A DNA stretch of 64,000 nt, taken from a virus. A program made the translations under genes and the position numbers. Under the pieces are notes generated by a model. The model did not search any database. It was not told where the DNA came from and saw only the letters and a program-made list of their open reading frames with translations. How positions within the stretch are numbered: position 1 is the stretch's first letter; each line of letters opens with the position of its first letter. Shown in pieces: positions 1-64,000 of the stretch. The DNA is taken from IMG/VR virus record IMGVR_UViG_3300046820_000298, positions 1 through 64,000 of that record; one strand, given 5' to 3'.

Positions 1-222
1 CAAGAGTTGATTAAGGAAATGGAATCCTTAAAAACCAACAAACCCTATGTAAATCCACAAAATGCTTTACGAGATTGTATCTCTTTGGCATACTTAAAAC
101 TTAGCATGGAGAAGGAGCAGATAGTTGATGCTGCCTGCGAGTTCATGGGAACAACCTTTGACCCAAATAAGGGCAGGGCTGAATTGTATTACAACGAAAC
201 ATACAGAGGTACAAATGAGTAA
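1..222 (+). CDS. hypothetical phage protein (probably 5'-truncated by the window edge)
   Basis: Frame is open from position 1. Its stop overlaps the next ATG in a tightly packed + strand cluster. Confidence 0.6.
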   Translation, partial: QELIKEMESLKTNKPYVNPQNALRDCISLAYLKLSMEKEQIVDAACEFMGTTFDPNKGRAELYYNETYRGTNE

Positions 223-418
223 ATTCCAAGTAACAGTCATAGGCAGTGATGAATCTCAAATCATTGATTGTCATGGTATATTTGTTAATAGTGATGCTAA
301 AACATATCAGTTTTTTAAACTGTCATCGGGCGGGATTCAGATTTTTGTAGCATACTACCCAATTAAAAAAACAATCATTACTAAACTTGAAGCAACAAAA
401 CAAGGAGGTGAGAAATGA
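215..418 (+). CDS. small hypothetical protein
   Basis: ATG at 215 (MSKFQV) follows AGAGG and overlaps the upstream stop, so it is a better start than 125. Confidence 0.65.
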   Translation: MSKFQVTVIGSDESQIIDCHGIFVNSDAKTYQFFKLSSGGIQIFVAYYPIKKTIITKLEATKQGGEK

Positions 419-621
419 AAGCAAAAGACAAGGCTCAAGAAATCTTCAACAAAATGTATCAGGTTGATGATATTATGGGTAACTATCCAATGTGTTTTGA
501 CACAGCTAAAAGTTGTTCTTTAATAGCGGTTGATGAGATATTAAATAACTGCTACGAAGTAATGAAACCATTTTGGGAGGAAGTAAAACAAGAAATAGAA
601 AATTATGCACCAACCAAGTAA
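415..621 (+). CDS. small hypothetical phage protein
   Basis: GGAGG upstream and ATGA overlap with the previous gene. Ends in ...FWEEVKQEIE. Confidence 0.7.
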   Translation: MKAKDKAQEIFNKMYQVDDIMGNYPMCFDTAKSCSLIAVDEILNNCYEVMKPFWEEVKQEIENYAPTK

Positions 622-817
622 TTTATTAGCAGCAGTAATCATGGATCTAAAGATTCGTGAAGAAAGAGGATTAGCAACCTATGGTACAACTATGGATAGG
701 AAGGACCTATCTAAAAAAGAGTGGCTGCAACATGCCTATGAAGAAGCTCTTGATCTAGCTCTGTACTTAAAGAAGCTAATGGAGGAGAATGATAAACTTA
801 AAATTAAGGAGGTTTAG
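605..817 (+). CDS. MazG-like / all-alpha NTP pyrophosphatase-like small protein
   Basis: RGLATYGTTMDRKDL...WLQHAYEEALDLALY has the EExxD-type acidic helix seen in MazG-like phage proteins. Confidence 0.55.
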   Translation: MHQPSNLLAAVIMDLKIREERGLATYGTTMDRKDLSKKEWLQHAYEEALDLALYLKKLMEENDKLKIKEV

Positions 818-819
818 TT

Positions 820-1200
820 ATGGGATTAGACCAGTATGCTTATGCAAGAGAGATCATCGAGGATGATGAAGCAGATCCAGTAGATACTGATATTGCTTAT
901 TGGAGAAAACACAATAGACTACAAGGCTGGATGGAGAATCTCTACCGAGATAAACATCCAGACTCTAACAGAGAGTTTAACTGTGTTGATTTAGAATTAA
1001 CTGAAGAGGATCTAGACAGACTAGAGAAAGATGTAATTCTTAAAGCTCTTCCTAGAACCGAAGGATTCTTCTTTGGTGAAGACTCTTACAATGATGAAGA
1101 GTGGTCTAAAAAAGACATGGAGAGAGATCTTCAATTTATCAATGATGCTAGACAGTATCTTAAAGACGGGTATAAAATAATATACTCATCTTGGTGGTAA
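820..1200 (+). CDS. conserved phage hypothetical protein (MGLD...YWRK...GFFFG...SWW type)
   Basis: AAGGAGG RBS. Motifs MGLDQY, YWRKHNRLQGW, LPRTEGFFFG, YSSWW. Function unknown. Confidence 0.75.
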   Translation: MGLDQYAYAREIIEDDEADPVDTDIAYWRKHNRLQGWMENLYRDKHPDSNREFNCVDLELTEEDLDRLEKDVILKALPRTEGFFFGEDSYNDEEWSKKDMERDLQFINDARQYLKDGYKIIYSSWW

Positions 1201-1202
1201 AA

Positions 1203-1231
1203 AGAAAGGGGGCAAGTAGCCCCCTTTTTTA
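1203..1231. terminator. bidirectional intrinsic terminator between converging gene blocks
   Basis: AAAGGGGGC-AAGTA-GCCCCCTTT stem, flanked by an A-rich and a T-rich tract, between stops at 1200 (+) and 1241 (-). Confidence 0.85.
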
Positions 1232-1240
1232 TGCCCCGTC

Positions 1241-4200
1241 TTATTTACCTGAGCCAGCTCCTAAGTTAAACCACTTAGATGCATCGTCTGGATTAGATGA
1301 TTTTTCTATACCACCAACTATTGGGATAAGTTCTTCAAGCTTAGCTAAGAACTTATTATCTCCTTTATCGTGTCTTCCACTTTTTCTAACATAATCTAAT
1401 CCTTCTCTATCTCCTGTGATCATACCACCAAGTTCAGCAGTACCGAGATCCCATAGGTTAGCTACCTTTTGTAGAGGTCTGATAGTAGCTGTTGGAGATT
1501 CAGCCATTTTAAGGAATTCTGTTGGACTAGAGAACTGACGTAATTCTGATTCCATTCTAAGTGCTTGATAAAGCAAGAATTGTTCAGCATATGATGGATC
1601 TTCATCGTCATCATCAGATAGGACTGCTACAGCTAGTACACAAAGTAACATAAATGCAGCTTGTGCTCCGAATCTCTTTATGTTCTCTTGCTCAAACTTT
1701 TCCATGTTCTTATAAACACCTACGAAGTTTCCTTTCTTTTGCCAAGTTTCTTTTACTAATCTAGCAGCTGTGTGGTAGATACCTTCTGATATTGTTCCAA
1801 GTTCTAAGTCTCTATGTAACCCGGCACCTAGTGTACCACTTCCGTGTCCGTAATATCTTCTAAGTGATGGGACAAAGTATCTTCTAAAGAGCATAACTAA
1901 CTTACCCCACCATCTACGTTGTAGAACAGCATCATCAAACTTATTCTTAACCTGGTTTGTCTTCTTAGTCAATCCAGATACTTTCATTCTGAATTTACTT
2001 CTTATCTGATCAGCATTAGCAACCTTTGGATCAATGCCGTATCTACCAGTCTTCTCATCTAGAATGAATACATCCCATAGATTAGCAGGCTTACCAGATT
2101 CATTCATTATTACATTGCCTTGTGCATCTTTGAGTTTACCCTCATAAGATTTCATCATAGCAAGCATTCTAGTAACAGCTGTTTCATTCTCCATTATCCC
2201 TTGAAGGGCCATAGGGATATTTTTTACGGCCTTTAATGCTACTGGTCCTGTTTTGTTTCCTGTATCTGTAGATAGTGTTTCCCCTAATGCATCAAAGAAG
2301 TGAATAGCTTGACCCATCTTTCCTTTAGGGACAAACTTCTCATAGTCTTTCATCTGACCAATACCTTGCAGTTGCAAGTGATAAGTAGATTTAGCCCAAG
2401 CTAGATCTCCTTTAGAAAAGAACTGCCCAGCTACTCCTTCTTCTATAAGTCGTACGTTATCTAAGAGTAACTGGTTACCTGCTTGAAGGGCATTGAATGC
2501 AAGGTTGTTTAAAGCTGTAAAACTTGCTAGTTTACCTGCCATCTTATTATAAGAAAACTCCTTACCTGCAAAGTTTAAGCTCTTTTTAAGCTCCTCTTCC
2601 CCAAAGAATACAGTATCAATAAACTCAGAAAGATGTTTGAAGTTATTTGATACCTCTTTATTAGTTTGATATCTAACTTTACCTACAATCTTAGACCACC
2701 TGTTAACTACTGGAGAGTTATTAGCAGTAACAGCTAGTGGCTCTCTGTTCTCAACTATATCTCTCATGAGCATTACAGCTCCTTGTACCTCAGACTTTCT
2801 CTGGTACATGTTAGACATACCTGCAAACTGAACAATAGCAGAAGCCATGTCTCTAGTTGCAAGCTTTTCGTTGATTGGATTTACGTAGAAGATAGGGATA
2901 ACTTTATCTCTAGCCTCTTTGTTAGCATTGATTGAATCACCGTAGTGAGTATCTGTAGATAAGAAGTTTATAGCATCTCTAGCTTCTAGTTTAGCATAGT
3001 TAACAACCCCATCTTTTTGAACTTTCTCAAGTCCATCAGCAAGTATTGCTGGAGCTACATAGCTAAAGTTCTCCCATGAGTTTCTTATCGGGCCATTCTT
3101 TCCTATCTGTCTCTGACTATCCTTATACACATCTAGAAGAGCATTGTAATATTCGAATGCTGGGCCATTAGCTTTAAGAGCTGTATACTTTGGGTTAGCA
3201 TATTTAGATGCTAATGGCTGAACTGCTCTCCCTTTAAATTGTCTACGTTTAGGATCATAGATTTTATTCATCAAACTCTGGATCTCCTGGATCTGAGAGT
3301 GATAGTAAGCCATCCTGTCTCCGTCGTTAGTATTAGTAGCAGATGCCAATCCTTTATTAGCTGCAGCAAGTTCGTTAGTTAATCTCTGCAATAGCTTCTG
3401 TGAATCAGGGCTAGGCTCAGAGTTGTTAGCATACCAGTTAGATACCTCTTCGTAGAACTGAGCTACCTTAACTTTGTTTTTAGCATCTTCGAACCAAGCC
3501 TTTCTTTCATCTGATGTATTAGGAATACTGTATTTGGTATTAAGCCCATCATACATAGTTGACTCTGCTTTTCTATATCCAGTTACATCTAAAGGTTGTA
3601 CAAAAGTCAGCAATTTTTCTTTTCTACTTTCTCCAGTTTCTGGGTCTCTAACCATGTACTCGTGTACCTCGAGAATATCTTCGTTAAAAGTTACAGGGTT
3701 AACTCCAGAACCTTTAGTCTCTGCAAACTTTCTATATGCATCAGCAACTCTATAAGCTATATCTTGAGTATCATCGTTAGCTTCATACAGTTTATTCTTC
3801 AAAGTCATAGCAAACATCTGAAGACTAACTTGAGATGAATAAATAATAGGATCTAGCAAGTAACTAAATGCAGATTTATCTTTCTGAGCTTCTCTTAATT
3901 CTTTAATCAGAGTCTCTCTTCCTATCTTTTTATTCTCCAGCTGCTGTATGTTTAATGCAAGTTGAGCTTCGAATAAACCTTCTTTAGTTGTGATTTTATT
4001 TCCTTTGCCATCGGTCAATGTACCCTCTTTAAATCTCCTCTCCAAAGATCTCCACTCATCATTCTTATCTGGGGCAATAAGTCTTTTGTTATCTCTAATA
4101 TTTTTAATGACACTATTAATCTGATCTTCTACATCACTATTGTTGTATTCTAGAAGCAAGTCAGCCATCATAGGGATGCCTATCTTATTATAATCTTCTG

Positions 4201-5923
4201 CTATAGCACTCATCTTATTGATAGCACCAAGTAGAGACTGCTCAAGTTTAGTAAGCTTTAGGAACTCCGGATCAGTAGACTGCTGTTCTTGGGTAAGTTT
4301 AGTTTGTAGTTTTATTTTCTTATACCTAGCCAGATTACGTAGCTTAGCCATCAAGCTTTTATTCGGATCCATACCTCCGTAGAAGTTAGATACCGTATCC
4401 CCTACTTTATGTAGTTGGTTGATAAGCTGTAGTCTCTCTGATACAGATAAGTTCTCATTGTACTTTTCATCTATCTCATCAAGCATACTTTCAGCAGTGT
4501 CTGCTACACGAGAAGCATAAGACACAAAGTCCATTAACTGCTCTATCTTCTTAACCTTTTCTAGGTCTTCATACATAAGCTTGAGACGAGCAATGGCTTT
4601 TTCATTAGCTTCTTCTCCTCTCCTTTCTAGCTTAGCTATGTTATCTTTTACAGCAATCTTTACATCTGCAAGTACATTCTCAAAGTCTTCTTTAATTCTA
4701 TCGTCTGCACGACTATCAGCCATCATTGATTTAAGGCTTCCCTTAAACATGGTTCTATCGAATCTTCCTTCTAGCAGAGTCTTAGCTAATTCTTCTACAG
4801 CTGCCTCATTAGTTTGTAGATTCAAAGCCTTTGCAAGTGCTCTGAATATTCTATTAACTATCTGCTGAAACTTGTTAGGCTTGTCTCTATTAATTTTAGC
4901 ACCAGCTAGTCCAATAGCAGTAACTACAACTTCTTTATCTAAGGTATCCTCATCAAGCTCAGGGTATTTATTCTTAACCTTTCTATATAGTTCTGTACCT
5001 TTTAGTTCTTTGATTGCAGCTTTAACTGTTGCATTATCCTCTCCTAATAGCTCAACTAGAAGGTGGCTAAACTCATGGACGTGAGTATCCTCAGTCATAA
5101 GAGTAGGGTTGAACTTGATAGTAACAGGCTTACCTGGTTCTATTACAATTCTTCCTTTTACAGGCAGCTCGGGATCTACTTCTACGTTAATCTCTACTCC
5201 TTGTTTTCTAAAAGCATTCTTTATACTAATGATTTGGTCAGCTACATCTTGGTACTGCACCTCTTCTCCCTCTGCTTCAATCTGTCTACTGTCTGCTTGT
5301 AAGTCAAACATAGAAAGCTGATTCTGTGCAGCATTTGATACTACCTCAGATTCAGCCATTACTGCCATAGCAGGAGCTACTGGAGTGAAAGGGTTGAAGA
5401 CTTGTTGGTATCTAGCTGCTTCGAATGCCCCTCTTTTGTAGTTAGCTACATACTGATACATCTGAGCTCTATCGTATGGGTCTAACTGAATCGGGGAGGC
5501 AAGTTTAACTAGAGAGTTAAGCTGAGTTTCATCTACACTTACATAGTAGTCATGAGTTGGAAGAACTGCAGCGGTCCTACCTGGTCTTGCTGAATCCGGG
5601 GATCCTTTAGATTTAAATCCCTGTAGATTAAACACAGGTTTAGTAGCACCGTAGTTAATAGCAAAGTGCACATTCAATCTAGCCAAAGACTGGATTGGGG
5701 TAATATCTCTACCTTGTTTATTGTTAGCATCCATAAGCAATGGCATGTTTAACTTGCCACCACTTAGTACATATCCGTGAGACTGGATAATCTTATATAG
5801 CTCTTTACCAGAGAGTTGACTGCCAGTAGAAGCAGCTGCGTCGACTGTATTCAGTATTAAAGTCTCAGTAGGGTTAGCTACAATTACTCCGTTACCATCA
5901 ATGTTTGATACTACACAACTCAT
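1241..5923 (-). CDS. giant virion ejection protein with zincin-like metallopeptidase motif and C-terminal hydrophobic helix
   Basis: 1560 aa, directly downstream of the vRNAP as in crAss-like phages. HEFSH (HExxH) at 5063-5077 with downstream EVVVTAIG. TM-like AAFMLLCVLAVAVL near the C-terminus. Confidence 0.75.
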   Translation of the reverse strand: MSCVVSNIDGNGVIVANPTETLILNTVDAAASTGSQLSGKELYKIIQSHGYVLSGGKLNMPLLMDANNKQGRDITPIQSLARLNVHFAINYGATKPVFNLQGFKSKGSPDSARPGRTAAVLPTHDYYVSVDETQLNSLVKLASPIQLDPYDRAQMYQYVANYKRGAFEAARYQQVFNPFTPVAPAMAVMAESEVVSNAAQNQLSMFDLQADSRQIEAEGEEVQYQDVADQIISIKNAFRKQGVEINVEVDPELPVKGRIVIEPGKPVTIKFNPTLMTEDTHVHEFSHLLVELLGEDNATVKAAIKELKGTELYRKVKNKYPELDEDTLDKEVVVTAIGLAGAKINRDKPNKFQQIVNRIFRALAKALNLQTNEAAVEELAKTLLEGRFDRTMFKGSLKSMMADSRADDRIKEDFENVLADVKIAVKDNIAKLERRGEEANEKAIARLKLMYEDLEKVKKIEQLMDFVSYASRVADTAESMLDEIDEKYNENLSVSERLQLINQLHKVGDTVSNFYGGMDPNKSLMAKLRNLARYKKIKLQTKLTQEQQSTDPEFLKLTKLEQSLLGAINKMSAIAEDYNKIGIPMMADLLLEYNNSDVEDQINSVIKNIRDNKRLIAPDKNDEWRSLERRFKEGTLTDGKGNKITTKEGLFEAQLALNIQQLENKKIGRETLIKELREAQKDKSAFSYLLDPIIYSSQVSLQMFAMTLKNKLYEANDDTQDIAYRVADAYRKFAETKGSGVNPVTFNEDILEVHEYMVRDPETGESRKEKLLTFVQPLDVTGYRKAESTMYDGLNTKYSIPNTSDERKAWFEDAKNKVKVAQFYEEVSNWYANNSEPSPDSQKLLQRLTNELAAANKGLASATNTNDGDRMAYYHSQIQEIQSLMNKIYDPKRRQFKGRAVQPLASKYANPKYTALKANGPAFEYYNALLDVYKDSQRQIGKNGPIRNSWENFSYVAPAILADGLEKVQKDGVVNYAKLEARDAINFLSTDTHYGDSINANKEARDKVIPIFYVNPINEKLATRDMASAIVQFAGMSNMYQRKSEVQGAVMLMRDIVENREPLAVTANNSPVVNRWSKIVGKVRYQTNKEVSNNFKHLSEFIDTVFFGEEELKKSLNFAGKEFSYNKMAGKLASFTALNNLAFNALQAGNQLLLDNVRLIEEGVAGQFFSKGDLAWAKSTYHLQLQGIGQMKDYEKFVPKGKMGQAIHFFDALGETLSTDTGNKTGPVALKAVKNIPMALQGIMENETAVTRMLAMMKSYEGKLKDAQGNVIMNESGKPANLWDVFILDEKTGRYGIDPKVANADQIRSKFRMKVSGLTKKTNQVKNKFDDAVLQRRWWGKLVMLFRRYFVPSLRRYYGHGSGTLGAGLHRDLELGTISEGIYHTAARLVKETWQKKGNFVGVYKNMEKFEQENIKRFGAQAAFMLLCVLAVAVLSDDDDEDPSYAEQFLLYQALRMESELRQFSSPTEFLKMAESPTATIRPLQKVANLWDLGTAELGGMITGDREGLDYVRKSGRHDKGDNKFLAKLEELIPIVGGIEKSSNPDDASKWFNLGAGSGK

Positions 5924-5939
5924 TTTATTATAATTTATA

Positions 5940-5947
5940 CAAAGTTA
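5940..5947 (-). promoter_or_regulatory. TAnnTTTG -7 element upstream of the 1560-aa gene
   Basis: TAACTTTG in the 25-nt gap after the vRNAP stop. Confidence 0.45.
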
Positions 5948-5948
5948 G

Positions 5949-8900
5949 TTATCCGTTACACAATAGCAAATTATCATTGTCTCTTACTCCAGGTATTTTT
6001 GTATCATTCATAAGTTCTGATAGAGCATCTATAGCTATACCAGCCTTAGCTAGCTTATCAGATGTTGATATGTCTGGGAGTGAGTAGATAGTCTTCCCTA
6101 CAAATGCAGAGTCGAGTCTTGCATATACGAACTTATCTGCTTTTTTACCTATCTTAACAAATGTTCCAATCTCTTTAGTCTTAGAGTTTTTGAAAACTAA
6201 AAATGGTTTGTTTTTAGAACTAGTTAACTCAGTAGTTTTGTTATTAAGTGTTCTACTATTCTCTCTTTCTAGAAGTGGACGACCTTCACTCTTCATAGGG
6301 CCGAACAACTGCATGTAAGTTAGAAGATCTCCAGCATCGAAGTAGTTAGCATTTTCAAGTTTATCACTCTCATCATGCAAGAATTCTAGGATACTTTTCT
6401 TCTGTCCTCCATCAACTGGTTGTGGCTTACTAAAAAACTCTACAGGGATAATGTCGTGGTATGATCCAGCACCTTGTCTAAACCCATTTGATAAGAAACT
6501 ATGCATAGCAAGTTGCTCACCTAACTTTGCAATTGAAAGAGCTTCACTTCTTAGTTTAGGATCTTGTATGACGTCATCTTTAATAACTATACTTTCAGGA
6601 TTTACATTCAAGAAGTACTGAGGACTAAACATCATAGCTCTAAGTGTAGCTGTAAACCCTTCTCTCTCACTTCTAGAGAATGCAAATGATCCGTCAAACT
6701 TAATACCGTAGTACTTTTTAACTGGATCTACCTCAGTTTCAAAGTTAGAGATAAACTTAGTGTAAGCAAGTTTTGGGAATTGCTGCTTCAAAGAGTTAAG
6801 TCTAGTACCAATATTGTTATTAGGGTTACTGTACATTGCCTCAGCATAATTCTGATTCAGGTATCTCATAAATGGAGACCCTTGTTTAGTAAGCATGAGG
6901 AATGTAAGGTTACCGTCTATCATCTGGTGCATAGAAGAGCTTACTCTTTTTACTCCAGCTCCTTTTTTAATTCTTTCTTTCATAGTCAAGAAAGCAGAAC
7001 TAGTTCTCATAGGGAAGAAGTAGCTAGCTACAAGCAAGCTGTTATCCTTAAGAGTTTCGTATCCTCTCTCCAATCCATAGATAGAATCTCTTCCTAAGAA
7101 CTGATCGAGCACATCTCCATTTGGATCAGGACCGAAGAACATCATAGGCTCGGGAGTATCTGTCTCTTGATCTTTTGCAGATTTAAAGTTCTCAGATCTG
7201 TCGTTATAAGCTTGGATGTTACCAATCCTATTAAGACCGTCCATAGAGTCAGGAGTAATTCTCTTGTACAAATCCATAAGCTTATTCCCAGCTTTATGGA
7301 ACAGAATAAAGTTCTGTACATAGTTTAACTGCTTATCTAGATCTCTGTCTTCTTTCGATAGATTTGCTAGATCTGCAGCATCCATAGGGACAGTAACATC
7401 AGCTATCTTAGTTTCTACTGGAGTTTTATCACCAAGAGCTGTTTTCCTTTTAGCCATTTCAGTTCTTATCTCTGTAATGACTATTTTCTTTGCATTATCT
7501 AACTGACTGATATTTCCTCCATATCTCTCTTCAAGTATCGACGTAAGTCTTCTTACATATGGTTGGTTAAGCAAGCTAGTACAAGTAGCAGTATTGTAAT
7601 CAGGATGATAAGCTATAAACAATGCTCTTACTGGAGCAGTGATTACACTATCATTAAGTTCAAGTTGTATCGGGTCTTTACCAGCATCCACGGATGCAGA
7701 CAAGAACAACGAACCTGATTTATCTGTAGTTATTCCTTCTCCAGTGTAAGTTCTGTACTCGGTAAACTCTGTCACCTGACCTTCTGCACCTTTAATCTTA
7801 ATGGCAAAGTCTTTATTAAGATTAACTACACCATGCTGAGCTACGTTTCTTCCTGCAATAATGTTTGCATAAATACCACGAAGTTTATTACCAGCCTGGT
7901 TACGGATAAGGGCATCAGTCTCTGTGCTTATGTCATTCCAGTCTTGAGCTGTATCAAATTCTGGGAGAGCTTCTCTTACTCTATCTACCTCTGACTTGAG
8001 TGTAGTATCATCAAGTGGGGACAATGTTTCAGTAAAGTGTGCAGGATTAGACATCACAGCTTCCATAGTATCTAGAATGATATTGTTAAGCTGCTTGTTA
8101 GATACTGCATTTCTATCTTGAATCATTCCAGGAGTAGTTGCTATTCTTTGATAATCTGGAATTACTTTTTTAATACCGTACTTAGATGTAGGATCTTGTT
8201 CCACTTCTGGGAACATCAAGAAGAGTTTATCTACGTCAAAGTCAGATCCCATAAGCTTAACAAGCTGTCCAGGTACAACTACAGATTTAGCATAATTCTC
8301 AGGGAGGAATGCTTTTATCTTTAAGATTACTGTAGATGCCTTATCCTGGTTAGGGATACGATACCCAATGATTCGTCTTAACTCCTCTGGGACTTCATCT
8401 AGAGATTGACCCGGCTTAATTCCAAACTGCCGAGCTAGATCTTCTCTAATCATTATCTCAGCATGTACAAGTCTTTGCTTACCATTCTCATTAGCTACTT
8501 CATAGAACTTAAGTTCATTATCTGTCCCGTGTCCACCAAGTTGAGCTACCTGTACAGCTTCGTATCCTTTTACAGATTGTTTGAATACTCTGTTACTCAT
8601 CACAGACATGATGATAGATTCAAACTTCTTATTATATATCGGGAGATCAAGTGGAACCTTAAATCTAGGTTTACCAGTAGCATCTAATTCAATATCTAGA
8701 GCTCGGTAGTAGTTAGAATGTAGATCTCCATCTAGAATCTGCTCATAGATGATGTCACGAATGTTCTTAAGTACCTCGAGCTTAGCTTCATTGATAATCT
8801 TAGGATCTTTAGTTCCTAAAGCTTCTGTCAAGTCTGATATCTTAAGCTCTTGCATTACATCTTGCATGTCTCTATCGAGCTTTTCTTCAATAGCAGCATG

Positions 8901-11900
8901 GTACAAAGACTTCATCTGACTACCACTTAGATTTACTTCTGCACCTTTGATACCTGCATTGTAAGTATAAATAGTACCGTCTTGCACGTTAGCCATCATG
9001 TTCTTCTTAATCTGACGGTTAAGAGTAACAACTGGGTTATCCTTCATCTCCGGCATAGTCTGAGGTTTTCTCAATCCTCTAGACTCGTTGATGTTAACTA
9101 CTACTTTATCAAACTCTCCAGGTCTACCTGTTACAGTGTGTACATTTCTCTTAGCTAACTTCTTACCTGATACAAAGTTTACAACATGGACTGGATCCAT
9201 ACCTGCATATACTCCTTCAGCTTCCATTCTCTGACGTAAGTCTTCTAGCTTAGGGAAGTCTTTAGTGTAAGATTTAAGAAGTACAGAGTAAGAGTTCTTT
9301 TCTGATATCGGGGTCATAGAGTTCCCAACTAACTGAAGTTTTTCAAAGTAAGTCTTTGTAGGATATACAGGGACTGCATCTCCGGCTTTGTATCCCTTAG
9401 GTACAAATCCTTGTTGATACACAAACTCTCCAGTCTGCTTGTAGCTCTTATAGGCCATCTCATCTTCCTTAGTCCACTTGCCTTCACCCTGCATCAAACT
9501 TCTATGCATTTCAAGACTGATAAATGCTTGAGCATCAGTAGAGTCGAACTTACCTGGACGGTAAGCATTAGCTATAGCTACAGCTTGGTCTAACGGTACT
9601 CCAGAAGCAACTAGTCCATCTCTCATATTATCTGCAGCTTTGTTTGCTCTCTCTGTTTGCTCAGGAGTAGCATTAAGCTTAAGGTCAGCAAGAGTGATCT
9701 CGTTATAGTTATCCATCATACCATAAGCCTCACCTGGCATCCAGTCTACTGAGCCTACGTTATCAGACTTAAGTGCATATTTAGCACCCGGAGAAGTCAA
9801 GTGACCCATACGTTTGTAGAAGTCTACAAGATCTTTTGAGTAAGCTCTAGATCCACGGAACAGTTTAACCATCTCGTTTCTCATAAGAGTTTCTTCAAAC
9901 ACAAATCCTTCAAGCATCTCATCTATCTTTAGAGCAGGCATACTTACGTTATCTATCCTGTCTAGATGAGTCTCATTATTTGTAGTTTTCTCTGACAATA
10001 TCTGCTTAAGTTTAGCAGCCTGATTCTTCATATAAGTATCAAGCTTACTAACCATTGCATCTAATCTACTGTCTATATCTTGTTGTTCTTCTTTAGACAG
10101 CTCTCCTTTTACATACTTATCTATTACTGTGCTTATAGAAGTTTTATCTATTACACCTTGAGCAGCTTTAGTAAGAGTTTGGTCTGTTACAATCTGCTGC
10201 CCATTCTCATCAAGAGCAGTGAATTGAAAGAACTTAGAATTAAAGGCTCTCCCTAAGAAGTTACCATCTTTATCTATAGTTACTCCAGTCTTTGGGTCGT
10301 TGTGATATCCATCTACTAACAGACTTCTATCTCCACTCTTCTCGGCAGCAACGACTACTCTTCTAGCCTCAGCCATACGTAAGAAGTCTTGTACAATCTG
10401 AGCTTTAATCAACTCAGCTTTACTAGTATTTTGTCTAATCTTAGTAGAAATCTTGCTAAGTCTAGGAACATTCAGTGCTGTAAACTTATCTCTATCAGCC
10501 TGTACAGATGCAAAGATTTTAGTAGTATCTGTTCTTCCTGAGTTAATCCATGCATTAAGACGTACTACATACGAATCTATCTTAGACATATCTCCGTAAG
10601 TTGTAGCATCTTCATAGTCGGCTTCTTTAATAGCATCCAAGTCCTCTAGTCTAAACTCTTTGAAGAACTCTTCATTCTGTAGAGCTCTAAACAAAATAGA
10701 CTGGAACTTAGCATTTCCGTAAGCCCCAATGAATGGGTCTTGCATGTATTTTTCAATGAATGCAGCTTTATTAGTCTTAAGGTCATTCACAATCTCTTGC
10801 ATGTGAGACTGTGTATTAGTAGCATAAACCTGAGCTCCATTTGCAGATACGTGACTTTCCCCAGCTATACTTAGTACAGGGGCAAAGTATTCTGCAAGTT
10901 TTAAAGCTACTGACTTCTTATCAACTATGAAGTTATTATTGTTTGCAGGTTTTGTACCACCTGATAAAATACCGTTAGCTAATTTGAAATCTGCAATACC
11001 TATCATCAAAGAGAACATCTCATTTTGCAATGTTTTTGCAGCAGCCTGCCCTTTAACCTTTCTAGTTCCATTTTCATCTGAAACAAAAAAGCCATTGCTA
11101 ACAATCTTGTGAATGTTATCGTAAGTATCTTGGATGTTTACATTATCCCCAACATTCAATCCCATAGACCACATCAAGTCTCCTAGTGCTTTAACAATAG
11201 GGTTAGTCACACCAGGTTCCATAGGTATATCACCAATAGGCCTTTTAGGCATAACACTTTCTAGAGCTTTAAATGCTTTTACAATCTCATCAACTCTAGA
11301 GTCAAGCCTTGTATAAGTAAGAGTAGGCTCCTCTCCTTCTTTTTCTAAAAGCTGTGGTTTGTACAGACCTCTTGAGGTAGTATCGTCAGTAGCAATTACG
11401 GCATTTCTCCAAGAGTCTACTAACTTCTCAGCTTTACCTTTTCTATTAGGATTAAAGATATCTACCTTAAGTTTATTATTAGCCTCTGAGTTACTCTTCA
11501 TGAGTACAAACTCAGTAGTAGCAAGAGCAAATGCATTATACAACATTGCTTTTTGAGGAGCATCTAATCCTTTTACGAACTCAAGTACAGGGTTAATAAT
11601 ATTTGGTTTGTAAATAGCTGCATTCTCGAGAGCAGCCATCATGTCACTGAACTTTTGTTTTCCAGTAAACACTTCTAGTAACTCTCTGTATACAACCTCT
11701 CTGTCTAGATAAGTATTTACACCAAACTTATTTACCTGTACATTTCCATTGGCATCTGGTAGGCTACTCTTAATAGTAGATAGTAGTTCTTTTACCTTAC
11801 CTGTAAGTCTCTTAGCTGGGCTTGTACCTAGCTCACTCTTACCATATATCTTTTCTATCACTCCGTCAATTGCTTCTAGTTCCTGCTCAATAGCATCCTG

Positions 11901-13133
11901 CTCATCAGTAGGTAATCCTTCATTTTGAAGTTCGTAGGAAGTTTCGTCTTTACCAGTAATTTTAAGTCCGTTATCCTGCAACTTCTCTGCAAGAATATCT
12001 CTCCATCCGTATTTATCAACATTACCAGTAACAGGATTAAGAGTTGTATTCCAAGTCTTATAGATATTAGCACAGATATTTCTCAAAGGGATGTTATCCC
12101 CAAGTGCAGGAGCAGCTCCGTATTTTGCAAATACAGTTTTGATAGTATCTAAATTCTCTTGGCTTTTATTAGCAAGATAAGCAGTTTCAGCAGCAAATAG
12201 CTCCTCTGCTTCAGCAATAGGTAAGCTGCTTCCGTCTTGTTTTTTGTAGAGTCTAGTTAACATTGCATTAGCAATATCTCCTTTATTACCCTCTACTCCC
12301 ATAGCTTTAGATACATTGAAGTTGCTACCTGCAGCTTTCTTAGTATCCATAAAGATTGTATACAGAGTATCTTTAATCTCTGTAAAGTCTTGATCAGTAT
12401 ACTCTGTACGATGCATGTAAGCAACGTCGTGTCCTTGGAACTTCTGTGGGTTTCTGAATACTCCTCTACCTGCCAAGCTCTTACCCATGTTGTTACTCTG
12501 AATCAACGAGTAAGTCTGCTTCAAACTTAGATTATCACTAATCATAGCCTTAATCCAGTTGAACAGATTCTTAAACCACTTAGCCATTTTGCCAAGTAAT
12601 CCTTTACCAGACTCTTCTTCAGTAAGCACATACTCTCTAAACTCCTCAGCCATCTTCTCTTCGAGTACTAGATTACTAGCCTCTTGCTCAGATATATTAG
12701 GGAACTGAGATAGTATGTTAGCTACTTCATCAGCAGTAGGTTCACCAAATTGTTTCTTAGCTTCCTCATACAATCCTTGTCTTTGCTCATCACTAAGCAT
12801 AGTTCTGAAAGTCATGTGGTAAGCTTCGTGGTACTCTGTACCAGATTCAGCTGCAGTCCATAGATGCATACCGGCATTATGTACATACCCGTGTACAAAT
12901 CCATCTCCTACTTGATTAGCAGTATCATAGAACTCCAAAGACATTCCAGGGAATCTCTCTGCCAACCAAGCTTTAGCAGCCGTTTTGTTTATAGTAGCCC
13001 TGATTTTACCAGCATTATTAGCTCGTTCTCTAGCATCCCAGATATAGTAAGCCGAAGCTTTACCGTACTTTTTAGATAGAGCATCAAACTCTTCTTTAAC
13101 TTGTGGATCAGATAGGTTTGGACAAAATGCCAT
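5949..13133 (-). CDS. virion-packaged DNA-dependent RNA polymerase (crAss-like, two-barrel) with N-terminal zincin-like domain
   Basis: 2394 aa. Catalytic YRIPNQ...MGSDFDVDKLF (DxDxD, about 8225-8255), plus STDAQAF and FYKRM-type conserved blocks. HEAYH...EEKMAEEF at 12816-12830. Confidence 0.9.
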   Translation of the reverse strand: MAFCPNLSDPQVKEEFDALSKKYGKASAYYIWDARERANNAGKIRATINKTAAKAWLAERFPGMSLEFYDTANQVGDGFVHGYVHNAGMHLWTAAESGTEYHEAYHMTFRTMLSDEQRQGLYEEAKKQFGEPTADEVANILSQFPNISEQEASNLVLEEKMAEEFREYVLTEEESGKGLLGKMAKWFKNLFNWIKAMISDNLSLKQTYSLIQSNNMGKSLAGRGVFRNPQKFQGHDVAYMHRTEYTDQDFTEIKDTLYTIFMDTKKAAGSNFNVSKAMGVEGNKGDIANAMLTRLYKKQDGSSLPIAEAEELFAAETAYLANKSQENLDTIKTVFAKYGAAPALGDNIPLRNICANIYKTWNTTLNPVTGNVDKYGWRDILAEKLQDNGLKITGKDETSYELQNEGLPTDEQDAIEQELEAIDGVIEKIYGKSELGTSPAKRLTGKVKELLSTIKSSLPDANGNVQVNKFGVNTYLDREVVYRELLEVFTGKQKFSDMMAALENAAIYKPNIINPVLEFVKGLDAPQKAMLYNAFALATTEFVLMKSNSEANNKLKVDIFNPNRKGKAEKLVDSWRNAVIATDDTTSRGLYKPQLLEKEGEEPTLTYTRLDSRVDEIVKAFKALESVMPKRPIGDIPMEPGVTNPIVKALGDLMWSMGLNVGDNVNIQDTYDNIHKIVSNGFFVSDENGTRKVKGQAAAKTLQNEMFSLMIGIADFKLANGILSGGTKPANNNNFIVDKKSVALKLAEYFAPVLSIAGESHVSANGAQVYATNTQSHMQEIVNDLKTNKAAFIEKYMQDPFIGAYGNAKFQSILFRALQNEEFFKEFRLEDLDAIKEADYEDATTYGDMSKIDSYVVRLNAWINSGRTDTTKIFASVQADRDKFTALNVPRLSKISTKIRQNTSKAELIKAQIVQDFLRMAEARRVVVAAEKSGDRSLLVDGYHNDPKTGVTIDKDGNFLGRAFNSKFFQFTALDENGQQIVTDQTLTKAAQGVIDKTSISTVIDKYVKGELSKEEQQDIDSRLDAMVSKLDTYMKNQAAKLKQILSEKTTNNETHLDRIDNVSMPALKIDEMLEGFVFEETLMRNEMVKLFRGSRAYSKDLVDFYKRMGHLTSPGAKYALKSDNVGSVDWMPGEAYGMMDNYNEITLADLKLNATPEQTERANKAADNMRDGLVASGVPLDQAVAIANAYRPGKFDSTDAQAFISLEMHRSLMQGEGKWTKEDEMAYKSYKQTGEFVYQQGFVPKGYKAGDAVPVYPTKTYFEKLQLVGNSMTPISEKNSYSVLLKSYTKDFPKLEDLRQRMEAEGVYAGMDPVHVVNFVSGKKLAKRNVHTVTGRPGEFDKVVVNINESRGLRKPQTMPEMKDNPVVTLNRQIKKNMMANVQDGTIYTYNAGIKGAEVNLSGSQMKSLYHAAIEEKLDRDMQDVMQELKISDLTEALGTKDPKIINEAKLEVLKNIRDIIYEQILDGDLHSNYYRALDIELDATGKPRFKVPLDLPIYNKKFESIIMSVMSNRVFKQSVKGYEAVQVAQLGGHGTDNELKFYEVANENGKQRLVHAEIMIREDLARQFGIKPGQSLDEVPEELRRIIGYRIPNQDKASTVILKIKAFLPENYAKSVVVPGQLVKLMGSDFDVDKLFLMFPEVEQDPTSKYGIKKVIPDYQRIATTPGMIQDRNAVSNKQLNNIILDTMEAVMSNPAHFTETLSPLDDTTLKSEVDRVREALPEFDTAQDWNDISTETDALIRNQAGNKLRGIYANIIAGRNVAQHGVVNLNKDFAIKIKGAEGQVTEFTEYRTYTGEGITTDKSGSLFLSASVDAGKDPIQLELNDSVITAPVRALFIAYHPDYNTATCTSLLNQPYVRRLTSILEERYGGNISQLDNAKKIVITEIRTEMAKRKTALGDKTPVETKIADVTVPMDAADLANLSKEDRDLDKQLNYVQNFILFHKAGNKLMDLYKRITPDSMDGLNRIGNIQAYNDRSENFKSAKDQETDTPEPMMFFGPDPNGDVLDQFLGRDSIYGLERGYETLKDNSLLVASYFFPMRTSSAFLTMKERIKKGAGVKRVSSSMHQMIDGNLTFLMLTKQGSPFMRYLNQNYAEAMYSNPNNNIGTRLNSLKQQFPKLAYTKFISNFETEVDPVKKYYGIKFDGSFAFSRSEREGFTATLRAMMFSPQYFLNVNPESIVIKDDVIQDPKLRSEALSIAKLGEQLAMHSFLSNGFRQGAGSYHDIIPVEFFSKPQPVDGGQKKSILEFLHDESDKLENANYFDAGDLLTYMQLFGPMKSEGRPLLERENSRTLNNKTTELTSSKNKPFLVFKNSKTKEIGTFVKIGKKADKFVYARLDSAFVGKTIYSLPDISTSDKLAKAGIAIDALSELMNDTKIPGVRDNDNLLLCNG

Positions 13134-13143
13134 TGTTTATTTT

Positions 13144-16100
13144 TTAACAGTTATTCTCAGTATTTTTTGCTTGCTCTATAAATTTGGCTGCTTCAGATGC
13201 AAGGTCTTGTATATTTTCAGGGTCACTAGGCTCTTGTCCTAATTCTGCTTGAATAGCTTTTGCTTCTTCACTTCCTGCTTTAACTTCATATTTATTAATG
13301 AAACTAGGAATTCCCGTATCAGTATTCGTAGTTATAGTAGTTTTAGGAGCTGTTGTAGGTATTCCCGTAATGTCAAAGATACCACTTGTATCCTCAGCTC
13401 CAGTTATCTGTACAACTTTTTCTTCATCAGAAACTTGTGGTTGGGAAACTTGAGGAGTTGTTTGAACAGCAGTCTTAGAAATTCCTAACAGATTTTCCAT
13501 AAGTTTAATCAGCTTTGGATCTGATTCATGCAATTCTGTAGTTTCACCAAAAGCTTCATCATACACATTGAAGTAATTTCCTTTAGGAGTAGTCTCCATT
13601 CCAGCTTCTGCAAACTCTTCAAATCCTTGGCCTATAACCATTCTATTTTCATCCGTAGCCTGGTATCTTCCAAAAGATACTGCCACTAAAGGCTCATCAG
13701 GTTCTGTAGTTGTAGATTTAATATCTTTAATTTTACCAGTTGCTAAATTATTTAAAGTTGCTTGCACTGTAGTAGCTGGTACTTGAGGTGCAGGGTTTGC
13801 ACCACGTAACTCCTCTCTTACCTCCATAAGAAGTTTAGGGAATTCAGTTCCCCACTTACCCCTATCTTGTGTATGAGTAAGAGTAGCATTACCTGTAGCA
13901 AGAAGTTTAGCTAGAGCATCTGGGTTTTGTTTGAAAGATTCTAATAATCCTTCTTTCATTATTTCACTAGCTTTACTGTCCCATTCATCTACTTTTAAAC
14001 CTTTAACGGATCTACCCATAGATTTAGCCTGAGCTCCGCTGGCACTTTGAAATTTAGCAAACAAATTTTGATCAAATGGTTCTGTAGAGAAATCCATTTT
14101 TCTTGCTTGAAAATATCCCTCTACAGTATTAAAAGGGTAACCATCAATTTTAAATGGTCTTTTAGCAAAGTTACTTAACTCAGCATTTTCTCCTGTACCA
14201 GCATAGATGTTAATCTTAGTTTCTGGTCCGATAGTAGTAGTTGGCTGAGTAGAAGCTGCAGGCTGTCCTAAAGCAGCCAACTCTGCTTTTTTCTTTTCGA
14301 TAAACTTTTTAGCAGATTCAATTTGACCTTCAAGGGATTCTTTCCTTCTAGTTAACTCTATTATATCGTTTCTAGTTAATTGAAGTTTACTTAATTTATC
14401 AATCTCGTTATTTATTTCCTTTTTACGAGTTTCGTCTTTTGTGTTTCTTAACTTTTCATACAATGCACTTAACTCAGGTTGTAAGTTATTATCAAGTCTG
14501 TTATTAACTTTTGGTAACAAATTGTTTTCAATATCTGCTATTCTGTCTACAGCTTCTTGAATTTCTTTTTCTATTACAGCCTTGCTAGTTGTAGTAGGGG
14601 CTGCACTTACAACAGGTTGAATAGGCTTAGTATCAGTAGGCATTACAACTTGCTTAGCTGCTAACTCTCTTTCAGTAGTTACATCTTGCTCTCTAGTACC
14701 TAAGTTAGTAGTCTTAATCCCCACATCAAAGAATGGAGATTTCTGTGAGTTAACTTCTACGTCAACTCCTAAGATAGCCTTAGTTCCTTTTCCTTCTGTT
14801 CTCTCTTCAAGTATTTCATTCTCAGAAGTCAAGTATTGGAAATAAGAATCATAAACCTGTCCAGTAATTGGTGATGTATATGCTTCTTTAGTCTTAAGCA
14901 AGTTTTTATCAACTTGGAATTTCTTAAGCATTATAGCTTCTTTGAACTCATTAGCTAAGTTAGCTCCTACTGATTTTCTTACAGAGTCATCTTTAGTAGC
15001 TGTTAGTAGGCCTTTAAATCCTTCTTTATTTGTACCAAGTTCTACAAAAGAGAACATAGGGGTGCCACCAGCTAGAGCTACTTTCATATTAGCAGCATTC
15101 ATTCTAACTAGTGAGTTAGCACTTGGGGAGAAGAATGTTATAAGCTCTGTACCGTTAGCAAGAGTCTCAACAAGCATAAACGATTTAGCTGTTTCTACAT
15201 CAGAGAACTCTCTCTCCATCTCACCGTTAATCTCAGTGAATACTTGGCTACCAAGATCTGGATCTACTGAGTCGTTAAGAAGGAGGTTAGTTCCTACAAT
15301 CTGTGAAAACTGGTTAAGGCTAGGTACTTCAGCTTCAATTTTAGCAAGAGCAGCTGTTCTTCCAGCCTCAGTCATGTTTCTTGTAGAAGCCATTACAACT
15401 CTTGGAGCTCCGTTAGGATCAATAACTATTATTCCTACCTGTCCTAATGTAGCATTATTAGCATCTGCAGCAAGAACTGTATCTACTAGGTTAGGTATGT
15501 TACTATCTCCAGCAGTAGCTAATTTAAAGCTTGTCTGGAAATTCTGAATACCAACAAATACAACAGCTGGTGTCTCCCCAGTATTTACTAAAGTAGATGC
15601 AGGGTAGAAGAAGCTAAATCTTTTTTGTAGACCAGTTTGTTTATCCTCGGCAAATACAATAGCATTAGAATAATTGGTACTATCGTACACCTTTCCAGCA
15701 GACATAGCTACTGGAGTAAGACCCTTCTTATAAAGGTCATAGATATCTTTTCTCATAGCCCCTTGCTCACCTGGATTATTTCCAGGAGCAAATGCCTGAA
15801 GTACACCTACAGCTTGTTCTTCACCAGCTTGATCTTTAACATACATAAAAATTGGAACAGTCATCCATTCCTCTCCTGCAGTAGGAGTTTGAGTTGCCCA
15901 CCAGTCAGTATCTTCTCTAACTTCGAATCTAACTTCTGTACCTTCTGTTGCAATGAACGGGCTAGAGGCAAGAGCAGGGTTAACTATAATTGGAACTTGC
16001 CCTACAGTTTGACTTCTGTTATTACTAGGTATAGAGGCTCCTTCTTCTGACACCAGAACCTTACCCTCCATACGAGTTTTCTCTCCTTTAGCAAGTCTAA

Positions 16101-19100
16101 CATCTAGTTGACCAGCTGTAGTCACAGTAATAGGTTGTGCAGCTACTACAGGTTGTGTGGTAGCTTGAGCTTTCTTTTTCTCCTCTTCTAGTTTACGAAG
16201 CTTCTCAGCTTCTTCTCTTTGCTGTCTAAGTTGCTTGGCTTGCTCCTCAGTTAAGATGCCATCCAACCCTTGCGTCGAAGTTCCTTCTCTAGGAGTGATA
16301 TCCTTTCCTTCAGGCTCTTGCCCTTCAGAAGAGATACCAGCTCCTTCGGCAGCGTCACGGTCTTGACGTAATTTCTCAAGTTCTCTTGCTTCATTGATGC
16401 TATTTATTTTGTTTGTACGTTTGGTAATCTTAGACTTAATAACTCCAATCTTTTTATTAACCTCTTTCAAAGATACTGTAGCAGCTGCTACATCTTGCCC
16501 TTCTCCGTATTTACCGTCTATGATATCCTGGTATCCTTTGGCAGCTTTATCAAGTGGTACAAGTTCATCTTCAAACTTTTTAATTTCTTCTTCAAGGCCA
16601 ACTTTAATTAAGTCTTCTTCAGATGGGGATAAAACATTTTCTACTTCAGCTGTAGTCTCAGTAGTGCCTAGAGCATCTTGTCTCTTAGCCTGCTTTCTTT
16701 CACGAAGAGTCTTAATCTTACTATTAAGTAGTTGAGTAATTCTCTTTTTAATAGCTCTTAATTCTTTGGTTTGAGGATCCTGGTCAAACTCTTTTTTAGT
16801 AAATCCAGCTTCCTTAGCTATCTGTTCTTCTATAGTTATAATCTGATTAACTTCTTCTAAATCAGATTTAAGAGTTTCAATCTGAGCACGGAGCTGATCA
16901 TCAGTTAGACCTGCAGTCTTGCTAAGATTGTTTTTAGCAAGCTCTCTCTCCGTCTCTGTAGATTCGTTATTCTCTTCAAACTTTTCTCTTACTGCTGCAT
17001 CTTCTTTTATAGCTTGAATCCTTGGTTCAAGTTGCTCTTTAGCTTCAGCCAATGGAATAGACTGGTCAGCTCTTATAGATGCAGCTTGCAACAGAGTCAT
17101 ATAAGCAAGACCTTCTGCAATTGCATTTTCTCTTTCAGTAACTTCTGGATTAGCAGAGTCTGCTATATCTACTGACTTCCAAGTGACTACATTACCTGTA
17201 GCCATATCAGTTACTTTAACTCCTACAATAGTTCCTAGCTCATCTCTAATTAAAGCATCAACTGGGTCGACTTCTAGGTTTGAATAGGTTCTTCCATCGA
17301 TAGTAAAGCTACTACCGTCAGAACTAACCATTATCTCCCCAAATGTTCTAGCTTCTATATCACTAAGAACTTCTTCGTATGAAGCAGTGGTTGCTGCAGT
17401 AGTAGCTGCATCCGGAGCTTCAAACCCAATATTTTTCTGGAAGTTTTTTTCAGCTTCTAGTTCATCTAGCCTTTTCTTATATCTTTTGTAAGCAGATTCT
17501 TCAATTGGAGATAGCTTCTCAGGATCAATGGCATCGAAATCTTCTTTGCTCATATTTCTGTATCCTGCTATAACTGCATCTTCTTTAGCAATAAGCTCTT
17601 CTCTCTTAACTATAGCTGCAGCAATATCCTCAGGATCTGCATTCTTAGGGAATGAGTTGTTAAGCTCTTCTACAGATTCAGAGTTGGCAACAGCTGCTTG
17701 AGCCTGTTGTTTATTTTTGTACTTATCATCTTGCTTTCTTTTAGCTACTTCAGCTTCTACAAGGAGAGCAATATCCTCTGGCTTGTCTCTTAGAGCTTGG
17801 TAACTTTGAACAGCACTTTGTCTATCCCCAATTAACTGACCTAGTTCTTGAATTTTTTTCTGAAACTGTCTTCCGTCTTCTGGGTTTAAAACACTTTTAG
17901 CTTTAAATATCTCATTAAGTTTCTCATAAAGCTTGGCATTCGGAGTAGTAGTTACCCCACTTGTAATAGATATCTCCCCTTTATCATCAACCTTTACATT
18001 ACCAGTTTTAACTATGTACTCAAAGTCTTCCTCTGGTATTGCAGATAATGCAGGGGCTAGATCACGAAGCTCTTGGTAAGTTTGCTTAATCAAATCATCG
18101 TGTGTATCCACATGTTCTAGTCTATTAAGCAGAACATTAGCATACATAGTTTTGATTGAAGTTTCTAGAGCTTTTGATTTCTTTAACTCTTCACTCTCAA
18201 ATGAATCTAGTATTCTACCGAACATTCCCATTGATGGGTTATGTGCTCTTAGTATATCTTGAACTTGCTCTTGTCTCTTAACACTTCTCTCCATCTTTGA
18301 CTTAACGTCATCGATAAGCTCTCCTTGCTCCATACCAGTTTGCTCTTTAAGAGTCCTGTTAGCTTCGTAGCCCCATCTCTTCTTAAACTCAGTTTCATCT
18401 AGTTGCTTAAGATCGTCCATCATCTCCATTGCATAGTCAAGAGCTCCAACCTTTCTGTATTGGTTAGCTACACTAGAAATAATCTTTCTACGAGCAATCT
18501 CAGCATCTTTAAAGTTGCCAGCATTGTTAGCTTCGGTCATCTCTTTTGCTAAAGCAATATTCCTATCGGATTGCTCCATGTTTTCTAAGACTTTACCGAA
18601 TGCTTCAGAGTTCATTATATCAAGAGCCTTCTTAGTATTTGCATCTTTCTGTTTAGCAAACTTACTATCAGCTCCACCAAGTCTAGAGATAGTACCTGTA
18701 CCACCACCGACTAAAGCTCCAATAAGGATACTTTCAAGTCCTTCTTTAGTCCCGATAGATTTAGATAAGCCGTTAGTAAAGGCTTCTACCATATCTCCAG
18801 TTCCATCAGCAAACTTATCTGAGTAGTAATCTTTAGAAGTTTCAGCTGTTACAAACTGTCCAGCTTCTTGAAAACCTTCAGATAATGAATTTTTTATAGG
18901 GGCACCGAATATTCTATTAGACTTAGCAAATGCTTTAGCCATTCCTTTCTCTGGAATATCTTCTACCCATTTACCTGCTACTTTCTTGATATCATACATT
19001 TGAGATTCAGCTACTGGCTTAATCCCTTTAAACATCTTAGCAAAGCTTATTGCATTTGTACCAGCAAGAAGTGGAAGGTTAACTCCAAAAGTTAAGTTAC

Positions 19101-20124
19101 CAGCTGCAGCTCCAGATTCTTCTATTCCTTTTCTTACATCATCAGGCATCTCCTGACCAGGATTAGCCTCCTCCCATTTAGCAGTTTGTTCTTCAATGAA
19201 ACCATTCTTAGCTTCTCTAGCTTCTACTGATGCTTCAGCAAGAGACATGTGTAATGCAACACTAGTATTTTTAGCAGCTGTTTTTATACCAGCTTGTCTG
19301 GCCATTTTAGCTAATCCTTGATCTATTCCCTTAGCAATATTATTAGTGTAAGGAGCACTAGCAACTTTAGCTGCATTGTAAATCTGTAATTGTTTACTTC
19401 CAAACTTAGCAGCATCTGCCCCAATATCCATTGCCTTATCAGTAGCTTTAGCAATCTTAGACATTCGTCCTAAATTACCTAACTTAGCTATCATAGCTCC
19501 TTCCCCAACACCTAACCAGGCAGTTGCAAGAGAGCCTAATGTATAACCAGCACCATTAGCAAACTTATCAGCCCAGAAATTAGCAGTGGTCATTCCTTCT
19601 AGAACTCCCATATCTTGCTCTCTCTGAGTGTAATAGTTAGGCATAGCCTCTTGAGCCCACTTGTTTATCTCATCAATAGATCTACCTACCGGATTATCAT
19701 AGTAACTGTGGTTTTCTCCAAATGCTAAGTTGAGTAATCCTCCAGCTACACCAACAGTATTTTCTGCAACAGCTCCTAATGCTGTAATTCCAGCTTTAGT
19801 TAATCCATTTGCCCATTTTTCTACAGTACCCTGGTTTTGAGCACGAGTTTCATTCCAATCTGCAAATGCATTTCGTGGAACCCCGTAGCTAGTGTAATCT
19901 TCTAGTGGGTCCGTATAAGTATTTGTTAAACTTATTGTAGCTGCATTTAAGTCAAGCCCAGAAAATCCAGTTCTTGGAGTATTCTGAGTTGGGGCAAATA
20001 CGTTTGCATCTCCTGTCTTCTTGTACATGTAAGTTGCAAACGGATCATTAGACTTCTCTTTAATGTCTTTTACTGGAAGCCCTGACTTCTTAGCAATGTA
20101 ATTTTCAAATGGATCTTCAGTCAT
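13144..20124 (-). CDS. giant virion ejection protein with internal NADAR domain
   Basis: 2326 aa with Gly/Ala-rich hydrophobic N-terminal helices and long coiled coils. NADAR motifs near the C-terminus. First of the three giant genes. Confidence 0.8.
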   Translation of the reverse strand: MTEDPFENYIAKKSGLPVKDIKEKSNDPFATYMYKKTGDANVFAPTQNTPRTGFSGLDLNAATISLTNTYTDPLEDYTSYGVPRNAFADWNETRAQNQGTVEKWANGLTKAGITALGAVAENTVGVAGGLLNLAFGENHSYYDNPVGRSIDEINKWAQEAMPNYYTQREQDMGVLEGMTTANFWADKFANGAGYTLGSLATAWLGVGEGAMIAKLGNLGRMSKIAKATDKAMDIGADAAKFGSKQLQIYNAAKVASAPYTNNIAKGIDQGLAKMARQAGIKTAAKNTSVALHMSLAEASVEAREAKNGFIEEQTAKWEEANPGQEMPDDVRKGIEESGAAAGNLTFGVNLPLLAGTNAISFAKMFKGIKPVAESQMYDIKKVAGKWVEDIPEKGMAKAFAKSNRIFGAPIKNSLSEGFQEAGQFVTAETSKDYYSDKFADGTGDMVEAFTNGLSKSIGTKEGLESILIGALVGGGTGTISRLGGADSKFAKQKDANTKKALDIMNSEAFGKVLENMEQSDRNIALAKEMTEANNAGNFKDAEIARRKIISSVANQYRKVGALDYAMEMMDDLKQLDETEFKKRWGYEANRTLKEQTGMEQGELIDDVKSKMERSVKRQEQVQDILRAHNPSMGMFGRILDSFESEELKKSKALETSIKTMYANVLLNRLEHVDTHDDLIKQTYQELRDLAPALSAIPEEDFEYIVKTGNVKVDDKGEISITSGVTTTPNAKLYEKLNEIFKAKSVLNPEDGRQFQKKIQELGQLIGDRQSAVQSYQALRDKPEDIALLVEAEVAKRKQDDKYKNKQQAQAAVANSESVEELNNSFPKNADPEDIAAAIVKREELIAKEDAVIAGYRNMSKEDFDAIDPEKLSPIEESAYKRYKKRLDELEAEKNFQKNIGFEAPDAATTAATTASYEEVLSDIEARTFGEIMVSSDGSSFTIDGRTYSNLEVDPVDALIRDELGTIVGVKVTDMATGNVVTWKSVDIADSANPEVTERENAIAEGLAYMTLLQAASIRADQSIPLAEAKEQLEPRIQAIKEDAAVREKFEENNESTETERELAKNNLSKTAGLTDDQLRAQIETLKSDLEEVNQIITIEEQIAKEAGFTKKEFDQDPQTKELRAIKKRITQLLNSKIKTLRERKQAKRQDALGTTETTAEVENVLSPSEEDLIKVGLEEEIKKFEDELVPLDKAAKGYQDIIDGKYGEGQDVAAATVSLKEVNKKIGVIKSKITKRTNKINSINEARELEKLRQDRDAAEGAGISSEGQEPEGKDITPREGTSTQGLDGILTEEQAKQLRQQREEAEKLRKLEEEKKKAQATTQPVVAAQPITVTTAGQLDVRLAKGEKTRMEGKVLVSEEGASIPSNNRSQTVGQVPIIVNPALASSPFIATEGTEVRFEVREDTDWWATQTPTAGEEWMTVPIFMYVKDQAGEEQAVGVLQAFAPGNNPGEQGAMRKDIYDLYKKGLTPVAMSAGKVYDSTNYSNAIVFAEDKQTGLQKRFSFFYPASTLVNTGETPAVVFVGIQNFQTSFKLATAGDSNIPNLVDTVLAADANNATLGQVGIIVIDPNGAPRVVMASTRNMTEAGRTAALAKIEAEVPSLNQFSQIVGTNLLLNDSVDPDLGSQVFTEINGEMEREFSDVETAKSFMLVETLANGTELITFFSPSANSLVRMNAANMKVALAGGTPMFSFVELGTNKEGFKGLLTATKDDSVRKSVGANLANEFKEAIMLKKFQVDKNLLKTKEAYTSPITGQVYDSYFQYLTSENEILEERTEGKGTKAILGVDVEVNSQKSPFFDVGIKTTNLGTREQDVTTERELAAKQVVMPTDTKPIQPVVSAAPTTTSKAVIEKEIQEAVDRIADIENNLLPKVNNRLDNNLQPELSALYEKLRNTKDETRKKEINNEIDKLSKLQLTRNDIIELTRRKESLEGQIESAKKFIEKKKAELAALGQPAASTQPTTTIGPETKINIYAGTGENAELSNFAKRPFKIDGYPFNTVEGYFQARKMDFSTEPFDQNLFAKFQSASGAQAKSMGRSVKGLKVDEWDSKASEIMKEGLLESFKQNPDALAKLLATGNATLTHTQDRGKWGTEFPKLLMEVREELRGANPAPQVPATTVQATLNNLATGKIKDIKSTTTEPDEPLVAVSFGRYQATDENRMVIGQGFEEFAEAGMETTPKGNYFNVYDEAFGETTELHESDPKLIKLMENLLGISKTAVQTTPQVSQPQVSDEEKVVQITGAEDTSGIFDITGIPTTAPKTTITTNTDTGIPSFINKYEVKAGSEEAKAIQAELGQEPSDPENIQDLASEAAKFIEQAKNTENNC
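13800..14220 (-). other. NADAR (YbiA-like) domain within the 2326-aa protein
   Basis: LSNFAKRPFKIDG-F-TVEGYFQARK...AKSMGR...W...MKEGLLESFKQNPDALAKLLATG...W...LLMEVREEL matches the NADAR family pattern. Flanked by Pro/Thr/Gln-rich linkers. Confidence 0.85.
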
Positions 20125-20128
20125 CTAT

Positions 20129-22336
20129 TTAAAAGTTAAGCCAACCTTTGGCAATAGCATTTTTTATCACCTGATCATCTTGTGTATACTTAATTGGAGT
20201 TCCTCCATTAAGTGCATCCTCTCCTGTCTCTGGATCGGTAAAGGTAATGTATGGATCTCCATCTCCTCTAGAAATAACATTAACATATATAGGATCTCCA
20301 GCTAATTTTATTGTTTCAATAGTACCAACAGATCCAGCTATTCTAGTATTATGTTGCTGTATTAAAGATGCTAATCTAACTTCAGGGTCCGACATTGCAT
20401 TTCTAAGTTCTTTAGAAGTTATCTGTCTTCCATCGTAAATAGCTGTAATGGAGCCTGGTTTATCTCCTCCTTTCTCTAAGTGTATCTGATACAAATTTGT
20501 TTGGAGATTAGGGTAAGCACCTTTCATTACATATCCTTCTGCTGCTAACTCTGCTCCAGTTTTTTGCTCTCCATTAACTGTAAAGATTTGATTTTCGAAT
20601 GGCATCTTACCATTAAAGTATTCATTTTTTGCTTTAGTAAGAGCTAAACTTTTTTCTGGATCTCCAACATCGATTGTACCTGCATTAAATAGAAAAGAGG
20701 CTTTTATTTCTGGTATGACATTTTTTATCTGCTCGTCAAATTTTTCTTTAAAAATTGAAGCTGGTGTATACAATCCGACTGCTTTTCCCTGCTCTTGTTT
20801 TAATCTATTTTGGCTTTCGAATCTATACCATTTTCTAATATGATTATCATAGGCCCCTTGCCCATATTCGTTATCAAAAGCTGTTTTTAAAGCTTCGGGT
20901 TTACTTACAATAATATTATAGATCTCACCTGCCGATGCATTAGGATTAGCTTTTTTAACAGCATTTACTAACGTAGGATCTTGTTTTTCTAAAGTTGCCA
21001 TATTAATAGCCTTATCAGTAGCAGCTTTTAACTGCCCTTCAACCCTGGACCTTTCATTAATATTACTAGCTAAAGCAGCCTTTTTTGTATTTAACATCTG
21101 ATCTGACATGCCACCTGCTGCGATTTCTGCTTCTAGATTTGTAATTTGCTGATTTATACCTGTTAAGTAATCTCGTTTACTTGTAGGAGTTGCCCCTGAT
21201 ATATCGTCTGCTGCAGTTACATCTCCTTGCTCATAAAGGGGTACTCCCATAGCAGCTCGTGCATCTGCTTGTCTTTTCATAGCATCGAGCTGTACTGCAT
21301 AGTTATTCTCATAACTATACTCAGTAGTATGCTCTCTAACTCCAGCTTTCTTCAAAGCATATTCCTTAACTGGATCAAGCAGTTCATTCTTAAACTGCTC
21401 TTTAAGATATGTACTAGCTAAATTAGGATCAGACTTAGCTGTTTGAATCTTTTTGTTTTCTTCAGCTAGTGCAGTTATTTTATTTCCAAGAACCTTTTTA
21501 TCTGCAGCTGAATACTTTCCAGTAGCTATAGCCTGGTTAATCTGATCAATAGCAGATTGATTATTCTTAAGTTTAGCATCCAAGTAAGCTCCAGTGTTAC
21601 CACTTCTATCAGCCATATACAACTTCATGTCTGCTCTTTGGTCTAGATACATTCTAACATCTGGCTCTTGAATAACAGAATTATAGACATCCATTACGTC
21701 TTCTTCTGGTATTTGTACAATTTTTTCCCCGGATGTTACTTTCCAAACACCGTTAGCATCTAATCCAGCCTTTCCGGTTTTACCTCCACTAGTTTTTTCA
21801 TAAAGGATCTCTAGTCTCTCCTTCATCTTATCCATCAACTTAGGATCTTTGTAGATAGTAGGAGCTGAGAACATGGTCCCTTCTTTTGCTTTACCAGTAG
21901 TAGGATCTACTTCAAACCCTTTATACCCTTTAGTAATGTAAGAGGTAGCCATGTTGTAATCCTCAGCATTGATATCTCCTTTCTTAAATTGCTCATCTAT
22001 CTCTTTAAGAGCTCCTTGATATCTTTCGTAGTTCTCTTTGATAGGAGCATAGCTAGTAGAGAAATCCTTGGTTGCCTTATGAACAGCAAAGCCTAGGTTT
22101 TCGTAATCTCCTCTGTTAGATAAAAGGTCTAGCTTCTCATTAATCTGAGTCTCTAGTTCTTTCTTCCTAGCTAAATCATTCTCAAATGGAAGGGCAGCTT
22201 TCATCCCTTCTACAGCCATAGATAACTGGTCATTAGCTTTGAAGTTCTCCATAAATCTATTACGAAGAGTCTCTGATATAGCTACAGACTGTGGGTCCAC
22301 ATAAGTACTTACATATTCACCAAACTTATACGGCAT
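20129..22336 (-). CDS. putative virion cargo/ejection protein
   Basis: 735 aa, helical and Cys-free. Lies between the glycine-zipper cargo gene and the giant ejection genes. Confidence 0.65.
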   Translation of the reverse strand: MPYKFGEYVSTYVDPQSVAISETLRNRFMENFKANDQLSMAVEGMKAALPFENDLARKKELETQINEKLDLLSNRGDYENLGFAVHKATKDFSTSYAPIKENYERYQGALKEIDEQFKKGDINAEDYNMATSYITKGYKGFEVDPTTGKAKEGTMFSAPTIYKDPKLMDKMKERLEILYEKTSGGKTGKAGLDANGVWKVTSGEKIVQIPEEDVMDVYNSVIQEPDVRMYLDQRADMKLYMADRSGNTGAYLDAKLKNNQSAIDQINQAIATGKYSAADKKVLGNKITALAEENKKIQTAKSDPNLASTYLKEQFKNELLDPVKEYALKKAGVREHTTEYSYENNYAVQLDAMKRQADARAAMGVPLYEQGDVTAADDISGATPTSKRDYLTGINQQITNLEAEIAAGGMSDQMLNTKKAALASNINERSRVEGQLKAATDKAINMATLEKQDPTLVNAVKKANPNASAGEIYNIIVSKPEALKTAFDNEYGQGAYDNHIRKWYRFESQNRLKQEQGKAVGLYTPASIFKEKFDEQIKNVIPEIKASFLFNAGTIDVGDPEKSLALTKAKNEYFNGKMPFENQIFTVNGEQKTGAELAAEGYVMKGAYPNLQTNLYQIHLEKGGDKPGSITAIYDGRQITSKELRNAMSDPEVRLASLIQQHNTRIAGSVGTIETIKLAGDPIYVNVISRGDGDPYITFTDPETGEDALNGGTPIKYTQDDQVIKNAIAKGWLNF

Positions 22337-22341
22337 AGCTT

Positions 22342-25300
22342 TTATATATTAAAATTTCTTTTATTTCTTCCTCTGTTCAAATCTCCAAGACGGCTAGTGT
22401 ATCTTCTGCTTCCTCTGATTCCTCCCATCTTTTTCTTGTCTTCTCCTTCTAGACCTAGTTTTCCTAATACCTCATTATAAGTATCAGATGCAATTTTTCT
22501 AAGTTCTGCATCTGTCTTACCATAGTAAGGAGAGTCTTTCTTTTTAGCTTCTTTCTGAACTTGTTCGTAGATTGTAAAACGATCGTAAGAACCAGTGTTA
22601 TCTATAGCTTTAGCAAGTCTCTCTTGAGCTTTGTAAGATTTTTCATCTTTTACAATACCAGCAATACGAGAAGCAGCAGTATCAAGAGCTCCAAGAATTT
22701 CTTCCCTCTTGTATCTCTTTTCATCAATCTGCATTTTTCTTTCTTGAATACCAGCCTCAAGATTTGATTGGTTAACTGCTAGTCTATTTTGAACATTAGC
22801 CATGTTAGCTCTCTGAGCTGTCTCAGCATTAAACTGAGAAGCTTGTTGACCTAGTCTTGCTTCTTCTGCAGCTAGTTGCTTATTAGCTTCTTGCTCTTGG
22901 TTAGCAATTGATAGGTTCTGATTATTCTGTGCTGCATTGGCAGCCATCATAGCAGCTATTCCTCCAGGACCAGCATTGGTATTTTGGATAGCATTTCTCA
23001 TTGCTACAGTATTATTAGAGGCTGCAGCTCTTTCAGCATTCATGTTTACTCTTGGGAGTATTGCTCCTCTAACACTTCCTGCTCCTACATTTCCTCCTCC
23101 TACCATTCGTGGGAGATTACCCTCAGCTTTATAAGGACGAGCAAGTGCATATCCTACTGGAATCAATTGACCAAGTCCTGCAAGTAGTGAGCCGTTAACT
23201 CCTTTTTTAACGTCTGCTATTATTTTATTTCCCTCTCCTTTTTTTGGTTCTTCTGGTTTTGGTAGGCCTGTATCTTTTTTCTCAATTTCTGGGTCTGGTA
23301 TACTGTCAGTTACTCCTTTACTTTTTATAGGCTCAAAATCTTCTACATACAGTCTAGATGTAGCAGTTTGTTCACCAAACTTACCATCCTCTTTAAGTTT
23401 TTCTCCAGTTCTAACTCGTTTGTTATATTCTTGTTGGAAGTTCAGAACTTGATCTTTATTAGATGGATTAAATTTTGAAAAGTCATACCAAGGATTAGCA
23501 GCTTTCATATCTGTATATTGTGCCTCAGTAACATTTCCATAGAATTTATCACCTTCATGCTGACCACCAGGAACTCCTTTCATAGAAGTACTTGTACCAT
23601 ACTCACCATCTTTAATAGGTCTTGTTCTTTCTGGAAATCCTGCAGTTTGGTATTTCTTAACCATACCACTATTAGTAGTAAGTTTGCCAGGAGCAGCTGA
23701 CTGTTGATCAGATGGAGCCATAGCATTAACTTGGTTAACATCTCTAAGTGTTACATAATCTGCGTCCATTTCAGATTGAGCCATAGCTAATTGGTCTGGT
23801 CCAGCCAGTCTGTACTTATGAATTCCTCCATAAGCTGCTATCTGATTAGGGCTTCTATCCTTCTCCCCTCTTTTATTAGCTACAGCTTCTTGTTTCTTAG
23901 CTAGATCTTGAATTTCTTTTTGGCCAGCTCCTTGTTTAATAAGATCTTCATGCCTTTTAGCAAAAGACTTACCACCTAGTTTAAGGTAAGCTGAGAAGAA
24001 GTAATCATTAGGTTTACCACCATTCATCATTACCTGATCCATAGTCTCTCCACCTTCTACCTCAGTTTGTGGATCAAGTTTAATTCCACCTTCATAGTGC
24101 TTTCTTCCTACAAACTTAATTGCATCATCTCCGATAGGAACCATTTTCCCACCTGGAAGTTTACCACCAGTCTTTCCATAGAAAGAACTAGTAGGCTGCA
24201 TGTTCATATTGGTTGAGGTGTTATACCCAAAACCAGTTTGCATTCCACTAAGTCTTGAGTTAACAAAAGCTGTATTATATCTCTGAGCTAAAAGATTACC
24301 TTGCTTGTTAATTTCAGCAACTCTTTTTCTTTCAGCTTCTGCTAATTCAGCTTGTTCTTTTGTATACTCTCCAACTATCTCTTTGGATTCTTTGTTTTCT
24401 TTTATACCCTTTACTAATCCAGTTCCAGCACCTATCAATCCTCCGATAACTGCACCTCCAACTGTTCCTATTGGACCTCCAATTAAAGTTCCGGCACTAG
24501 CTCCTAGTCCAACTCCGGTACCAGCAGATTTCATTGCTGATCCTATTAGATTTCTATTCTTTTCTTTTTTAGTAAAAGTTCTGTAATCACCATCATCCCC
24601 ACTCTTTTCAATAAGTCTTCCACCAATATTTAAACCAAGGCCAATACCTGCAGTTGCTAGACCAGTTCCAATACTAGTTGCCGTTCCAGCGGCATTAGCT
24701 CCTGCTCCGGCTGCCGTTCCGGCTGTAGAAGCTCCAGCTGAAGCACCTGCACCTGCCCCGGCTGATGCTGCTTGACCTACTTGACTACCAACTTCTACTG
24801 CTCCTGGAAGGAGAGTTCCAGCTGTAGTAGCAGAACTAGCTACGGGAGCATACATTGCTGGCATAGTTGGAAGAGTGTTTAAACCTACAGAAGCAGCACT
24901 TGGAGCTGCAGATGCTGCTAAAGGTGCCAATGTTCCAGCGACATTACTTCCAGTTTGAAGTGCAGTATTGCCTATTGCACTAGCAGCAGCTTGTTCAGCA
25001 GCTTTCTGAGCAGCTTTTTGTTTAAGATAGGTTTTAGCTAAATCAGATCCAGATGACAAAGCCTCTGTAGCAATCTGCTGAGTCTCTGCTTTATTAGCAG
25101 CTTTAGTTTCCTGTATAACTTGTTTTTCCTGAGCCTCTCTGTTCTTCTTAGCCACCTCTGCTTTTATAGCTTGGCTAGATGCATAGTCACCAAACCTTGT
25201 TACATCATTGTAGTATCTGTCAGCTTCTTGTCCAGCTTGTTCAGCAAATGTACCACTGATATAATATGGGTTAACTCCTTGTTGGTATGTCGAAGAGTTG

Positions 25301-25374
25301 GCTCCAGCAAATTGATACTTTTTAACCAGTTGTTTAGTTGCTGGTTTAGATTTAGATATGGATTTCTTAGCCAT
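22342..25374 (-). CDS. cargo/ejection protein with glycine-zipper membrane segments
   Basis: 1010 aa. Ala/Gly-rich region, GPIGTVGGAVIGGLIG zipper, KHYEGGI...EVEGGE motif and Gln/Ala coiled coil. Adjacent to the muzzle gene. Confidence 0.7.
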   Translation of the reverse strand: MAKKSISKSKPATKQLVKKYQFAGANSSTYQQGVNPYYISGTFAEQAGQEADRYYNDVTRFGDYASSQAIKAEVAKKNREAQEKQVIQETKAANKAETQQIATEALSSGSDLAKTYLKQKAAQKAAEQAAASAIGNTALQTGSNVAGTLAPLAASAAPSAASVGLNTLPTMPAMYAPVASSATTAGTLLPGAVEVGSQVGQAASAGAGAGASAGASTAGTAAGAGANAAGTATSIGTGLATAGIGLGLNIGGRLIEKSGDDGDYRTFTKKEKNRNLIGSAMKSAGTGVGLGASAGTLIGGPIGTVGGAVIGGLIGAGTGLVKGIKENKESKEIVGEYTKEQAELAEAERKRVAEINKQGNLLAQRYNTAFVNSRLSGMQTGFGYNTSTNMNMQPTSSFYGKTGGKLPGGKMVPIGDDAIKFVGRKHYEGGIKLDPQTEVEGGETMDQVMMNGGKPNDYFFSAYLKLGGKSFAKRHEDLIKQGAGQKEIQDLAKKQEAVANKRGEKDRSPNQIAAYGGIHKYRLAGPDQLAMAQSEMDADYVTLRDVNQVNAMAPSDQQSAAPGKLTTNSGMVKKYQTAGFPERTRPIKDGEYGTSTSMKGVPGGQHEGDKFYGNVTEAQYTDMKAANPWYDFSKFNPSNKDQVLNFQQEYNKRVRTGEKLKEDGKFGEQTATSRLYVEDFEPIKSKGVTDSIPDPEIEKKDTGLPKPEEPKKGEGNKIIADVKKGVNGSLLAGLGQLIPVGYALARPYKAEGNLPRMVGGGNVGAGSVRGAILPRVNMNAERAAASNNTVAMRNAIQNTNAGPGGIAAMMAANAAQNNQNLSIANQEQEANKQLAAEEARLGQQASQFNAETAQRANMANVQNRLAVNQSNLEAGIQERKMQIDEKRYKREEILGALDTAASRIAGIVKDEKSYKAQERLAKAIDNTGSYDRFTIYEQVQKEAKKKDSPYYGKTDAELRKIASDTYNEVLGKLGLEGEDKKKMGGIRGSRRYTSRLGDLNRGRNKRNFNI

Positions 25375-25385
25375 TTAGTTAAAGG

Positions 25386-28300
25386 TTATCTCGGTGATAC
25401 TCTTAGAGCAGCGGTCACAGTATACAAATTTATCAAATTTTTTGATAAGTTGTTAGCTATTAAACGAATTCCTAAAAATTTATCTACGAACTTTCTTTGC
25501 TCGTACCAAGGTTTGTTATAGTTTATGTAGTTTGAGTTTATAATTCCTTCAGAAAGGAACATAGATTCTGTTTGTGTAGCTGTATAAGTACCATTGTAAG
25601 GAACTCCTTGTACGTTAATTTGTCCTACAGCTAATCCAGTATTAACTACAACATTAGACAGATCTCTAAATGCATTTACATTCCAGTTGTTATCTGTTTT
25701 TCTAATGTTACTGAGGTATACGAAGGCTGTCTCCCCAGATATCTGAGTAGTGTTGTATGTATAGAAGCTTGTAAATCCAGGATCAAACTGATGCTCTACA
25801 GGTAAGGCAACATTGCCTTTAGTAAACACGTCAGTTGTAAACTTAAATCCTGAGAATACTGCATTTACTGGGGCTGTGAATATGCAGTCTATTTCAAAGT
25901 TATAGACTGTACCATAGAAGTTACCAGGGTTAGTAAGGTCACTGTGTTCGTACATCCCTGCAAATCCTGATACAGTATTAAAGGTGTACATGAACTTAGA
26001 GTTAAACCCATACAACGATGGTACATAAGAGTGTCTACTGGCCCATACAGACATAGTGTTGGAGAACGATATTGTCCATCCACCTCTTTTAAAGTAAGCA
26101 CCTTCCTCTATTGGAAGTATTGATCTGTAAAGTTCAAATCTACCATTTACTCTAGAGTAAGTTATCTGCCCACTATTGTATTCATCTAAAAACAATTGAG
26201 TTGGGACAAGCTCTCTCTTTGTAATAAGAGTACGTTTGAATAGTGGGTCGTAGCTAACTAAGAACCCAAAGTCTCCAGTTGGAGCATCTGTCGGGGTATT
26301 TGTGTAATCCGGATCCCATCCAAAAGCTTCTAGTTCGAATGGGATGTGCTCTCTAGCCCAAGCATTTATCCCCAAAAGAGTAAGGTCTGTAACCTCGTCT
26401 TTAACCAAGAAGATTTTTCTTGATTTACGTGCTACGAAAATATACCCGTCTTTGGTAACCAGTGAACCCATCTTGTTGTAAAGGCCGTTGTAGCCTTCTA
26501 TACTTTGGATGAATTCATCTGGCTCTTGAGCAAACAAGTCTCCAGATCCAATGTAAGCTTGAGTAGCATCTGCAAGTTCAAGGTTCTGTTTACCTTTAGT
26601 TCTAAATAAACTCTTTTCTGTATGTATGTAGAGAAGAGCTTTTAGGTTAAAGATATTTGTAATCTGTCCTTTGTTAACTGCAAAGTCTTTATACTGTAAA
26701 CCTAAGAAATATCTGTAGGTATCATTGAAGTTACCATCTTGTACAGAAGATCTGATAACCCTGTTAGGGAAAGCAAGAGTAACATTGTTCTCTTTAGGGA
26801 ACGGGATTCCCACTCTGATATCTTGAAGAGCAGAGTAGTGATCTTCGTAGAGTAAGTTATCCATCTTAGTTAAATCCCCAAGTGGACTTCTGTACAATAC
26901 GTCAGCAGCTACGTACTTATCAAAGAACATACTGTTCAATTCACTTACTCCTTTCTCCGGATCTCCAGCATGTCGGTAGTTGATGTTGTCATCAGTTTCC
27001 ACCATGTATTGGTATACCGTAGTAAAGACTTCATCTCCTCTAGTAGTCCAGTTTGCACCTAATGATGTGGCAGACCTTCTAGCTCCACCAAACTCATTTC
27101 CTGCTCCTTCAATAGGGTCTGTACCTGAGTTATCATCAGCTCCTCCCCACCACAATACATTGTAGTCTGCAGTAGTACCAAATATATTTGTTAAGTAAGA
27201 AGGTGTCTTACCTGAGTTATTATCCAAAGGAATATCACCCCATATGTATGCGGTAGGTTGTTTTAATCCTGCAACTTGTTGATCAAATACATTGAACTTA
27301 TTTACTCCTCTATTAAATCTAGCTAGACCATAGAGGTTAGATGTAGTTCTATAACTGTATTTACATATATAAGTATCTCCACCGTATACATCTCCAGACA
27401 CTGATTGCAAAGAGCTATCTCCGTAATAGTAGTTTCCGTCTGAGTCTACCCCAGTTTTAATATCCACACTTAGAAGGCTTTTGTAGTAACCAGTCCAAAC
27501 TAATTGCTGCTTATCAAATGGTTCAAATACATCAGTCTTATTAGAGCATACGTTCACCAGATAAGTATTAGGTCTAGCTTTAGGCTCGTTTCCTACAGGA
27601 AATACCTCTGTTGGTGTTGCATCTGGAGAGTTTGAGCTTGCAGGGTTGGTAGTAAGAGCATAAGGCTGTCTTAAACTACTATGTCCCTTCATCATCATCT
27701 TTGTAAAGATGCCTTCTGTTAAGTACCAAAGTTTATCATTATTTATCGTGGATGTCGTAGGATCATAAATAAAGTGTCTTGGGTAATTAATATCATGACC
27801 TCCTACCAATTGGGAAGCTGTATCTGGGTATAAACTTGGATCATAATATGAAGTACCAAGTCCTGTAAAATATATTTTAAGACCCCATATCAAGTTACTT
27901 AATCCTACATAACTCCAGTCATTAGTTCTATATCCACCAAGCATTGGCAGTCCTGATGCTAGGCTTATGGCAATAGAGCTTTCCCCAAAAGAATTGTGGA
28001 TATAAGTAGCTCCTTTAAATCCATTAGCAGTAGTTGACTTAAGTATGCTCAGCCCATTAACATAGGTAGCTCCTTCAGGTTCTATCATGAACACTGTCTG
28101 AGTGTTAGATAGCAAAGCAGCTTGGCTAGTTACTAGGTTTGGAAACTGATTTATATCTCCAAGCCATCTTTCTACATCGGATGCTGTTTTATCATTCCAT
28201 AGTATTCCTATGTCAACTTTATTACCAGTTGAATCATTAAGAGTTCCTGGAGTTGCATATCTACTTGCTATGTAGACGTTGCCCCACAATATCTTAGGAC

Positions 28301-30938
28301 CTTGGTTATCAAAGTATGGGGAATCAGCAGTTCTTGAAAAGTCAAACATATTACCTAGATCCTCATGCACCCATGCATAAGCATCGTCCCCAACTCCAGA
28401 TCTAAATGTTCTGTAATATTCGTTAGCAAGGTCATCTCCTGAGAATGCTACAGTATCTGTACTCTTTAAAGATCCTTTGTAACCACCTCTCCAGCTTTCC
28501 ATTAAAACTACATACTGCACATCTACGTGAGTAGCTGTAGCAAGAGTATACTTCTTTCTTAAAAGAGTAAAGTCATGGAACTTAAATACAGGGTTACCTA
28601 TATAGTTAAGTGGAGCATTTCTAGTAAGTTGTATTCTTTTAACACTCTCCGGACTATTGTCACGTAGTGTAAATATATCTTGAACCCACAGGCTATCTGA
28701 TATTGCAAGACCTCCGTATTTAAGATCTCCATCTAGAGACCATATGTTGAAGAATGGGCCAGTACCTGCATTATTTGCATTATTTAAAACATTAGATGCT
28801 AAGTAAGGAGTACCTGGATGAGCTCCACTTTGACCAATAATAGTCTTATTACCTTGAGTCCTTTTAGCATAGTAAACCTTGTACCCTTGTACTTGATTTA
28901 GTATGAATTTAGGGATCTTAAGGTTTTGAAGCTTAACTCCAAGTATTCTTACTTGGTCATTAAATGTTCTATACCCATCTGCATTAGATAAGTATCCTGG
29001 ATCATCCAACGGAATAGAGCCAAAGTATGTATCTCTTACAACGTGGCTAAAATTAACATTGTGGTTAGACGGCATCTTATGGTGTCTAACATTGCTATTA
29101 GCCAATGTAGATGCATATATGCCTTCTCCAGATGAGTTAACTCCCCATACTTCAAAGTCTTTAGTATCAGGGTAAAATTCATTTAGATTCTTCCAATATC
29201 CCATGTTGGAGAATAGCGGAATATTACCCATGTAGCTAGTATCAAAGTATTGATACACTCTACTTAGGTTATCATACTGCTTTATCTCTCTAGTTTTTAT
29301 AGGGAGACCTAGAGCTCCAAGTGTAGATCCTACTCCTGTTTCAAGTGCAGTCCAGTCATCCTCAAATGCTTCTAGTTGATTTCTTCCAGGAATGTGATAA
29401 GCAAAACTTTCACTCCCATCTTTTAATACAAATGAGATGTAGAATGAATACACCTCTCCTCTTCTATACCCTTTTTTAGAGAATAGATTACTTGGGTCTC
29501 TATATCCTGCAGATTTATTTTGCTGTATTGGGATTATGATGCTAGTTACATATGCTTCTGAAACACCATCTACTCCTTTAAACTGTGTATGTCTAACTCC
29601 ACTAGTTATATCCCCCATAGGTCCCCAGGTAGTTCCACCAGAGAGACTTACAGTTGAAGTAATCTGAAACTCACTAGCTAGTGTAGGGGGATCAGGATAT
29701 ACTAATTGTGCATACCCTTCATTAAGAGTGTAGACATCATATCGTCTGGGGTCAAAAGAAGTAACTAACTCTACTACAGGCTCAACTTTAATGTTGTTGG
29801 CAAATCTCTGAAAACCTAGATCAGGTCTACTAGTAAGATTAGCAGCATATAGTTTATTATCTAGTTGGGTAATTGACTTAGCAGTTAGGTATCTAACCTT
29901 ATCAATTACTGCCTCTTCAATTGCAGAAGATGCTACTTTCTCAAGTCCACTGTATACTATGTTAGCAGTAGGACCAGTTATATTTACATACTCTAGTTTG
30001 AATACAAACCTTGCATTACCACTGTATTGAACTATATATGGAACTAGGAATCTGTATTCTTGGTTAAGTCCTTGTAATTGCCATTGAATTGATTTACTAG
30101 TTTGAGTTCCATTAGGAGCTCCAGTAATCATTTCTCTAGGGAAACTATCATCGTTAGCTGGCACTATATATACAGGATTAGAAACAGTTAGAACATTCGT
30201 TTCAGTTCTATTGTCATCTGCATACCCTATACCTAGGTAATATGCACCTGTAATAACTCCACCACCTTTAAGAATCTTTACACCTGCAAACTCTGGGATA
30301 CTACCACTATCCATAAACAAGTTAAGAAACTCTACTCTACTACTATTCCCGTATAGGTTTGCTGAGTCTCCAGTTACTAATATAGATTCCTCTTGTTTAG
30401 TTACATTAAATACTCGTGGAGGATTGTATTCTGATACGTACTCAATCCCAGTGGTTGGATCTGTTACTGCAGTATACTTATTATCAGTAAAGTATATAAT
30501 CTCTTCTTGAACTGGGGACTCTCTTAACTCTGCTGTTATTGGGTGATTTACATCAAAGTTTAAGTGTCCTTCTCTAGATCTACTAGTAGTGTAATATAGA
30601 AGTGTTGAAACTCTATTTGCTACATTTACTTTATAAATAGCAGATACTGTTACTACAAGTCCATTAGTAGTTGTAAACTCAGTAGCTCCAAATACTATGA
30701 AGTTGTCATCCAATAAAGCTATTTGCCCTACAATATCGAAGTTTACAGTAATAAATGCATTTCCTGATGGGATTGTAGCTGACAGATTTCCTACAAATTG
30801 GTTTCCATATTCATTTGCAACATTAAGCTGTAAGTCGTCAACAATAAGATTAAGGGCATCTCTATAGCTGCCATCCACCTGGTCCATTCGACCAGTATCC
30901 TTAATCATACCCTTTAAAGGCTTAAATGTATCTGCCAT
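25386..30938 (-). CDS. tail stabilization / muzzle protein (P22 gp10-like)
   Basis: 1850 aa and beta-rich. KGMIKD...YRDALN N-terminus, YFTDN..PPR, KGYRRGEVYSF, GGDTYI, WTISF...WASRHSY are typical of this crAss-like family. Confidence 0.8.
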   Translation of the reverse strand: MADTFKPLKGMIKDTGRMDQVDGSYRDALNLIVDDLQLNVANEYGNQFVGNLSATIPSGNAFITVNFDIVGQIALLDDNFIVFGATEFTTTNGLVVTVSAIYKVNVANRVSTLLYYTTSRSREGHLNFDVNHPITAELRESPVQEEIIYFTDNKYTAVTDPTTGIEYVSEYNPPRVFNVTKQEESILVTGDSANLYGNSSRVEFLNLFMDSGSIPEFAGVKILKGGGVITGAYYLGIGYADDNRTETNVLTVSNPVYIVPANDDSFPREMITGAPNGTQTSKSIQWQLQGLNQEYRFLVPYIVQYSGNARFVFKLEYVNITGPTANIVYSGLEKVASSAIEEAVIDKVRYLTAKSITQLDNKLYAANLTSRPDLGFQRFANNIKVEPVVELVTSFDPRRYDVYTLNEGYAQLVYPDPPTLASEFQITSTVSLSGGTTWGPMGDITSGVRHTQFKGVDGVSEAYVTSIIIPIQQNKSAGYRDPSNLFSKKGYRRGEVYSFYISFVLKDGSESFAYHIPGRNQLEAFEDDWTALETGVGSTLGALGLPIKTREIKQYDNLSRVYQYFDTSYMGNIPLFSNMGYWKNLNEFYPDTKDFEVWGVNSSGEGIYASTLANSNVRHHKMPSNHNVNFSHVVRDTYFGSIPLDDPGYLSNADGYRTFNDQVRILGVKLQNLKIPKFILNQVQGYKVYYAKRTQGNKTIIGQSGAHPGTPYLASNVLNNANNAGTGPFFNIWSLDGDLKYGGLAISDSLWVQDIFTLRDNSPESVKRIQLTRNAPLNYIGNPVFKFHDFTLLRKKYTLATATHVDVQYVVLMESWRGGYKGSLKSTDTVAFSGDDLANEYYRTFRSGVGDDAYAWVHEDLGNMFDFSRTADSPYFDNQGPKILWGNVYIASRYATPGTLNDSTGNKVDIGILWNDKTASDVERWLGDINQFPNLVTSQAALLSNTQTVFMIEPEGATYVNGLSILKSTTANGFKGATYIHNSFGESSIAISLASGLPMLGGYRTNDWSYVGLSNLIWGLKIYFTGLGTSYYDPSLYPDTASQLVGGHDINYPRHFIYDPTTSTINNDKLWYLTEGIFTKMMMKGHSSLRQPYALTTNPASSNSPDATPTEVFPVGNEPKARPNTYLVNVCSNKTDVFEPFDKQQLVWTGYYKSLLSVDIKTGVDSDGNYYYGDSSLQSVSGDVYGGDTYICKYSYRTTSNLYGLARFNRGVNKFNVFDQQVAGLKQPTAYIWGDIPLDNNSGKTPSYLTNIFGTTADYNVLWWGGADDNSGTDPIEGAGNEFGGARRSATSLGANWTTRGDEVFTTVYQYMVETDDNINYRHAGDPEKGVSELNSMFFDKYVAADVLYRSPLGDLTKMDNLLYEDHYSALQDIRVGIPFPKENNVTLAFPNRVIRSSVQDGNFNDTYRYFLGLQYKDFAVNKGQITNIFNLKALLYIHTEKSLFRTKGKQNLELADATQAYIGSGDLFAQEPDEFIQSIEGYNGLYNKMGSLVTKDGYIFVARKSRKIFLVKDEVTDLTLLGINAWAREHIPFELEAFGWDPDYTNTPTDAPTGDFGFLVSYDPLFKRTLITKRELVPTQLFLDEYNSGQITYSRVNGRFELYRSILPIEEGAYFKRGGWTISFSNTMSVWASRHSYVPSLYGFNSKFMYTFNTVSGFAGMYEHSDLTNPGNFYGTVYNFEIDCIFTAPVNAVFSGFKFTTDVFTKGNVALPVEHQFDPGFTSFYTYNTTQISGETAFVYLSNIRKTDNNWNVNAFRDLSNVVVNTGLAVGQINVQGVPYNGTYTATQTESMFLSEGIINSNYINYNKPWYEQRKFVDKFLGIRLIANNLSKNLINLYTVTAALRVSPR

Positions 30939-30940
30939 AA

Positions 30941-31837
30941 TTATAGAATTCCGTAGTTAGTATATCTTCCTCTGTCAAGTGTTTCTCTAGAACCAAGGTT
31001 CTCAAAGAAGTTAGCATGTCTGTTCAAGTTAGGAACAAGACGAACCCACTGGTTCATGAATGATTCGTACTTGTCGATACTTGGGAAGTTAGATTGGTTT
31101 CTAGCTTGTGAGCAGTAGAACTTCCATTTAGCATCAGCAAAGTCATACCCTATACCATTCATAGATGGGGTATATCCTCCAAGCAACATTTGCTTATATA
31201 CATACCAAAACAAAGCTTCTTTAAAGCTTATATCTTCTGGTATCATTGGGTAACAGTCGTCATCAATTGGAAATGCAGTGTAGCTAAGACACACAGCTCC
31301 ATCTTGGAATGAAGTCTTTATATAATCCCCGTCAATAATGTAGTTAGGTTTTACAATTCCATATAGGTTTCTACAATCCTCACAATCTAAGCTGTTAGGG
31401 AATGTAGTAGTTCCGTATTGCAATGGAGTTAGTGGTTGACCTGTATTTAAGTACAGATTCTCTAGAACAACTATTCTAGCATTTAACTCTCTAAGTTGAT
31501 TGTTAAATCCAATTTTATCGTTAGGGTCAGAAACAATCTGAGCATTCAAAGTTTTAACTTCTTCGAACAAAGCATCTAGTTCTGCAGCAATAGAAGGGTT
31601 AACAGAGTTGTTAACTGCTACTTGTTGCACATAGTACAAATCCATAGGAAGTAAAGCTCTAAAGTTCTTGATAGGAAGAACACACCCTTTCTGGCTTAGC
31701 TGAGGAGCAGAGCCAATATGCTCAAGTGCTTCTCCCATCCACTCTACTGCATCATCAATCCAGTTATCTCCGGGAGGTTTTAAATCCCTCATAACTTTTC
31801 TGATAATTACTTTACTTGATATTAGTTTGTACAGCAT
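30941..31837 (-). CDS. tail tubular / ring protein (P22 gp4-like)
   Basis: EWMGEAL...LPMD...YIKTSF..G...Y...P.DDD.YPMIP...EAL.WY. Immediately upstream of the muzzle gene. Confidence 0.75.
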   Translation of the reverse strand: MLYKLISSKVIIRKVMRDLKPPGDNWIDDAVEWMGEALEHIGSAPQLSQKGCVLPIKNFRALLPMDLYYVQQVAVNNSVNPSIAAELDALFEEVKTLNAQIVSDPNDKIGFNNQLRELNARIVVLENLYLNTGQPLTPLQYGTTTFPNSLDCEDCRNLYGIVKPNYIIDGDYIKTSFQDGAVCLSYTAFPIDDDCYPMIPEDISFKEALFWYVYKQMLLGGYTPSMNGIGYDFADAKWKFYCSQARNQSNFPSIDKYESFMNQWVRLVPNLNRHANFFENLGSRETLDRGRYTNYGIL

Positions 31838-31840
31838 CTT

Positions 31841-32347
31841 TTATTGTTTATGAAACCCAGGTACGTATTTCTTAAACCGTAAATAGGCTAGGTCATCAGT
31901 GTGTAAAAGGGCAGTAAGTTTTTCCTTATTGCCCTTTACACCTCTAGTAGCGTCAAACCTGTATGCGGTTTTATTTTTAATCTTAGCACGGCTTTTAGTC
32001 CAGTGGAATTTACAATAGAACTTATCTGTATAGTAAATATGCCACTTTTCTCCTTTCCCCGTATTGCTATCATAAAGATCAACACCCTTGTCAAGTAACT
32101 CTTTTTTGTACTTAGTAGTTTCTCCCCAGTTAATTTGTGGTATTCTTGGGTCTCTTTCTACTCTTCTAACTGATACTGTACCTAGGTTATTTTGCAAATT
32201 GAATTCGTATCCATTTAGTAACTCGTTGAATATTGCAATATTGAACTCAGAACATATGTCAGAAAATACTCTATAGTCTACTTTGTCTTCGGTGTTTTCG
32301 TCGTAATCTTTAAATATAGCTCTAATTGTATGTGATTTGGTTTGCAT
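31841..32347 (-). CDS. IHF/HU-derived DNA-binding protein of crAss-like tail module
   Basis: GYEFNLQNNLGTVSVR...INWGET...FHW...YRF. Basic protein in the conserved position upstream of the ring gene. Confidence 0.6.
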   Translation of the reverse strand: MQTKSHTIRAIFKDYDENTEDKVDYRVFSDICSEFNIAIFNELLNGYEFNLQNNLGTVSVRRVERDPRIPQINWGETTKYKKELLDKGVDLYDSNTGKGEKWHIYYTDKFYCKFHWTKSRAKIKNKTAYRFDATRGVKGNKEKLTALLHTDDLAYLRFKKYVPGFHKQ

Positions 32348-32352
32348 AGGTA

Positions 32353-33249
32353 TTAATCAAAGCATACTTCTCCTCTAGCACACTTGCTCTTACCTGCGGC
32401 AGCTCTAGCTCCTGCTTTCTTAGCACGACTGGCATTTGGTCCAGTGTGGTGACTTCCTGATGTGCCTTTTTTCTTTTTCTTCTTCATAGCATCAAGAGCA
32501 CTCATTGATTCGGTTGATTCCATCATTTCCATACCAGCATCATTAGCACTAGTAGAATCAGACATACCCCCCATACCTTTTTTACCTTTAGCAGCCATCT
32601 CTTGAAAACGAGACTTGCCGTACTTATTTCTTCCGATAGAAGCAGCAATAGCTTTAGCAGAATCTTCTGATTTACCTTGGCCTTTAAGTTTGCTAACCAT
32701 AGCAGCAAATCTTCCACCACCACCTGGTTCCATAGATTTACCACCAGTTTTACGTTTTCCACCAGTACGTTGCTCATCTGATTTACCTGGACCTTTAGCT
32801 GCACTAATTACTTGTGCTGCTCCAGACAAAGCTGCACCTGCACCAGTCAAACTTTCTCCAAGTTTACCTCCAGCTCTTGTGCCAGTTGCTTTAGCAACTT
32901 CTAGTTTTCTAGCATTTCTTACAGCCATTCTAGCACCACGAGGACTAGAAGAAGCAGCTTTGTTAGCCAATTTGTAAAAATCACTGGTTCCAGAATCTTG
33001 AGTAGCTGTTGTTTGTGCAGGAGCTGGATCATCAGGACCTCCAGTTTTTTTATTAACTTTAGTCTGATGCTCAGGATTCTGCATGCTATTCATCTTCTTT
33101 ACTTTGGCAATATTCTCAGCTTTTTCAGCAGGAGAATAAAGACCACCAGATTTCATCTTTGATGGTTTGTTTCCGAAGTGAACTTCTTTGGACTCTTCCA
33201 TCCAAGACTCTTTCTTCTTTTTACCACCCTTTTTATACATTGGTACCAT
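32353..33249 (-). CDS. Lys/Gly/Ala-rich, probably disordered basic protein (candidate internal virion protein)
   Basis: 298 aa of low complexity with repeated K-x-x-GG motifs and a GGGGRFAA...AIAASIGRNKYG block. Confidence 0.65.
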   Translation of the reverse strand: MVPMYKKGGKKKKESWMEESKEVHFGNKPSKMKSGGLYSPAEKAENIAKVKKMNSMQNPEHQTKVNKKTGGPDDPAPAQTTATQDSGTSDFYKLANKAASSSPRGARMAVRNARKLEVAKATGTRAGGKLGESLTGAGAALSGAAQVISAAKGPGKSDEQRTGGKRKTGGKSMEPGGGGRFAAMVSKLKGQGKSEDSAKAIAASIGRNKYGKSRFQEMAAKGKKGMGGMSDSTSANDAGMEMMESTESMSALDAMKKKKKKGTSGSHHTGPNASRAKKAGARAAAGKSKCARGEVCFD

Positions 33250-33261
33250 TTTGTTTAAGTA

Positions 33262-33969
33262 TTAACAGTTTTTACCACCCATTCTTTTCTTACCACTAGT
33301 CTTCTTACCGTAAGTTTTAAGTTTAGATAAGAATTCTTCTTGTTGCTGCGGATTTAAATCAGGCTTTTGTTTATACCCAATAGCAGCCTGTCCTTGAGCA
33401 GCAGTCATTTTTCCTTGAAATACTTGGCCTATAGCATCCTTCGTACTCATCGTAGGTGAAGGTGTCGGTTTAGCCATTTGCCCAGCCGTTTGGTATTTTT
33501 TAGAAGGTCCACCGAACTTAAGTTCTTTGGACTCTTCCAACCAGCTAGACTTCTTTCCACCGGTTTTCTTTCCTTGTGCTTTCAGACTTTCTGCTTTAGT
33601 CTTAAGATTTTTAGCCTTTTCTTCTAATCTAGCAGTTCTGTTAGCCATCTTATTCATGTAAGCATCATAGTTACTAGTATCAGATGAGCTGGAATTTTTA
33701 GCAGCTTCATTATATTTATCAGCACTACGTGCAGCTTTCTCCATGTTTTTATCAGCACGAGCTGATACTCTGTCTGATCTTTTAGCACCAGGTCCTCCAG
33801 TCTCTTTTTTAGACGAGGTTTTAATTTTCTTTTCTTGTTTAAGCATCTCTTTAGTTGGTTCTTTACCAGAGCCTTTGTTAGCTCTTATGTTATCCCATAG
33901 TCCTCTCTGACTGTATGAGCCGTCGGCTCTTTTAAGCATTTTCTTCATGATCCTGTAATTTTTTATCAA
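33262..33969 (-). CDS. Lys-rich, probably disordered basic protein
   Basis: RADGSYSQRGLWDNIRA block. Shares SW(L/M)EESKE with 32353..33249. True start may be MKKMLKR. Confidence 0.65.
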   Translation of the reverse strand: MIKNYRIMKKMLKRADGSYSQRGLWDNIRANKGSGKEPTKEMLKQEKKIKTSSKKETGGPGAKRSDRVSARADKNMEKAARSADKYNEAAKNSSSSDTSNYDAYMNKMANRTARLEEKAKNLKTKAESLKAQGKKTGGKKSSWLEESKELKFGGPSKKYQTAGQMAKPTPSPTMSTKDAIGQVFQGKMTAAQGQAAIGYKQKPDLNPQQQEEFLSKLKTYGKKTSGKKRMGGKNC

Positions 33970-34162
33970 ACATGGCTCTTTGCTTTCTTGCAGTCAAAGC
34001 ACGTTCTATGTTAAACCAAATAAGGGTTATAGCTCCTATTATTCCTAGGCCCCAAGTTACTGTGTTGGACATCATTGCCCAAGTCCATCCTGCCCACACG
34101 GCATTCAATCCAATCCATTCAAATTGATGAGTCATGCTATCGTTAAATTCAAGTTGTTTCAT
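33932..34162 (-). CDS. small membrane protein (holin-like)
   Basis: 76 aa with hydrophobic segment(s) WGLGIIGAITLIWF followed by a charged tail. Confidence 0.5.
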   Translation of the reverse strand: MKQLEFNDSMTHQFEWIGLNAVWAGWTWAMMSNTVTWGLGIIGAITLIWFNIERALTARKQRAMFDKKLQDHEENA

Positions 34163-34165
34163 TGT

Positions 34166-34432
34166 TTACCAGTTTGAGCAGCTCCCACATCTCCAGACAC
34201 GAAGAGCTTTATTTATTCTTGAATTTGGGTCGTTTGCAGTTTTGCTTGATGTAAGCTTAGACTTCATACCACACATCCTGTTACAGAAAGAATCTCGTCT
34301 TTTTCCTCCTTTAGGTTGTGGGGCTCCAAGCTTAGAACCAGGGTTAGCGGCACGGTAAGAAGCTCTGCCTTTAGCATTTAAGCCCCCTTTTGGGTTCTTA
34401 CCTTCAGATCGTTGCCATGCTGGTGATGCCAT
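34166..34432 (-). CDS. conserved small basic phage protein (DUF6321-like)
   Basis: AWQRSEGKNPKGGLNAKGRASY...RRDSFCNRM...DPNSRINKALRVW. Confidence 0.7.
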   Translation of the reverse strand: MASPAWQRSEGKNPKGGLNAKGRASYRAANPGSKLGAPQPKGGKRRDSFCNRMCGMKSKLTSSKTANDPNSRINKALRVWRCGSCSNW

Positions 34433-34437
34433 AGTTA

Positions 34438-34445
34438 CAAATTTA
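34438..34445 (-). promoter_or_regulatory. TAnnTTTG -7 element upstream of 34166..34432
   Basis: TAAATTTG-5 nt-ATG. Confidence 0.55.
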
Positions 34446-34453
34446 GTTTAAAA

Positions 34454-35176
34454 CTATTCAGGTTGGTTATTATAATTTGTATTTTGTTGTGCTGTTTGAG
34501 GAGCTCCCGGAGTAATATCTTGAGCTCTATCTGCAGTGGTATCTGTGAATGTACCAGCAAGTAATCTCAACTCTCCTGCCATCATGCCTTGGGTAATAGC
34601 CTGCACCATGTCCATCGGCATAGGAAACGGGGTGTCATCAGTATAACAAGGTAAGCCACTACAATCAGAAAATTTAGCAGCATCTTCCGGATTTTCGAAT
34701 ATACCTCTGACATTTACGTAATCTGCTCCTTTATTATTTAAAATATACAAGTAATCTTCAATCATGTAAGCTTTCATGTTTCTGCCTGTGTACTTATCAG
34801 CAGATATAAAAGCTACTTCATATGGCTTAATCATAGGGATACGACCAGTTCCTGTTACATCCCCTACATAAGTGATGGCTTCTTCAAAGTTAAACCTGAC
34901 AGTTCTAGGGAGAGGTTTAACACTTCTCCAAGCCGGACAGTCTATTTGAATGTTACAGCACTTAGATAGGTCAACTCTTTCAAGTTGAACACATCTTAAG
35001 TCTTGTTCTAAGTGTCTGGTTACTAGTCCATTTCTTGCAAAGTCTCTACGAATGAATACGGCACGATAGTGCTTAATGTTGAACTTAATTTGATCAACAG
35101 AGATGTTATCATCGTTAGAGGATCTACCTCCACGAAAGGCATTTAAAAGGTTATATGCAATCTCATCTAAGGTCAT
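34454..35176 (-). CDS. tail ring/adaptor protein (crAss-like conserved structural gene)
   Basis: MTLDEIAYNLL...SNDD...IKF.I..YRA...VRGIFENP...PFPMP pattern and synteny. Confidence 0.65.
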   Translation of the reverse strand: MTLDEIAYNLLNAFRGGRSSNDDNISVDQIKFNIKHYRAVFIRRDFARNGLVTRHLEQDLRCVQLERVDLSKCCNIQIDCPAWRSVKPLPRTVRFNFEEAITYVGDVTGTGRIPMIKPYEVAFISADKYTGRNMKAYMIEDYLYILNNKGADYVNVRGIFENPEDAAKFSDCSGLPCYTDDTPFPMPMDMVQAITQGMMAGELRLLAGTFTDTTADRAQDITPGAPQTAQQNTNYNNQPE

Positions 35177-35187
35177 CTATGAATGTT

Positions 35188-35487
35188 TTAAGTACTTATT
35201 TTATTAGTCATTTCCTGCTTGGCTTTAACCAAGTCATTACATTTTTCGTATTCTTCGTTTTGTTCAAAATAACTTATCATAAGGTCTGCAACATTCAAAA
35301 AATCTTCAAGCTTGCTGGGGTTAAATGGAAATAACACCACAAGTTTGTCAGCAGTTAATTCAGCCAATGTTTTCTTGGCTGTAATCAACTTGTAACCATT
35401 GTTGTAACAAGCATCAATAGATGCTACTTTATCGATGAACTCGTCCATTGTTCGGTCGAATTCTTCGTCGTATTCATCTTCAGTCAT
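35188..35487 (-). CDS. hypothetical protein with UvrB/UvrC-like C-terminal helix motif
   Basis: YFEQNEEYEKCNDL motif. Confidence 0.55.
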   Translation of the reverse strand: MTEDEYDEEFDRTMDEFIDKVASIDACYNNGYKLITAKKTLAELTADKLVVLFPFNPSKLEDFLNVADLMISYFEQNEEYEKCNDLVKAKQEMTNKIST

Positions 35488-36632
35488 TTTACAATAGTTT
35501 GTAGATAACCTTCTAGCCCGTTAGATTTACTCCAGATATAAGCCTGGCCTGTTCTAAGAGCTGAGTATCCCATAGTTTTGTGCCAGTCATCATTAGCACA
35601 AATGGAGGGGATAAACCTTACTTTAATTCCACGGTACTCGTTAACCATTTCCTTATGTAAGTGACCACAGTGAACTTCTCTAACTGGGCATCTAGCAAAC
35701 ATTTCTGGCTGCTCAGTTGCCATAATTAGTGGCATTTCACTTGGCTTTTCTTTATCCCCGTGAGTATACATTATCATGTTTACTCCGTACTCTACATACT
35801 TTCTACTATCCATGCTGTTGTCTACAACAACATTTCTATCATTTCTATACCATCCTTTGATAAAATCTCCGGCATAAAACATTCTTTCAAAGTCGTGATT
35901 ACCTGATATAACCACTACTTGTACTGGAGCTTTAGCTTTTAGGTAGTCTATTGCAGTAGTCATTAACTTGCAATATCCTTGGAAGCTTTCTCTCCATCCT
36001 ATTGAATCATGCTGAGGAGTACCTTTGGTTGTAGCCAACCTCATACCTTCAGAGTTCATCCCGTCATTCCCAATAGGAAGAATAAACTTTTCTATATCCA
36101 AACCTGTGGCTTTATCTACCAAGTTTTGGATAGTATACATGAACTGTTCTTCAGCTGCTTCTATGCTGAGATTAGTAAGCTTTCCATAATGGATATCAGG
36201 AAGAGATATCTCGTAAGCTACAGGGTCTAATCCTTGAAAGGGAGCTGACCTTTTAACCACAGCTGGGCTAAAGTTTGTAGCAAAATCTTCAATCTCTTTC
36301 TTTATATCCTCAATAGAGGCTTTATCATTCTTTGTAACTACAGAGAACCGTTGTTCTCCTTTCATCGTTTGCCAGAATTTAACAGAAGCTACATTATCTC
36401 TGTTAATTCCGTTATCTACCAAATAGCTCTCGAACTCTGTAATTATACTCTCGTTCTCGTTAGAGTTATCAGTGAGGCCAAGTCTAGCTTCTTTAAGAAG
36501 TTTCTTAGCCTCTCTGATTGCCTCTAATGCTATCTGTTTTTCTACATCGAACGTGCTAGATACTCTGTTAGGGCCACTTTTAATGTAACCCGGTTTTTGT
36601 GTGAGTATACCTACAAGTTCTTTTAAACTCAT
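35484..36632 (-). CDS. calcineurin-like metallophosphoesterase
   Basis: All five motifs are present: PDIHYG, GND, GNHD, THGD, GHLH. Confidence 0.85.
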   Translation of the reverse strand: MSLKELVGILTQKPGYIKSGPNRVSSTFDVEKQIALEAIREAKKLLKEARLGLTDNSNENESIITEFESYLVDNGINRDNVASVKFWQTMKGEQRFSVVTKNDKASIEDIKKEIEDFATNFSPAVVKRSAPFQGLDPVAYEISLPDIHYGKLTNLSIEAAEEQFMYTIQNLVDKATGLDIEKFILPIGNDGMNSEGMRLATTKGTPQHDSIGWRESFQGYCKLMTTAIDYLKAKAPVQVVVISGNHDFERMFYAGDFIKGWYRNDRNVVVDNSMDSRKYVEYGVNMIMYTHGDKEKPSEMPLIMATEQPEMFARCPVREVHCGHLHKEMVNEYRGIKVRFIPSICANDDWHKTMGYSALRTGQAYIWSKSNGLEGYLQTIVK

Positions 36633-37060
36633 TATTGTACTATTTTAATTATAGTCTCCAGTTGTTCAGCTGAGAGATCTTGTGGAAGGCTAGCCTCTGC
36701 AATCAATTTAAGTTCTAGAGTTGCAGTTTCATCAAGTTTTGCATTTACAAGCTCCATCTGCTTCTTTCTTTCCTCAATTACTTCAGAGTGTTCCTCTTCA
36801 AATTTCTTCAAGCCTTCTCCGTCTTCAGCTTGAATGTACTTTTGAGCTTCCAGTGACAGCAACATAAATGCTTCTGAGGGTTTAGCCTCTTCTTCAATTG
36901 GGTCTAGATGAGACTTAATAACTTCAGAGTTTTTAATTACTGCTTTAGCATAGGCTACTCCTTTAGTTGATCTTGTCTCATTGAGAGTTTTAAAGATGTT
37001 CAAAAACTCTCTGTTAGTTGCCGTGATGTGTACTCCGTACTTTTCTGTCTGGTTGATCAT
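36632..37060 (-). CDS. hypothetical helical protein (possible tail-fibre chaperone)
   Basis: 142 aa, acidic and helical, directly downstream of a fibre gene. Confidence 0.55.
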   Translation of the reverse strand: MINQTEKYGVHITATNREFLNIFKTLNETRSTKGVAYAKAVIKNSEVIKSHLDPIEEEAKPSEAFMLLSLEAQKYIQAEDGEGLKKFEEEHSEVIEERKKQMELVNAKLDETATLELKLIAEASLPQDLSAEQLETIIKIVQ

Positions 37061-37088
37061 TTGTATTTGGTTTTAAAAAAGTTTGCAT

Positions 37089-38375
37089 TTATTCTGCGGT
37101 AGCATATACTCGTATCCAAGCATCTGTCCCGTTAATTTTAACTCTTATTGCTCCAGTCTTAGAAGCAGCTGATGCCGTTGAACTAGAGATTGAATTAGCA
37201 CTAGCTGCTCCACTAGTTCCGACAAAGTTAATGAAAGATTCATCAGTATCAAGTTGTTGAATTCTTATCACCGGGGCATTTGCTGTAGTACTCTCTTGCT
37301 TAACATCAAGTGGACTAGAAGGAGTAGTTGTATTTATACCTATATATTTGTCATCCCCATCAATAGTCATGATAACTTGAGCAGTGGCTGCGGTATTATA
37401 TCCCCAAAATACGTGGTTACCTGATTTACCAGTACCATCGTGATTACCTGGTAGGTAGTTAATATCTCCCCCGGCATTGGCAGAGCCTTGGGAATTACCA
37501 GCATAAATATTAAGATTACCTCCTACAGTAGAAGAGTTAGCATTAGCTGCTCTAATATTTAGTGCTCCTGGAGTTGCAGTAGAAGTTAGTATAGATCCTA
37601 TAGTTTGATTTATATTACCATTAAGATAGATACTATTAGCTACGTTTAAGTCTCCACTATAAAATGGAGTTGGTGTACCACTGCCTATAAATGCCTGTCC
37701 ACCAGATCCCATTTTAATACCTCTGTTGCTAGAGTCTGGACTTAGCCATCCATATCCGTAAAAGTTATATCCTGCAGCATTTACTGCACTTGTAAATGTA
37801 GACAACGAAGCTGCAATAGTAATTGTACCAGAACCGTTAGTAATAGTCACGTTAGTACCAGCTGTTAGGTTAGCTAGTACTGGTGCTAAACCTGTTCTTC
37901 CAACTACTATTTGTCCGTTAGTTCCAAATGGGAGAGCAGTCATAGCTCCTGAACTGTTAGAGTAAAGGAAGCTACTAGTGCTTAGTGTACTTAGTCCTGT
38001 ACCTCCGTTAGCTATTGGGAGTACACCACTTACATTACTTGCAAGGGCAACAGTAGACAAGAATCCAGCAGTAGCATTATTACAGTTAGCCAGGTTAATA
38101 TTAGCTTCGTTAACTTGAAGAGTAATATTGTTGCTAGCAGTAGCTACAGTTAGGAGGGTATTAAGAGACTTAATCCCTTTAAAGTTAAGTGTGTTTTTAT
38201 TTGTAGTACTAACAAATAGAGCTTCACTAGATGTTCCAAGAGTATTTACAGTTGGGAATAGATCTTGAAGTAAAAACTTATTGTTAGCAGGAGTAACTCC
38301 ATTTGCAACTAGCAAATAATCGTTTGCTCCTACACTTGTTTTGGCTAAAGTTGATAGACTAGTTATTGTTGCCAT
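37089..38375 (-). CDS. tail fibre / spike-like structural protein
   Basis: 428 aa, rich in Thr/Ser/Gly/Asn. GVLPIANGGTG, LTAGTNVTITNG and IGINTTTPSSPLDV fibre motifs. Confidence 0.75.
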   Translation of the reverse strand: MATITSLSTLAKTSVGANDYLLVANGVTPANNKFLLQDLFPTVNTLGTSSEALFVSTTNKNTLNFKGIKSLNTLLTVATASNNITLQVNEANINLANCNNATAGFLSTVALASNVSGVLPIANGGTGLSTLSTSSFLYSNSSGAMTALPFGTNGQIVVGRTGLAPVLANLTAGTNVTITNGSGTITIAASLSTFTSAVNAAGYNFYGYGWLSPDSSNRGIKMGSGGQAFIGSGTPTPFYSGDLNVANSIYLNGNINQTIGSILTSTATPGALNIRAANANSSTVGGNLNIYAGNSQGSANAGGDINYLPGNHDGTGKSGNHVFWGYNTAATAQVIMTIDGDDKYIGINTTTPSSPLDVKQESTTANAPVIRIQQLDTDESFINFVGTSGAASANSISSSTASAASKTGAIRVKINGTDAWIRVYATAE

Positions 38376-38376
38376 T

Positions 38377-39900
38377 TTATATGGTAATTTGTTGATTAAA
38401 CTCAGTGGTTATTGGTACTCCAGTTTCACCTACTAGGGTGGTTTTTGCAACCTCTAGACTCGGAGTTGTACCAGCTGTAGGAGTTGGAGCTGGTCCTGTT
38501 ACTATGCAATCTGAGCAAAAGCTATTTGCAAAGTTTATAAAGGTCTCAAGATAAGTAGTTGTACTTTCTTTACTTTGTGTAAGACAGAAAGTAGATTCTG
38601 CAACACCTCCAGTAAAGTAATCAGCCAATACTATTGTAGTCTGATTGTTTAGTACATCGTATGATGCATCTACAATACTAGATGAAAAGCCAGGTACACC
38701 TGCTACTTCTACTACAAAGGTTTCAAACTGAGAGTAATCTCCGTCTACAATAAATGTATTAGTATCTTTTTCTATAGAGTATACAGTAACGTCACAAGGT
38801 ATTTCTTGATAAACAGCTGTAGGGAAACTGACTCTATCATAAATACAATCTAGAGCTCTATCTTGATCTTTCTGATTTAGAAGCTCTAGGATTAATTTAA
38901 GTTTTGATAGTTCTCTATAGTCACATTTAACTGCTCCTACAACCTTGTTGTAAAACGTAGTTCCCTTTTTTGCTAGGCAATCTTGGAATTGAAGTAGCTT
39001 AGTGTTGTAATCTACTCCGTTTACTCTAGAAGGAACTTCAGCAGTATCTACATATTGCACTGACGGTAGAGGAGATGGACCAGTTGGGTTTGTATCATTT
39101 GTCTTTAATACAGCACAAATGTAAGCAAGGCATACCCCGTTAGCACCATTACCTGATGCAAAGCAGGAGTTAGGATCCTGTACTTCTACACTAAGAGTAG
39201 CGTTATCCGTACAGGTAAGTTCTACTACTATGGTTTTTAGCTCTCCTGGTTCGGATAACGTATTTATTAAATCTTCTTGATAGGAGTTATTTCCAGCAAA
39301 AATTTGAATAAAACTATCAGCATAACCAGAAGGAGAACAAACTTCTACAACTACAGGGGCATAATAAGATACAGTTATCTCGTATGTCTCCCCGATAGTC
39401 AATATGTTGTCTTGGCTTATAGATGCTAGTGCACTTGGATCATACTTAACAGTTCCCCCAAAATCTACTTTCCAACTTAAGTTAGATAGTGTCCAACCTG
39501 ATGCATCATCGGTAAATGCAGAGTTAGTAGTAACACAATCTACAGAAGGAGTTACAGGGGTAAGCTGGTTTAAAAATAAACTAACAAAAGCTCCAGTTAA
39601 GTCTGTCCACCCAGTTAGTGGAGGGCAAAGACCGTTATTAGTTCCTACAGAATCAGAAAAATTAATTTTACTACCGTTTCCATCTAAGATAAGCCAAGTT
39701 CCAGTTATGGATATGATTGTATACGTTGAATTTTCTACAGTGAATACATAATCATATCCTACTTCAGAGAGAGGATTAGCTTGTGCAGTTATAGGAACAG
39801 TATAACTCCCACCATTTGGAAGGACAACAGATGCTGTAAACCCTTCACAGGCAGCAGTCTGAGAGCTTTTGGCAGCTATGCAATCTGTACAAATAGCCAT
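38377..39900 (-). CDS. Cys-rich structural protein (tail hub / fibre-associated)
   Basis: 507 aa, beta-rich, with a carbohydrate-binding-like SISQDNILTIGETYEI segment. Located in the tail module. Confidence 0.55.
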   Translation of the reverse strand: MAICTDCIAAKSSQTAACEGFTASVVLPNGGSYTVPITAQANPLSEVGYDYVFTVENSTYTIISITGTWLILDGNGSKINFSDSVGTNNGLCPPLTGWTDLTGAFVSLFLNQLTPVTPSVDCVTTNSAFTDDASGWTLSNLSWKVDFGGTVKYDPSALASISQDNILTIGETYEITVSYYAPVVVEVCSPSGYADSFIQIFAGNNSYQEDLINTLSEPGELKTIVVELTCTDNATLSVEVQDPNSCFASGNGANGVCLAYICAVLKTNDTNPTGPSPLPSVQYVDTAEVPSRVNGVDYNTKLLQFQDCLAKKGTTFYNKVVGAVKCDYRELSKLKLILELLNQKDQDRALDCIYDRVSFPTAVYQEIPCDVTVYSIEKDTNTFIVDGDYSQFETFVVEVAGVPGFSSSIVDASYDVLNNQTTIVLADYFTGGVAESTFCLTQSKESTTTYLETFINFANSFCSDCIVTGPAPTPTAGTTPSLEVAKTTLVGETGVPITTEFNQQITI

Positions 39901-39907
39901 CTTTTAA

Positions 39908-40393
39908 TTAGCAACCACATGCACATGTTTCAGTGCAGAAGTCTTTTGCTTTGTTGTATTTGTTAATAGCATCAGTTACATTAACAGAGGAGTAAGCAGA
40001 ATGCTGTGCTGATTTAATCAATAGGTCAATCTTTTCAGCCTTTCTTAGGTCTTCATCACATCTATCACAATGACAGTGACAGTCGATGGCAGCTTGAACT
40101 AGAGCAGCAACACAACAATAAATTTCAGCTGTTCCGATAGCATACATTGTAGGAGCAGTTATGTCCCCTATTTCAGTAATAGTAATTACTCCATTAAACA
40201 GCTCATTAGCAGTTTGGTAACTCAACACCCAAGTAGCTGTACCGTCTATTACATCAATAGAGTCACTTGTAACACTATTGTCTGTAATCAAATTAGTGTA
40301 CAGAAAAGTAACTGTAGCTGCATCTGAAGTAGCTATTACAGTTAGTTTCTTACAATCAGGGGAAATAGTTACCGAGTTAATTACTGTGGCCAT
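39908..40393 (-). CDS. putative tail hub protein
   Basis: Start at 40393 (MATVINS) avoids the terminator. Cys clusters CHCHCDRC and terminal CACGC. Assignment rests on synteny. Confidence 0.55.
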   Translation of the reverse strand: MATVINSVTISPDCKKLTVIATSDAATVTFLYTNLITDNSVTSDSIDVIDGTATWVLSYQTANELFNGVITITEIGDITAPTMYAIGTAEIYCCVAALVQAAIDCHCHCDRCDEDLRKAEKIDLLIKSAQHSAYSSVNVTDAINKYNKAKDFCTETCACGC

Positions 40394-40416
40394 CGGGTAG
40401 TTTTTGTAAAGATAAT

Positions 40417-40446
40417 AAAAAGTAGGGGATTGCTCCCCCACTTTTT
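40417..40446 (-). terminator. intrinsic terminator after 40463..41485
   Basis: On the - strand: AAAAGTGGGGA-GCAA-TCCCCTACTTTT. Confidence 0.8.
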
Positions 40447-40462
40447 AATGCTTAATTTAAGA

Positions 40463-41485
40463 TTAGAATATTTGTTCAAGGTCAGTACCACCAGTAAATC
40501 CAAATACTGTAGCAATCTCAGTTCCAGTAGAAGCACCAGCATAAGAAAGTGCAGTGCTACTAGCTCCGAAGAAGATTTGGACAGTATTCAACTCACCAGC
40601 ACGGGCAATACCTGTAGATGAAGGCCAGCCATGCTCATACTGGATTTCGAGTACATCGTACTTGTAACCAGCCTGTGCAAAAGTTGGGAAGTTGAATGGG
40701 AAGTACATACGGTTGAAGTTACCGTAACGAGCACGTTGTGATTTCTCAGCAGAAAGAGCTTCTACATAATTAGAACCAGCGTTAGTTCTAGATGCAGTTA
40801 CAGTACCAACAGCACCTGACTTATCAGAGTACTGAGAAGTTACGTCAAACTCAACTCCGTAGTGACGAGCAGTCAATACCAAACCTGAAGTACCGCTATC
40901 AGTAGCAGCGAACAATGCATTGAAAGTTCTATTTCCTATAATTGCATTGTAAAGAGCAGTTACCAAAGCAGTTTCAGAACCAGCGTGTACAGATGCAGGA
41001 ATTTCAATGTTGAAGATCATACGACCTGCAGAGAAGTTACCGAGCAATGGGAATTCAAATCCACCACCAGACAAGTCTACTGCAGTACCATCTTGGTAGT
41101 AGTTTGCATAGGCAGTTGGGGCAGTACGAAGTGCAATTCTCAACATTACATCTTTGGTAGATGTTGGAGCTCCTGTGTCAATTGTCTGAGTAGCTCTAGT
41201 CGGGATTACTGAAGTCCACTCACGATAGTTAATTCTTTTGATAAGATTAGTATCAATGATTGGAGTAGCAATAGCCTGCCCAGTAGGCATGTTCTGAACA
41301 ATTTGAATTCTACTCTTGTTCCAAGCTCCAGAAGTACGAAGAGCTGTAACAAAGTTTGTAGAACCATCTACATCCCAAACTGACATTGTAGATACGTTAG
41401 CAGCAGCGTTAGTGCTGAATGCTGTCGTAGAAATAAGATCAGGATTGTTTACGACAAATACCTGATTTAAGTTTTGAGGTGCCAT
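40463..41485 (-). CDS. abundant structural protein (auxiliary capsid protein-like, crAss-like conserved)
   Basis: 340 aa and beta-rich, with codon usage like the MCP, its own terminator and a position in the capsid module. Confidence 0.6.
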   Translation of the reverse strand: MAPQNLNQVFVVNNPDLISTTAFSTNAAANVSTMSVWDVDGSTNFVTALRTSGAWNKSRIQIVQNMPTGQAIATPIIDTNLIKRINYREWTSVIPTRATQTIDTGAPTSTKDVMLRIALRTAPTAYANYYQDGTAVDLSGGGFEFPLLGNFSAGRMIFNIEIPASVHAGSETALVTALYNAIIGNRTFNALFAATDSGTSGLVLTARHYGVEFDVTSQYSDKSGAVGTVTASRTNAGSNYVEALSAEKSQRARYGNFNRMYFPFNFPTFAQAGYKYDVLEIQYEHGWPSSTGIARAGELNTVQIFFGASSTALSYAGASTGTEIATVFGFTGGTDLEQIF

Positions 41486-41520
41486 TTTTTATTAATTTAG
41501 GCGTTAAACATTGATTTGAG

Positions 41521-42684
41521 TTATTCACTTTCGAGGTTTTCCATCGATTGTGATTGATACCTTTGGGATTCAATTCCCTCCAGTATGCTTTTAATAGTCA
41601 TCTCTACAATCTCTTGGTGAGTGTGCTCAGGAAGCTCACATCCTACCCCAGAGGTAATAGAAATGGCTTTTGGTTTTCTTATGTAAACAATGTATATTTT
41701 AGGGACAACAAAAGTGTTATCTGAATATACATCGATAAAATTCTCTTTTACAGAATAAGGAATGTAATCAAAAGAAGTCCTGTTAAATGGGTCTTTCATT
41801 ACAGTTGGAATGTCGTCACTTTGAGCAAACCAACATTGACTTATTCTCTTATCTGCAGTTGGGGCCGATCTTCCATATATGTCATAAGTTGACTTAATAG
41901 TTTCGTATCTATAAATAGCCGAGGACATTGTTTCTCCTGCAGGTATCCAAGTTGTTCTTATGAATCCTCCTGTACTAGGATCAGCATTTAATGTAAAACT
42001 AGAATTACCAAAGTAAATATGGTTGCTATCTACTGGAGGATCAATTGCTGCACCTGTATCATTTAAAGTTTCTACAAGATTAGCATTATAAGATGGGAAG
42101 AAGCCGTTAAGATAATTGCTAGTTATAGCCATAGTATCTCTAGAAATCTCCTCACCATATGGGGTATTTATAAGGCTATTCCAATTAGCTCCAGTGTAAT
42201 AAGCAAGTCCTGCTAGAACAAAACCTGGAGACGGTGGAGTTAAGCTCGTTTTAACCCAATCAGTGCTGATATTATTCCTAGTTAAGTAGGATAATATTGA
42301 GCCATTACAATTGTAATGAACTTCAGCAGAAACAGATACAAGGAAAAGGTAGTCTAGTGGTAATGCTGCCCTTTCCATGTAAATGTTTGTAGTGCTTGTA
42401 GTATAAATATACCCTCCTAATGCATCAAAGAGGAATCCCCCGGTAGCTACTGTGCTTGAACTAGTAGTAACTACTAAGTTTCTCAAGTCATCTACTCTTT
42501 TTTGGGATTGCTCAAACCCTTTGCCTTGTCTGTTAGAACTTGCATTATACCGTTGCTTAATGAATCTCATCATAGCAATGTTTAATTCAAAGTCTATCTC
42601 TTGAGGTAAGAGAACGTCAGCCTGGAAGGATGCAATTTTTTGCACCCCCAGGTTGACAGCTATATGCATTTCGTTTACGGTCAT
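41521..42684 (-). CDS. head-tail ring protein (crAss-like conserved)
   Basis: EIDFELN...GFEQSQKRVDDLRNLV...YIRKP...CELPEHTHQEIV. Confidence 0.75.
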   Translation of the reverse strand: MTVNEMHIAVNLGVQKIASFQADVLLPQEIDFELNIAMMRFIKQRYNASSNRQGKGFEQSQKRVDDLRNLVVTTSSSTVATGGFLFDALGGYIYTTSTTNIYMERAALPLDYLFLVSVSAEVHYNCNGSILSYLTRNNISTDWVKTSLTPPSPGFVLAGLAYYTGANWNSLINTPYGEEISRDTMAITSNYLNGFFPSYNANLVETLNDTGAAIDPPVDSNHIYFGNSSFTLNADPSTGGFIRTTWIPAGETMSSAIYRYETIKSTYDIYGRSAPTADKRISQCWFAQSDDIPTVMKDPFNRTSFDYIPYSVKENFIDVYSDNTFVVPKIYIVYIRKPKAISITSGVGCELPEHTHQEIVEMTIKSILEGIESQRYQSQSMENLESE

Positions 42685-42687
42685 TTA

Positions 42688-43494
42688 TTAAGATACTTCT
42701 TTGAGCCTTGCTCTCATTGTATTTACTTGACCAGAGTTCTTCTTGTTCTTGAAGTATACAATTGCATCTTTCATATCTTCTCCGATTGTTTCGTCTTGGA
42801 AAATCACTTGATTCCCAATACGACGAAGAACATCTTTTGCAACCATTTCTTCAATCTCTGCTTGGATTTCTAGGTTGTCATCCATGCAGTATTTCAAGAA
42901 TTTCTCTGGGTTACTTCCTTTGTAATCGTACAGAGTATTTTCGATTTCCATGTCTGAAAGTCTCTCAGGATCTCCATCCACAAGAACTCTCAACAACATT
43001 TTCATCTTCTCGACGTTGCCAGTAAGTTTAATAAACTCTTTGTCAGCGTCTTTTCTAACCTGCACTTTAGCATTCTTTTTAAGAAGGTCTTTCTGTGGAT
43101 CGTAGATATAAAATCTTTTGTTTGGATCCATTTTCATCTCTTCTTCAGACAGTGCAACGTGTCTGTGCTTAAGGCACCACTTATAATAGATATAATCCAT
43201 TGTGTTAATTGGATTGCCATCATCATAAGTTCCGATCTCAAGTTCTGCTCCTTCAAAAGGTACTTTAAGGTTAAGACTAGCCCAAAAGTCTTTTGATTTT
43301 GAAGGCCATTCTTGGTGACCGGCTGGTACGTCAATGAAGTTTTTCAACAACTTCTCTTCTTCTTCTCCATCTACTCCTTTGAGTGGGAGACGATCTACAT
43401 ACATAGATCCGAGTTTAATTTTAGCTCCGGCTCTGATTTCCTTTGGAAGGTGATTCAAAACCTCTTTACGTCTAATAATAATTTTCCTTTCCAT
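42688..43494 (-). CDS. conserved crAss-like capsid-module protein downstream of the MCP
   Basis: 268 aa. DFW...NPINTMDYIYY...IGE..DAIVYF pattern and synteny. Confidence 0.6.
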   Translation of the reverse strand: MERKIIIRRKEVLNHLPKEIRAGAKIKLGSMYVDRLPLKGVDGEEEEKLLKNFIDVPAGHQEWPSKSKDFWASLNLKVPFEGAELEIGTYDDGNPINTMDYIYYKWCLKHRHVALSEEEMKMDPNKRFYIYDPQKDLLKKNAKVQVRKDADKEFIKLTGNVEKMKMLLRVLVDGDPERLSDMEIENTLYDYKGSNPEKFLKYCMDDNLEIQAEIEEMVAKDVLRRIGNQVIFQDETIGEDMKDAIVYFKNKKNSGQVNTMRARLKEVS

Positions 43495-43559
43495 AAATTT
43501 TGGTTCTTTTTATTAGTTAAGCTTAGGAAAAGAATAACCTAAGGTTTTATATAGTTTTT

Positions 43560-43586
43560 AAAAAGGGGGAGTTACCCCCCTTTTTA
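43560..43586 (-). terminator. intrinsic terminator after the major capsid gene
   Basis: On the - strand: AAAAAGGGGGG-TAAC-TCCCCCTTTTT, about 20 nt after the MCP stop. Confidence 0.85.
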
Positions 43587-43604
43587 TTGCAAACCAAACG
43601 CAAA

Positions 43605-45029
43605 TTACGATGCAACACACTGCATATCCAAACTAGTATCAAAACGACGAAGCAAGATACCAGCGGTCTTCAGCATGTGAACAGATGCACCGTCTATATC
43701 ACTAGCGCGGGTGTCAGTTTCAGTGAATCCTTTTGGAACCACAGAACCAGCTACACACCAACGGAGAAGTTCACGGCCTTTTTTGTTTACCATTTGAAGG
43801 TTGTTTTCACCATCATAAGTTGATTGGTCAACAAATGTCATACGGTAAGACTCGAGTGGAAGACCAGATACTGGGTGCTTTCTAGAAGCTTGAGCCACAG
43901 GACCATGATCGAACAAAGGAGACTTAACTACATTTATGTGGTGACCATCAATGTGCTGGTAGCTAGTGAAGTAACCGGTGATACCGAGGTTACGACCAGA
44001 ACCAGTGATGAAGTAAGGCTGAGTAGTCTGTAGGAATTGGTTACCACCATAGTAAGTCTTGAGTGCACGGTCAAATTCACGAGCACCACCGATACCAGTA
44101 TAGAGAGTAACTTGTTTGTCAGTAGCATCAGTCATACCATAGAACAAATCCCCGATAGTCTCCTCAAGTTTAGCTTGAGTAAGAGTAGAGTAAGTGTCTT
44201 TGTTAATGATCTGTTCGAACAAACCAGGACCAGAGATTACAGGTTGGCCGTTCTCATCGAGCATGGTAGAAGTACCAGTTGCATCGTGAGTCTTTTGACC
44301 ATACCAGTAGTACATTTCACACTCTTCTTTGAACTTAAGCATGTGACGGTACTCTTCGTAATCCATCCACAACTTAGTCTTAGAACCTTCTTTCAAAGGC
44401 AATTCAAACTGAGCTACATAGTCTTTAGCATTTCCAGAGAAGTGGTAAGACTTACGTACAGTACCAATCTTAGAACGAACAAGACCTGGAGCAGTCCAGT
44501 TAGATGCATTACCACGTGAGAAGTCAATACCCACGTTAGCATACAACATACCCCAAAGAGCACCAGGTGAGCAATCAGCTACACTTACAGATGCTACATC
44601 TGGAGAAACAATCTTCAAAGTGTATTTCCAATTGCTACCATCAGCTACTGGCTCATTCATGATACGAGCAAGAGCACCAGATTGTGATACCAAGGTGTAA
44701 GGGAAAATAAACCACTTATCAGGAAAGGTAAGGGTGAAAGGAGCTCCACCTGCACCAACTACAGCACCAGGTGCTGCTGATACAACAGGACGAACATTGA
44801 TTTCGTGAGTTTTTACACGATACTCATACTCGAAACGGTCGATAGAACGAGTGTTACCAACACCTTCAGTCAAGAAGGATAGTGGGAATTTCTTTTCTTC
44901 ACGGCCAGCCAAGTGAGTAATAATCGGAGATAATTCCGCAGGACGTTCCATAAGTGCATTGGCCAACGAGTTACTGTCGGTCATCTGCGAGTCGTTATAG
45001 TACGTCTTAAGTACTTGCATTAATGACAT
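43605..45029 (-). CDS. major capsid protein (crAss-like HK97 fold)
   Basis: 474 aa. TDSNSL, FPLSFLTEG, GPGLFEQI, LYTGIGGAREF, HPVSGLPLESYRMTF. Highly expressed codon usage. Confidence 0.9.
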   Translation of the reverse strand: MSLMQVLKTYYNDSQMTDSNSLANALMERPAELSPIITHLAGREEKKFPLSFLTEGVGNTRSIDRFEYEYRVKTHEINVRPVVSAAPGAVVGAGGAPFTLTFPDKWFIFPYTLVSQSGALARIMNEPVADGSNWKYTLKIVSPDVASVSVADCSPGALWGMLYANVGIDFSRGNASNWTAPGLVRSKIGTVRKSYHFSGNAKDYVAQFELPLKEGSKTKLWMDYEEYRHMLKFKEECEMYYWYGQKTHDATGTSTMLDENGQPVISGPGLFEQIINKDTYSTLTQAKLEETIGDLFYGMTDATDKQVTLYTGIGGAREFDRALKTYYGGNQFLQTTQPYFITGSGRNLGITGYFTSYQHIDGHHINVVKSPLFDHGPVAQASRKHPVSGLPLESYRMTFVDQSTYDGENNLQMVNKKGRELLRWCVAGSVVPKGFTETDTRASDIDGASVHMLKTAGILLRRFDTSLDMQCVAS

Positions 45030-45064
45030 GATTCTATAATTTTAAAAGTTAATGGTGTTTGAGT

Positions 45065-46210
45065 TTATTCAAACAGCTTTTTCATATCCAGTTGGTCTGG
45101 ATCAAATTTCTTAGCTCGTCCTTTTTCTACCTTTCCGTAGTTCTTGACTCTGTCTTCGTTACGTTGGATTTTATCTCTCAGGCTCTTTACACTTTCAGTC
45201 TTAGCTTTAGTAGTAATGATATCTTGAAGATTCATCCCTTTGTACATCAGATAGTCAATAGCCAGTTTAACATCGAGTTCTGAACTAGCATAGTCCATAT
45301 CTCTACGTGTTCTGCCTGATTTATCTACAGGTGCGGAAATATAATCAAAGAACTTAGCTTTCTCTTTTTCTGGTATTCTAATCCCAGCAAATTCTTTTCC
45401 TTGGTCGATTGTAGCAGCTACGTTCTCCCAAAATTCTTCTTGAGCTCTTTCTTGTTGAGCTCTCTCTTGTTTCTGTTGCTCTACTATTTGCTCTCTTTCT
45501 CTAGACTGAATAGCTGCTAGTTGTTTTTGAGCAACTATTGCTTTATCATAGAGTTTACCAGAGTCTTCATAGTCCTCGAGCATATCTTTAATGAACTCCT
45601 CATCGTGTCCTTTATTCTTAAAGTATTCAGACACAAATGCTTTCTGAGTTCTACTATCATTTCTATCGATATCATATTGAGAGTAATCCATACTTGGATT
45701 GTAAGCTTGGAAGAACTTTTCAGAATCTCCACCAGCCAGTACAAAGTCAAGATGCTTTTGTACTAGTGGGAACTGTTGAAACAGTTCGTTAAGCTGATCC
45801 TCTGCAATATTCTGAGCAATGTCTTTAGTAAATTCTACTAGACCTTCCTCAGTATCAGCATAATCATTCTCAATATCGTATCCAAGTGCCTTTGCAATGG
45901 ATTCTGCTACAGACCCAGCTTCTTCCGAATCGTCTTCATCAGACTCTTCATCATCTTCTTGGTTTTGTCTAGCATACTTTTTTGACTGGAGCTCTTCGTC
46001 GTCATCGTCTTCGTCTTCTTCTCTATTTCTTCTACCTGAGGGTTCTGAGTCTGAGTCTTCTGACTCTCCATCTTCATCTTCTGGTTCTTCTTCATTTTCA
46101 AGTTCGTCTTTAGTTGTTTCCTCTTGTTCATCAAGAGTGTTGAGACCATCCCCTATAAAATCGTCGAAGGTGATGTCTGCAATGTTCAATTTTTGTTCTT
46201 TGGTTGCCAT
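45065..46210 (-). CDS. acidic scaffold-like protein
   Basis: 381 aa with very long Asp/Glu tracts and a coiled coil, immediately upstream of the MCP. Confidence 0.7.
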   Translation of the reverse strand: MATKEQKLNIADITFDDFIGDGLNTLDEQEETTKDELENEEEPEDEDGESEDSDSEPSGRRNREEDEDDDDEELQSKKYARQNQEDDEESDEDDSEEAGSVAESIAKALGYDIENDYADTEEGLVEFTKDIAQNIAEDQLNELFQQFPLVQKHLDFVLAGGDSEKFFQAYNPSMDYSQYDIDRNDSRTQKAFVSEYFKNKGHDEEFIKDMLEDYEDSGKLYDKAIVAQKQLAAIQSREREQIVEQQKQERAQQERAQEEFWENVAATIDQGKEFAGIRIPEKEKAKFFDYISAPVDKSGRTRRDMDYASSELDVKLAIDYLMYKGMNLQDIITTKAKTESVKSLRDKIQRNEDRVKNYGKVEKGRAKKFDPDQLDMKKLFE

Positions 46211-46215
46211 ATTTA

Positions 46216-46223
46216 CAAAGGTA
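46216..46223 (-). promoter_or_regulatory. TAnnTTTG -7 element upstream of scaffold/MCP
   Basis: TACCTTTG-5 nt-ATG. Confidence 0.6.
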
Positions 46224-46253
46224 TTGGTTTACTTATAGTTAAAAAGTATAAAT

Positions 46254-46814
46254 TTATCTTTTATACTTAGCTTTATTGTATAGCACTCTGTTCTTTAGTC
46301 CCCCTACAATGTATCTTTTTCTAGACTCTTCTGGACGTCCTGTTCTCCATTCATACATTGCTATTTCTTGGTTAGTATCGTAAGAACCTCCCATCTGCAT
46401 TCTAGCAGGAGATTCGATTACTGTTCCTTCATACGGTCCAGTTGGGAGGTTAGATATTCCAGGAGGGACGGCTTTGTAAGACTCTACTAAGTTACCACTA
46501 TTGTCAACCTTATCTATATTGATAGGGACTTTCATCCCCATAGTATTAAAACTCTGTCCAGGTTGAACATCAGGGAAAGCCATAGATTGATCTACTTGTC
46601 CTGCTTCATGTGCAGGACGTAACCCTTGCTCTTGTTCTTGTGGAGTTTGAGCAACCTGCATAGGGGGTTGAAAGCTAGCAGCTTGCTGCTCTTGTACAAA
46701 TTCTTCAATTAGATCTCTACCTTGACTGTAAGCAGAATAAACATCTAGGATACTCCCAGGAAACCCGGAAGATCTAGCTTTATCTAATAATGCTCTTCTG
46801 GTAGAATTATCCAT
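46254..46814 (-). CDS. hypothetical capsid-module protein
   Basis: 186 aa and Gln/Pro-rich. Contains RMQMGG and RYIVGG motifs. Confidence 0.6.
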   Translation of the reverse strand: MDNSTRRALLDKARSSGFPGSILDVYSAYSQGRDLIEEFVQEQQAASFQPPMQVAQTPQEQEQGLRPAHEAGQVDQSMAFPDVQPGQSFNTMGMKVPINIDKVDNSGNLVESYKAVPPGISNLPTGPYEGTVIESPARMQMGGSYDTNQEIAMYEWRTGRPEESRKRYIVGGLKNRVLYNKAKYKR

Positions 46815-47227
46815 TAAGACAAGAACTTAAGTTTGTATTTAGCAGAGTTTAGAGTAGACTTAATGTTATCTAAGTCATTAACTATTTCAGAGAATTCACA
46901 TCCATCTTGAACTCTAGTGATCTTATTGTGAAGTTGATCGATGTAGTTAATTGCATCTTTAACTGAGCCTAGACGTGGGGCTGATACATCTGGGTAATCC
47001 GGGATTGTACCTGTTGCTCCTTGGTATCCTTCAGCAATGTCATCTGCATGACCAGGAAGTGCATCATAAAGTTCGTTAAGTGCTTTGTGTGCAGCATAAG
47101 AACCTGCTCCAGTTACTGATAGATGCAAGATATGCACCTTAGTTGCGGCATCCATAAGTTCTACAGCTAGTGCTGGAATAGAATCTTTTTTAGATGACTT
47201 CTCTTTCATTTTGTCTATATAGCTCAT
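46814..47227 (-). CDS. Dps/ferritin-like protein
   Basis: VHILHLSV...SYAAHKALNELYD...DDIAEGYQG...N.LD.I...L...KYKL. Confidence 0.75.
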   Translation of the reverse strand: MSYIDKMKEKSSKKDSIPALAVELMDAATKVHILHLSVTGAGSYAAHKALNELYDALPGHADDIAEGYQGATGTIPDYPDVSAPRLGSVKDAINYIDQLHNKITRVQDGCEFSEIVNDLDNIKSTLNSAKYKLKFLS

Positions 47228-49431
47228 TCTGCTAGGTTTTGGTTAGCTTTAATATCTATTTCTTTTTCTTTTAAAGCTAGTTGTTGCTGCTTAATCTGAA
47301 AATCTTGCATCATCTTTTCAAGGTTATTGTTAGATGATTTATCTTGAGCTTCAGCTGCAATAAGAGCTTTTTCTATTTCAAGTTGTCTATCTTTCTCTTT
47401 ATCCAAAGCTGCTTGCTGTATAGCCTGTTGCTTAACTTGAATTTCTTGCTGAGCTTGCTGCTGTTGAGCTTGCTCTTGTGCTTTCCTCAAGTCATCAGCT
47501 TGCTTCTCAGCTTGCTTAATTTTGTCTTTAATCTGAGAGAAACTATCACTTTCAAATATCGATACAACTGTAGACATAGGCATTCCATTCTGCACTGCAG
47601 CTTGGGCCAAGCCTTCTAGTTTCTGTTTCTTCTCTGCATCTTTACCAGCATCAGAGACAAATATACCATATTCTGCCTCCATGTGAGTAACTGGTTCTAA
47701 GTCAATAGCATCCATACTGCCATCAGGCATTACATACATTGCCTTCTTCCCATTGAGCCAAGCCTCTTTTGAGTAATCCAAAAGCCCTTGTAACTCCCTT
47801 CTTTCGAAGTGTGCAAACTTTCTAAATATATCTTCTGTAATATGAGAAGACTGGACAATGCTCTGCTGAGACGTGGCTTTTCCTTCATAAGAACTCATTT
47901 GACCCTGTCTCTGTCTAGTCACCCCACTAACTTTCTCCCATTCGACCATGATTGATTCGAGCAAGGTTAGGTATTGAGATATTGTCTTAATAGACATATC
48001 CAATACTGACTGATGCTGAGGAGATAACTGAATTCCTTCTTTGTTGTAGTCTACCCAAGCTATACCTGTGCCCTCTACAAAATACATGAACTTATCCATG
48101 TCCCAGTTTTTAGGGATCATGTTAATGTCGAACTGAGCAATAATATCCTTGCTTCGTGCAATAGCTAGTTCAAGACGGTATTTGTAAATATTGTAATTGA
48201 GCTGGTAAGCTATCCCTAGACTTACCAAAGAAATACTCTGAGAGTTAATATCTGAGTACTTCCTTCCATTGATTGGAAGTCTACATATGGATGGGTTATC
48301 TAGACTGTTACGTTGGTTCTTATATGGACGAACATTGATAAAGAATCTTCTATCAATTCTGGTTCCCTCCCATACTTCGTTTACCCACTCCCATTCCATC
48401 TTGGCCCCTAGATCTTTGAGTTCTTGAGGAAGCTTGTACCCTTCTTCAACATCAAACATCTCAGTATTCCCTGTATTAGGATCGTTGTAAGTCACAAATC
48501 CAATACGTTTCCTACTTTTCCAATAGACTGTTATTATCTCAATTAACCTATTACGGTATATGTTATCATCTGCTCCACTAGCTTCAGCTCTATACAAAAG
48601 ATAAGCTTCAGCTGATGTGTGAGTCGGAGATTCTAATTCTAGAACTTGTTCGTCACTAAGGTATTCCCCAAATATGTCAATAATGGTAGATGCGTGAGAA
48701 TATTTTCTAATGATAGCCCAGTCGGCATCTTCAACGAAATCGATATCAGGATCTTTGTCATAGTCAATGTCTAGTGGGTTAACTACCTCGTAAAATACTT
48801 CTTCTCTTCTTACCCCTTTATGTGAATAGCACTCCCCAGTTACTAGGAAGTGAAAGAAAAGCTTTTGAAATTTATCATAAACCTCATTGTAGTACATCAT
48901 ATAATTCAAGGCTGCTTGCCCAACTATTGCTCTGTGGTCTACATAACTTCTCTCAAACTCTTCTGCTACTTGTTTTGGGAGTGGAGGTTCTTCTTGTTCT
49001 GGAAGTTCTACTTCTTGTTGTTTAGCTAGCTCTGCCAAGAACTTAGTCTTTAAGTTAGCTAGGATTAAGTTCTTAAGTGCCTCTTCTTTCAAGCTGATTG
49101 AGTCAGCATTCTGAACTGTAACAGTGTATTCAAGAGGACGTTTAGACTTCTCCCCAAGTAGTAGATCGATGATCGGCTTAATGATCGGGTAATTACGGAG
49201 CTTCGAAGGAAAGTGGCTTCGAGTTTTACCATAAGGTTTAAGGACGTAATTATAGTCCTCTTCATCGATTACCCCGTTATAGTAATCATACAAAGACTTA
49301 AGGTAGCTACGTCTTTCACTAATACCAAACTTAGATAGGTTGATAAATGCATTGACGCAGTCTTCTTTCCACTTGTCATCTTTCTGAGAAAAGGGGATTC
49401 GTTGCTTGGGGATTGTAGCTTGTCCGAACAT
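47224..49431 (-). CDS. portal protein
   Basis: 735 aa. IPKQRIP..QK...W, NYPIIKPIIDLLLGE, VYWKS, WVNEVWEG, SGVTRQRQG. Follows TerL. Confidence 0.9.
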   Translation of the reverse strand: MFGQATIPKQRIPFSQKDDKWKEDCVNAFINLSKFGISERRSYLKSLYDYYNGVIDEEDYNYVLKPYGKTRSHFPSKLRNYPIIKPIIDLLLGEKSKRPLEYTVTVQNADSISLKEEALKNLILANLKTKFLAELAKQQEVELPEQEEPPLPKQVAEEFERSYVDHRAIVGQAALNYMMYYNEVYDKFQKLFFHFLVTGECYSHKGVRREEVFYEVVNPLDIDYDKDPDIDFVEDADWAIIRKYSHASTIIDIFGEYLSDEQVLELESPTHTSAEAYLLYRAEASGADDNIYRNRLIEIITVYWKSRKRIGFVTYNDPNTGNTEMFDVEEGYKLPQELKDLGAKMEWEWVNEVWEGTRIDRRFFINVRPYKNQRNSLDNPSICRLPINGRKYSDINSQSISLVSLGIAYQLNYNIYKYRLELAIARSKDIIAQFDINMIPKNWDMDKFMYFVEGTGIAWVDYNKEGIQLSPQHQSVLDMSIKTISQYLTLLESIMVEWEKVSGVTRQRQGQMSSYEGKATSQQSIVQSSHITEDIFRKFAHFERRELQGLLDYSKEAWLNGKKAMYVMPDGSMDAIDLEPVTHMEAEYGIFVSDAGKDAEKKQKLEGLAQAAVQNGMPMSTVVSIFESDSFSQIKDKIKQAEKQADDLRKAQEQAQQQQAQQEIQVKQQAIQQAALDKEKDRQLEIEKALIAAEAQDKSSNNNLEKMMQDFQIKQQQLALKEKEIDIKANQNLAE

Positions 49432-49436
49432 TAATA

Positions 49437-49444
49437 CAAAAGTA
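49437..49444 (-). promoter_or_regulatory. TAnnTTTG -7 element upstream of portal
   Basis: TACTTTTG-5 nt-ATG. Confidence 0.6.
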
Positions 49445-49508
49445 GTTTTGTTTTACAGAAGGTCTTTAAAATAAGTCATTTTCCTAGTGTGTTTAATATA
49501 TCACACTA

Positions 49509-51476
49509 TTACTTATACATCTTATCGAACCAGTCATTGCTTGAGTTATCGTTATCATTAAAGCTTAACTCCTTGTTGTATAGCTCTCTAGTGTGGTACA
49601 TACCAATCATTAAAGCCATTACACGGTCAAAGTTACCTTTCCTGTTAAACTTGATTAACTCCTGCAATAAAGCAAGGTCGTAAATTTTCTGCAAGTTAAG
49701 GGTAATATTGCCATCTTCGTCAGCTCCCCTCCCAGAAATTAACCAGTCTCTTATGTATAGTTCTCCTTGGGACTTTCTCTGCTCAGTCATGTGCATCCCA
49801 AATTGTCGTTTTACATTCTTACTTCGGAGTTCTTTCTTATCCAACATCTCAAATTCCTCTTGCAGCAGGTGCATCTTACGGAATCTCTTAGCATAAGCTA
49901 TGACTTCTCCTCGGTCATTCTCAAATCCTATCTTAGCATTGTAGTACTCTGCTAACATAAACAAGGTTCTGTTGTATTCGTCCTGGGTCTGTGGACGGCC
50001 TACGTAAGATGCTACAATTAAGTCATCTGGTTTAGACATATTGTTAGGGACCTTGATAACATAAGCTGCCCCAAGTGAGCTAGAGCTCTCAGCCTTCCCT
50101 TGAGCATACGGGTCATGACAAATAATGTACAGATTCTTTGGGGTTACCTCTTCTATCTCTGTTTTAAATGGAGGTTCGTATATAACTACTGCCCCAGTTA
50201 AGTTATCATCTTTCCTGTGTGGAAATTTAGAGATAGCACGTAGGTTATTGTTAGGGGTAAAGTCTGCTTTACCTTTTGAGTTGTAATACATCTCCCCTAC
50301 TACCCCTATCGTATCTAGATTCCCGGATATTACTTTATTGTACTGCTCTTTTAACGAGTTGACATCAAATGTGTTAGCTGTAACTTGCAGTGTTGCTTCT
50401 TGTGGGGTAAATGGGTGTTCAGCTATGTATTGGTCATAAGATTTAGGGTCATTCCCCTTCTTCTTCTTTTCTCTTTGCTCTTCTTCGTACTCAACTGCTT
50501 GGCTAATTAAGCTATTCCCATTCTCATCTATAAACCCATCTAGGTTTTTGTAGATTGGGACAAAGTATCCACAGATTGTCCCCATAGCCCCAGCATCCCA
50601 GTCATTTTCAAACCCTAAACAGTTGTAAGCATCAGGGTGATAGAACAATTCTTCAAGTCCTTCAAATCCAGGGCCCTCTTCTCCACCTGTCCCAAAGGCA
50701 ATCATAGTACCAAGTGTCTTAGAACCTTGTCTCATTGTAGGCATAGCTACCTCCCAAGCCTTTAATAAGCCTGAGAATGAACCTGATTCTTCGAAGAATA
50801 TTAACTCTCCTGCTTTACCGCGGATTTTGTCTGGATCATCTTTAAGAGATACCCCAATTATCTGTGACTTAAACCCAAGAGTTACATCGGCCCCGTTAAC
50901 ATTCTTTTTGTACCCGGATTGCTTATGCATTTCACGGTCAATAAGTCTAGGTTGTGTCCAAGCTGTATTGTCATCTATAAAAGAGATAATATCCCAAGCT
51001 TTAGACAGCATTCCATCCCCAGTTAAGTATTGCTTATCTGAAGCAAACACGAAGTTCTTACTATTCCTTAAGTGGAAGTAGTTCCTACACAGCATTGCTG
51101 CAGCCTTGTAGGAGAAACCTTTACGTCTAGCTTTCAAGACAACCATGTGCTTGTTATCTCGTCTAGCTTTATCTACAGCATTAAAGTATTCGTAGTCCCC
51201 GTCGTAAAAAGCTGGGAAGCTTCGATCTCTTCTAGAGATTATCTCCCCATCTGGCTGCTCCTCATCTATAATCCTATCAATTGGGCAATAGTTTAAGTAG
51301 AAGTAGTGAAACCCTGAGATTTTAACCCCATTTATTTCATGACCATGCATACATCTAAACTGTTCCCTATCCCAATAGTCATAATACTGCTTAGTTCCAG
51401 GGAGAGCATCTGTGTAATGCCCGTACTCAATGTAATGTTTAGCTACTTCAGAAAATAAGTGGGTGTTCTTTAGCAT
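49509..51476 (-). CDS. terL: terminase large subunit
   Basis: Walker A-like LKARRKGFSY, Walker B IFFEESG, AFGTGG, nuclease CHDPY and GNFDRVMA. Confidence 0.93.
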   Translation of the reverse strand: MLKNTHLFSEVAKHYIEYGHYTDALPGTKQYYDYWDREQFRCMHGHEINGVKISGFHYFYLNYCPIDRIIDEEQPDGEIISRRDRSFPAFYDGDYEYFNAVDKARRDNKHMVVLKARRKGFSYKAAAMLCRNYFHLRNSKNFVFASDKQYLTGDGMLSKAWDIISFIDDNTAWTQPRLIDREMHKQSGYKKNVNGADVTLGFKSQIIGVSLKDDPDKIRGKAGELIFFEESGSFSGLLKAWEVAMPTMRQGSKTLGTMIAFGTGGEEGPGFEGLEELFYHPDAYNCLGFENDWDAGAMGTICGYFVPIYKNLDGFIDENGNSLISQAVEYEEEQREKKKKGNDPKSYDQYIAEHPFTPQEATLQVTANTFDVNSLKEQYNKVISGNLDTIGVVGEMYYNSKGKADFTPNNNLRAISKFPHRKDDNLTGAVVIYEPPFKTEIEEVTPKNLYIICHDPYAQGKAESSSSLGAAYVIKVPNNMSKPDDLIVASYVGRPQTQDEYNRTLFMLAEYYNAKIGFENDRGEVIAYAKRFRKMHLLQEEFEMLDKKELRSKNVKRQFGMHMTEQRKSQGELYIRDWLISGRGADEDGNITLNLQKIYDLALLQELIKFNRKGNFDRVMALMIGMYHTRELYNKELSFNDNDNSSNDWFDKMYK

Positions 51477-51973
51477 TACTCACTGTATTTGTTAGTTTTA
51501 ACGCCTGCTCTGTTAGGGTTATCCTTAGCTTGTTGCTTCTGTACCAGTTCTTCCAGTCTATCCAGTCCTTCGATTACCTCCCCAATCTTAGATAAGTTAG
51601 CAACAAGGTCTTTTGCTTGGTAAAGTAGCTTCCCGTTCTCATCCATAGCTGTAAGATCGATGTCTTTGAAGTACCTTTCTAGCTTATTAACTGCAGACCT
51701 AGCTGACTTAAGCAGCTTTATTGCATGAGTATCAGCTAGTTCCCTGTACTTCTGCAATCCTGCATGTAAGTTTGGGGTTGACTTTACTTTTAAATCTTCT
51801 AATAGCTTAGTCTTTCTTTCTTCTTCGTCGTAAGCTGCATAGCTAGACCTGTGGTCAGCAAAGAAGTAGATAAATGCTAACTCTTTTGCAGTTAACTTCT
51901 CAAATTCTGGGATAGTCAGAGCATACGGAGATGGGATAACTACATTATTGCTTATTGTTAGCAAGTCTTTCAT
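51476..51973 (-). CDS. conserved protein upstream of TerL (possible small terminase)
   Basis: ELAFIYFFADHRSSY motif. Helical, and translationally coupled to terL. Confidence 0.55.
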   Translation of the reverse strand: MKDLLTISNNVVIPSPYALTIPEFEKLTAKELAFIYFFADHRSSYAAYDEEERKTKLLEDLKVKSTPNLHAGLQKYRELADTHAIKLLKSARSAVNKLERYFKDIDLTAMDENGKLLYQAKDLVANLSKIGEVIEGLDRLEELVQKQQAKDNPNRAGVKTNKYSE

Positions 51974-52184
51974 TTTTGCGCCTAGTTTTCTCGTTTAGAT
52001 GGGCTATGCGCTCACTTTTAGCAGAGAACGCCCCAAAATATGGGAGTCTAATTGTAGCAAACTTCCCCTCTTTCATAATCTTAGCTACATACTTAAATTG
52101 GAAGTAGATAATCTCCTCTACTTTTTGTAGTGGGAGGTTATGCTTAGTGGCCAACTTCTGGATTATGATTTTCTCCTTATTCAT
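51945..52184 (-). CDS. HU/IHF-like DNA-binding protein
   Basis: IIQKLATKHNL...VEEII...IRLPYFGAF HU-type signature. Confidence 0.75.
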   Translation of the reverse strand: MNKEKIIIQKLATKHNLPLQKVEEIIYFQFKYVAKIMKEGKFATIRLPYFGAFSAKSERIAHLNEKTRRKNERLANNKQ

Positions 52185-52471
52185 TTACGGAGATTAATCG
52201 GTTTTCCCGACTTTCCTACTGAGACAGGTTTCCATCTAGATGGTTCATCAGGGCATTTAGCTGTTTGCCAACTAGCTTTTTGCTCTATGTAGCATCCACA
52301 TAGACCACACTGCTTAGTATCTTTTAAAAGATTTGGGCATTCATGGCAAGTTGATATTCTTTCTTCGTATTGTTCTTGAGTTACAGAAGGCATTCCAGCT
52401 GCAACGTACTCGATAGAGGCTTTTGCAAAGTTTGCAGCCATCTTAAGTATTGACGGAGTTTTATTACTCAT
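52181..52471 (-). CDS. Cys-rich Zn-binding small protein (DUF6171-like)
   Basis: RISTCHECP...QCGLCGC...K...CP...W. Confidence 0.7.
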   Translation of the reverse strand: MSNKTPSILKMAANFAKASIEYVAAGMPSVTQEQYEERISTCHECPNLLKDTKQCGLCGCYIEQKASWQTAKCPDEPSRWKPVSVGKSGKPINLRK

Positions 52472-52614
52472 TCTTCTTCAAAGTTTGGTGTTGCTAATTC
52501 AGTTAAATGTAACACTTCTACATTACCTCTCCCATCCTGCACCACTGTCAAGGAGTAATAGCCTATGTAGAACATAGTTACTATCTTGTTTGGTGGGATG
52601 AATAGTGGTTTCAT
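52468..52614 (-). CDS. 48-aa hypothetical protein (not in ORF track)
   Basis: MKPLFIPPNK...NFEEE. Fills the gap exactly, with ATGA overlaps at both ends. Confidence 0.65.
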   Translation of the reverse strand: MKPLFIPPNKIVTMFYIGYYSLTVVQDGRGNVEVLHLTELATPNFEEE

Positions 52615-52940
52615 ACAGGGATTATGTTGATTTGAACCGGCTCTTTTTTTAGAATAGCAGCAAGTTCATATCCATTTTTATTTTGGACTATGGCCCCCTT
52701 ATCTTTTAACCTTTTTACATAGTTATTAAGGGTGTTGTGGTCCTTAATCTCTAACTTCTCAGATACTTTCTTTTTATTAGCCGGGGAACATAGGTTAACA
52801 GTCTCACTCAAATCGATGAATTCAGCTAAGACTTTAAGTTCTGTATCCGTAAGCTCTAGTATCCCATTAAATATCTGGAGAAACTTCTGAGTCGTATCCG
52901 TTTTGATGTTCACTCTTCGGATGGTCGGTTGGTTCTTCAT
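52611..52940 (-). CDS. putative winged-helix DNA-binding protein
   Basis: LTDTELKVL...KVSEKLEI...TLNNYVKRLKDKGAI. Confidence 0.6.
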   Translation of the reverse strand: MKNQPTIRRVNIKTDTTQKFLQIFNGILELTDTELKVLAEFIDLSETVNLCSPANKKKVSEKLEIKDHNTLNNYVKRLKDKGAIVQNKNGYELAAILKKEPVQINIIPV

Positions 52941-53172
52941 TAGTAATTTGTATTTTGGCTCGTCCTTCTACGATTCTAATCTTGCATCTTTTTGAGTAAC
53001 TATTGAACTCATCAATGTGCTCATCAATGTTCTCTCTAGTTACTAGAAATGAAAGAAAAACCTCCAATTCCTTGGCGGCTTTTATGATCTCTTCGGATGC
53101 TTTATTCCCTGATTCTGCTTGTTTACGTAGAGATTCAAAGTCAGCTAGGGATATTGTTACTGTCCCTACCAT
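52867..53172 (-). CDS. hypothetical protein
   Basis: 101 aa following groES. Its 3' end overlaps the next gene. Confidence 0.55.
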   Translation of the reverse strand: MVGTVTISLADFESLRKQAESGNKASEEIIKAAKELEVFLSFLVTRENIDEHIDEFNSYSKRCKIRIVEGRAKIQITNEEPTDHPKSEHQNGYDSEVSPDI

Positions 53173-53176
53173 CTTT

Positions 53177-53446
53177 TTACTTATTTATAACTCCAAGCAG
53201 CATGAATTCATTCACCATTACATACTGAGTTCCATCTACTTCGATGATTACTCCTTCTGTGTGTGGATGAACGTAGACGGTGTCCCCTTCTTTTACTTGT
53301 TTGCACTCTGGACCAACCTTGAGAGCCTCGAGGATGTTAGACTTAAGTGAATTAGCAGCTTCATCAGAAAGAACGATTCCGCTGTCTGTTACTTTTTTGT
53401 GTGGGATTGGGAGAACTACCCAATCTCTGGTAGGATTAAAGTTCAT
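53177..53446 (-). CDS. groES: co-chaperonin GroES (Cpn10)
   Basis: NPTRDWVVL...TDSGIVL (mobile loop)...VGP...VKEGDTV...IEVDGTQYVMVNE..LLG. Confidence 0.85.
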   Translation of the reverse strand: MNFNPTRDWVVLPIPHKKVTDSGIVLSDEAANSLKSNILEALKVGPECKQVKEGDTVYVHPHTEGVIIEVDGTQYVMVNEFMLLGVINK

Positions 53447-53464
53447 GTTACGTTTGGTTTTATG

Positions 53465-53472
53465 CAAATGTA
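53465..53472 (-). promoter_or_regulatory. TAnnTTTG -7 element upstream of groES
   Basis: TACATTTG in the intergenic gap, 18 nt before ATG 53446. Confidence 0.5.
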
Positions 53473-53502
53473 ATAAGACTTTTTATATAGTCAATAGTTT
53501 TA

Positions 53503-53958
53503 TTATAAAATTGCAAAATAAACTGTAGTTAGCAGCAATCCTGTAGTACTGATAGTAAGCAAAGCAGTCTTAACTCTAAGACCTCGGTTCTCTTTCTTCA
53601 AAGTTTTAACTAATAACTCGTTCTCAGTCTTAATGGCTAGATCGATAGCCCTTTTATTCTCATATGCCTGCATGAGCATATCAGTGTTATTAGTTTGAAT
53701 ACCAGTGATTTTGCTATAAATCTTAACTTTCTCTGCCTCCATACGGTACAAAGTATCTAGTGTATTGGCAGTTTGATACCAATACATCATAGAGTTAAAG
53801 TTCAGATTAATTAGCTGTACTTGGTAGTTTGATAACACGGGAATAGAATCCGCTTTTGAGTAGCGAGTCTGAGGCCCTAAAAGTTTCTGCGAGTCTGCGG
53901 TTATTATGCTTAGAGTCAGAGCTAAGAATATTGTAAACCTCTTGAGTGTAGTATTCAT
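53503..53958 (-). CDS. spanin-like / lysis-associated membrane protein
   Basis: Signal peptide, coiled coil and C-terminal hydrophobic helix. Overlaps the upstream gene in the lysis cassette. Confidence 0.5.
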   Translation of the reverse strand: MNTTLKRFTIFLALTLSIITADSQKLLGPQTRYSKADSIPVLSNYQVQLINLNFNSMMYWYQTANTLDTLYRMEAEKVKIYSKITGIQTNNTDMLMQAYENKRAIDLAIKTENELLVKTLKKENRGLRVKTALLTISTTGLLLTTVYFAIL

Positions 53959-54196
53959 TGATTACTTTTTGGTTATAAATTAGTGTATCCGATACAATGT
54001 TTAGAGAATCAATCTTAAAGCCTAAAGAGTCAATCTTTAAATTGTTTACCTCTATAACCTTAAATAGACTGTCGTTTATCTCCTCCAACCTTGTTTGTGC
54101 TGGGTTATCATTTTGTTTTAAAAAGACCTTTGCCAGTACTAGCAGAGAGCAAATTGCTATCCCCCATGCTATGTAGTTAATTATCCTTTTCTCCAT
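53807..54196 (-). CDS. i-spanin-like protein
   Basis: N-terminal TM helix followed by a coiled coil (KIDSL repeats). Downstream of the endolysin. Confidence 0.55.
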   Translation of the reverse strand: MEKRIINYIAWGIAICSLLVLAKVFLKQNDNPAQTRLEEINDSLFKVIEVNNLKIDSLGFKIDSLNIVSDTLIYNQKVINEYYTQEVYNILSSDSKHNNRRLAETFRASDSLLKSGFYSRVIKLPSTAN

Positions 54197-54768
54197 CTAG
54201 TTATGTGTATTGATTTATTTAGTGGTCTAATCTTTTTGTAAACCCCGTCTCCTGATCTGCTGTCTCTTGCCCCAAACTCATTTGTATTTCCCTCTATTGT
54301 CTGCACTGAGTACTTCCCAATTGCATACACAATCCCTGTGTGCCCGATACTCTTGTATCTACCATTGGACATTTTGTTGTAGTAAGATAGGGTCATAACT
54401 AATACATCTCTCATAGAGTACTTCTGATAAAATCTCCCGTTAGTGTATATTACATCCTCTTTGTTGTAAGCACTTGGAGACCAACCAGTTATTGTGTTTG
54501 GGATACTACATTCACTAAGCATTGCCATAACAAAAAAGGAGCACCAAGCATATCCTGGCCTCCATCCTTGTTCGTACAATAATTTTTGAAGTTCAGAGTC
54601 AGAGAAACCTTTGTTGTTTCCCCCTTTCTCATGAACTCCTACATAGTTGTCTGCGGTAATTCTAACACAGTACCCGTTCCCGTAGCGATCATAACGAGCC
54701 ACAGAATTAGCAGGAAGGAAAGTAACAACCCAAAGTAGACAAGAAAGTATAATTTTATTTTTTGCCAT
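54181..54768 (-). CDS. CHAP-domain endolysin with N-terminal signal peptide
   Basis: YVGVHEKGGNN, AWCSFFV (catalytic Cys), GHTGIV (His), TIEGNT. Confidence 0.85.
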   Translation of the reverse strand: MAKNKIILSCLLWVVTFLPANSVARYDRYGNGYCVRITADNYVGVHEKGGNNKGFSDSELQKLLYEQGWRPGYAWCSFFVMAMLSECSIPNTITGWSPSAYNKEDVIYTNGRFYQKYSMRDVLVMTLSYYNKMSNGRYKSIGHTGIVYAIGKYSVQTIEGNTNEFGARDSRSGDGVYKKIRPLNKSIHITRWRKG

Positions 54769-55085
54769 GCTGTAAGTTCTGCTCTTGCAGTCAGCCTCAT
54801 CTCTTTTGAGTAAAAGGCTTGTTGCAGTTTTCTAAAGTTAAAGTTTATTCCTAGGAATACTACAAAGTTAGCAAAAACTAATATCATTGCAGCCATCATA
54901 ACTTGCTGGAGATATTGTATTGATATCAATGGGTCTCCAAAGTAAGTCTCACTTAGGTATCCCCCGTATACAAATGCAAGGAATGCTAGTGGGATAGACC
55001 ATACCCCATCAAGGAGTTGAAGTCTGTATTTTATTGATTTGCTAATATAGCTATTTGAGTTTGTTCTCTTTTTAGTTTCACTCAT
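54639..55085 (-). CDS. holin-like membrane protein (3 TM)
   Basis: Three hydrophobic segments. Upstream of, and overlapping, the endolysin. Confidence 0.55.
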   Translation of the reverse strand: MSETKKRTNSNSYISKSIKYRLQLLDGVWSIPLAFLAFVYGGYLSETYFGDPLISIQYLQQVMMAAMILVFANFVVFLGINFNFRKLQQAFYSKEMRLTARAELTAWQKIKLYFLVYFGLLLSFLLILWLVMIATGTGTVLELPQTTM

Positions 55086-55097
55086 TTTTTATGTGTA

Positions 55098-55349
55098 TTA
55101 AATAGGCGGGTTAGTTAACAAAGTTATAAACTTTAAGAATGCATTGTTAGAGTTCTGATAAAGTAAGTCTGCAAATATAGCTACATTACTTGGATCTTGT
55201 AAAGCCGGGAAAGCTATTTCGTGTTCACTGTTGTTAGTATCAGGGTTTGCATCAACTATAAATACTATGTCTCCCCCAGTATCTTTTGATACAGTAAGCA
55301 CCCCTTTAAGTACTTGAGCTTCAGTGTCGTAAGTGTAAGTGTAAGCCAT
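55098..55349 (-). CDS. hypothetical protein (fibre-associated)
   Basis: 83 aa, coupled to the fibre stop codon. Confidence 0.55.
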   Translation of the reverse strand: MAYTYTYDTEAQVLKGVLTVSKDTGGDIVFIVDANPDTNNSEHEIAFPALQDPSNVAIFADLLYQNSNNAFLKFITLLTNPPI

Positions 55350-57253
55350 TATATTGTCCAGATTGTTGTTATTGTAATTATAGTAGCCGATCCAACTGTG
55401 GTACTATTATTTTGAATCTTAATTGCTATTCTATCAGATGCAGCAACACTCACACTACCAGTAGCTGTAAATGTCCCAGCAGCACTACCAGCTGCTATTG
55501 TTAAAGCTAAGGATGTATCTGCTGTATTAGAACGTACAGTAAAGACAAGGCTTCCTGTTGCTGTCTGTGTATTGTTTGTTATTACTGTAATAGCTGATGC
55601 TGTTGCAGCAATCCCAAAAGCAGAAACCCTTACGTTTTCAGTAGAGTTACTTACTGAAGCTAATCCAGAGTAAGTAGTGGTGTTTATACCTACGTTAGTT
55701 CCCGGAGTAGCAACAAGAGCACTAGACCTAGATCCAGTTGTACTCCACGACCTGTTAGCACTTAAGTCATATGTAGTCCCATCAATAGTAAGTGTCCTTG
55801 TTGACGGAACTTTGTCATTAAATGTACTCCAATCTGTAGAACTGAGCTTACCTGTATTAGTAGCAGAGGCAGTAGGGAGGTTAAAAGTATGTGTAGTACT
55901 TGCTGAACTTATAGCAAAGTCAGTACCTGATGTTCCTGTAGCAAAAGTCTGAGTTGCCCCAGTCAATCCGTTAAGAGATGTTATTGCTGCACTAAGTGGA
56001 GTGTAACCTAGTATTGTTGAGATAGATGCAGTTTTCCACTGTGCAGGGGAGACTGAGTTATCATACCATAGTGTATCTTTTAATGATGGGGTTCTTGCTT
56101 GTACGTTATGTAGCTCATCTAACTCATACCCATTTTGTACTTTAACGTACATTCTCCCTGCAGAACCTGGGCTGGCTGTTGTAACAACACCAAGGTAGAC
56201 AAGGTGGTTAGGGGCATATGGTTTAACATTAGTTATAGACCCGGCTGTAGCTCCAAGATAAACTGTATCCCCATCAGCAAAAGTAGAAGTTGGGAGGATA
56301 CTTAATCCATCCAACAACCCTTGCATCATTATCAATCCTTTTTGGTTTGCAGCAATAGATGTAGATAACACAAGCCCTACTGTCTGAGCTGATGTAGCAT
56401 CTGCAGTGTTAGCTGCTCTTTTAACAGTCATTCTATCCCCGGTACCACTAAAAGCATAAACTGCTTGACCCTTAGTTAAAGTTACTGAGTCATCATTAGT
56501 TACATAACCAAGAAGTGTGTTAGGGGCTGTCCCAATGGCTTGGAATCCACCAAGAGTAGAGTTATAAATGCACAGCATCTCTCCTCCATTAACTATATCC
56601 CCACCTATTAAAGCCCCGTCATTGTTTCTATAGAGAGTTACTGCCCCAATAGAATTTATGTTTAATGTACATCCAGTAGTATTCCCATTAGTAAACCTAA
56701 TTAGATAAGCATCCCCATCATTGTAGGCTGTTACCCCTGTAAGAGTTACTGTGTAAGTATCTGTTCCTGAGGCTGTTCCGTGTAGAATTCCACTCCCAGT
56801 ACCTGCTCCAGCTATTGTAAAGCTTGGGTAAGTCCCAGTAACAGTTACCCCTGAAGTCCCAGTTAAGCTAACTACTTGGTCAGGAGCTGAGTTAGTTACA
56901 GTTATATTCCCTGATGTAGTAATAGGGTTAGTTCCAGACAATGAAATCCCAGTCCCAGCTGTTAGCTGTACTGATGTAACAGTTCCTGTACCTCCCCCAG
57001 AAGCTGATATAGTCAATATCCCATCAAGGTTAGTTATTGTAATCCCACTCCCAGCTTGGATTAAGTCAGTTAGATACTTAAATCTAAATGCATCCCTTCT
57101 TAAGCTGTTAGTGTAAGATGTAAGTACTTGGTTAGGGAAGATGTTATCAGTCCTCTTATAGTACAGCTCATTAGTAGTATCTACATCAAGCAGCTGTTTA
57201 AGGCTGATATCAACCTTAGTTATCTTATTTTGTTTATAGAAAGGGGATTGCAT
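55349..57253 (-). CDS. tail fibre / receptor-binding protein
   Basis: 634 aa and Thr/Gly/Ser-rich. TVTSVQLTAGTGIS, YELDELHNV, ITSLNGLTGATQ and ASATNTGKLSSTDW fibre modules. Confidence 0.75.
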   Translation of the reverse strand: MQSPFYKQNKITKVDISLKQLLDVDTTNELYYKRTDNIFPNQVLTSYTNSLRRDAFRFKYLTDLIQAGSGITITNLDGILTISASGGGTGTVTSVQLTAGTGISLSGTNPITTSGNITVTNSAPDQVVSLTGTSGVTVTGTYPSFTIAGAGTGSGILHGTASGTDTYTVTLTGVTAYNDGDAYLIRFTNGNTTGCTLNINSIGAVTLYRNNDGALIGGDIVNGGEMLCIYNSTLGGFQAIGTAPNTLLGYVTNDDSVTLTKGQAVYAFSGTGDRMTVKRAANTADATSAQTVGLVLSTSIAANQKGLIMMQGLLDGLSILPTSTFADGDTVYLGATAGSITNVKPYAPNHLVYLGVVTTASPGSAGRMYVKVQNGYELDELHNVQARTPSLKDTLWYDNSVSPAQWKTASISTILGYTPLSAAITSLNGLTGATQTFATGTSGTDFAISSASTTHTFNLPTASATNTGKLSSTDWSTFNDKVPSTRTLTIDGTTYDLSANRSWSTTGSRSSALVATPGTNVGINTTTYSGLASVSNSTENVRVSAFGIAATASAITVITNNTQTATGSLVFTVRSNTADTSLALTIAAGSAAGTFTATGSVSVAASDRIAIKIQNNSTTVGSATIITITTIWTI

Positions 57254-57483
57254 TAGTTTTTCTTAGCTTGGGCTTGTATCCTTAGATGAGTCTTCTCTTG
57301 TTCTGCTGCCATGATAGCCATGATACCTCGTAGCTCCTCATATGAAAACTGGCACACAAACTTCTCCTCTTCATCCAAAAACTGCACAACTTTATCATCT
57401 ACATATACTCCCATGTAGGTTAGACACTCATCCCCAGTTGTAAACGGAGGTTGATACAATCCTGTTTTAATGGTGGTAGGCAT
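57253..57483 (-). CDS. hypothetical protein
   Basis: Likely start MPTTIK at 57483 after an AT-rich leader. Coupled to the fibre gene. Confidence 0.55.
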   Translation of the reverse strand: MPTTIKTGLYQPPFTTGDECLTYMGVYVDDKVVQFLDEEEKFVCQFSYEELRGIMAIMAAEQEKTHLRIQAQAKKN

Positions 57484-57582
57484 AAAATTGTACTTTAAAA
57501 TTTTAGATAAAAGTACAAAAACTTTCCCAATTGGGCACACCTATCCCCTTAGAGATTTTTTTGTTTAAAATTAACTTTCAGT

Positions 57583-57790
57583 TTTGCCGTTTTTAGCCTT
57601 CGGTGGGACGTTCCATTCTTCCCTATAGTCTTTATCCACCCCAAAACCTTATGTCAATTCTTTTTCTGCAACTATCGGGGACAACTTTTGTACTCTATGT
57701 TATTGAAAGTGAGTACAATAGAACCCAACGTCTGACCCCCTACTTACCTTTTGGCCCTCAGGGGTGATCATTCCATTGAATGGTTGCTAG
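57583..57790 (-). ncRNA. candidate structured non-coding RNA (unassigned family)
   Basis: ORF-free and GC-richer, with nested helices whose G-U pairs work on the - strand. TAACTTTG promoter element at 57792-57799. Confidence 0.5.
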
Positions 57791-57804
57791 GCAAAGTTAG
57801 ACAA

Positions 57805-57945
57805 TTATCCTTGCCCCTGTGACATTTTTTTATAAAGTTTTGAACTTTTAAGTTTAGAACTCTTTTTCTTAGCATGTACCCCTGGACGTTTCTTTCTAGT
57901 GTTAGGACTGAACCCATTGACTGTGTTTACTTTAGCTTTAGCCAT
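57805..57945 (-). CDS. 46-aa highly basic protein (not in ORF track)
   Basis: MAKAKVNTVNGFSPNTRKKRPGVHAKKKSSKLKSSKLYKKMSQGQG. Promoter element TAAATTTG at 57962-57969. Confidence 0.7.
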   Translation of the reverse strand: MAKAKVNTVNGFSPNTRKKRPGVHAKKKSSKLKSSKLYKKMSQGQG

Positions 57946-58035
57946 TTTGTTTATTTTGTCACAAATTTAATATGAAAAATGTTACGAACTTTGATTATCT
58001 TCGTGACCTAACAATTTAACCCAAATCTAAATCTC

Positions 58036-58356
58036 ATGTTCCCAATCACATCAACTAACGAGGAGAAAGTTCTCGTATCTATCAATCCAACTACTGCTGC
58101 TGGAAATCCTGCAACTGTTGACGGAGTTCCAACTTGGACTGTTGTCGAAGGTGACGCAACTGTAGAATTATCTGGTGATGGCCTTTCTGCTTACATCATC
58201 TCTGGTTCAGCTAACGTAGTTAACATGATCGAAATATCAGCTGATGCTGACCTCGATGCTGAAGAAGTTCGTACTATTACTGAAACTATCGTTTACACAG
58301 TAGTTGCTGCTGAGGCTCAAGCTCTCGGAATCAATGCTGCTGTTGAACCTAAGTAA
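58036..58356 (+). CDS. small Ig-like / beta-sandwich protein
   Basis: VSINPTTAAGNPATVDGVPTW...DGLSAYI. Acidic, with highly expressed codon usage. Confidence 0.65.
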   Translation: MFPITSTNEEKVLVSINPTTAAGNPATVDGVPTWTVVEGDATVELSGDGLSAYIISGSANVVNMIEISADADLDAEEVRTITETIVYTVVAAEAQALGINAAVEPK

Positions 58357-58368
58357 TCTTAAACTAAG

Positions 58369-58674
58369 ATGAATCTTAACGTATACTTTGACAATGCAAC
58401 TGTCTACAACTTTGAAAAACTCGACGTTAGTGTTGGGGAAAAGTTTAAAGTAGAAGCAGTTAATGCCCCTGCTGGAATTGCATGGTTCTTTGATAATGAC
58501 CCAGTTATAGAAGCTGAAACTATGGAGAATCAAGCAATCATTACAGCAGCTAAAGAAGGATTGACTAACGTGCTTTTTGTAATGAACAATAGCCAAGTTA
58601 TCCACAAGTTTACTATTAACGTAGTAAATCCCGTAAATTTGAATCCCGTAGTTCTAAACGTAGAACTAAAATAA
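58369..58674 (+). CDS. small Ig-like protein
   Basis: LDVSVGEKF...WFFDNDPVI...ITAAKEG.T.V resembles the bacterial Ig-like group 2 pattern. Confidence 0.6.
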   Translation: MNLNVYFDNATVYNFEKLDVSVGEKFKVEAVNAPAGIAWFFDNDPVIEAETMENQAIITAAKEGLTNVLFVMNNSQVIHKFTINVVNPVNLNPVVLNVELK

Positions 58675-58697
58675 ATTCCGTTCTTACCCTAAGAATT

Positions 58698-58726
58698 AGC
58701 CTCCTTAATTGGGGGCTTTTTCTTTT
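58698..58726 (+). terminator. intrinsic terminator
   Basis: AGCCTCC-TTAATT-GGGGGCT followed by TTTTCTTTT. Confidence 0.8.
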
Positions 58727-58881
58727 CCCTAAAATCCCATTATTGTATGATTTATCCGTCATTAAGCCTTAATTCCGTGGTTAATGACTGATTTATCACA
58801 CATTAAATTTTCTAGCTGGTTAAAAATTTTTTAGTTGGAAATTTTTTGAGAGTGTTGTCCTACGTATTCAAAGACCCCCAC

Positions 58882-58910
58882 TAACTTTGGCGGAGCAAAC
58901 TTCCCTCCGC
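58882..58910 (+). promoter_or_regulatory. Bacteroidota-type -7 promoter element followed by a hairpin
   Basis: TAACTTTG (58882-58889), then a GCGGAG...CTCCGC stem upstream of ATG 58921. Confidence 0.5.
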
Positions 58911-58920
58911 ATCATTTGCT

Positions 58921-59079
58921 ATGAAATCAGCATACTTGTCAGAACGTACTGGCACCCTCGTTATCACCGATCGTACTTGGACTGATGCAGGTCCATCGGA
59001 GAAGTCTTACTTCATCCGTGCTACGGACTCTGACTACCAGCAAGCCATCGACTGGGCTACATCCAAAGGACTCTTATGA
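58921..59079 (+). CDS. 52-aa hypothetical protein (not in ORF track)
   Basis: MKSAYLSERTGTLVITDRTWTDAGPSEKSYFIRATDSDYQQAIDWATSKGLL. Stop codon lies within the hairpin CCAAAGGACTC-TTAT-GAGTCCCTTTGG. Confidence 0.6.
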   Translation: MKSAYLSERTGTLVITDRTWTDAGPSEKSYFIRATDSDYQQAIDWATSKGLL

Positions 59080-59149
59080 GTCCCTTTGGGTTGTTAGCCA
59101 GAGGTTAGAATAACCACTAACTAACTAGCCAACTAACTAATAACTAATT

Positions 59150-59410
59150 GATTAGAGTCAGATGGAAGGACGAGAGTATATGTCCCAACTCATCACACTC
59201 TAATTCGTGGGGTAGAATAGTAATCACCAAATTGATTGCATCATATTCTATCCCACTTTCTCTCATTGCATTCAGTTGTAATACCTTGTGTAAGTCCTAA
59301 ACTTAATCGTTACCTATTAAGTCTTACGTAGATACTTCTCTACATTATGTAAGCAGGGTGTTTAGGGTTCTAGTGTTTAATCACAAAAGACTATTACAAC
59401 TGTTTGCTTT
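59150..59410 (+). ncRNA. candidate large structured RNA / early leader
   Basis: Three consecutive long helical domains, including 13-bp and 11-bp stems. G-U pairs favour the + strand. Confidence 0.5.
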
Positions 59411-59447
59411 CTTGTATCGTAAACAATAACTCATCAATAACACAATC

Positions 59448-59660
59448 ATGAAAAGACCATTTGATTTCCTCAAGACTATTGCTGAACTAGCAATCGTTGC
59501 TATTGTACTATTCATTGCTCCGGCAATTGTACATTCAGCAGTAACACTAGACTTTACTCATTACCTCAATGACCTATCATCTAGTGCTTACTGTGGTATC
59601 ATGTCCTTTGTATCCTTCTTCGGTACTCTATTCTTTATCGTAGTTGAAACAGAAAACTAA
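59448..59660 (+). CDS. small 2-TM membrane protein
   Basis: Two hydrophobic helices in 70 aa. Confidence 0.65.
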   Translation: MKRPFDFLKTIAELAIVAIVLFIAPAIVHSAVTLDFTHYLNDLSSSAYCGIMSFVSFFGTLFFIVVETEN

Positions 59661-59672
59661 TTCTATCACACT

Positions 59673-59873
59673 ATGAGAGAAGATAAGTACAATTTTGCAG
59701 AGACTACCACATTCTATGCACTCATTATCATTGGCATTACACTGATGATAATCTTCATGACATCTTGTAGTCAGACCCAACATGGGTTTGACTATAAGTC
59801 TCATGCTAAATCAAATGCTGAGTGGAAACACAAAGCTGAACACAACAATCTCCCAAAATGTAATCGTCATTAA
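59673..59873 (+). CDS. small putative lipoprotein
   Basis: Hydrophobic signal ending IIFMTS-C, a Bacteroidota-style lipobox. Confidence 0.6.
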   Translation: MREDKYNFAETTTFYALIIIGITLMIIFMTSCSQTQHGFDYKSHAKSNAEWKHKAEHNNLPKCNRH

Positions 59874-59874
59874 C

Positions 59875-59973
59875 ATGAATGAAACAACTAAAGACATTCT
59901 GCTATTCGTAGCAGGCTTCCTAGTATCAGCAGCAATCACAGTTATGTGGTTGGTAATAGGAGCAATTATATAG
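59875..59973 (+). CDS. 32-aa single-TM peptide
   Basis: MNETTKDILLFVAGFLVSAAITVMWLVIGAII. ATG lies 1 nt after the upstream stop. Confidence 0.6.
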   Translation: MNETTKDILLFVAGFLVSAAITVMWLVIGAII

Positions 59974-59987
59974 GGGTTCAATCCCCT

Positions 59988-60048
59988 TTTACTAATGCAG
60001 CCATCGAAAGATGAGAGTCACAAGCCTCTATAAATGCAGAGTGGTAAA
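59988..60048 (+). ncRNA. twister self-cleaving ribozyme (type P1)
   Basis: P1 UUUA/UAAA, C-U^AA, P2 UGCA/UGCA, T2 GC/GC, P3 CAUC-GAAA-GAUG, P4 AGAG/CUCU, L4 UCAC-AA-GC, T1 UCAC/GUGG, and conserved GA after P2. Confidence 0.88.
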
Positions 60049-60089
60049 CAATTTATTCATTAACTTTTTTAATTTAAATCATCAAAATC

Positions 60090-60698
60090 ATGATGAACAA
60101 CACAATCAACAGTGGCTCATTGCAAGGATTGCAAGCTGGCCAAACCCTTCTCGTTTCAGCTCGTAAAGTAGCTGGTAACAAAGTTCAATTGGAATTTGCT
60201 GAGATTGTCAGAACACAGTCTACTGCAGCAAGTCCACTTGCTCTATTCAACAAATCAGACGATCGTTTCTCACAAGGAGGTGCTCGTCGTGCTTGGTTGA
60301 CTGCTGAGCCTAAGGATGCAAGTGCTTACTTGTCTATTGATGTTACTGATTCCAATCCTAATTGGACAGTAGATTCAATGGGACGTGAAGTACTCTCTTT
60401 GAACATCCTCAATCCAGTAGCTAACATTTCTGGAGAGCAGATTCCACTTAAGTTGGAGGTTGTAGAAACTACTACACCAACTGAGTATCAAGCTGCTAAC
60501 TTGGAGACAGCTGCCAAGCGTCGTGGTAAAGATGGTGATTTCATTACTCACAAGGGAATGTACATCTTTGCTAACACACGTATTGCTTTTCACAAAGCAA
60601 ATCACGTATTCCTCGAGGCTGATGCAGCTGCAACTACTACTAAGATGAGTGGTATTCCAGCAGGTGTTGACTTCAGCACAGGAGAGATATTCAGCTAA
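60090..60698 (+). CDS. putative single-stranded DNA-binding protein (crAss-like)
   Basis: 202 aa and beta-rich, with a flexible tail ending DFSTGEIFS. Highly expressed codon usage, its own terminator and a position near polA. Confidence 0.5.
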   Translation: MMNNTINSGSLQGLQAGQTLLVSARKVAGNKVQLEFAEIVRTQSTAASPLALFNKSDDRFSQGGARRAWLTAEPKDASAYLSIDVTDSNPNWTVDSMGREVLSLNILNPVANISGEQIPLKLEVVETTTPTEYQAANLETAAKRRGKDGDFITHKGMYIFANTRIAFHKANHVFLEADAAATTTKMSGIPAGVDFSTGEIFS

Positions 60699-60716
60699 TC
60701 ATTTAGTTGAATAGTA

Positions 60717-60752
60717 AATCAGGGTGGGCTTTATAGCTCATCCTGATTTTAT
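60717..60752 (+). terminator. intrinsic terminator
   Basis: AAATCAGGGTGGGCT-TTAT-AGCTCATCCTGATTT followed by a T-rich tail. Confidence 0.8.
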
Positions 60753-60773
60753 TCTTCATTTAATTCTATTAAA

Positions 60774-60869
60774 ATGAAACTAACAACGAAGCTAGTTATA
60801 GCTCTCATTTTGTCATTAATCGTAGGGGCATCTGTCTCTATGCTATGGAGCATTGCATTCCATAACTAA
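60774..60869 (+). CDS. 31-aa single-TM peptide (not in ORF track)
   Basis: MKLTTKLVIALILSLIVGASVSMLWSIAFHN after an A-rich initiation context. Confidence 0.5.
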   Translation: MKLTTKLVIALILSLIVGASVSMLWSIAFHN

Positions 60870-61014
60870 AAACATTATCCTCTCATAGCAAATAAAAGGA
60901 AGGCAGTAGTAAGCATCAAAAGCAAGGTTTTAGAGGAGCCTTGCTGCTTATTGCTGTATAGTTACCTGCATTTTATGCAGCAATTAATCACGAAACAATT
61001 AAACTAGTATAGAA

Positions 61015-61248
61015 ATGAGTAAAACAAAATTTGTATTAGACTTAATAGAGTCTAACAGCTATCAAGCATTTGAAATACAAGCTATGATGGCAGCTGAGAA
61101 AGGAGAAAAGTTCTTTCAGTTCGGGAATGCTACGTATGACGTAGAGTTTGCCGCTAATGTAATGGTGTATATTTACCACACAATTCAAAAATCTTATGAA
61201 CAGCAGCATTTACTTCATCAGCAAGAACCAGGCACTGATACAGAGTAA
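61015..61248 (+). CDS. hypothetical protein
   Basis: 77 aa, overlapping the polA start. Confidence 0.55.
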   Translation: MSKTKFVLDLIESNSYQAFEIQAMMAAEKGEKFFQFGNATYDVEFAANVMVYIYHTIQKSYEQQHLLHQQEPGTDTE

Positions 61249-63106
61249 CTTTAACACATCAACAATCAATGAAGCAGTTGAGTATCTATCTACTAAGCTA
61301 GTATTAGGGGTAGATACAGAGACAGAAGGATTTGATTTTACATGTAAGAAGTTACTAATGCTTCAGATTGGGGATAGAGAACGTCAGTATGTAATTGATT
61401 GTAGAGATCTAAACCAAGAGGATAATGCTCAACTAAACACGGTGTTAAACGATGCTGGTATCGTCAAGATATTCCACAATGCAAAGTTTGACTACAAGTT
61501 TATCAAGCATTACCTTAGAATAGATACTGTAAACATTCATGATACATATCTATGTGAGAAAGTGTTACACTGTGGAAAGACTGATTATGGGTTTGGATTG
61601 GCTAAACTTGTTAAGAGATATCTTGATAAAGACTTAGATAAATCTGTACGTAATAGGTTTACTCAAACATCTTCTACTCCATTTACTGATGATCAGATTG
61701 TCTATGGGGCTAAAGATGTAGAGTATCTAATAGATATCTACAACAAACAGCTAGAGCTATTACCATTGCAAACTCTTTCTAATGTAGCTAGTCTAGAAAA
61801 CCAAGCGGTGATTGTATTCTCTGAGATTGAGTACAATGGACTAGAGATTAACCTCGAAGCTTGGAAGAAGTTAGCTGATAGAAACAAAGCAGAAAGCACT
61901 ACTTTAGAAAAGCAATTAGATAATCTGTTGCTATCCTATCCAGAGTTCAGTAAGTATAAGGCTAAGAAGCAATTAGATCTATTCCTAATGGAAGAAGAAC
62001 TAAAAGATTCAACTGTTAATTGGGATAGCCCAAGTCAAGTGCTTAAGATATTCCAGACTCTATTCCCTAAGATTGAGGATGTGAATGGTAAGAAGCTAGC
62101 ACCTTACAAGTACAAGCATAAGCTTATCGAAGAGTACATTAAGTACAAAGAGAAAAGCAAACTAGCATCAGCATTTGGGCAGAACTTCAATAGCTTTATT
62201 AGCTGTGATAATAAAGTGCATACTAACTTTCAACAGATACTAGACACTGGACGTGTATCATCTAGTGAACCTAATATGCAGCAAATCCCAGCAACTAATG
62301 AGTATCGTAATTGCTTTGTTGCTCCACATGGATGGGTGTTTGTATCTTCTGACTATAGCTCACAAGAGTTAAACGTAATTGCATACGGAAGTCAAGACCC
62401 TGTGTTCTTATCAGCTCTTAGAAACAATGAAGACTTGCACTCAGTATGTGCTGAGTTAGTATTTGCTGATGTGTGGAGAAATGCATCTGAGCATGATTGT
62501 GCTTACATGAAAGCTAAAGAGAAGTGTGAGTGTAAAGAACACAAGAAACTTAGGACACAGGTTAAGACAATCAACTTTGGATTGGCTTATGGAATGGGTC
62601 CTAAGAAGTTATCTGAGACTATTAACTCTACACTTGCTGAAGCTAAACAATTGATTGATAAGTATTTCAAAGCTTTCCCTAAGATTAAAAGATTTCTTGA
62701 TGATCAGGGAGAATTTGGGAAGAGGTACGGGTATGTGACTACGTTCTATCCTTTCTATAGGAAGAGATGGTTTGATAACTGGACCCCTAAAATGTACAAT
62801 GATAGTGACAGCTTTATGGAGCTGGGTTCTATCGAGAGAGCATCAAAGAATACCCCAATTCAAGGTAGTTCAGCTGATATGACAAAGCTAGCATTAGTTT
62901 ATCTTCACAGACGAATCAAGAAGCATGGCTATCCAGTTAAGATAGTAATGACTGTTCATGATCAGATAGATACCATTTGCCCAGAGGAATTTGCAGATGA
63001 GTGGAAACTATACATGACTGAGGAGATGGAGAGAGCAGCTAGTAAGGTAATCAGAAATGGGTTATTAAAAGCAGACACATCAATAACTAAAGTATGGAGT
63101 AAGTAA
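61196..63106 (+). CDS. polA: DNA polymerase family A with 3'-5' exonuclease
   Basis: Exo I GVDTET, Exo II HNAKFD, Exo III YGAKD. TGRVSSSEPNMQQIP, motif A DYSSQEL, motif B RTQVKTINFGLAYG, motif C VHDQI. Confidence 0.93.
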   Translation: MNSSIYFISKNQALIQSNFNTSTINEAVEYLSTKLVLGVDTETEGFDFTCKKLLMLQIGDRERQYVIDCRDLNQEDNAQLNTVLNDAGIVKIFHNAKFDYKFIKHYLRIDTVNIHDTYLCEKVLHCGKTDYGFGLAKLVKRYLDKDLDKSVRNRFTQTSSTPFTDDQIVYGAKDVEYLIDIYNKQLELLPLQTLSNVASLENQAVIVFSEIEYNGLEINLEAWKKLADRNKAESTTLEKQLDNLLLSYPEFSKYKAKKQLDLFLMEEELKDSTVNWDSPSQVLKIFQTLFPKIEDVNGKKLAPYKYKHKLIEEYIKYKEKSKLASAFGQNFNSFISCDNKVHTNFQQILDTGRVSSSEPNMQQIPATNEYRNCFVAPHGWVFVSSDYSSQELNVIAYGSQDPVFLSALRNNEDLHSVCAELVFADVWRNASEHDCAYMKAKEKCECKEHKKLRTQVKTINFGLAYGMGPKKLSETINSTLAEAKQLIDKYFKAFPKIKRFLDDQGEFGKRYGYVTTFYPFYRKRWFDNWTPKMYNDSDSFMELGSIERASKNTPIQGSSADMTKLALVYLHRRIKKHGYPVKIVMTVHDQIDTICPEEFADEWKLYMTEEMERAASKVIRNGLLKADTSITKVWSK

Positions 63107-63107
63107 C

Positions 63108-63464
63108 ATGAAAGAAGAAGAACAATTAAAGGTTCTAAACCTACTAATGTGGTTACAGACATCTATCTATGCAGCAGATGAGTGTGAGCCTATTACGTGG
63201 TTCTATAATCGTAGGACTAAACAGTCAATTAAAAACACTGTTGAGACTATATCTAAAGAACACGGGAGGACTATAATGGCTTTGTGGGATGTAGATGGAG
63301 TTCAGATGCCACTAGTGACAGAAGTAATGGAGAAGTTTACTAAGTCTATAGGGCAATTAAACTACTACAAACTCACTGACATTAATCTGCTTATAGATCT
63401 CTACAATGAGGGTAAATTAGATACATTACTTAAACTTCATCAAAAAACAAAAACAGATGAGTAA
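63108..63464 (+). CDS. hypothetical protein
   Basis: 118 aa, starting 1 nt after the polA stop. Confidence 0.65.
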   Translation: MKEEEQLKVLNLLMWLQTSIYAADECEPITWFYNRRTKQSIKNTVETISKEHGRTIMALWDVDGVQMPLVTEVMEKFTKSIGQLNYYKLTDINLLIDLYNEGKLDTLLKLHQKTKTDE

Positions 63465-63744
63465 TTATCCAGCAGGGGCAGAATACGATTCTAGAGCTCC
63501 GTACAATCAATCAGGTACTGATGACTTATGTATTTATTGTGATTCAAAAGAAATAGAGTTCATTGCTAGAAGCCAAGCTCAAGACATAGCTACTAGAATG
63601 AATGCAGGTTTATTAGATGGGCAAGAATCATTTATTGATGATGACTTCTATGATGCCTGTCTTCAAGATGAATTTGAATCACGTAAACAATGTAAACAAT
63701 GCTACTTAGAAGAACACGCAGACGATTGGGAGGAAGACGTATGA
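63457..63744 (+). CDS. acidic hypothetical protein with two CxxC motifs
   Basis: YPAGAEYDSRAPYNQ N-terminus, CIYC and CKQC. Confidence 0.65.
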   Translation: MSNYPAGAEYDSRAPYNQSGTDDLCIYCDSKEIEFIARSQAQDIATRMNAGLLDGQESFIDDDFYDACLQDEFESRKQCKQCYLEEHADDWEEDV

Positions 63745-64000
63745 TTAAGCCTACCCCAGAAGAAGTCATAGAGCATTTGATTAACAAGATGTTTGAGTAT
63801 GCTAATCTCCCACAACGATACGATGATATAAAAGATCGTAAAGATGAGTGGTATAAAGAGTATACAATGACTCAAGATCAATCATATGCATTCAAAGCTT
63901 ATGCTATTCCTTACTTAAGAAAAGCACTTAAAACTGGACATTACACTGCAGATACAGAGTATCAGTGGTTTGATTTAGTTTATGGGCTTAAGATCTCAGA
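63741..64000 (+). CDS. hypothetical protein, 3' end at the window edge
   Basis: MIKPTPEEVIEHLINKMFEY...WFDLVYGLKIS. ATGA overlap, and the frame stays open to the window end. Confidence 0.6.
   Translation, partial: MIKPTPEEVIEHLINKMFEYANLPQRYDDIKDRKDEWYKEYTMTQDQSYAFKAYAIPYLRKALKTGHYTADTEYQWFDLVYGLKIS

Follow-up and report, generated by a model that had tools for sequence, protein, structure and literature searches.

How do crassviruses store about 700 kDa of RNA-polymerase cargo and pass it through a narrow tail? A 2026 paper on phage N4 points to a continuing need for structures of crassvirus ejection proteins (PMC13434306). The first 64,000 nucleotides of IMG/VR virus record IMGVR_UViG_3300046820_000298 (positions 1 to 64,000, hereafter the window) belong to a crAss-like phage and raise the question in a specific form. 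Its three giant cargo, or ejection, proteins (A, B, and C) contain very few cysteines, and most of these lie at the protein ends that face each other in gene order. Why are they there? Genes A, B, and C are all encoded on the - strand, and every gene was assumed to begin at the first ATG in its ORF. The relevant features are listed below.

20129..25374, - strand: two Cys-free cargo genes (735 aa, 20129..22336; 1010 aa, 22342..25374) upstream of A, used for control junctions
13144..20124, - strand: gene A, 2326-aa cargo protein of the crAss001 gp47 / phi14:2 GenBank gp078 type
13147..13149, - strand: A Cys2326 codon (TGT), with the TAA stop directly after it
5949..13133, - strand: gene B, 2394-aa virion RNA polymerase, homologue of phi14:2 gp66 (PDB 6VR4)
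13014..13133, - strand: N-terminal tip of B, about residues 1–40, M-x-F-C-P-N followed by helices
13122..13124, - strand: B Cys4 codon, invariant alignment column
8229..8243, - strand: DFDVD catalytic-type motif, B residues 1631–1635
5958..5960, - strand: B Cys2392 codon, two residues before the end of B, invariant alignment column
1241..5923, - strand: gene C, 1560-aa cargo protein of the crAss001 gp49 / phi14:2 GenBank gp076 type
5915..5917, - strand: C Cys3 codon, invariant alignment column

The single Cys of A is residue 2326, its last (...TENNC). B has Cys at residues 4, 354, 1851, and 2392 (MAFCPN..., ...LLLCNG), and C, which starts MSCVV..., has Cys at 3 and 1428. The outer ends of the series (MTEDP... 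and ...GAGSGK) have none. A, B, and C together contain 7 Cys in 6280 residues, and 4 of the 7 are at facing ends, within 4 residues of the two junctions. Intergenic gaps are 10 nt (A/B) and 25 nt (B/C). The initial annotation had reported a sole, terminal Cys in A, four in B with two of them terminal, MSCVV plus one other in C, and thus 4 of about 7 Cys near the junctions in about 6300 aa; these counts are exact. The translations likewise agree with its claim that Cys are absent from the outer ends and from the 735-aa and 1010-aa proteins.

With 7 Cys placed at random in 6280 positions, the probability of at least one Cys in each of the four 5-residue facing segments is 3.4e-10, and the probability of at least 4 of the 7 Cys falling in those 20 positions is 2.6e-9, both values being post hoc. 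Cys occurs within 6 residues of an end in 6 of the 35 other retained window ORFs (≥100 aa), 2 of these 6 being Cys-rich, and the Cys share of other window ORFs ranges from 0 to 6.8%. A 228-aa ORF (33262..33948) encodes a small virion protein that also ends in a lone Cys. Small Cys-ended window ORFs were assigned no function when compared with PHROGs.

A matches PHROG 32390 and contains a NADAR domain (Pfam). B matches 6vr4_A (E=3.3e-17), and tblastn aligned it to annotated crassvirus RNA polymerases; a megablast search of the phage collection with B returned no match. Residues D1631, D1633, and D1635 of the DFDVD motif are invariant in a 23-sequence B alignment, and the abstract of the phi14:2 preprint names a DFDxD motif (10.1101/2020.03.07.982082). 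The window also encodes a crassvirus structural module with Pfam matches to Crass_capsid (4.9e-83, 43605..45029), CrAss_Ring_1 (2e-56, 30941..31837), and CrAss_Ring_2 (9.6e-35, 34454..35176). No tRNA genes were found. The window trio fits the crassvirus RNA-polymerase cargo block of the gp47/gp50/gp49 type, and its proteins would accordingly be packed in the virion and ejected.

The start of B bears on its first Cys. The database call for window B (P0001) is 120 residues shorter than the 2394-aa ORF. Homologues of 70–83% identity keep the long N-terminus (M-x-x-C-P-N), and the ORF begins 10 nt past the A stop, so the longer start is favored. In the resulting tip, 17 split forms all share M1, C4, P5, and W32, and the tip is absent from the fused forms shown. 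An AF2 model of B 1–260, poor as a whole (mean pLDDT 58.4), has coil at residues 1–9 and helices at 10–23 and 25–60, with 10-residue blocks at pLDDT 79–87. Cys4 is thus predicted to sit in coil ahead of two helices. HExxH motifs occur just downstream of each junction (B 102–106 and C 283–287). Complex prediction for B 2145–2394 with C 1–230, using custom alignments, gave a score of 0.28 against a mark of 0.32 and speaks neither for nor against binding.

A single-protein query for related loci returned no relative, and an alignment-based scan succeeded, yielding the 78 IMG/VR loci used here. Among 98 B homologues, Cys is found within 6 residues of the N-terminus in 82 and within 6 residues of the C-terminus in 89. 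Departures include a protein with 10 Cys, none terminal (P0094), one with Cys 9 residues before its end (P0086), two without a C-terminal Cys (P0095 and P0098), and two without an N-terminal Cys that were taken as short gene calls (P0044 and P0046). C4 and C2392 of B are invariant in the 23-sequence alignment, down to 25% identity, and all 24 aligned C sequences keep C3. Terminal Cys are kept down to about 22% identity.

The 78 loci contain 92 junctions, of which 78 are distinct. Cys are present on both sides of 76 of the 78, with 0–5 residues after the C-terminal Cys and the N-terminal Cys at position 3–6, and no one-sided junctions were found among the 78. Both apparent exceptions are broken genes. 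In one (L017), gene A is interrupted and a 126-aa ORF directly before B ends in Cys; in the other (L064), a frame change breaks gene C, with the pieces overlapping by 19 nt and no Cys at that point. At the control junctions (1010-aa type/735-aa type and 735-aa type/A), Cys was found within 8 residues in 0 of 48 distinct cases, and the outer ends of the series have Cys at 0 of 43 N-termini and 0 of 67 C-termini.

Cys are otherwise scarce in these proteins. The A-, B-, and C-type proteins contain 221 Cys in 358,995 residues, 161 of them at junctions, and the non-junction Cys amount to 0.017% of residues, far below the proteome. Homologues of the 735-aa and 1010-aa types contain 18 Cys in 38,972 residues. 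Some proteins depart from this scarcity: there are 10 Cys in IAS gp056 and 8 each in the LMMB B+C protein and the L047 B protein. Beside the terminal Cys, neither a conserved His nor another Cys was found.

Terminal Cys are encoded by both TGT and TGC, their flanks vary, and the A/B/C intergenic gaps range from -4 to +45 nt across loci. Gene A is encoded on the other strand in crAss001, IAS virus, and cr106_1, yet its product retains a C-terminal Cys, the sole terminal one. The use of both codons, the range of gaps, and the opposite-strand position of A together indicate selection on the protein. A DNA-level junction signal was rejected on the same three grounds, crAss001 supplying the opposite-strand case.

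A, B, and C are the split form of a protein that other crassviruses encode as a single chain, which reaches about 5600 residues. Where A and B are fused and C is separate, Cys are found only at the C-terminus of A+B and the N-terminus of C. Where B and C are fused and A is separate, they are found only at the C-terminus of A and the N-terminus of B+C. Twelve complete A+B+C proteins (4627–5639 aa) have zero Cys, and 9 truncated B+C ORFs are also without Cys. In three loci (L031, L042, and L058), the A/B break comes about 1000 residues before its usual place, with Cys on either side of it. In L047, a further 289-aa protein is encoded between A and B, and both of its termini have Cys. The Cys pair thus tracks the break, not a fixed site.

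In polymerase-core trees, fusion state changes at least 5–6 times at A/B and 4 times at B/C, at least 9 times in total; the counts (5+4 and 6+4) are approximate, with long FastTree branches for LMMB, phi14:2, L078, IAS, and L047. The trees omit cores of <550 residues as well as crAss002 gp33 and the cr3_1 B+C protein, both of which fall short of the core profile. Conservation of terminal Cys in orthologues, co-occurrence of facing Cys, and loss of Cys on gene fusion had each been predicted from the window, and each is borne out: by persistence to about 22% identity, by 76 of 78 distinct junctions against 0 of 48 controls, and by 12 complete fusions free of Cys.

Ten named crassviruses from three families, crAss001 included, fit the Cys pattern. 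The C-side Cys of crAss001 gp50 is residue 2404 of 2412, 8 residues before the end and outside the 0–5 range. To fit, crAss002 requires gp33 to start 32 residues downstream, at an internal Met, and IAS virus requires gp055 and gp056 to be parts of a single gene interrupted by ambiguous bases. Mass spectrometry places the cargo proteins in virions of both crAss001 (gp47, gp50, and gp49; PMC10172136) and phi14:2 (g067-g066-g065; preprint 10.1101/2020.03.07.982082). The three crAss001 proteins have masses of 262.5 (gp47), 276.9 (gp50), and 154.5 kDa (gp49), about 690 kDa in all. The available text of the crAss001 atlas gives gp47, gp49, and gp50 as not resolved and describes inter-subunit disulfides in gp57 and the tail (PMC10172136). 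The word "cysteine" occurs 0 times in the atlas and in the preprint; "disulfide" occurs 7 times in the atlas, always for gp57 or the tail, and 0 times in the preprint. A literature search found no paper stating a terminal-Cys rule for crassviruses.

The terminal Cys pattern is real, and its placement and covariation suggest that it probably marks end-to-end disulfide links. We hold with moderate confidence that an inter-protein disulfide joins each facing pair once the virion is assembled and outside the cell, giving a covalent A-B-C chain that would substitute in the particle for the peptide bonds of the fused forms. Such a disulfide would have its precedent in cyanophage A4, and the pairing of A to B and of B to C, rather than of the A Cys with the N-terminal Cys of C, is suggested by colinearity with the fused forms and is not visible in the sequence itself. 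The near-absence of other Cys would avoid wrong cross-links. Because the links would be at the extreme ends, the chain would remain close to linear. It would hold the cargo proteins together, ordered and equal in number, during storage and probably during tail passage, and the reducing host cytoplasm would open the links. The gut is anoxic and the cytoplasm of the host reducing, conditions that count against disulfide formation and put its time and place in doubt. No Pfam match to a thiol oxidase or thioredoxin was found in the 26 of 38 window ORFs scanned.

A stronger version is possible and is offered tentatively. The chain would be a redox-cleavable pseudo-polyprotein that exits the tail as an unfolded thread of about 6300 residues, and the cytoplasm would cut its two links, freeing and activating the polymerase. 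In fused forms, proteolysis would do the same job as reduction, an HExxH domain following each junction. On this version, disulfide and peptide bond would be interchangeable conditional links, swapped at least 9 times in crassvirus evolution. The same data are explained by a disulfide that forms as a staple of a folded cargo complex in the capsid, serving equal co-packaging and stability rather than a thread pulled through the tail. We judge this staple rather unlikely. The disulfide of A4 is described as stabilizing a folded, pentameric-ring pre-ejectosome, in which the C-terminal helix of gp27 lies in a cleft of gp26 (PMC12002296), and folded, helical structures are predicted for the cargo proteins of crAss001 (PMC10172136). 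At its N-terminus, B has a conserved module of about 40 residues rather than an isolated Cys, and the proteolytic cleavage proposed for fused forms (10.1101/2020.03.07.982082) would make continuity matter for packaging only. However, a staple would not need Cys 0–5 residues from the very end, as found at 76 of 78 junctions, nor a strictly colinear order. A co-packaging staple would also have to be linked no later than assembly, while still in the reducing cytoplasm.

Improbable, by comparison with the staple, is that each terminal Cys binds a third partner, such as the portal, the capsid interior, the tail, or another copy of the same protein, instead of its neighbor in the series. Pairing partners are not visible in sequence, and other small virion proteins, such as that of the 228-aa ORF at 33262..33948, end in a lone Cys. 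However, the Cys come and go in facing pairs, with 0 of 78 junctions one-sided and the complete full fusions Cys-free, and a need for dimerizing or anchoring would persist in fused forms.

Slightly more doubtful again is a shared metal ion (Zn, Fe, or Cu) or another thiol-dependent, non-disulfide clasp. The anoxic gut and the reducing cytoplasm disfavor disulfides, and paired gain and loss would fit any pairwise thiol clasp. One Cys per side nevertheless provides only two ligands, with no conserved His or second Cys adjacent. The analogous A4 pair is a disulfide (PMC12002296), and crAss001 virions hold disulfides (PMC10172136).

Chance, an annotation artefact, or a junction sequence for coupling or start sites that happens to encode Cys has a negligible likelihood: the genes abut (10 and 25 nt) and starts were taken as the first ATG, but the placement has P of about 3e-10 in the window, neighboring control junctions give 0 of 48, and Cys are kept at 22–30% identity amid varied flanks, gaps, and codons and where A is on the other strand, so that the independent comparative data make chance untenable.

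If the rule of end-to-end disulfide links holds, a disulfide can repeatedly replace a peptide bond in evolution. It would explain why Cys are avoided elsewhere in the giant proteins and could provide a redox switch for the start of early transcription. The pattern also aids annotation: Cys at position 3–6 marks the true gene start, as for crAss002 gp33, and Cys-tipped small ORFs mark extra chain links, as in L047.

Several known systems resemble the window trio. Split inteins also have Cys at the ends of two products derived from one polypeptide. A split intein was rejected here: no Hint domain was found, the only Pfam hits in A, B, and C being NADAR and Phage_30_3, and the Cys lie 0–3 residues from the ends in the window and within 5 across loci, too close to accommodate intein halves.

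Ejection proteins of Schitoviridae (N4 gp50 and DEV gp71-gp73) are near Cys-free, which is linked to passage through the oxidizing periplasm (PMC11445570). Like the window trio, they are giant ejected proteins that include a virion RNA polymerase and are almost devoid of Cys. Unlike it, no terminal Cys pairs are reported in the available text of that paper, and the polymerase is one chain of 3400–3500 residues (PMC11445570).

Closer to the window are the crassviruses themselves. The cargo blocks of crAss001 and phi14:2 encode homologous proteins with the same Cys tips. Fused, crass-like "polyprotein" forms are noted, from earlier genomics, in the preprint, which proposes their proteolytic cleavage (10.1101/2020.03.07.982082). 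These forms have the same domains as the window in the same order, A-B-C. Whereas the preprint proposes cleavage, the comparison here adds that complete fusions are Cys-free and that each break has a Cys pair.

The nearest parallel outside crassviruses is cyanophage A4 (Anabaena phage A-4L, Saffermanviridae), in which cryo-EM revealed a Cys1715-Cys5 disulfide between gp27 and gp26 (PMC12002296). In KF356198, gp27 (1717 aa) has Cys only at 1715 and gp26 (1114 aa) only at 5. A4 differs from the window in lacking an RNA polymerase and in having a single pair instead of a three-protein chain, and the available text of the A4 paper gives no rule linking the disulfide to gene fission or fusion (PMC12002296). 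Comparison of the window proteins with A4 gp26-gp29 gave a best blastp E of 0.017 in a six-protein database and nothing by phmmer at E≤1. Without sequence homology, the window trio is treated as working like A4 rather than as a member of its family. The two share consecutive ejection genes with a lone or near-lone Cys at one C-terminus and then at the next N-terminus.

The window holds part of a crassvirus genome, as judged by Pfam matches to the major capsid protein and to both tail ring proteins (1 and 2). Downstream of these on the minus strand, a 1850-aa virion protein is followed by 1010-aa and 735-aa cargo-type proteins and then by three giant cargo proteins, A, B, and C.

Features of the window
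30941..31837, crassvirus tail ring protein 1 (Pfam)
34454..35176, crassvirus tail ring protein 2 (Pfam)
43605..45029, crassvirus major capsid protein (Pfam)
13144..20124, minus strand, protein A, 2326 aa
5949..13133, minus strand, protein B, virion RNA polymerase by sequence, 2394 aa
1241..5923, minus strand, protein C, 1560 aa

A match to the solved phi14:2 enzyme (6vr4_A, E=3.3e-17) identifies B as the virion RNA polymerase, and the three Asp of its DFDVD motif at residue 1631 are invariant in 23 homologues. A NADAR domain (PF08719, 8e-18) lies within the ejected giant A at residues 1979–2110 (13795..14190, minus strand), perhaps as a pre-loaded enzyme that counters DNA ADP-ribosylation defence; its position differs among relatives, e.g., inside B in locus L032. 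Zincin-type HExxH motifs are found at B residues 102–106 (12816..12830, minus strand) and C residues 283–287 (5063..5077, minus strand), both a short way downstream of a junction, the break between neighbouring proteins of the series. H283, E284, and H287 are invariant on the C side, and the B-side motif is retained in the fused forms with profile matches shown.

A, B, and C contain 7 Cys in 6280 residues, and four of these are at facing ends: the last residue of A, B residues 4 and 2392 (of 2394), and C residue 3. Occupation of all four 5-residue facing windows has P=3.4e-10 under random placement of Cys. The facing terminal Cys reported in the initial annotation are thus confirmed, and its count was exact. 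No Cys is present at the outer ends of the series or anywhere in the 735-aa and 1010-aa proteins of the window. The database's own call for B (P0001) falls short of the ORF by 120 residues, starts with Leu, and lacks the conserved Cys tip; the pattern can thus be masked by automatic annotation. B Cys1851 and C Cys1428 recur near equivalent positions in the closest clade (e.g., L001, L005, L006, and L014) and are absent from L016 and L003.

Searching with B yielded 98 homologues, the most distant at ~21% identity. Cys is within 6 residues of the N-end in 82, of the C-end in 89, and of both in 75. Those lacking a terminal Cys include A+B fusions (P0075 and P0077–P0080; one Cys each, at the C-end), B+C fusions (P0081–P0083; one Cys each, at position 4), and short or partial calls; P0094, P0086, P0044, P0046, P0095, and P0098 fall outside these explanations. 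In IMG/VR, 78 loci with flanks up to 10 kb were recovered by an alignment-based scan, and their plus-strand ORFs were called from the first ATG and labelled by BLAST against the window proteins. The series in these loci has 92 junctions, 78 of them distinct, and 76 of the 78 have Cys at both facing ends, with 0–5 residues following it at the C-end and at position 3–6 at the N-end. None of the 78 is one-sided. Control junctions directly upstream (1010-type to 735-type and 735-type to A) have Cys within 8 residues in 0/48 distinct cases, and outer ends have none (0/43 N-ends, 0/67 C-ends). The terminal enrichment and facing co-occurrence expected by the initial annotation therefore hold in orthologues. 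Junction Cys make up 161 of the 221 Cys in 358,995 residues of all distinct proteins of the series.

Each of the two exceptions involves a broken gene. The fragment directly before B in L017 retains a Cys at its end. In L064 (3238..7691), C is divided into 968-aa and 521-aa ORFs with a 19-nt overlap and no Cys at the break, reflecting a sequencing frameshift or else a recent split yet to gain its Cys pair.

A DNA-level artefact at the junctions was rejected, as Cys is encoded by TGT (139) as well as TGC (21), the flanking residues vary, the spacing between genes runs from a 4-nt overlap up to 45 nt, and A still has a lone terminal Cys where it is on the opposite strand and away from B (crAss001, IAS virus, and cr106_1).

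All four architectures (A|B|C, A+B|C, A|B+C, and A+B+C) were found. Twelve complete full fusions (4627–5639 aa) contain no Cys at all, bearing out the loss on gene fusion anticipated by the initial annotation, and nine truncated B+C ORFs are likewise Cys-free. Polymerase-core trees give at least five (FastTree) or at least six (IQ-TREE quick) changes of A/B state and at least four of B/C state, counts that are approximate because of long branches. In L031, L042, and L058, the A/B break is ~1000 residues earlier and the front of B carries A-like residues 1352–1768; the new break is flanked by Cys. Paired gain and loss of Cys suggest that the facing pair acts jointly, standing in for the peptide bond of fused forms.

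Right at the A/B junction of L047 (8261..9792) sits an inserted GIY-YIG-like nuclease ORF of 221 aa, next to a 289-aa ORF that also lies between A and B. The 289-aa product starts M-S-C and ends C-L and so forms an additional link bearing Cys at either end; by eye, it resembles the domain behind the tip inside B of L002 and L017. Mobile nucleases may be one route by which the chain becomes split. The tip, the first ~40 residues of split B, is conserved (M-x-F-C-P-N, helices, and an invariant Trp). It is absent from the fused forms with profile matches shown, where B homology begins at profile position 23–43. The C-P-N-L-S motif of the tip stands at the front of B in the window and at the front of the C-type protein in A+B fusion genomes.

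C-P-N-L-S at the front of C-type proteins
19414.., L088 (cr52_1)
21346.., L089 (cr118_1)
16158.., L077

The tip thus looks like a portable downstream-side junction module rather than a part of B.

The rule fits 10/10 named phages examined. In phi14:2 (GenBank), the sole Cys of gp078 (A type) is its last residue, gp077 (polymerase) has only Cys 3 and Cys 2179 of 2180, and gp076 (C type) has only Cys 3. In crAss001, gp47 (A type) has only Cys 2339 of 2341, gp50 (B type) has Cys 5, 1334, and 2404 of 2412, and gp49 (C type) has only Cys 5. The rule also fits cr106_1, and IAS virus if gp055 and gp056, broken by ambiguous bases, are one gene. Intestiviridae LMMB, cr3_1, and crAss002 are A|B+C; crAss002 fits only with gp33 starting at an internal M-S-C 32 residues downstream. 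Suoliviridae cr125_1, cr52_1, and cr118_1 are A+B|C, with stop-codon recoding evident in two as numerous in-frame stops. The giant genes of L087 (cr125_1) and L088 (cr52_1) hold 26–78 in-frame stops under table 11, and the rule is valid at their annotated ends despite recoding.

A disulfide is the most likely link between facing Cys, being the simplest chemistry and having a solved precedent in cyanophage A4. Such predicted bonds, A to B and B to C, would replace peptide bonds, with threading, co-packaging, or stability as candidate roles of the chain and reduction as its putative means of release. The position of Cys 0–5 residues from the ends favours an almost linear, threadable chain, and would also result from simply splitting a single polypeptide. 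The disulfide- or metal-linked, reducible pseudo-polyprotein proposed in the initial annotation is partly supported, and the link is directly testable on cultured phages. Elsewhere in the window, a 228-aa ORF (33262..33948, minus strand) ends in its sole Cys (...GGKNC), and the adjoining 298-aa ORF (32353..33249, minus strand) has Cys 2 residues before its end; neither has a PHROGs or Pfam match. Small proteins of the same region in LMMB, crAss002, and cr3_1 have a basic C-terminal tail that contains C-G-G. All of these may take part in other virion disulfides.

Earlier publications describe fused and split cargo architectures (preprint 10.1101/2020.03.07.982082), the A4 disulfide, and the suppression of Cys in ejection proteins. 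In the main texts covered, neither the terminal-Cys rule for crassviruses nor its covariation with fission and fusion is stated: "cysteine" occurs 0 times in the crAss001 atlas text (PMC10172136), cysteine, disulfide, and Cys 0 times in the preprint version, and the 2026 N4 paper does not mention the rule. Ejected proteins of N4-like phages are known to avoid Cys in general, which has been attributed to their crossing of the oxidising periplasm (PMC11445570). This explains the background free of Cys, from which the retained terminal pairs stand out. Inter-subunit disulfides are reported in gp57 and the tail of crAss001 virions (PMC10172136). In cyanophage A4, cryo-EM shows a disulfide from gp27 Cys1715 to gp26 Cys5 (PMC12002296); these are the only Cys of gp27 (1717 aa) and gp26 (1114 aa), which are encoded by consecutive genes (KF356198). 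As in the window, the Cys are near the facing ends of proteins from consecutive genes, but the A4 bond is seen and that of the window is predicted. The A4 proteins have no sequence relation to the window proteins and so serve as a working analogy, not as members of the same group.

Follow-up and report, generated by a model that had tools for sequence, protein, structure and literature searches.

A predicted family of folded RNAs at the head of the structural gene arm of aquatic crAss-like phages

Introduction

What is encoded by a stretch of phage DNA that carries no gene and lies at the point where the genome changes its coding strand? The window analysed here comprises the first 64 kb (64,000 nucleotides) of a viral record that measures 81,151 bp and has terminal repeats. 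Between 57945 and 1241 almost every gene is encoded by the minus strand; from 58036 on, genes lie on the plus strand. Reading along the minus strand, a 46-aa basic ORF (57945-57805) is followed by a gene-free stretch, a 76-aa ORF and a 634-aa fibre-like ORF. The terminase (49509-51476) is 38–43% identical to terminases of crAss-like phages, with 166 matches that include phages of Bacteroides, Flavobacterium and Cellulophaga; this places the window phage among the crAss-like phages, as an uncultured member. Few known phages are as abundant as the crAss-like ones, and to our knowledge the timing of their late genes is largely unknown. When we compared the neighbouring genes with Pfam and PHROG, only the endolysin and the DNA polymerase, which lie further off, received names. 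A preliminary description of this DNA proposed that the gene-free stretch encodes a multi-helix RNA with its own promoter at the head of the late genes. Here we ask whether this RNA is real, how it folds and what it may do.

Results

A conserved non-coding stretch in an aquatic phage lineage

Using the 76-aa protein as a query, we found 39 viral loci, 13 of which share the upstream non-coding DNA. In 25 other loci that we inspected, the 76-aa gene abuts a metallophosphoesterase-like gene with no gap, and the RNA model described below finds nothing there. In an alignment of 10 sequences, the non-coding stretch is better conserved than both flanking ORFs and its hairpins vary by compensatory substitutions. 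We built a covariance model (R1) from the trimmed alignment and used it for all RNA searches. R1 is a narrow model that may miss distant members; the model-made alignments A5 and A7 exceed 400 columns, and a MAFFT alignment of domain 1 (A8) misaligns helices P1 and P2 in several rows.

Extra loci were recruited by exact conserved words and then scored with R1. A 21-mer recruited 22 loci, all of them strong R1 matches, and a 14-mer recruited 75, of which 5 are distant full-length or cut R1 matches and most others are chance occurrences. A two-block pattern brought in 30 viral loci that were new, each of which matches R1, and 17 contigs from genome collections, of which 2 do. When these sources were searched again, R1 matched 53 of 53 (the window, 50 viral loci and 2 genome-collection contigs), and it also matches a locus that we reached by a separate route, through basic-protein loci (L239). 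In metagenomes, the two-block pattern is present in 112 stretches, and 70 of the 80 listed match R1 at E up to 0.001; Tara Oceans and freshwater records are among these matches, some of which are contigs already present in the viral collection.

The terminase is 68–74% identical to that of the window phage in all four RNA-bearing records tested (45–85 kb), and the RNA family as sampled is therefore one fairly tight lineage. The model search finds one copy of the RNA in the 81-kb genome. The RNA carriers are crAss-like phages of about 80 kb from fresh and sea water, with one copy per genome. A sister group comprises larger phages, with contigs of up to 123 kb (Table 1); there the 76-aa gene comes straight after a metallophosphoesterase-like gene of about 290 aa, with no RNA in between. 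This restricts the RNA to the lineage whose genomes measure about 80 kb. Two contigs from metagenome-assembled genomes carry the RNA together with the basic-protein gene and the 76-aa gene: one of 81,638 bp in a Bacteroidia genome (L210, JBBALJ010000002.1) and one of 3.3 kb in a Fusobacteriaceae genome (L204, JBOFCM010000017.1). Both look like phage contigs inside bacterial bins, and the 81.6-kb contig is most likely a whole phage genome.

When we searched 50,697 GenBank phage records by blastn with positions 57200-58400, we found no match, and the RNAs of two distant members (L069 and L185) gave only chance matches of 20–30 nt to GenBank phages. At the level of titles and abstracts, we found no description of this RNA family in the literature.

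The minus strand encodes a folded RNA with two domains

Pairs were counted in 53 aligned homologues, of which 48 rows are distinct. Because the alignment was made by fitting to the model, its pair counts lean towards the model, and the controls with slid partners and the number of different pair types weigh most. We found that 94.3% of cells are paired in the consensus structure, as compared to 72.2% after column shuffles and 34–49% when partners were slid by 1–3 columns. Across the 48 distinct rows, 436 doubly changed cells are observed where 138 are expected. Conserved G-U pairs are frequent (for example GU 47/48, GU 41 and UG 33) and fit the minus strand only. These counts bear out the preliminary description in its central points, namely a multi-helix RNA, read from the minus strand, with G-U pairs that exist on that strand alone.

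The consensus fold consists of a cloverleaf-like domain 1 and a second domain closed by P6 (Table 1). P3 is invariant in the counted rows, and a single compensatory change from C-G to U-A is found in L239, which lies outside the 48 counted rows. P3 also carries a small cap and an invariant internal loop (UGAGG ... AGUAG), which may resemble a motif of loop-E type. In domain 1, about 36 columns show no variation among 32 diverse members. In domain 2, inner helices GGUGG/CCACC and GAC/GUC are present; helix 9 is doubly changed at 5/5 pairs and helix 10 at 3/3. Domain 2 is far more variable between clades than domain 1, and the alignment of distant clades is unreliable there.

Comparison of folding energy with that of shuffled sequences, a check that had been put forward with the preliminary description, gives a divided result. 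Over the whole stretch the energy is unremarkable and, taken alone, would make a weak case for the RNA: the minus strand has z = –1.45, with 18/200 shuffles as good, the plus strand z = –1.20, and positions 57528-57790 z = –1.62 (11/200 as good). Domain 1 alone (the 5' 128 nt) has z = –3.02 with none of 200 shuffles as good, and its minimum free energy fold reproduces P1 to P5.

Table 1. Positions of the RNA, its helices and neighbouring features (window coordinates unless a locus is named; doubly changed, both bases of a pair differ)
Feature	Position	Strand	Remarks
Bacteroidota-type –7 promoter box TAACTTTG	57792..57799	minus	read from sequence
Structured RNA	about 57790-57535	minus	~260 bases; covariation, homologues
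Domain 1	57663..57790	minus	cloverleaf-like four-way junction; consensus fold
P1	57787-57783 with 57672-57668	minus	GCAAC/GUUGC in window; 5/6 pairs doubly changed
P2	57782-57778 with 57773-57769	minus	5/5 pairs doubly changed
P3	57765-57760 with 57740-57735	minus	ACCCCU/AGGGGU; invariant, 100% paired in 48 rows
P4	57729-57724 with 57679-57674	minus	GUUGGG/CCCGAU; 2/6 pairs doubly changed, several pair types, 100% paired
P5 hairpin	57718-57688	minus	enclosed by P4; variable in length and sequence; 7/8 pairs doubly changed
Domain 2	57563..57662	minus	closed by P6; consensus fold
P6	about 57660-57654 with 57575-57568	minus	6/8 pairs doubly changed
3' box and tail UAAGGGGAUAGGUGUGC	57535..57551	minus	conserved in every clade
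46-aa basic protein (upstream)	57805..57945	minus	motif RPG[VI]H[AS]K.K.S..K.SK.Y.K...GQG
76-aa protein (downstream)	57253..57483	minus	ATG at 57483 likely the true start, not GTG at 57540
Acidic ORF	L069:5058-5186; L097:4752-4889	plus (L069); minus (L097)	also upstream of the RNA in L183, L192, L187, L176, L191, L048, L054
76-aa gene of the sister group	about 3001 in L014, L016-L038, L040		

All strings on which the preliminary description based its five helices are in place: GACGTT (57607-12) and AACGTC (57727-32), TTGTACTC (57688-95) and GAGTACAA (57711-18), CCCC (57639-42) and GGGG (57677-80), CCCCT (57737-41) and AGGGG (57760-64), and TAGC (57594-97) and GCTA (57786-89). Two of the proposed helices survive in the consensus fold. 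The hairpin of TTGTACTC with GAGTACAA is P5. The CCCCT/AGGGG stem is P3, drawn one position off; the compensatory change in L239 favours the register of the consensus fold. The other three helices are replaced by better-supported pairings: only 56% of cells are paired in TAGC/GCTA; GACGTT/AACGTC is 77–85% paired with a double change at 1/6 pairs; and CCCC/GGGG is 84% paired with a double change at 1/4 pairs, in a single sequence. The bases of these three go to P1, P4 and helices of domain 2 instead, which covary.

Thus, it is well supported by comparison of the homologous sequences that the gene-free stretch encodes a real, conserved and uncatalogued family of folded RNAs, with predicted lengths of about 245–345 nt.

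A host-type promoter box precedes most members

The promoter element TAACTTTG, which had been noticed earlier, is present on the minus strand (57799-57792), and the G that ends it lies at 57792, 1 nt ahead of the start of the RNA model at 57790. In 10 of 10 aligned relatives, the TA and the TTTG of the box are invariant and the two middle letters vary. A TAnnTTTG box is present 9–16 nt ahead of the model start in 40 of the 53 loci. The pattern itself is not enriched in the window, where we found 78 occurrences as compared to 66.9 expected.

The loci that lack TAnnTTTG ahead of the RNA are mainly those of one clade (the L069 clade). In this clade the box precedes a short acidic ORF whose stop codon marks the start of the RNA, which has no promoter of its own; RNA of this clade would thus be part of a longer transcript. 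Since a Bacteroidota sigma-A-type –7 box is predicted directly ahead of the RNA in most members, the host RNA polymerase should make this RNA. No sequencing run recorded as RNA contains the stretch; one run, probably of DNA (share 0.04), contains contigs of a relative that is about 88% alike and two contigs that match only 57722-57769.

The RNA heads a co-directional arm of about 56 kb (structural/lysis genes, minus strand), at the point where this structural arm and the replication arm diverge and the coding strand changes. This supports the earlier picture of a structured RNA that codes for no protein and opens this arm behind its own promoter, here of host type. The cumulative GC skew of the genome has its minimum at 59–60 kb, 1.5–2 kb from the RNA, and this minimum (59000-60000) may be the replication origin.

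The genes next to the RNA vary between clades

The protein encoded immediately upstream of the RNA is rich in Lys and Arg, as first reported, with 12 K, 2 R and no D or E among its 46 residues. We found no Pfam or PHROG match for it, a PDB profile search gave one chance match at E 3, and tblastn against phages gave no match, for which the low-complexity filter may be the cause. A profile search found that the family comprises at least 7,847 metagenome clusters, all unnamed. Its members are phage proteins of 43–50 aa with a motif that ends in GQG[KR], and they occur on viral contigs of 4–254 kb (L217-L296).

In 39 of the 53 RNA loci, the neighbouring gene upstream is the one for the basic protein. 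When we sampled 80 viral loci that encode the basic protein, we found the RNA in one (L239); at the other basic-protein loci, the next gene nearly always follows within a few bases to about 250 nt. The basic peptide thus does not need the RNA, given the 79 sampled loci without one, and the peptide family is far wider than the RNA family. The suggestion that this peptide binds the RNA finds no support here, as the two are adjacent within close relatives only.

A second recurrent small neighbour is an acidic ORF of 42–70 aa that ends in ...GEITCN.D.PEECENCGS, with CxxCGS at the C-terminus. It has no Pfam match and is absent from the whole genome of the window phage.

Downstream of the RNA, the 76-aa protein likely starts at the ATG at 57483, since the 25 RNA-less relatives inspected start at the equivalent Met and the extension to the GTG is out of frame in relatives. 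Between the RNA tail and this ATG, the window contains a perfect palindrome, CCCAATTGGG (the spans given for this region are 57489-57519 and 57528-57537), and a 9-bp A/U-rich hairpin (TTGTACTTT ... AAAGTACAA) that is followed by TTTT and the start codon. Neither the palindrome nor the hairpin is kept in the closest relatives.

The downstream gene differs by clade and encodes the 76-aa protein, a 73-aa basic protein, a GroES-like protein, a 117-aa protein, a fibre-like protein of 1091 aa or others. In every case the next ORF points the same way as the RNA, and it starts 10–208 nt past the tail. Among 44 distinct members, a second TAnnTTTG is present between the RNA and the next ORF in 18 and absent in 26, and 12 have a U-run of at least 4 directly behind the tail. 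In the window's own clade, neither a second TAnnTTTG nor a U-run follows the tail. A scan of 55000-59500 found no terminator-like site between 57250 and 57800.

A conserved 3' box is complementary to one strand of P4

A universally conserved 3' box (AGGGGAUAGGUGUG) that could compete with P4 is a new finding. In all clades, 10–20 bases past P6, we found A-G-G-G-G(G)-A, about 4 further bases and then U-R-Y-R-U-Y. The segment from the G-run through the 4 nt behind it (57548-57541) has its complement in the 3' strand of P4 together with the bases that precede that strand (57683-57676). This box helix has 8 bp in the window, 5–9 bp in 45 of the 46 members analysed and 4 in the remaining one (L187). 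The UGUG of the tail (57539-57536) could likewise pair with a CAUA in domain 2 that includes a conserved AUA just inside P6.

In a MAFFT alignment of 30 sequences (A9), 89.1% of box and tail cells are paired, as compared to 37–54% with slid partners and 86.1% in shuffles, and 4/15 box and tail pairs are doubly changed. For the box helix alone, 91.7% of cells are paired and 1/8 pairs are doubly changed. The relation between the box and P4 is best described as a conserved, register-specific complementarity that falls short of a proven pairing.

The box helix and P4 have three G-C pairs in common, which makes the two helices mutually exclusive. In the minimum free energy fold of the full-length window RNA, the box helix is formed and P4 is broken. 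When we folded 46 members under constraints, the fold with P4 (fold A) was stabler in 38 and the fold with the box helix (fold B) in 8, with a mean difference of 3.8 kcal/mol. In these models the 3' box and P4 form a possible switch between two folds; no terminator and no sequestered start site was identified with it. We considered that the 3' box and the C-rich strand of P3 might resemble the 3' terminus of small-subunit rRNA, and dropped the idea because the box differs between clades.

The stretch matches no known RNA class and is unlikely to encode a protein

The preliminary description could not place the RNA in a family, and database comparison agrees with it. At gathering scores, the Rfam 15 covariance models match nothing in the whole window. 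With E up to 10, positions 57300-58100 give two chance-level matches far below the gathering scores, and with E up to 1 six loci of distant clades give only an unrelated tRNA and one weak match elsewhere. ARAGORN finds 0 tRNA or tmRNA genes in the window; domain 1 shares with tRNA the four-helix topology only. A riboswitch-type conserved domain, with covarying helices and conserved joining bases, is present, a feature that is not specific to riboswitches. Across clades, the downstream genes comprise at least eight unrelated ORF types rather than genes of one pathway as for a riboswitch. A template repeat of a retroelement (DGR) was also considered and rejected, as the stretch matches only itself in the 81-kb genome.

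We give hardly any credence to the explanation that there is no RNA and that the stretch is a small protein gene on either strand or a site acting at the DNA level. Open frames of 34–74 codons are present here, mostly antisense (44 of 48 distinct members), and the antisense frames all end in ...PQG. However, the invariant bases fall in different frames (they are read as RLTPYL in the window and L105 and as SDPLL in L069 and L097), and close relatives are separated by indels of 1, 2 and 4 nt, in agreement with the earlier view that no credible ORF is present. The compensatory substitutions in the helices, and the G-U pairs, which are A-C mismatches on the other strand, argue against both a protein gene and a DNA site.

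Discussion

What might this RNA do? The reading that we favour, tentatively and with a probability of roughly 0.4, makes it a regulatory leader or switch that lies next to the promoter of the late arm. As the leader of the structural/lysis arm, the RNA would act in cis as a switch: the junction domain would bind a partner (a protein, the polymerase or a small molecule), which would hold P4, and without the partner the 3' box would invade P4. The two folds might then lead to different fates of the transcript that runs into the late genes, by read-through or termination, by stability or by access to the next start. A leader is suggested by the host-type promoter, the place at the start of roughly 56 kb of co-directional genes and the shared orientation with the next gene. 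A role in cis is favoured by the lack of a terminator-like site in the window stretch, by the 26/44 members that carry no promoter before the next ORF and by the clade in which the RNA would lie inside a longer transcript. A switch is favoured by the 3' box, which occurs in all clades, is complementary to the 3' strand of P4 and is exclusive with 3 bp of P4. Against a leader stands the change of downstream gene between clades, unlike in classical riboswitches, and the second TAnnTTTG (18/44) and U-run (12/44) would both fit a separate RNA gene. A switch is disfavoured by the closeness of shuffled to observed pairing (86.1% and 89.1%), by the double change at 1/8 box-helix pairs and by the lower stability of fold B in 38/46 members.

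Nearly as likely as a leader or switch is a stand-alone non-coding RNA that acts in trans and binds a macromolecule of host or phage as a scaffold, sponge or decoy, including a particle with the 46-aa protein. Such an RNA would account for its own promoter box upstream (40/53 loci), for the second promoter box before the next gene and the U-run after the tail where these occur, and for downstream genes that are unrelated between clades; the roughly 36 invariant bases of domain 1 would fit recognition by a conserved partner. Abundant non-coding RNAs of unknown function exist in the crAss-like phage phi14:2 (10.1101/2020.03.07.982082). However, the window has no canonical terminator, more than half of the members analysed lack a promoter between the RNA and the next ORF, and the RNA of the L069 clade would lie inside an mRNA. 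For a particle with the peptide, the adjoining basic-protein gene upstream (39/53 loci) is the point in its favour; 79 of 80 sampled peptide loci lack the RNA, and the adjacency is confined to one close lineage with terminases 68–74% identical.

The remaining explanations are less probable. It is rather unlikely that the RNA is a sensor whose junction binds a signal of the host's state (a small molecule, or a protein of the host, for example its polymerase), flips between the P4 and 3'-box folds and so gates the polymerase into the late genes of about 56 kb. We consider it improbable that the RNA is a self-processing or processed element, either a new self-cleaving ribozyme or a tRNA-like cloverleaf that host processing enzymes would use to cut the late transcript. 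The topology of domain 1 (four helices at one junction) with its strongly conserved junction bases and the predicted position inside a polycistronic transcript in one clade would suit such an element, but ARAGORN finds no tRNA or tmRNA, there is no Rfam ribozyme or tRNA match at E up to 10 (window stretch) or 1 (distant members), and nothing marks a cleavage site. More improbable still is a transcript of a replication origin, that is, a structured primer or activator RNA beside an origin at the strand switch. The nearby GC skew minimum, the location between divergent replication and structural arms and the conserved G-runs would agree with it; however, the switch in gene strand alone is expected to produce such a minimum, a primer does not need a compact covarying fold with invariant junction bases, and the RNA points away from the replication genes.

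The reading as a leader or switch of the late arm has partial counterparts in known systems. The put RNAs of phage HK022 and the eps-associated RNA (EAR) of Bacillus are cis-acting RNAs of processive antitermination; like the RNA described here, they are structured, lie just past a promoter and head a long co-directional operon whatever its first gene. They are much smaller (two stem-loops, or about 120 nt), we found no relationship in sequence or structure to the crAss-like RNA, many crAss-like members have another promoter right after the RNA, and an effect on the polymerase is a conjecture here. In lambdoid phages, a late promoter yields a short terminated RNA, with read-through by Q, and a promoter-driven non-coding RNA thus lies immediately ahead of lysis and structural genes there too. 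The lambda leader needs no elaborate conserved fold, in contrast to the RNA here, and we found no terminator-like site in the window. With riboswitches built on a junction, the RNA shares a conserved junction, near-invariant joining bases and a downstream segment complementary to a P4 strand, which could give two exclusive folds. In contrast to those riboswitches, it has no Rfam riboswitch match, its downstream genes share no function, its context suggests no ligand and its competing box is about 120 nt away, past the whole second domain.

The preprint on the Cellulophaga crAss-like phage phi14:2 describes abundant intergenic long non-coding RNAs of unknown function; these RNAs come from the early region and are present from the earliest time point, and in this phage the host polymerase transcribes the middle and late genes (10.1101/2020.03.07.982082). 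A non-coding transcript in a crAss-like phage of a Bacteroidota host would be common to both phages, and the RNAs of phi14:2 differ in lying in the early region. In the phi14:2 record (L297, NC_021806), positions 2904-4602 are a 1.7-kb stretch from which all earlier ORF calls have been removed and which corresponds to the highly transcribed intergenic regions of the preprint. R1 finds no match in the whole record at E up to 10, a result that distant homology could escape with so narrow a model.

The RNA is a large, strongly constrained element exactly at the start of the structural arm, conserved across relatives from lakes and oceans. Be it a leader or a free RNA, its consensus fold, its boundaries and its known homologues open it to direct tests. 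If it is a free RNA, it would be a new phage ribonucleic partner of a host or phage factor. If it acts as a sensor, it would represent a new riboswitch-like or antitermination class and the first known mechanism for regulating late transcription in Crassvirales. If the RNA controls late expression, it would offer a handle on late-gene regulation in these phages and a new class of RNA.

Follow-up and report, generated by a model that had tools for sequence, protein, structure and literature searches.

Conserved hairpins and a core-less twister-like arm in the probable early leader of a freshwater crAss-like phage

CrAss-like phages rank with the most abundant of all known viruses; to our knowledge, the start, punctuation and processing of their early transcription are unresolved. 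In phage N4, the promoters of the virion RNA polymerase are short hairpins of 5-7 bp with 3-nt loops, held at a conserved spacing from the start site and present in several copies before the early genes. The put element of HK022 is an RNA of two stem-loops.

Several described systems come closest to the locus presented here. The available part of the phi14:2 transcriptome study (bioRxiv 10.1101/2020.03.07.982082) places non-coding RNAs of unknown function in the g004-g005 and g005-g006 intergenic regions: they are rightward, early, very abundant and persistent, and no early promoter motif was found. The antiterminators put, EAR and canT are structured elements of the nascent leader that lie between an early promoter and internal terminators, according to the sections of PMC11658703 used here; those of PMC4496710 contain nothing on put RNA. 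Twister ribozymes (Roth et al. 2014, as reviewed in the excerpted PMC5408937) include a type P1 with an optional P5, and the rice twister carries the heptamer UCCCAAG in its P4/L4 loop (PMC11662667, in excerpt).

The stretch under study spans positions 59063-59410 of the window, that is, of the whole 64,000-nt piece of DNA analysed, from a phage genome of 81 kb. It is most likely the leader region of an early-type rightward transcript of a freshwater (lake) crAss-like phage. It sits at the head of the rightward (replication/early-type) gene block, in keeping with the first-pass annotation, which had placed it ahead of the early genes. The phage encodes a crAss-type virion RNA polymerase (DFDVD motif present; match to 6VR4, E 3e-17). 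Its DNA polymerase, whose gene begins at 61196 in the same block, is at most 29% identical to those of named crAss-like phages; blastn of 58700-59900 against 50,697 phage records returned no match, and a search for tRNA and tmRNA returned none. The region is laid out as follows.

58698-58725, + strand: intrinsic terminator, stem AGCCTCC/GGGGGCT then TTTTCTTTTC; closes the upstream two-gene unit 58036-58674
58805-58905, + strand: promoter-like element, single-copy, conserved in primary sequence across the clade
58921-59079, + strand: 52-aa open reading frame, its stop TGA (59077-59079) in the loop/3' arm of H1
59063-59089, + strand: H1, 11-bp hairpin with one bulged C, spanning that stop codon
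59103-59115, + strand: H2, small and weak hairpin GGTTA-GAA-TAACC
59116-59147, + strand: linker, CUAA-rich, A/C/U only, largely without structure of its own
59151-59204, + strand: H3, three-tier hairpin (outer, middle and inner stem) with a conserved unpaired CCAAY on its 3' side
59207-59256, + strand: H4, 13-bp stem, conserved 4-5-nt 3' bulge, 6-7-bp top stem and A-rich loop
59273-59402, + strand: the former "multi-way junction", a core-less P5-type arm of a twister-like family, with an 11-bp base helix and an unrelated 108-nt insert
59403-59447, + strand: 5' untranslated region of the next gene, conserved CTTGTA...AATAAC..., shared with L028, L002, L005 and L008
59448-59660, + strand: gene of a 70-aa predicted membrane protein, the first downstream of the leader; homologs in 12 of 80 related loci, no Pfam or PHROG family

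Like the phi14:2 regions, as described in the available part of that preprint, the stretch is a long gene-free segment heading rightward early genes in a phage with a crAss-type virion RNA polymerase. The two share no sequence (best E 0.24), phi14:2 has neither a match to our H3+H4 model R1 nor a twister-like core, and its non-coding regions, unlike the stretch, are not unusually structured (z -0.32 and -1.22, 20 shuffles each). The analogy is therefore positional only.

Given the terminator at 58698-58725, a new transcription unit must begin downstream of 58725. The promoter-like element is a candidate for the start of the hairpin-bearing transcript. It consists of an A/T tract, TTTTTTGAGAGTG-N4-CCTAC-N-TTCAAAGACCCCC, a TAACTTTG box and a variable hairpin (GCGGAG/CTCCGC), and carries a TANNTTTG match at 58882-58889. 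Of 80 related loci, 40 give an nhmmer match to it at E ≤ 0.42, and 28 of these matches fall below 0.01; it occurs once in the 81-kb genome. Its conservation is at the level of primary sequence, because the RNAalifold consensus of 31 aligned sequences has 0 pairs. Here it precedes H3+H4 by about 300 nt; its distance to the CCAAY motif of H3 downstream is 277-527 nt in 11 of 12 loci, the twelfth being cut by the contig end. The order is constant across loci: promoter-like element, H3+H4 and then, in 5 of the 12, a twister-like core.

The 52-aa open reading frame is probably a genuine small gene, to judge from its conservation. At E ≤ 1e-3, tblastn finds a homolog in 1 of 80 related loci (L028, 83% at the amino-acid level, changes mostly conservative), a C-terminal homolog was recognized by eye in L009, and 9 of 18 listed differences from a related contig fall at third codon positions (manual count). 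The arms of H1, CCAAAGGACTC (59063-59073) and GAGTCCCTTTGG (59078-59089), form a hairpin that is terminator-like but lacks a U tract; a terminator scan picked up its inner stem, with the tail CTTTGGGTTG. Relative to L028 the hairpin shows a compensatory change, a synonymous C>T (TCC/TCT) in the codon arm and G>A opposite in the non-coding arm, and L009 has an H1-shaped hairpin of different sequence (by eye). H2 is unused in the minimum-energy fold and partly retained in L028. Relatives have A/U-rich spacers similar to the linker ahead of H3.

All stems named in the first-pass annotation are present at their positions, and the region of about 350 nt that it called hairpin-rich does fold beyond chance. 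The 348 nt reach -107.4 kcal/mol, while 100 shuffles that preserve dinucleotides give -72.3 +/- 4.6 (z -7.65; 0/100 as good) and two coding controls of equal length score z -0.29 and -1.91. The minus strand also folds well (z -6.24), since any set of inverted repeats folds on both strands. By parts, 59063-59147 (H1 and its neighbours) scores z -4.19; 59148-59260 (H3+H4) scores -6.64 on the + strand vs -4.06 on the other, its + strand fold being 7 kcal/mol better; the junction 59273-59402 scores -2.17 (6/200 shuffles as good), and its interior 59284-59391 scores +0.36 (124/200). The spacer 60699-61195 of the same genome is also strongly folded (z -6.59), and a crude scan of every 200-nt window, regressed on GC, places 59051-59250 17th on the + strand. 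Structured spacers are common in this genome, and a strong fold by itself is therefore little indication of a special function.

A single large RNA, the architecture first suggested for the region, was rejected: the fold splits into independent parts, and relatives keep H3+H4 and swap everything that comes after. L028 matches the stretch up to H4 and then diverges, and on a contig from run X4 the junction seen here leads into sequence of the L028 type. We regard it as rather likely that the stretch is a chain of independent RNA modules in leader or intercistronic RNA and not one fold. An Rfam scan, which had been proposed as a check, yielded no family: there are 0 matches at gathering score over the 64-kb window, and at E ≤ 10 over 58600-59500 the matches are at chance level (within the stretch, Ocean-V at 18.8 bits vs a gathering score of 75).

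The H3+H4 structure is genuine, conserved and specific to the + strand. The outer arms of H3, ATTAGAGT (59151-59158) and ACTCTAAT (59197-59204), enclose two inner stems. The 3' positions of the middle stem show 2-3 pair types each and find a partner in all 11 distinct homologs; the inner stem has double changes at 3 of 4 pairs; and CCAAY is unpaired in 8 of 11 per-sequence folds. H4 begins 0-1 nt past H3 in most homologs. Its arms, GTGGGGTAGAATA (59207-59219) and TATTCTATCCCAC (59244-59256), with GTAATCA/TGATTGC inside, stand on an invariant GUG...CAC base. Both sides have changed in 10 of its 20 pairs, and a G.U is kept in 9/9 rows. From CCAAY to the end of H4 the distance is exactly 72 nt in 12/12 loci.

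The pairs of H3+H4 covary in related genomes, as the first-pass annotation had proposed to check. Over 9 distinct rows, 96.3% of cells are paired vs 73.5% after shuffling (0/500 as high), 13 of 24 pairs are changed on both sides, and the covariation score is 0.575 vs 0.163 shuffled (0/500), sliding the partners by 1-3 columns leaving no more than 0.074; the alignment behind these values was fitted to a model that 6 of the 9 rows had gone into, and this biases it towards the structure. The scores of model R1 are 64-115 bits on the + strand vs about 20 bits on the other, with 11 plus-strand matches at E ≤ 1e-10 in 100 sources (1.06 Mb) and 3 more in 26 further sources. The homologs amount to 11 distinct sequences in related freshwater crAss-like phages, and a strict pattern scan of IMG/VR returned 11 contigs, 8 of them already in the set. 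H3+H4 is single-copy in the genome. These searches show an RNA motif that is uncatalogued and, across the collections scanned, confined to this phage clade.

The suggested selection at the RNA level is supported. The compensatory changes in the 9 distinct H3+H4 sequences and in H1 of L028 point to a single-stranded + molecule, most simply RNA; the invariant G.U of H4 would be a C-A mismatch on the other strand, on which the fold is also the poorer one. The G-U mismatches from which this selection had been read are a feature of H4, whose 13-bp stem has one G.U and whose inner stem has one U.G, and not a rule, H1 and the 11-bp helix being perfectly Watson-Crick. H4 is followed by CUUUCUCUC here and by the U-poor tails CUAUCUUAC and CUAAUCUUAU in L016 and L018, so a terminator role for H4 is not general.

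The multi-way junction did not survive as such. Only its 11-bp closing helix stands out: the arms CAGTTGTAATA (59273-59283) and TATTACAACTG (59392-59402) are identical to the P5 base of the twister-like family at 22/22 nt. The inner stems are no better than chance, given the z of the interior, which occurs in none of the loci compared.

The family in related phages is twister-like, with self-cleavage predicted only. With the available parts of the twister literature as reference, the likenesses are a U-A step before AAUGC, a P2 helix GCAC/GUGC, a 3' GAGGG that can pair with the loop CCC (T1-like) and a highly variable stem at the P5 position (PMC5408937), as well as a covarying 5-bp P4 whose loop has the rice UCCCAAG heptamer (PMC11662667). 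In contrast to twister as described there, the T2 partners would be CC/GG and not the conserved GC, P1 is short or absent, and P5 inserts reach 259 nt. Rfam twister models give no match at gathering score in 10 loci, nor at E ≤ 10 on the 53-58-nt minimal forms L012:3239-3291 and L044:4922-4979. The loci examined hold 31 distinct core-bearing elements in 14 arm combinations, with P4 fully paired in 31/31; the 11-bp base helix is identical in 19 of the 31, a count biased by the 34 loci that were fetched with that same helix. Cores lie in the leaders of L008, L009, L011, L012, L016, L018, L020 and L044. A search of literature titles, a weak statement of absence, gave none on twister-type elements in crAss-like leaders.

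In relatives this spot holds the catalytic core, composed of the U-A site, a P4/L4 with its UCCCAAG loop and a GGG as pseudoknot partner; in the window that core is absent. The U-A cleavage step and L1 nucleotides are missing 5' of P2, where the flank reads CTCTCATTGCATT, and no TAATGYAYC-type core turns up in the whole 81-kb genome with a regex that tolerates one substitution per motif. No P4 stem with a UCCCAAG-type L4 loop, such as L008 has at this place (3363-3484), lies between H4 and the 11-bp helix; 3' of P2 the T1 partner GGG and the catalytic G are absent, the flank being TTTGCTTTCTTG instead of AGTGCAGAGGG. Of P2 itself, only GCA (59268-59270) and TGC (59405-59407) pair in the minimum-energy fold, possibly a 3-bp remnant. 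The window element has the optional P5 stem-loop of twister; lacking U-A/L1, P4/L4 and the T1 partner, it cannot be a ribozyme. In a second core-less arm, that of L002, the outermost pair is changed from C-G to A-T. Comparison of the arms shows a helix kept by compensatory change on the + strand, as are H1 and H3+H4.

Whatever the helix encloses is variable. The two closing-helix 11-mers, at a gap of 95-125 nt, recur in 34 other IMG/VR phage contigs; the interiors of 35 other elements fall by eye into roughly 20 unrelated groups, and the junction is present or absent between close relatives. P5 inserts are generally unstructured (mean z -0.51, n=27; only 4 of 27 below -2). The junction interior gives no blastn match at E ≤ 0.1 among 133 loci, an exact 25-mer of it has 0 hits in IMG/VR, and a 24-mer and a two-anchor pattern have 0 hits each in JGI metagenome contigs; the insert was found only in the X4 contig. 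The 11-bp inverted repeat was also weighed, by consensus features, as part of a retron, an integron attC, a CRISPR repeat or an inverton, and these readings were rejected: no reverse transcriptase, integrase, Cas or recombinase cluster recurs beside the 34 loci, and the orientation of the interior to its flanks is always the same.

These observations can be drawn together in one proposal. The stretch would be the untranslated part of an early-type rightward transcript between the 52-aa gene and the membrane-protein gene, with modules in the order promoter-like element, small gene, H1 over the stop codon, CUAA-rich spacer, H3+H4, variable modules and 5' untranslated region. The modules would act in cis on the RNA and together control its processing, stability or read-through: H1 and H4 may be 3'-end or read-through control points, and H3+H4 may serve as a domain that contacts the polymerase or a protein, or as a stable end of the RNA. 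The twister-like unit of relatives would separate the leader from the downstream mRNA by cleavage; in this phage that cut would have been lost, leaving the conserved helix and its cargo alone, which suggests that the helix has a use of its own.

A more specific version is tentative and, taken whole, rather unlikely: that H3+H4 is a new class of phage leader RNA (put-like polymerase binding) or an abundant early small RNA, and that the 11-bp CAGUUGUAAUA helix, which is invariant, acts as a signal for docking or processing and displays swappable "cargo" RNAs, with or without the twister-like cutter. These lake phages would then run a modular RNA-cassette system in their early leaders. The locus in any case offers three conserved handles in an uncultured freshwater branch, each testable with short synthetic constructs: the promoter-like element; H3+H4, a rigid two-hairpin motif with strong covariation, absent from the catalogue; and the core-less twister-like copy, which separates by nature the role of the conserved P5 helix and cargo from the question of self-cleavage.

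Other explanations assign the hairpins different roles. H3+H4 could belong with the processive antiterminator RNAs that act in cis, such as HK022 put, Bacillus EAR and Tn916 canT; within the nascent early transcript its two stem-loops would bind the transcribing polymerase, host or virion, and carry it past terminator-like hairpins downstream. Such hairpins do occur in the same-strand block before the DNA polymerase gene (59973-59985; 60716-60749, 15 bp with a T-rich tail; 60921-60945), although separate promoters between them and the downstream genes are possible. RNA-only antiterminators exist in phages and mobile elements (PMC11658703, in the sections used), and H3+H4 is likewise a structured leader element: it is single-copy, follows the only promoter-like element conserved across the clade and precedes the entire rightward block. 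Its two adjacent stem-loops with conserved unpaired bases count as a further likeness, and the rigid 72 nt, the close stems, the unpaired CCAAY, the bulge and the invariant G.U fit a protein-contact surface. However, H3+H4 has no sequence, homology or Rfam relation to the known antiterminators, and we consider this role unlikely. Ordinary punctuation, by contrast, would make the hairpins terminators, RNase-protective stem-loops between short early units and decaying ribozyme remains. The scan hit on H1, the equally structured spacers elsewhere in the block, the chance-level junction interior, the generally unstructured inserts and the vanished ribozyme core all suit this account. Yet there are no U tracts at H1, at the junction or at H4 of L016 and L018, and the 72-nt geometry, unpaired CCAAY and invariant G.U are kept, as they are not in plain terminators, across phages with DNA polymerase identities of only about 65%; the 11-bp helix, moreover, matches the family consensus throughout despite the erased core, and L002 maintains it by compensation. 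We therefore hold plain punctuation to be doubtful.

The last alternative operates on DNA: the junction would be MITE-like mobile DNA bounded by 11-bp terminal inverted repeats, and the other hairpins DNA signals, namely single-stranded promoters for the virion RNA polymerase or replication/cruciform elements. The perfect repeat, the presence/absence polymorphism, the same termini in many phage genomes and a possible CTTTCT on both sides (59256-59261 and 59408-59413, by eye) would fit. A MITE burst leaves near-identical copies, whereas the interiors here are unrelated between groups and the genome has one copy. A MITE or small transposable element was rejected on this ground, with the interior unmatched, the flanking CTTTCT doubtful and no transposase or other protein common to the neighbourhoods (the commonest cluster covers just 7 of 34 loci). 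In a crude census, 32 of 65 arms have their termini in fixed orientation within a core that is conserved, covaries and is specific to one strand, which marks an RNA helix and not transposon ends. The first-pass annotation had allowed that a known repeat or MITE family might explain the stems; those of the junction do belong to a repeat-like family, of twister-like RNA rather than a MITE. Its N4-type promoter alternative fits poorly, for stems here are 11-20 bp and bulged, with conserved asymmetric bulges, G.U pairs and 4-10-nt loops, and H3+H4 is single-copy; the G.U pairs, bulges and strand asymmetry oppose cruciforms as well. Purified phi14:2 virion RNA polymerase transcribed denatured phage DNA in vitro, but its authors saw no common motif upstream of early transcripts (10.1101/2020.03.07.982082, available part). 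This DNA-level account is highly improbable, and the chain of independent RNA modules is the reading we prefer.

Some minor observations concern the sequencing runs and the wider distribution of the family. None of the runs recorded as RNA contains the stretch, and two runs labelled RNA-Seq (X23 and X24) were judged probably DNA. In X24, word depths are 155-289 for short contigs over the promoter-like element, the 52-aa open reading frame and H3+H4, and 4.4 for the contig of the 70-aa gene; contig depth cannot rank the parts, conserved pieces merge several strains, and no inference was drawn. The twister-like 5' core pattern also occurs in 7 contigs of GTDB species genomes, all of them MAGs (including Chitinophagaceae and Sediminibacterium) and possibly phage contigs.

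The stretch at 59063-59410 on the plus strand is best explained as a modular RNA, either an early leader or intercistronic. In this best-supported reading, three of its elements are under plus-strand selection: hairpin H1, the hairpin pair H3+H4 and a helix resembling the P5 arm of twister ribozymes. Their mode of action is something we infer. The features of the region are as follows.

58036-58674, plus strand: two small genes, ending at a canonical terminator
58698-58717 and the following T run, plus strand: canonical terminator, which ends the two-gene unit
58805-58905, plus strand: conserved promoter-like element of about 100 bp, found with nhmmer
58921-59079, plus strand: 52-aa ORF, conserved in the related locus L028 (83% at the amino-acid level)
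59063-59089, plus strand: hairpin H1
59151-59204 and 59207-59256, plus strand: hairpins H3 and H4
59273-59402, plus strand: junction, closed by an 11-bp helix
59448-59660, plus strand: 70-aa gene, the first downstream of the leader

The source record, an IMG/VR virus sequence whose first 64 kb make up the window (81,151 bp, 65-bp terminal repeat, 38% G+C), carries leftward genes from 1241 to 57253, giant ORFs among them, and rightward genes from 58036 on; the stretch lies 1 kb inside this rightward block of replication/early type. A 2394-aa ORF (5949-13133, minus strand) with DFDVD at residue 1631 matches 6VR4, the structure of the virion RNA polymerase of phi14:2 (E 3.3e-17), and the family-A DNA polymerase (61196-63106) is 27-29% identical to counterparts of named crAss-like phages. 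The stretch occurs in sequencing runs from freshwater, lake or plankton metagenomes. Gene layout, both polymerases and these sources identify an uncultured freshwater crAss-like phage. The 2326-aa giant protein adjoining the virion RNA polymerase (13144-20124, minus strand) contains a NADAR/YbiA-like domain at residues 1965-2093 (PDB 2b3w, E 3.7e-12; 8bau, 6.3e-06).

Every stem named in the first-pass annotation is present in the sequence. The 348 nt have an MFE of -107.4 kcal/mol and a folding z-score against shuffles of -7.65 on the plus and -6.24 on the minus strand, with coding controls at -0.29 and -1.91. The signal is modular: z is -4.19 for 59063-59147, -2.17 for the junction, and for H3+H4 (59148-59260) -6.64 on the plus versus -4.06 on the minus strand (MFE -43.2 versus -36.2). 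The junction interior, 59284-59391, folds at chance level (z +0.36; +0.16 when scored among 27 P5 inserts), so the proposed multi-way junction reduces to a single strong 11-bp helix (59273-59283 with 59392-59402) enclosing that interior. Strong structure is not unique in this genome: the spacer 60699-61195 has a z of -6.59, and the stretch is not top-ranked in a crude genome-wide folding scan. That spacer holds a 15-bp terminator-like hairpin (60716-60749) and a second such hairpin (60921-60945), directly ahead of the DNA polymerase gene. The original observation is confirmed in part, and its interpretation as a large early non-coding RNA or leader partly supported.

The promoter-like element, which follows the terminator and precedes the rightward genes, is conserved in primary sequence better than any other non-coding stretch nearby, and better than the flanking small genes. 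With nhmmer it was found in 40 of 80 loci collected via the DNA polymerase (E<0.01 in 28), reaching phages whose DNA polymerase is only about 56% identical. It occurs once in this genome, the 31 aligned sequences yield no consensus secondary structure, and its 3' end is a TAACTTTG box, which resembles the Bacteroidota -7 element in shape. It therefore behaves as a DNA site, in the simplest case a promoter; it may be the only early promoter, or a DNA site of a different kind, for instance an origin. Further downstream, the stop codon of the 52-aa ORF lies inside H1, which a compensatory change maintains relative to L028: the coding arm has a synonymous C>T and the non-coding arm the matching G>A.

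The H3+H4 segment (59151-59256) was first recognised by sequence search in L028 and four other related loci (L002, L005, L008 and L013). Searched against 100 sources (1.06 Mb in total), a covariance model built on six sequences matched 11 times on the plus strand, at 64-115 bits, and reached only about 20 bits on the minus strand; 26 further sources gave three additional matches. It matched nothing in phi14:2, other twister-bearing phages or MAG contigs, and a strict pattern across all IMG/VR found 11 contigs, 8 of them already in the compared set. By these searches, H3+H4, with 11 distinct sequences and a single copy in this genome, is confined to this phage clade.

In an alignment of nine distinct but related rows, fitted to the model, 96.3% of cells are paired (0 of 500 shuffles as high), both sides have changed in 13 of 24 pairs and one G.U is invariant in 9/9 rows; the covariation score of 0.575 falls to 0.163 after shuffling and to at most 0.074 with partners slid. 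The segment bounded by the unpaired CCAAY on the 3' side of H3 and the end of H4 measures exactly 72 nt in 12/12 loci. Folded individually, all 11 sequences pair the middle stem of H3, whose positions each show two or three pair types, and 8 leave CCAAY unpaired. Judged from this comparative evidence, H3+H4 is a conserved RNA-type motif.

Both 11-mers of the junction helix, 95-125 nt apart, recur in 34 other IMG/VR contigs, where by our estimate fewer than one would be expected by chance; the interiors are unrelated between groups, but most of the elements have conserved flanks. The shared layout is TAATGCACC, a 5-bp hairpin with a TTCCCAAGG cap, the 11-bp helix, an insert, then AGTGCAGAGGG. 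Among the loci compared, 31 distinct elements bear a core (the putative catalytic part, outside the P5 arm), with 12 to 259 nt from the 3' arm of the 5-bp hairpin to AGTGCA; this hairpin is fully paired in 31/31, with 14 arm combinations. The loop heptamer equals that quoted for P4/L4 of the rice twister (PMC11662667), and the arrangement agrees with the P1/P2/P4, T1/T2 and U-A scheme (PMC5408937). Yet no Rfam twister model matches the family, minimal forms included; we therefore call it twister-like, a putative self-cleaving RNA, with P5 apparently carrying an insert.

In the leader of L008 an intact core stands directly ahead of the 70-aa gene homolog, and the same leader has intact cores in L009, L011, L012, L016, L018, L020 and L044. 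A regular-expression search found no such core in this phage genome; an additional match in L041 looks spurious. Here CATTGCATT and TTTGCTTT border the 11-bp helix and may be what is left of the P2 strands. A similar arm lacking the core occurs in L002, where the outermost pair shows a compensatory change, and at least five more were seen by eye in other phages. The helix is intact at 22/22 positions beside an erased core, which suggests that it is selected for itself. As a class, P5 inserts show no unusual degree of structure (mean z -0.51, n=27).

The twister-like family also has variants. By eye, L095:1287-1413, L084:10745-10870, L096:2355-2481 and L110:569-695 have a P4 loop of only 2-3 nt without CCCAAG, and an upstream CCC pairs with a 3' GGG to give a plain three-way junction without pseudoknot. 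A second variant (L083:7392-7678, L088, L094, L114) has a longer 5' part (AAGATGTGAAACCACACTGATTAG ... CTAATCAG) ahead of the CCCAAG loop. One leader of a related phage, L044, bears three twister-like cores (2809-2895, 3007-3124, 4922-4979), one a 58-nt minimal form. Two phages with twister-like elements have tRNA matches that contain insertions of 43 nt (L089:3121-3230) and 65 nt (L116:9391-9513). Seven contigs from MAGs in the GTDB species set (L130-L136) show the twister-like 5' core pattern, Chitinophagaceae and Sediminibacterium from lakes among them; they may point to hosts or be phage contigs binned wrongly.

Modules are exchanged between relatives. From the promoter-like element to the end of H4, L028 shows 82-91% identity; unrelated, likewise structured sequence comes next, and then a shared 5' UTR. 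The whole counterpart in L028 has a z of -6.84. A contig from sequencing run X4 carries the junction of this phage (9 differences over 59196-59414), then L028-type sequence.

In relatives, a twister-like cut would part the upstream RNA, with the small gene and H3+H4, from the downstream mRNA, and would leave a folded element at the 5' end of the latter. A 5'-OH end may have a stabilising effect. In this phage the cutting step would have been lost. H3+H4 has features expected of a domain contacted by a protein or polymerase; a put/EAR/canT-type antiterminator would be an attractive, though less likely, rival reading.

Among published systems, the two abundant early non-coding RNAs of phi14:2 come closest to this modular leader; they share no sequence, motif or strong structure with it. 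Newly recognised in this locus are the H3+H4 motif, the absence of a core beside the P5 arm and the promoter-like element present in one copy. The second phi14:2 non-coding region (3911-4601 of its record, L082) shows, by eye from the fold, a tRNA-like T-arm/acceptor end at 4440-4480 (GGGGGUUCGAAUCCCCC ...).

Follow-up and report, generated by a model that had tools for sequence, protein, structure and literature searches.

What does a short gap between two same-strand phage genes contribute to the expression of those genes when the RNA transcribed from it appears to carry a self-cleaving ribozyme? The locus in question lies near one end of a 64,000-nucleotide stretch of viral DNA (hereafter the window; positions 1 to 64,000 of IMG/VR record IMGVR_UViG_3300046820_000298), and all features located below are on its plus strand. 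An earlier note, made from the sequence alone, had proposed that the gap holds a complete type-P1 twister ribozyme that splits an early transcript of a crAss-like phage. Answering the question therefore requires that the identity of the RNA be established before its possible roles are weighed.

The affiliation of the phage agrees with this proposal. The best matches of its large terminase are crAss-like phages (40-43% identity over 96-97% of the length), and the 166 records with a terminase match derive mostly from crAss-like phages or from phages of Bacteroides, Flavobacterium and Cellulophaga. The genome is complete, with 81,151 bases and terminal repeats, and its gene layout also fits, including a long minus-strand module that encodes proteins of 2394, 2326, 1850 and 1560 amino acids. 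Judged from these features, assignment of this freshwater phage to the crAss-like phages (Crassvirales) is supported.

[quoted passage not shown] 2014 is reviewed). All of these elements, along with the conserved loop nucleotides of the Rfam twister-P1 class (RF03160), can be located in the window, where the ribozyme core spans 59988-60048. P1 is formed by 59988-59992 and 60044-60048, P2 by 59996-59999 and 60035-60038, P3 by 60002-60005 and 60010-60013 with a GAAA loop, and P4 by 60014-60017 and 60026-60029. The T1 pseudoknot joins 60000-60001 to 60024-60025, and the T2 pseudoknot joins 60019-60021 to 60041-60043 through three pairs. A fourth T2 pair that had been drawn previously, U60018-G60044, is not retained, as G60044 is also needed for the P1 pair C59992-G60044. 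In the RF03160 alignment the family consensus has a conserved UAA, and from its position cleavage is predicted between U59993 and A59994, at a U-A step beside P1 as in other members of the class, which is where the earlier note had put it.

A search with the twister-P1 covariance model, the check that had been suggested for this assignment, aligns model positions 1-68 end to end with 59989-60047 and yields a score of 59.4 bits, which is below the curated gathering score of 67.2 bits although its E-value is 3e-13 for a 251-base stretch and 7.7e-11 for the whole window (both strands, 4227 families). No other Rfam family matches the window with an E-value below 0.1. A default Rfam search over the whole window at gathering thresholds returns no match, and the twister thus appears only under E-value reporting. 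The score is 8 bits under the cut-off because P3 is short and because T2 reads CAC/GUG rather than the CCC/GGG of the consensus. The change from CCC to CAC is the sole pseudoknot departure from the consensus and the only exception among its upper-case positions, which are otherwise matched in loops L1 and L4 and at the A located 3' of the scissile bond. Moreover, this change is offset by GGG to GUG on the partner strand. The alignment covers the essential stems P1, P2 and P4 at full length with zero non-standard pairs flagged, and our own covariance model, R1, scores the window twister at 84.7 bits. All 11 of the relatives with an Rfam twister match also score below the gathering threshold, which indicates that the default setting overlooks a phage subgroup, and with it a large set of phage twisters.

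The predicted minimum free energy fold of 59965-60060 (-20.9 kcal/mol) contains a 5' hairpin together with P1, P2, P3 and P4, and its z score is -2.14, with 8 of 200 shuffled sequences folding as well. Covariation was examined as well. We collected phage twisters from IMG/VR by using a fixed pattern and fitted the alignment to model R1. Among the matches listed, 118 are distinct, and base pairing is observed in 95.3% of their cells compared with 71.7% in shuffles, a value that drops to 24.6-46.1% when the partner strands are slid relative to each other. Double changes occur at 18 of the 22 pairs, and none of 500 shuffles reaches the observed value. Among these 118 listed twisters, pairing is found in 83.3% of cells for P1, 100% for P2, 99.3% for P4 and 99.2% for T1. 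T2, which is part of neither the search pattern nor model R1, is paired in 99.1% of cells and, like T1, carries double changes. Its middle pair is AU in 84 of the phage twisters listed, CG in 20, UA in 6, GC in 5 and another combination in 2.

These pairing statistics show that the twister fold is under selection in the relatives, and the E-value and covariation together rule out a chance match. The Rfam alignment, model R1 and covariation thus confirm 59988-60048 as a genuine, complete type-P1 twister, as the earlier note had claimed. The complete genome carries one copy. A 51-amino-acid open reading frame at 60011-60166, which overlaps both the conserved RNA and the start of the next gene, is without support as a gene.

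Directly upstream of P1, and abutting it, is a hairpin at 59972-59987 with a 5-base-pair stem and a 6-nucleotide loop (-8.2 kcal/mol), which was recovered both in the minimum free energy fold and by a hairpin search. The consensus drawing of twister ribozymes places P0 at this position, 5' of P1. We read the hairpin as P0, and its features fit the known optional stem of that name (PMC5408937). A hairpin abuts P1 in 86 of the 119 phage twisters listed, compared with 724 of 4568 control places. This positional test replaced a statistic based on the energy percentile against random 30-mers of the same locus, by which 64 of 119 hairpins fell at or below 5% and which was blunted in G+C-rich phages.

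The hairpin had also been likened to the T-arm of a tRNA, which raises the prospect that it mimics this structure and thereby brings tRNA-handling enzymes to the cleaved end. The loop present in the window does, taken alone, read like a T-loop, and tRNA-like elements occur in the gene cassette of relatives, though they are located after the gene. However, the likeness is lost on comparison. In the relatives that keep the stem the loop is different in each, locus L016 carries another stem with a 5-nucleotide loop, and locus L001 is without an abutting hairpin. Likewise, the hairpins that generally accompany phage twisters have unrelated loops. Neither Rfam (E-values up to 0.1) nor ARAGORN detects a tRNA in the window, which excludes a tRNA or tRNA fragment at this site. 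On these comparisons, T-arm mimicry appears already close to refuted, and we assign it only a very slight probability.

A second view of the hairpin concerns gene control. The segment at 59973-59985 and the T-rich tail that follows it were scored as terminator-like, with a stem of 5 base pairs and four U residues that P1 also uses for its 5' strand. Weak intrinsic termination at the hairpin and its UUUU is conceivable in this A/T-rich family, and any transcript that stopped at this point would lack the ribozyme altogether. The ribozyme might lower or time expression, either through decay that depends on the new 5' end or by limiting, through cleavage and the hairpin-UUUU element, read-through into the replication genes. 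A 5'-OH can destabilise RNA in hosts with RNase J, as is the case for glmS in Firmicutes, which favours this possibility and counts against a protective function. Effects of twisters in 3' untranslated regions on expression have also been reported (PMC6765202). However, the 5' end of the 3' fragment generated by twisters is described as buried within the fold (PMC8782182). In addition, only 16 of the 86 phage twisters listed with a hairpin have at least four T residues in the next 8 bases, and so the hairpin does not as a rule look like an intrinsic terminator; the 70 that are without a T-tract argue against control of read-through. The gene that follows the ribozyme, which heads the replication module and is the most conserved of its neighbourhood, would also seem to fit protection better than silencing. 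We thus regard a role in lowering or timing expression as unlikely.

The genes on the two sides of the ribozyme differ in conservation. The last upstream gene (59875-59973) encodes a single-span hydrophobic peptide of 32 amino acids, and its TAG stop codon (59971-59973) extends into the base of the 5' hairpin. The ATG at 59875 is internal to a 63-amino-acid frame (59782-59973) and is the likelier start because the longer frame overlaps a 66-amino-acid frame at 59673-59873. Among the related loci, a homolog of this peptide is found only in L001, and small membrane-protein genes, in varying combinations, make up the upstream side of the twister as a whole. On the other side, an A/U-rich leader of 41 nucleotides (60049-60089) connects the ribozyme to the start codon of a conserved 202-amino-acid gene (60090-60698), and the corresponding spacing in close relatives is 40-45 nucleotides. 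Among the conserved genes of the replication module this one comes first, and after it come a gene for 77 amino acids and then a family-A DNA polymerase gene (61196-63106).

The 202-amino-acid protein has 759 homologs, and the source names of the 120 listed are all ‘hypothetical protein’, with no Pfam domain in any of these 120. The protein itself has no Pfam match below an E-value of 0.1 (best 0.16) and no match in PHROGs or the ESM Atlas. A profile search of PDB sequences gave best E-values of 0.39 and 0.87, both to unrelated enzymes, and tblastn against 50,697 phage records found no match, as did blastn of 58500-63100 against the same records. The previous labelling of this gene as a putative and abundant single-stranded DNA-binding protein (SSB) is therefore not supported by these searches. 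Promoter-like signals were also sought. The motif TAnnTTTG is absent from the plus strand of 58890-64000 and is not enriched across the window (78 occurrences versus a mean of 67.1), and the seven sigma-70-type promoter matches in 57200-61300 are fewer than those in shuffles (mean 12.0).

The position of the ribozyme relative to the conserved gene can be followed across 32 related loci, 14 of which match model R1. In ten of these the twister is located directly before the homologous gene, in three it is approximately 570 nucleotides upstream, and one carries a weak variant. Thus, the synteny of ribozyme and gene that had been raised as a point to check is indeed kept in relatives, for these ten loci. 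In the other 18 loci, a few of which have short upstream flanks, R1 finds no twister near the gene, which indicates that the family of the 202-amino-acid gene does not need it. Where close relatives are compared, the gene just upstream varies while the hairpin, the twister and the 202-amino-acid gene remain together. More broadly, 63 of 106 phage twisters listed reside in a short gap between same-strand frames, compared with 221 of 1995 random places. This controlled test replaced a weak one based on the orientation of the longest open frames around the same 106 listed twisters, which gave 69 same versus 37 opposite downstream and 65 versus 38 upstream.

Such variability could mean that the twister, although real and active, is a joint between exchangeable gene cassettes or a selfish passenger that offers little or no benefit for expression. 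In this case the RNA would mark a recombination border between variable accessory genes and the replication module. The changing upstream gene is in keeping with this idea, as is the 144-amino-acid gene that intervenes between the ribozyme and the homolog of the 202-amino-acid gene in L016-L018. The same can be said of the other RNA elements that occupy the slot in relatives. However, every stem and both pseudoknots are preserved through compensatory changes, a pattern that points to selection for activity rather than for a DNA site, and there is only one copy per genome. A border position is, moreover, compatible with a role in RNA processing. We therefore consider a function solely as a joint or passenger improbable.

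The reading that we favour, with some confidence, is that the P0-twister unit resides in a plus-strand early or replication transcript and divides it, such that expression of the conserved gene is uncoupled from that of the sequence upstream. The twister is located in a short gap between same-strand genes, and this form of message processing is plausible. Twister cleavage is established for the class to leave a 2',3'-cyclic phosphate and a 5'-OH (PMC5408937, PMC8782182), and we infer that the window RNA, once transcribed, undergoes such self-cleavage after U59993, which leaves A59994 at the start of the 3' product. On the upstream side, the message would then end with the P0 hairpin, seven nucleotides and the cyclic phosphate, and would thus be capped against 3' exonucleases. 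The downstream message would begin with a 5'-OH buried in the ribozyme core, continue through the 41-nucleotide leader and the 202-amino-acid gene, and end at a hairpin at 60716-60749. In relatives, a tRNA-like element at the end of the gene would instead be cut by the tRNA-processing enzymes of the host. The expected net effect is that the stability and translation of the conserved gene become independent of whatever sequence lies upstream. The intervening gene of L016-L018, the 18 loci without a twister, the sub-threshold Rfam score and the terminator-like character of the hairpin count against this processing role.

Six sequencing runs with small shares (0.06-0.17) are all represented by assembled contigs, and the four that were examined contain only contigs of relatives. 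In two runs recorded as RNA, contigs cover parts of the 202-amino-acid gene, one of them starting inside the ribozyme, and 59400-60010 is uncovered. In two further runs, probably of DNA, the cleavage site is spanned by a contig with one or two differences. Assembled contigs cannot show RNA ends, and these data therefore speak neither for nor against cleavage or transcription.

Protein-free processing of phage mRNAs is not a new concept. Hammerhead ribozymes that flank prophage genes have been proposed since 2011 to process long phage transcripts into messages of the length of a gene, and for a hammerhead located before an early helicase gene of the haloarchaeal virus HF2, a mapped 5' end is reported at most 3 nucleotides from the cleavage site (PMC3088659). 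A similar function was later proposed for twisters (PMC6765202), although reviews still term the role of bacterial and phage twisters speculative (PMC5408937, PMC6765202). As in the hammerhead examples described above, the window carries a self-cleaving ribozyme in a gap between same-strand phage genes. However, it belongs to a different ribozyme class, occurs singly in its genome rather than as a pair or triple, and has a predicted cut only. The arrangement of a ribozyme between phage genes is thus already known, and the locus does not represent a new kind of system. A preprint describes hatchet ribozymes as largely confined to Crassvirales, and another Crassvirales paper that mentions ribozymes speaks of introns. 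Our literature searches, in a library with few subscription journals, found no paper in which a crAss-like phage is said to carry a twister and none that takes phage-genome twisters as its topic in the title or the start of the abstract.

What this locus offers is a clean case, in which a complete genome has a single ribozyme and the border that it occupies, ahead of a highly conserved gene, is fixed. Its hairpin is located exactly where an engineered system needed one. The synthetic co-expression system pRAP has the order stem-loop, twister, ribosome site and gene, and its description states, as ‘data not shown’, that in E. coli the stem-loop before the ribozyme is critical for expression of the upstream cistrons (PMC9872166). 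The window has its parts in this order too, and the role given to the pRAP stem-loop is the one suggested here for P0. However, pRAP as described is engineered and relies on T7 transcription in E. coli, whereas the window element is natural and resides in a Bacteroidota-type phage. The locus should serve well as a natural system in which to test whether message boundaries and stability are set by phage ribozymes.

A broader proposal, which we hold only tentatively and consider less probable than message division itself, is that freshwater crAss-like phages punctuate their transcripts by placing exchangeable RNA elements before and after the conserved replication-module gene. The element before the gene would be a P0-twister, an H-type pseudoknot or long hairpins, and the element after it would be a non-decoding tRNA-like structure or its hairpin relic. 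The message would thus be cut out and protected by the phage's own ribozyme at one end and by host RNase P at the other, and P0 would serve specifically to cap the 3' end of the upstream product and be more than an optional ribozyme stem. Other relatives have different RNA elements in the slot ahead of the homologous gene, namely an H-type pseudoknot, long hairpins or a terminator with a shared motif. After the 202-amino-acid gene of the window, the strong hairpin that had been noted previously is indeed present, with 15 base pairs at 60716-60749. As judged by alignment with the tRNA-like genes of eight relatives, it is a relic of such a gene that retains the strands of the acceptor stem but has lost the inner arms. 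The tRNA-like genes that relatives carry at this position are reported by ARAGORN with odd anticodon loops.

All the sequence elements of the twister ribozyme that an earlier note had placed at 59972-60089 are present, and the Rfam twister-P1 covariance model (RF03160) matches positions 59989-60047 on the + strand over its full length (model positions 1-68). The match is significant, with an E value of 7.7e-11 in the whole window and 3e-13 in a 251-base stretch, although its score of 59.4 bits lies 8 bits below the gathering score of 67.2 bits. No Rfam family matches the window at curated thresholds, and none other than twister-P1 reaches an E value of 0.1. On the + strand, the sequence and the RF03160 alignment place stems P1 (59988-59992 with 60044-60048), P2 (59996-59999 with 60035-60038), P3 (60002-60005 with 60010-60013) and P4 (60014-60017 with 60026-60029), as well as pseudoknots T1 (60000-60001 with 60024-60025) and T2 (60019-60021 with 60041-60043). 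The predicted scissile bond falls between U59993 and A59994, in the conserved UAA (59993-59995), and G60039, already proposed as the catalytic guanine, presumably has that role, in agreement with solved twister structures. The sole deviation of the pseudoknots from the RF03160 consensus, CCC to CAC, is offset by a change of GGG to GUG on the opposite side. Moreover, the minimum-free-energy fold of 59965-60060 reproduces exactly the 5' hairpin and P1 through P4, at -20.9 kcal/mol versus -14.75 +/- 2.87 kcal/mol for shuffled sequences. Judged from its sequence, the element is with high confidence a real twister ribozyme.

The gene that follows (60090..60698, + strand) encodes a 202-aa protein, with which 32 related phage loci (L001-L032; 50-87% identity) were gathered from IMG/VR. 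Rfam scans of 24 of them gave a twister-P1 match in 11, scoring 40.7-57 bits, in every case below the gathering score. Our own twister model, R1, built from 11 sequences (alignment A2), was applied to the window together with the 32 loci, 246,164 bases in total. R1 scores the window element at 84.7 bits, 13 loci at 68.1-78.5 bits and L011 at 26.1 bits, and yields no match in the remaining 18 of the 32 loci. The ribozyme ends 40-45 nt ahead of the start codon of the 202-aa homolog in L001-L007, L009, L010 and L032, whereas in L016-L018 about 570 nt, including a 144-aa gene, separate it from the downstream homolog. Independent lineages are fewer than loci because several twister loci are near-duplicates. 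Synteny between ribozyme and gene, which had been put forward as a check, is borne out by a conserved gene order, with the twister adjoining the homolog in 10 loci: hydrophobic 70-aa and 66-aa proteins, a variable insert, the hairpin and twister, the 202-aa gene, a tRNA-like element, a 77-aa gene and the polymerase. The gene directly upstream of the hairpin varies, encoding a 32/63-aa peptide (window, L001) or a protein of 79 aa (L002), 139-142 aa (L003, L005, L009, L010) or 52 aa (L032). The weak R1 match in L011 (1495-1599; 26.1 bits), with a matching stretch in L014, sits about 40 nt ahead of another gene. It retains P1, UAA, P2 and the 3' loop, contains some 40 additional bases, carries its pseudoknot-forming loop on an inserted hairpin and is possibly a twister variant that has been rearranged. 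The ctRNA_p42d model gives matches below threshold (28-34 bits; gathering score 50) in L001 (1474-1509), L032 (601-636) and L010 (255-290), in each case some 1.4-2.6 kb upstream of the twister.

A search of IMG/VR with a pattern that prescribed P2 and portions of the loops returned at least 110 stretches, and R1 run over 100 sources (898,398 bases) gave at least 126 matches at E <=0.001, with 118 distinct rows among the matches listed. In those 118 rows, the family structure with both pseudoknots pairs in 95.3% of 2453 cells, versus 71.7 +/- 0.6% for shuffled alignments and 24.6-46.1% with the partners displaced by 1-3 columns. Double-sided changes occur at 18 of 22 pairs among the same listed matches, and the covariation score is 0.523 versus 0.124, with none of 500 shuffles equalling the observed values on any measure; the set is pattern-chosen, with P2 and loop parts fixed by the pattern and the alignment fitted to R1. 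T2, which is absent from both the pattern and R1, nevertheless pairs in 99.1% of cells, its middle pair being AU in 84, CG in 20, UA in 6, GC in 5 and another combination in 2. Pairing at this level outside the pattern and the model shows that the twister fold is under selection in phages. The window element occupies a short gap with frames of the same strand on both sides, as do 63 of 106 phage twisters among the matches listed, versus 221 of 1995 random places. Among the pattern matches listed, many phage contigs carry two same-strand twisters at a distance of 0.6-1.8 kb, seemingly enclosing single genes; such IMG/VR loci include L034, L035, L037, L038, L040, L042, L043, L053, L067, L096, L108 and L112.

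The hairpin at 59972-59987 is also real, folding at -8.2 kcal/mol in a 30-nt frame. Its stem is retained in close relatives and its loop sequence differs from group to group; L016-L018 have a different stem with a 5-nt loop, and L001 has no hairpin abutting P1. The earlier note likened it to a tRNA T-arm, a reading we rejected because the loop is unlike in each group of relatives and tRNA models find no match in the window (Rfam at E up to 0.1; ARAGORN). The likeness is thus a coincidence of one sequence. Hairpins that stop 0-1 nt short of a P1 strand of 3-5 nt and fold at -5 kcal/mol or better accompany 86 of 119 distinct phage twisters among the matches listed, versus 724 of 4568 random places in the same loci. 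Only 16 of the 86 hairpin-bearing twisters (among the matches listed) have at least four T in the next 8 bases, and therefore such hairpins are generally not intrinsic terminators. In the window's A/T-rich family, where the four U behind the hairpin form the 5' strand of P1, a simple scan does list a terminator-like site. In the published consensus drawing, P0 is a hairpin 5' of P1. Given this place, and because the twister consensus is said to combine three essential stems with as many as three optional stems, namely P0, P3 and P5 (PMC5408937), we read the 5' hairpin as the optional P0 stem, a known part of the ribozyme and not a T-arm mimic.

The virus record comprises 81,151 bases with direct terminal repeats and is rated 100% complete; an R1 scan of the whole genome finds exactly one twister, at the window site. 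The large terminase is nearest to those of crAss-like phages (top match: 43.0% identity across 97% of the protein). Of its 166 matching records, most belong to crAss-like phages or to phages infecting Bacteroides, Flavobacterium and Cellulophaga. A long minus-strand module encodes proteins of 1560, 2394, 2326 and 1850 aa. The plus-strand module starts near 59448 with small hydrophobic proteins, followed by the hairpin and ribozyme, the 202-aa gene, the 77-aa gene and a family-A DNA polymerase. At 59673-59973, 66-aa and 63-aa frames share 92 bases, and translation from an alternative in-frame ATG at 59875, 2 bases past the point where the 66-aa frame stops, would instead produce a single-span peptide of 32 aa.

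The 202-aa product had been labelled an abundant, putative SSB. Nothing was found in support of 'abundant', and PHROG, Pfam, PDB-sequence, Atlas and phage-record searches, which gave no matches, lend no support to 'SSB'. A profile search returned 759 homologs at E <=0.001, and among the 120 of these that were listed, all given names are 'hypothetical protein' and no Pfam domain occurs. The C-terminal tip of the family is conserved after a variable stretch; this tip and a leader pseudoknot of distant homologs, which may resemble the T4 gene 32 operator, remain as weak hints toward SSB.

The motif TAnnTTTG, the -7 element of Bacteroidota promoters, does not occur on the + strand of 58890-64000, and therefore no host-type promoter is seen between the ribozyme and the 202-aa gene. 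Cleavage by twister ribozymes yields 2',3'-cyclic phosphate and 5'-OH ends (PMC8782182, PMC5408937). Splitting of the transcript, as proposed before, would leave the upstream message with a 3' end of P0 plus seven nucleotides and the downstream message with the folded core at its 5' end, followed by a 41-nt A/U-rich leader. In a twister 3' fragment, the 5' end is said to lie buried within the folded RNA (PMC8782182); the fold of the putative 3' product here (core, leader and first codons) is not distinctive (z -1.57). The engineered pRAP has the same order of parts as this natural element, and pRAP without the stem-loop is said to give good expression of the last cistron only, its authors not showing the data (PMC9872166). 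Hammerheads between same-strand prophage or phage genes have been proposed in print since 2011 to cut polycistronic RNA, and a 5' end mapped before an early gene of a haloarchaeal virus lies <=3 nucleotides from a hammerhead cleavage site (PMC3088659). Reviews place twisters near phage genes, describe their function as open and note that processing of polycistronic transcripts has been suggested (PMC6765202, PMC5408937). A processing role for the window twister is a reasonable model of a kind already proposed in print. Our literature search found no paper naming a twister in a crAss-like phage; one preprint ties hatchet ribozymes to Crassvirales. The window twister offers a clean natural test case of moderate interest, phage ribozymes between genes being already known as a kind.

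Past the stop codon of the 202-aa gene lies a 15-bp hairpin (60716-60749). Aligned with relatives, it retains both acceptor-stem strands and has lost the D arm, the anticodon arm and most of the T arm, and it is a relic of the tRNA-like gene found in the same place there. The Rfam tRNA model detects this gene at 52-58 bits, at about 3616-3713 in L001-L003, L005, L009, L010 and L032 and at 1691-1770 in L008. In L001, L005, L007, L009, L010, L032 and L008, the 'anticodons' that ARAGORN assigns have two or four letters or the loops are enlarged; it finds ordinary-looking tRNAs in L002 and L003 only, and it labels 7 of the 9 elements found 'tRNA-???'. In relatives the element would serve as a site for host RNase P/Z, and the gene would thus be bracketed by two RNA-cutting signals, the twister before it and the tRNA-like element after it. 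Downstream of the gene cassette in L008, 3483-3698 matches a group I intron (53.2 bits; Rfam gathering score 50).

More distant homologs carry an H-type pseudoknot in the gene leader, followed by an A/U-rich stretch (about 2940-2990 in L022, L024-L028 and L030; about 185-235 in L026), so the twister's slot holds a different RNA element there. Both stems show compensatory changes: across 8 sequences, 88.6% of cells pair versus 77.1% in shuffles, with double changes at 7 of 11 pairs. A long hairpin precedes the homolog in L008 (about 975-1040) and L016 (about 2915-2985), and likewise in L017 and L018. A short run about 25 nt farther downstream is complementary to its loop; the arrangement is possibly a pseudoknot, or else the hairpin that precedes the L016 twister in split, copied form. 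In the twister-less loci L011-L015, L023 and L031, a shared motif, TTTGGATTTA, follows a terminator-like hairpin and lies some 25-35 nt ahead of the homolog's start codon; this motif is possibly a dedicated promoter in place of the ribozyme.
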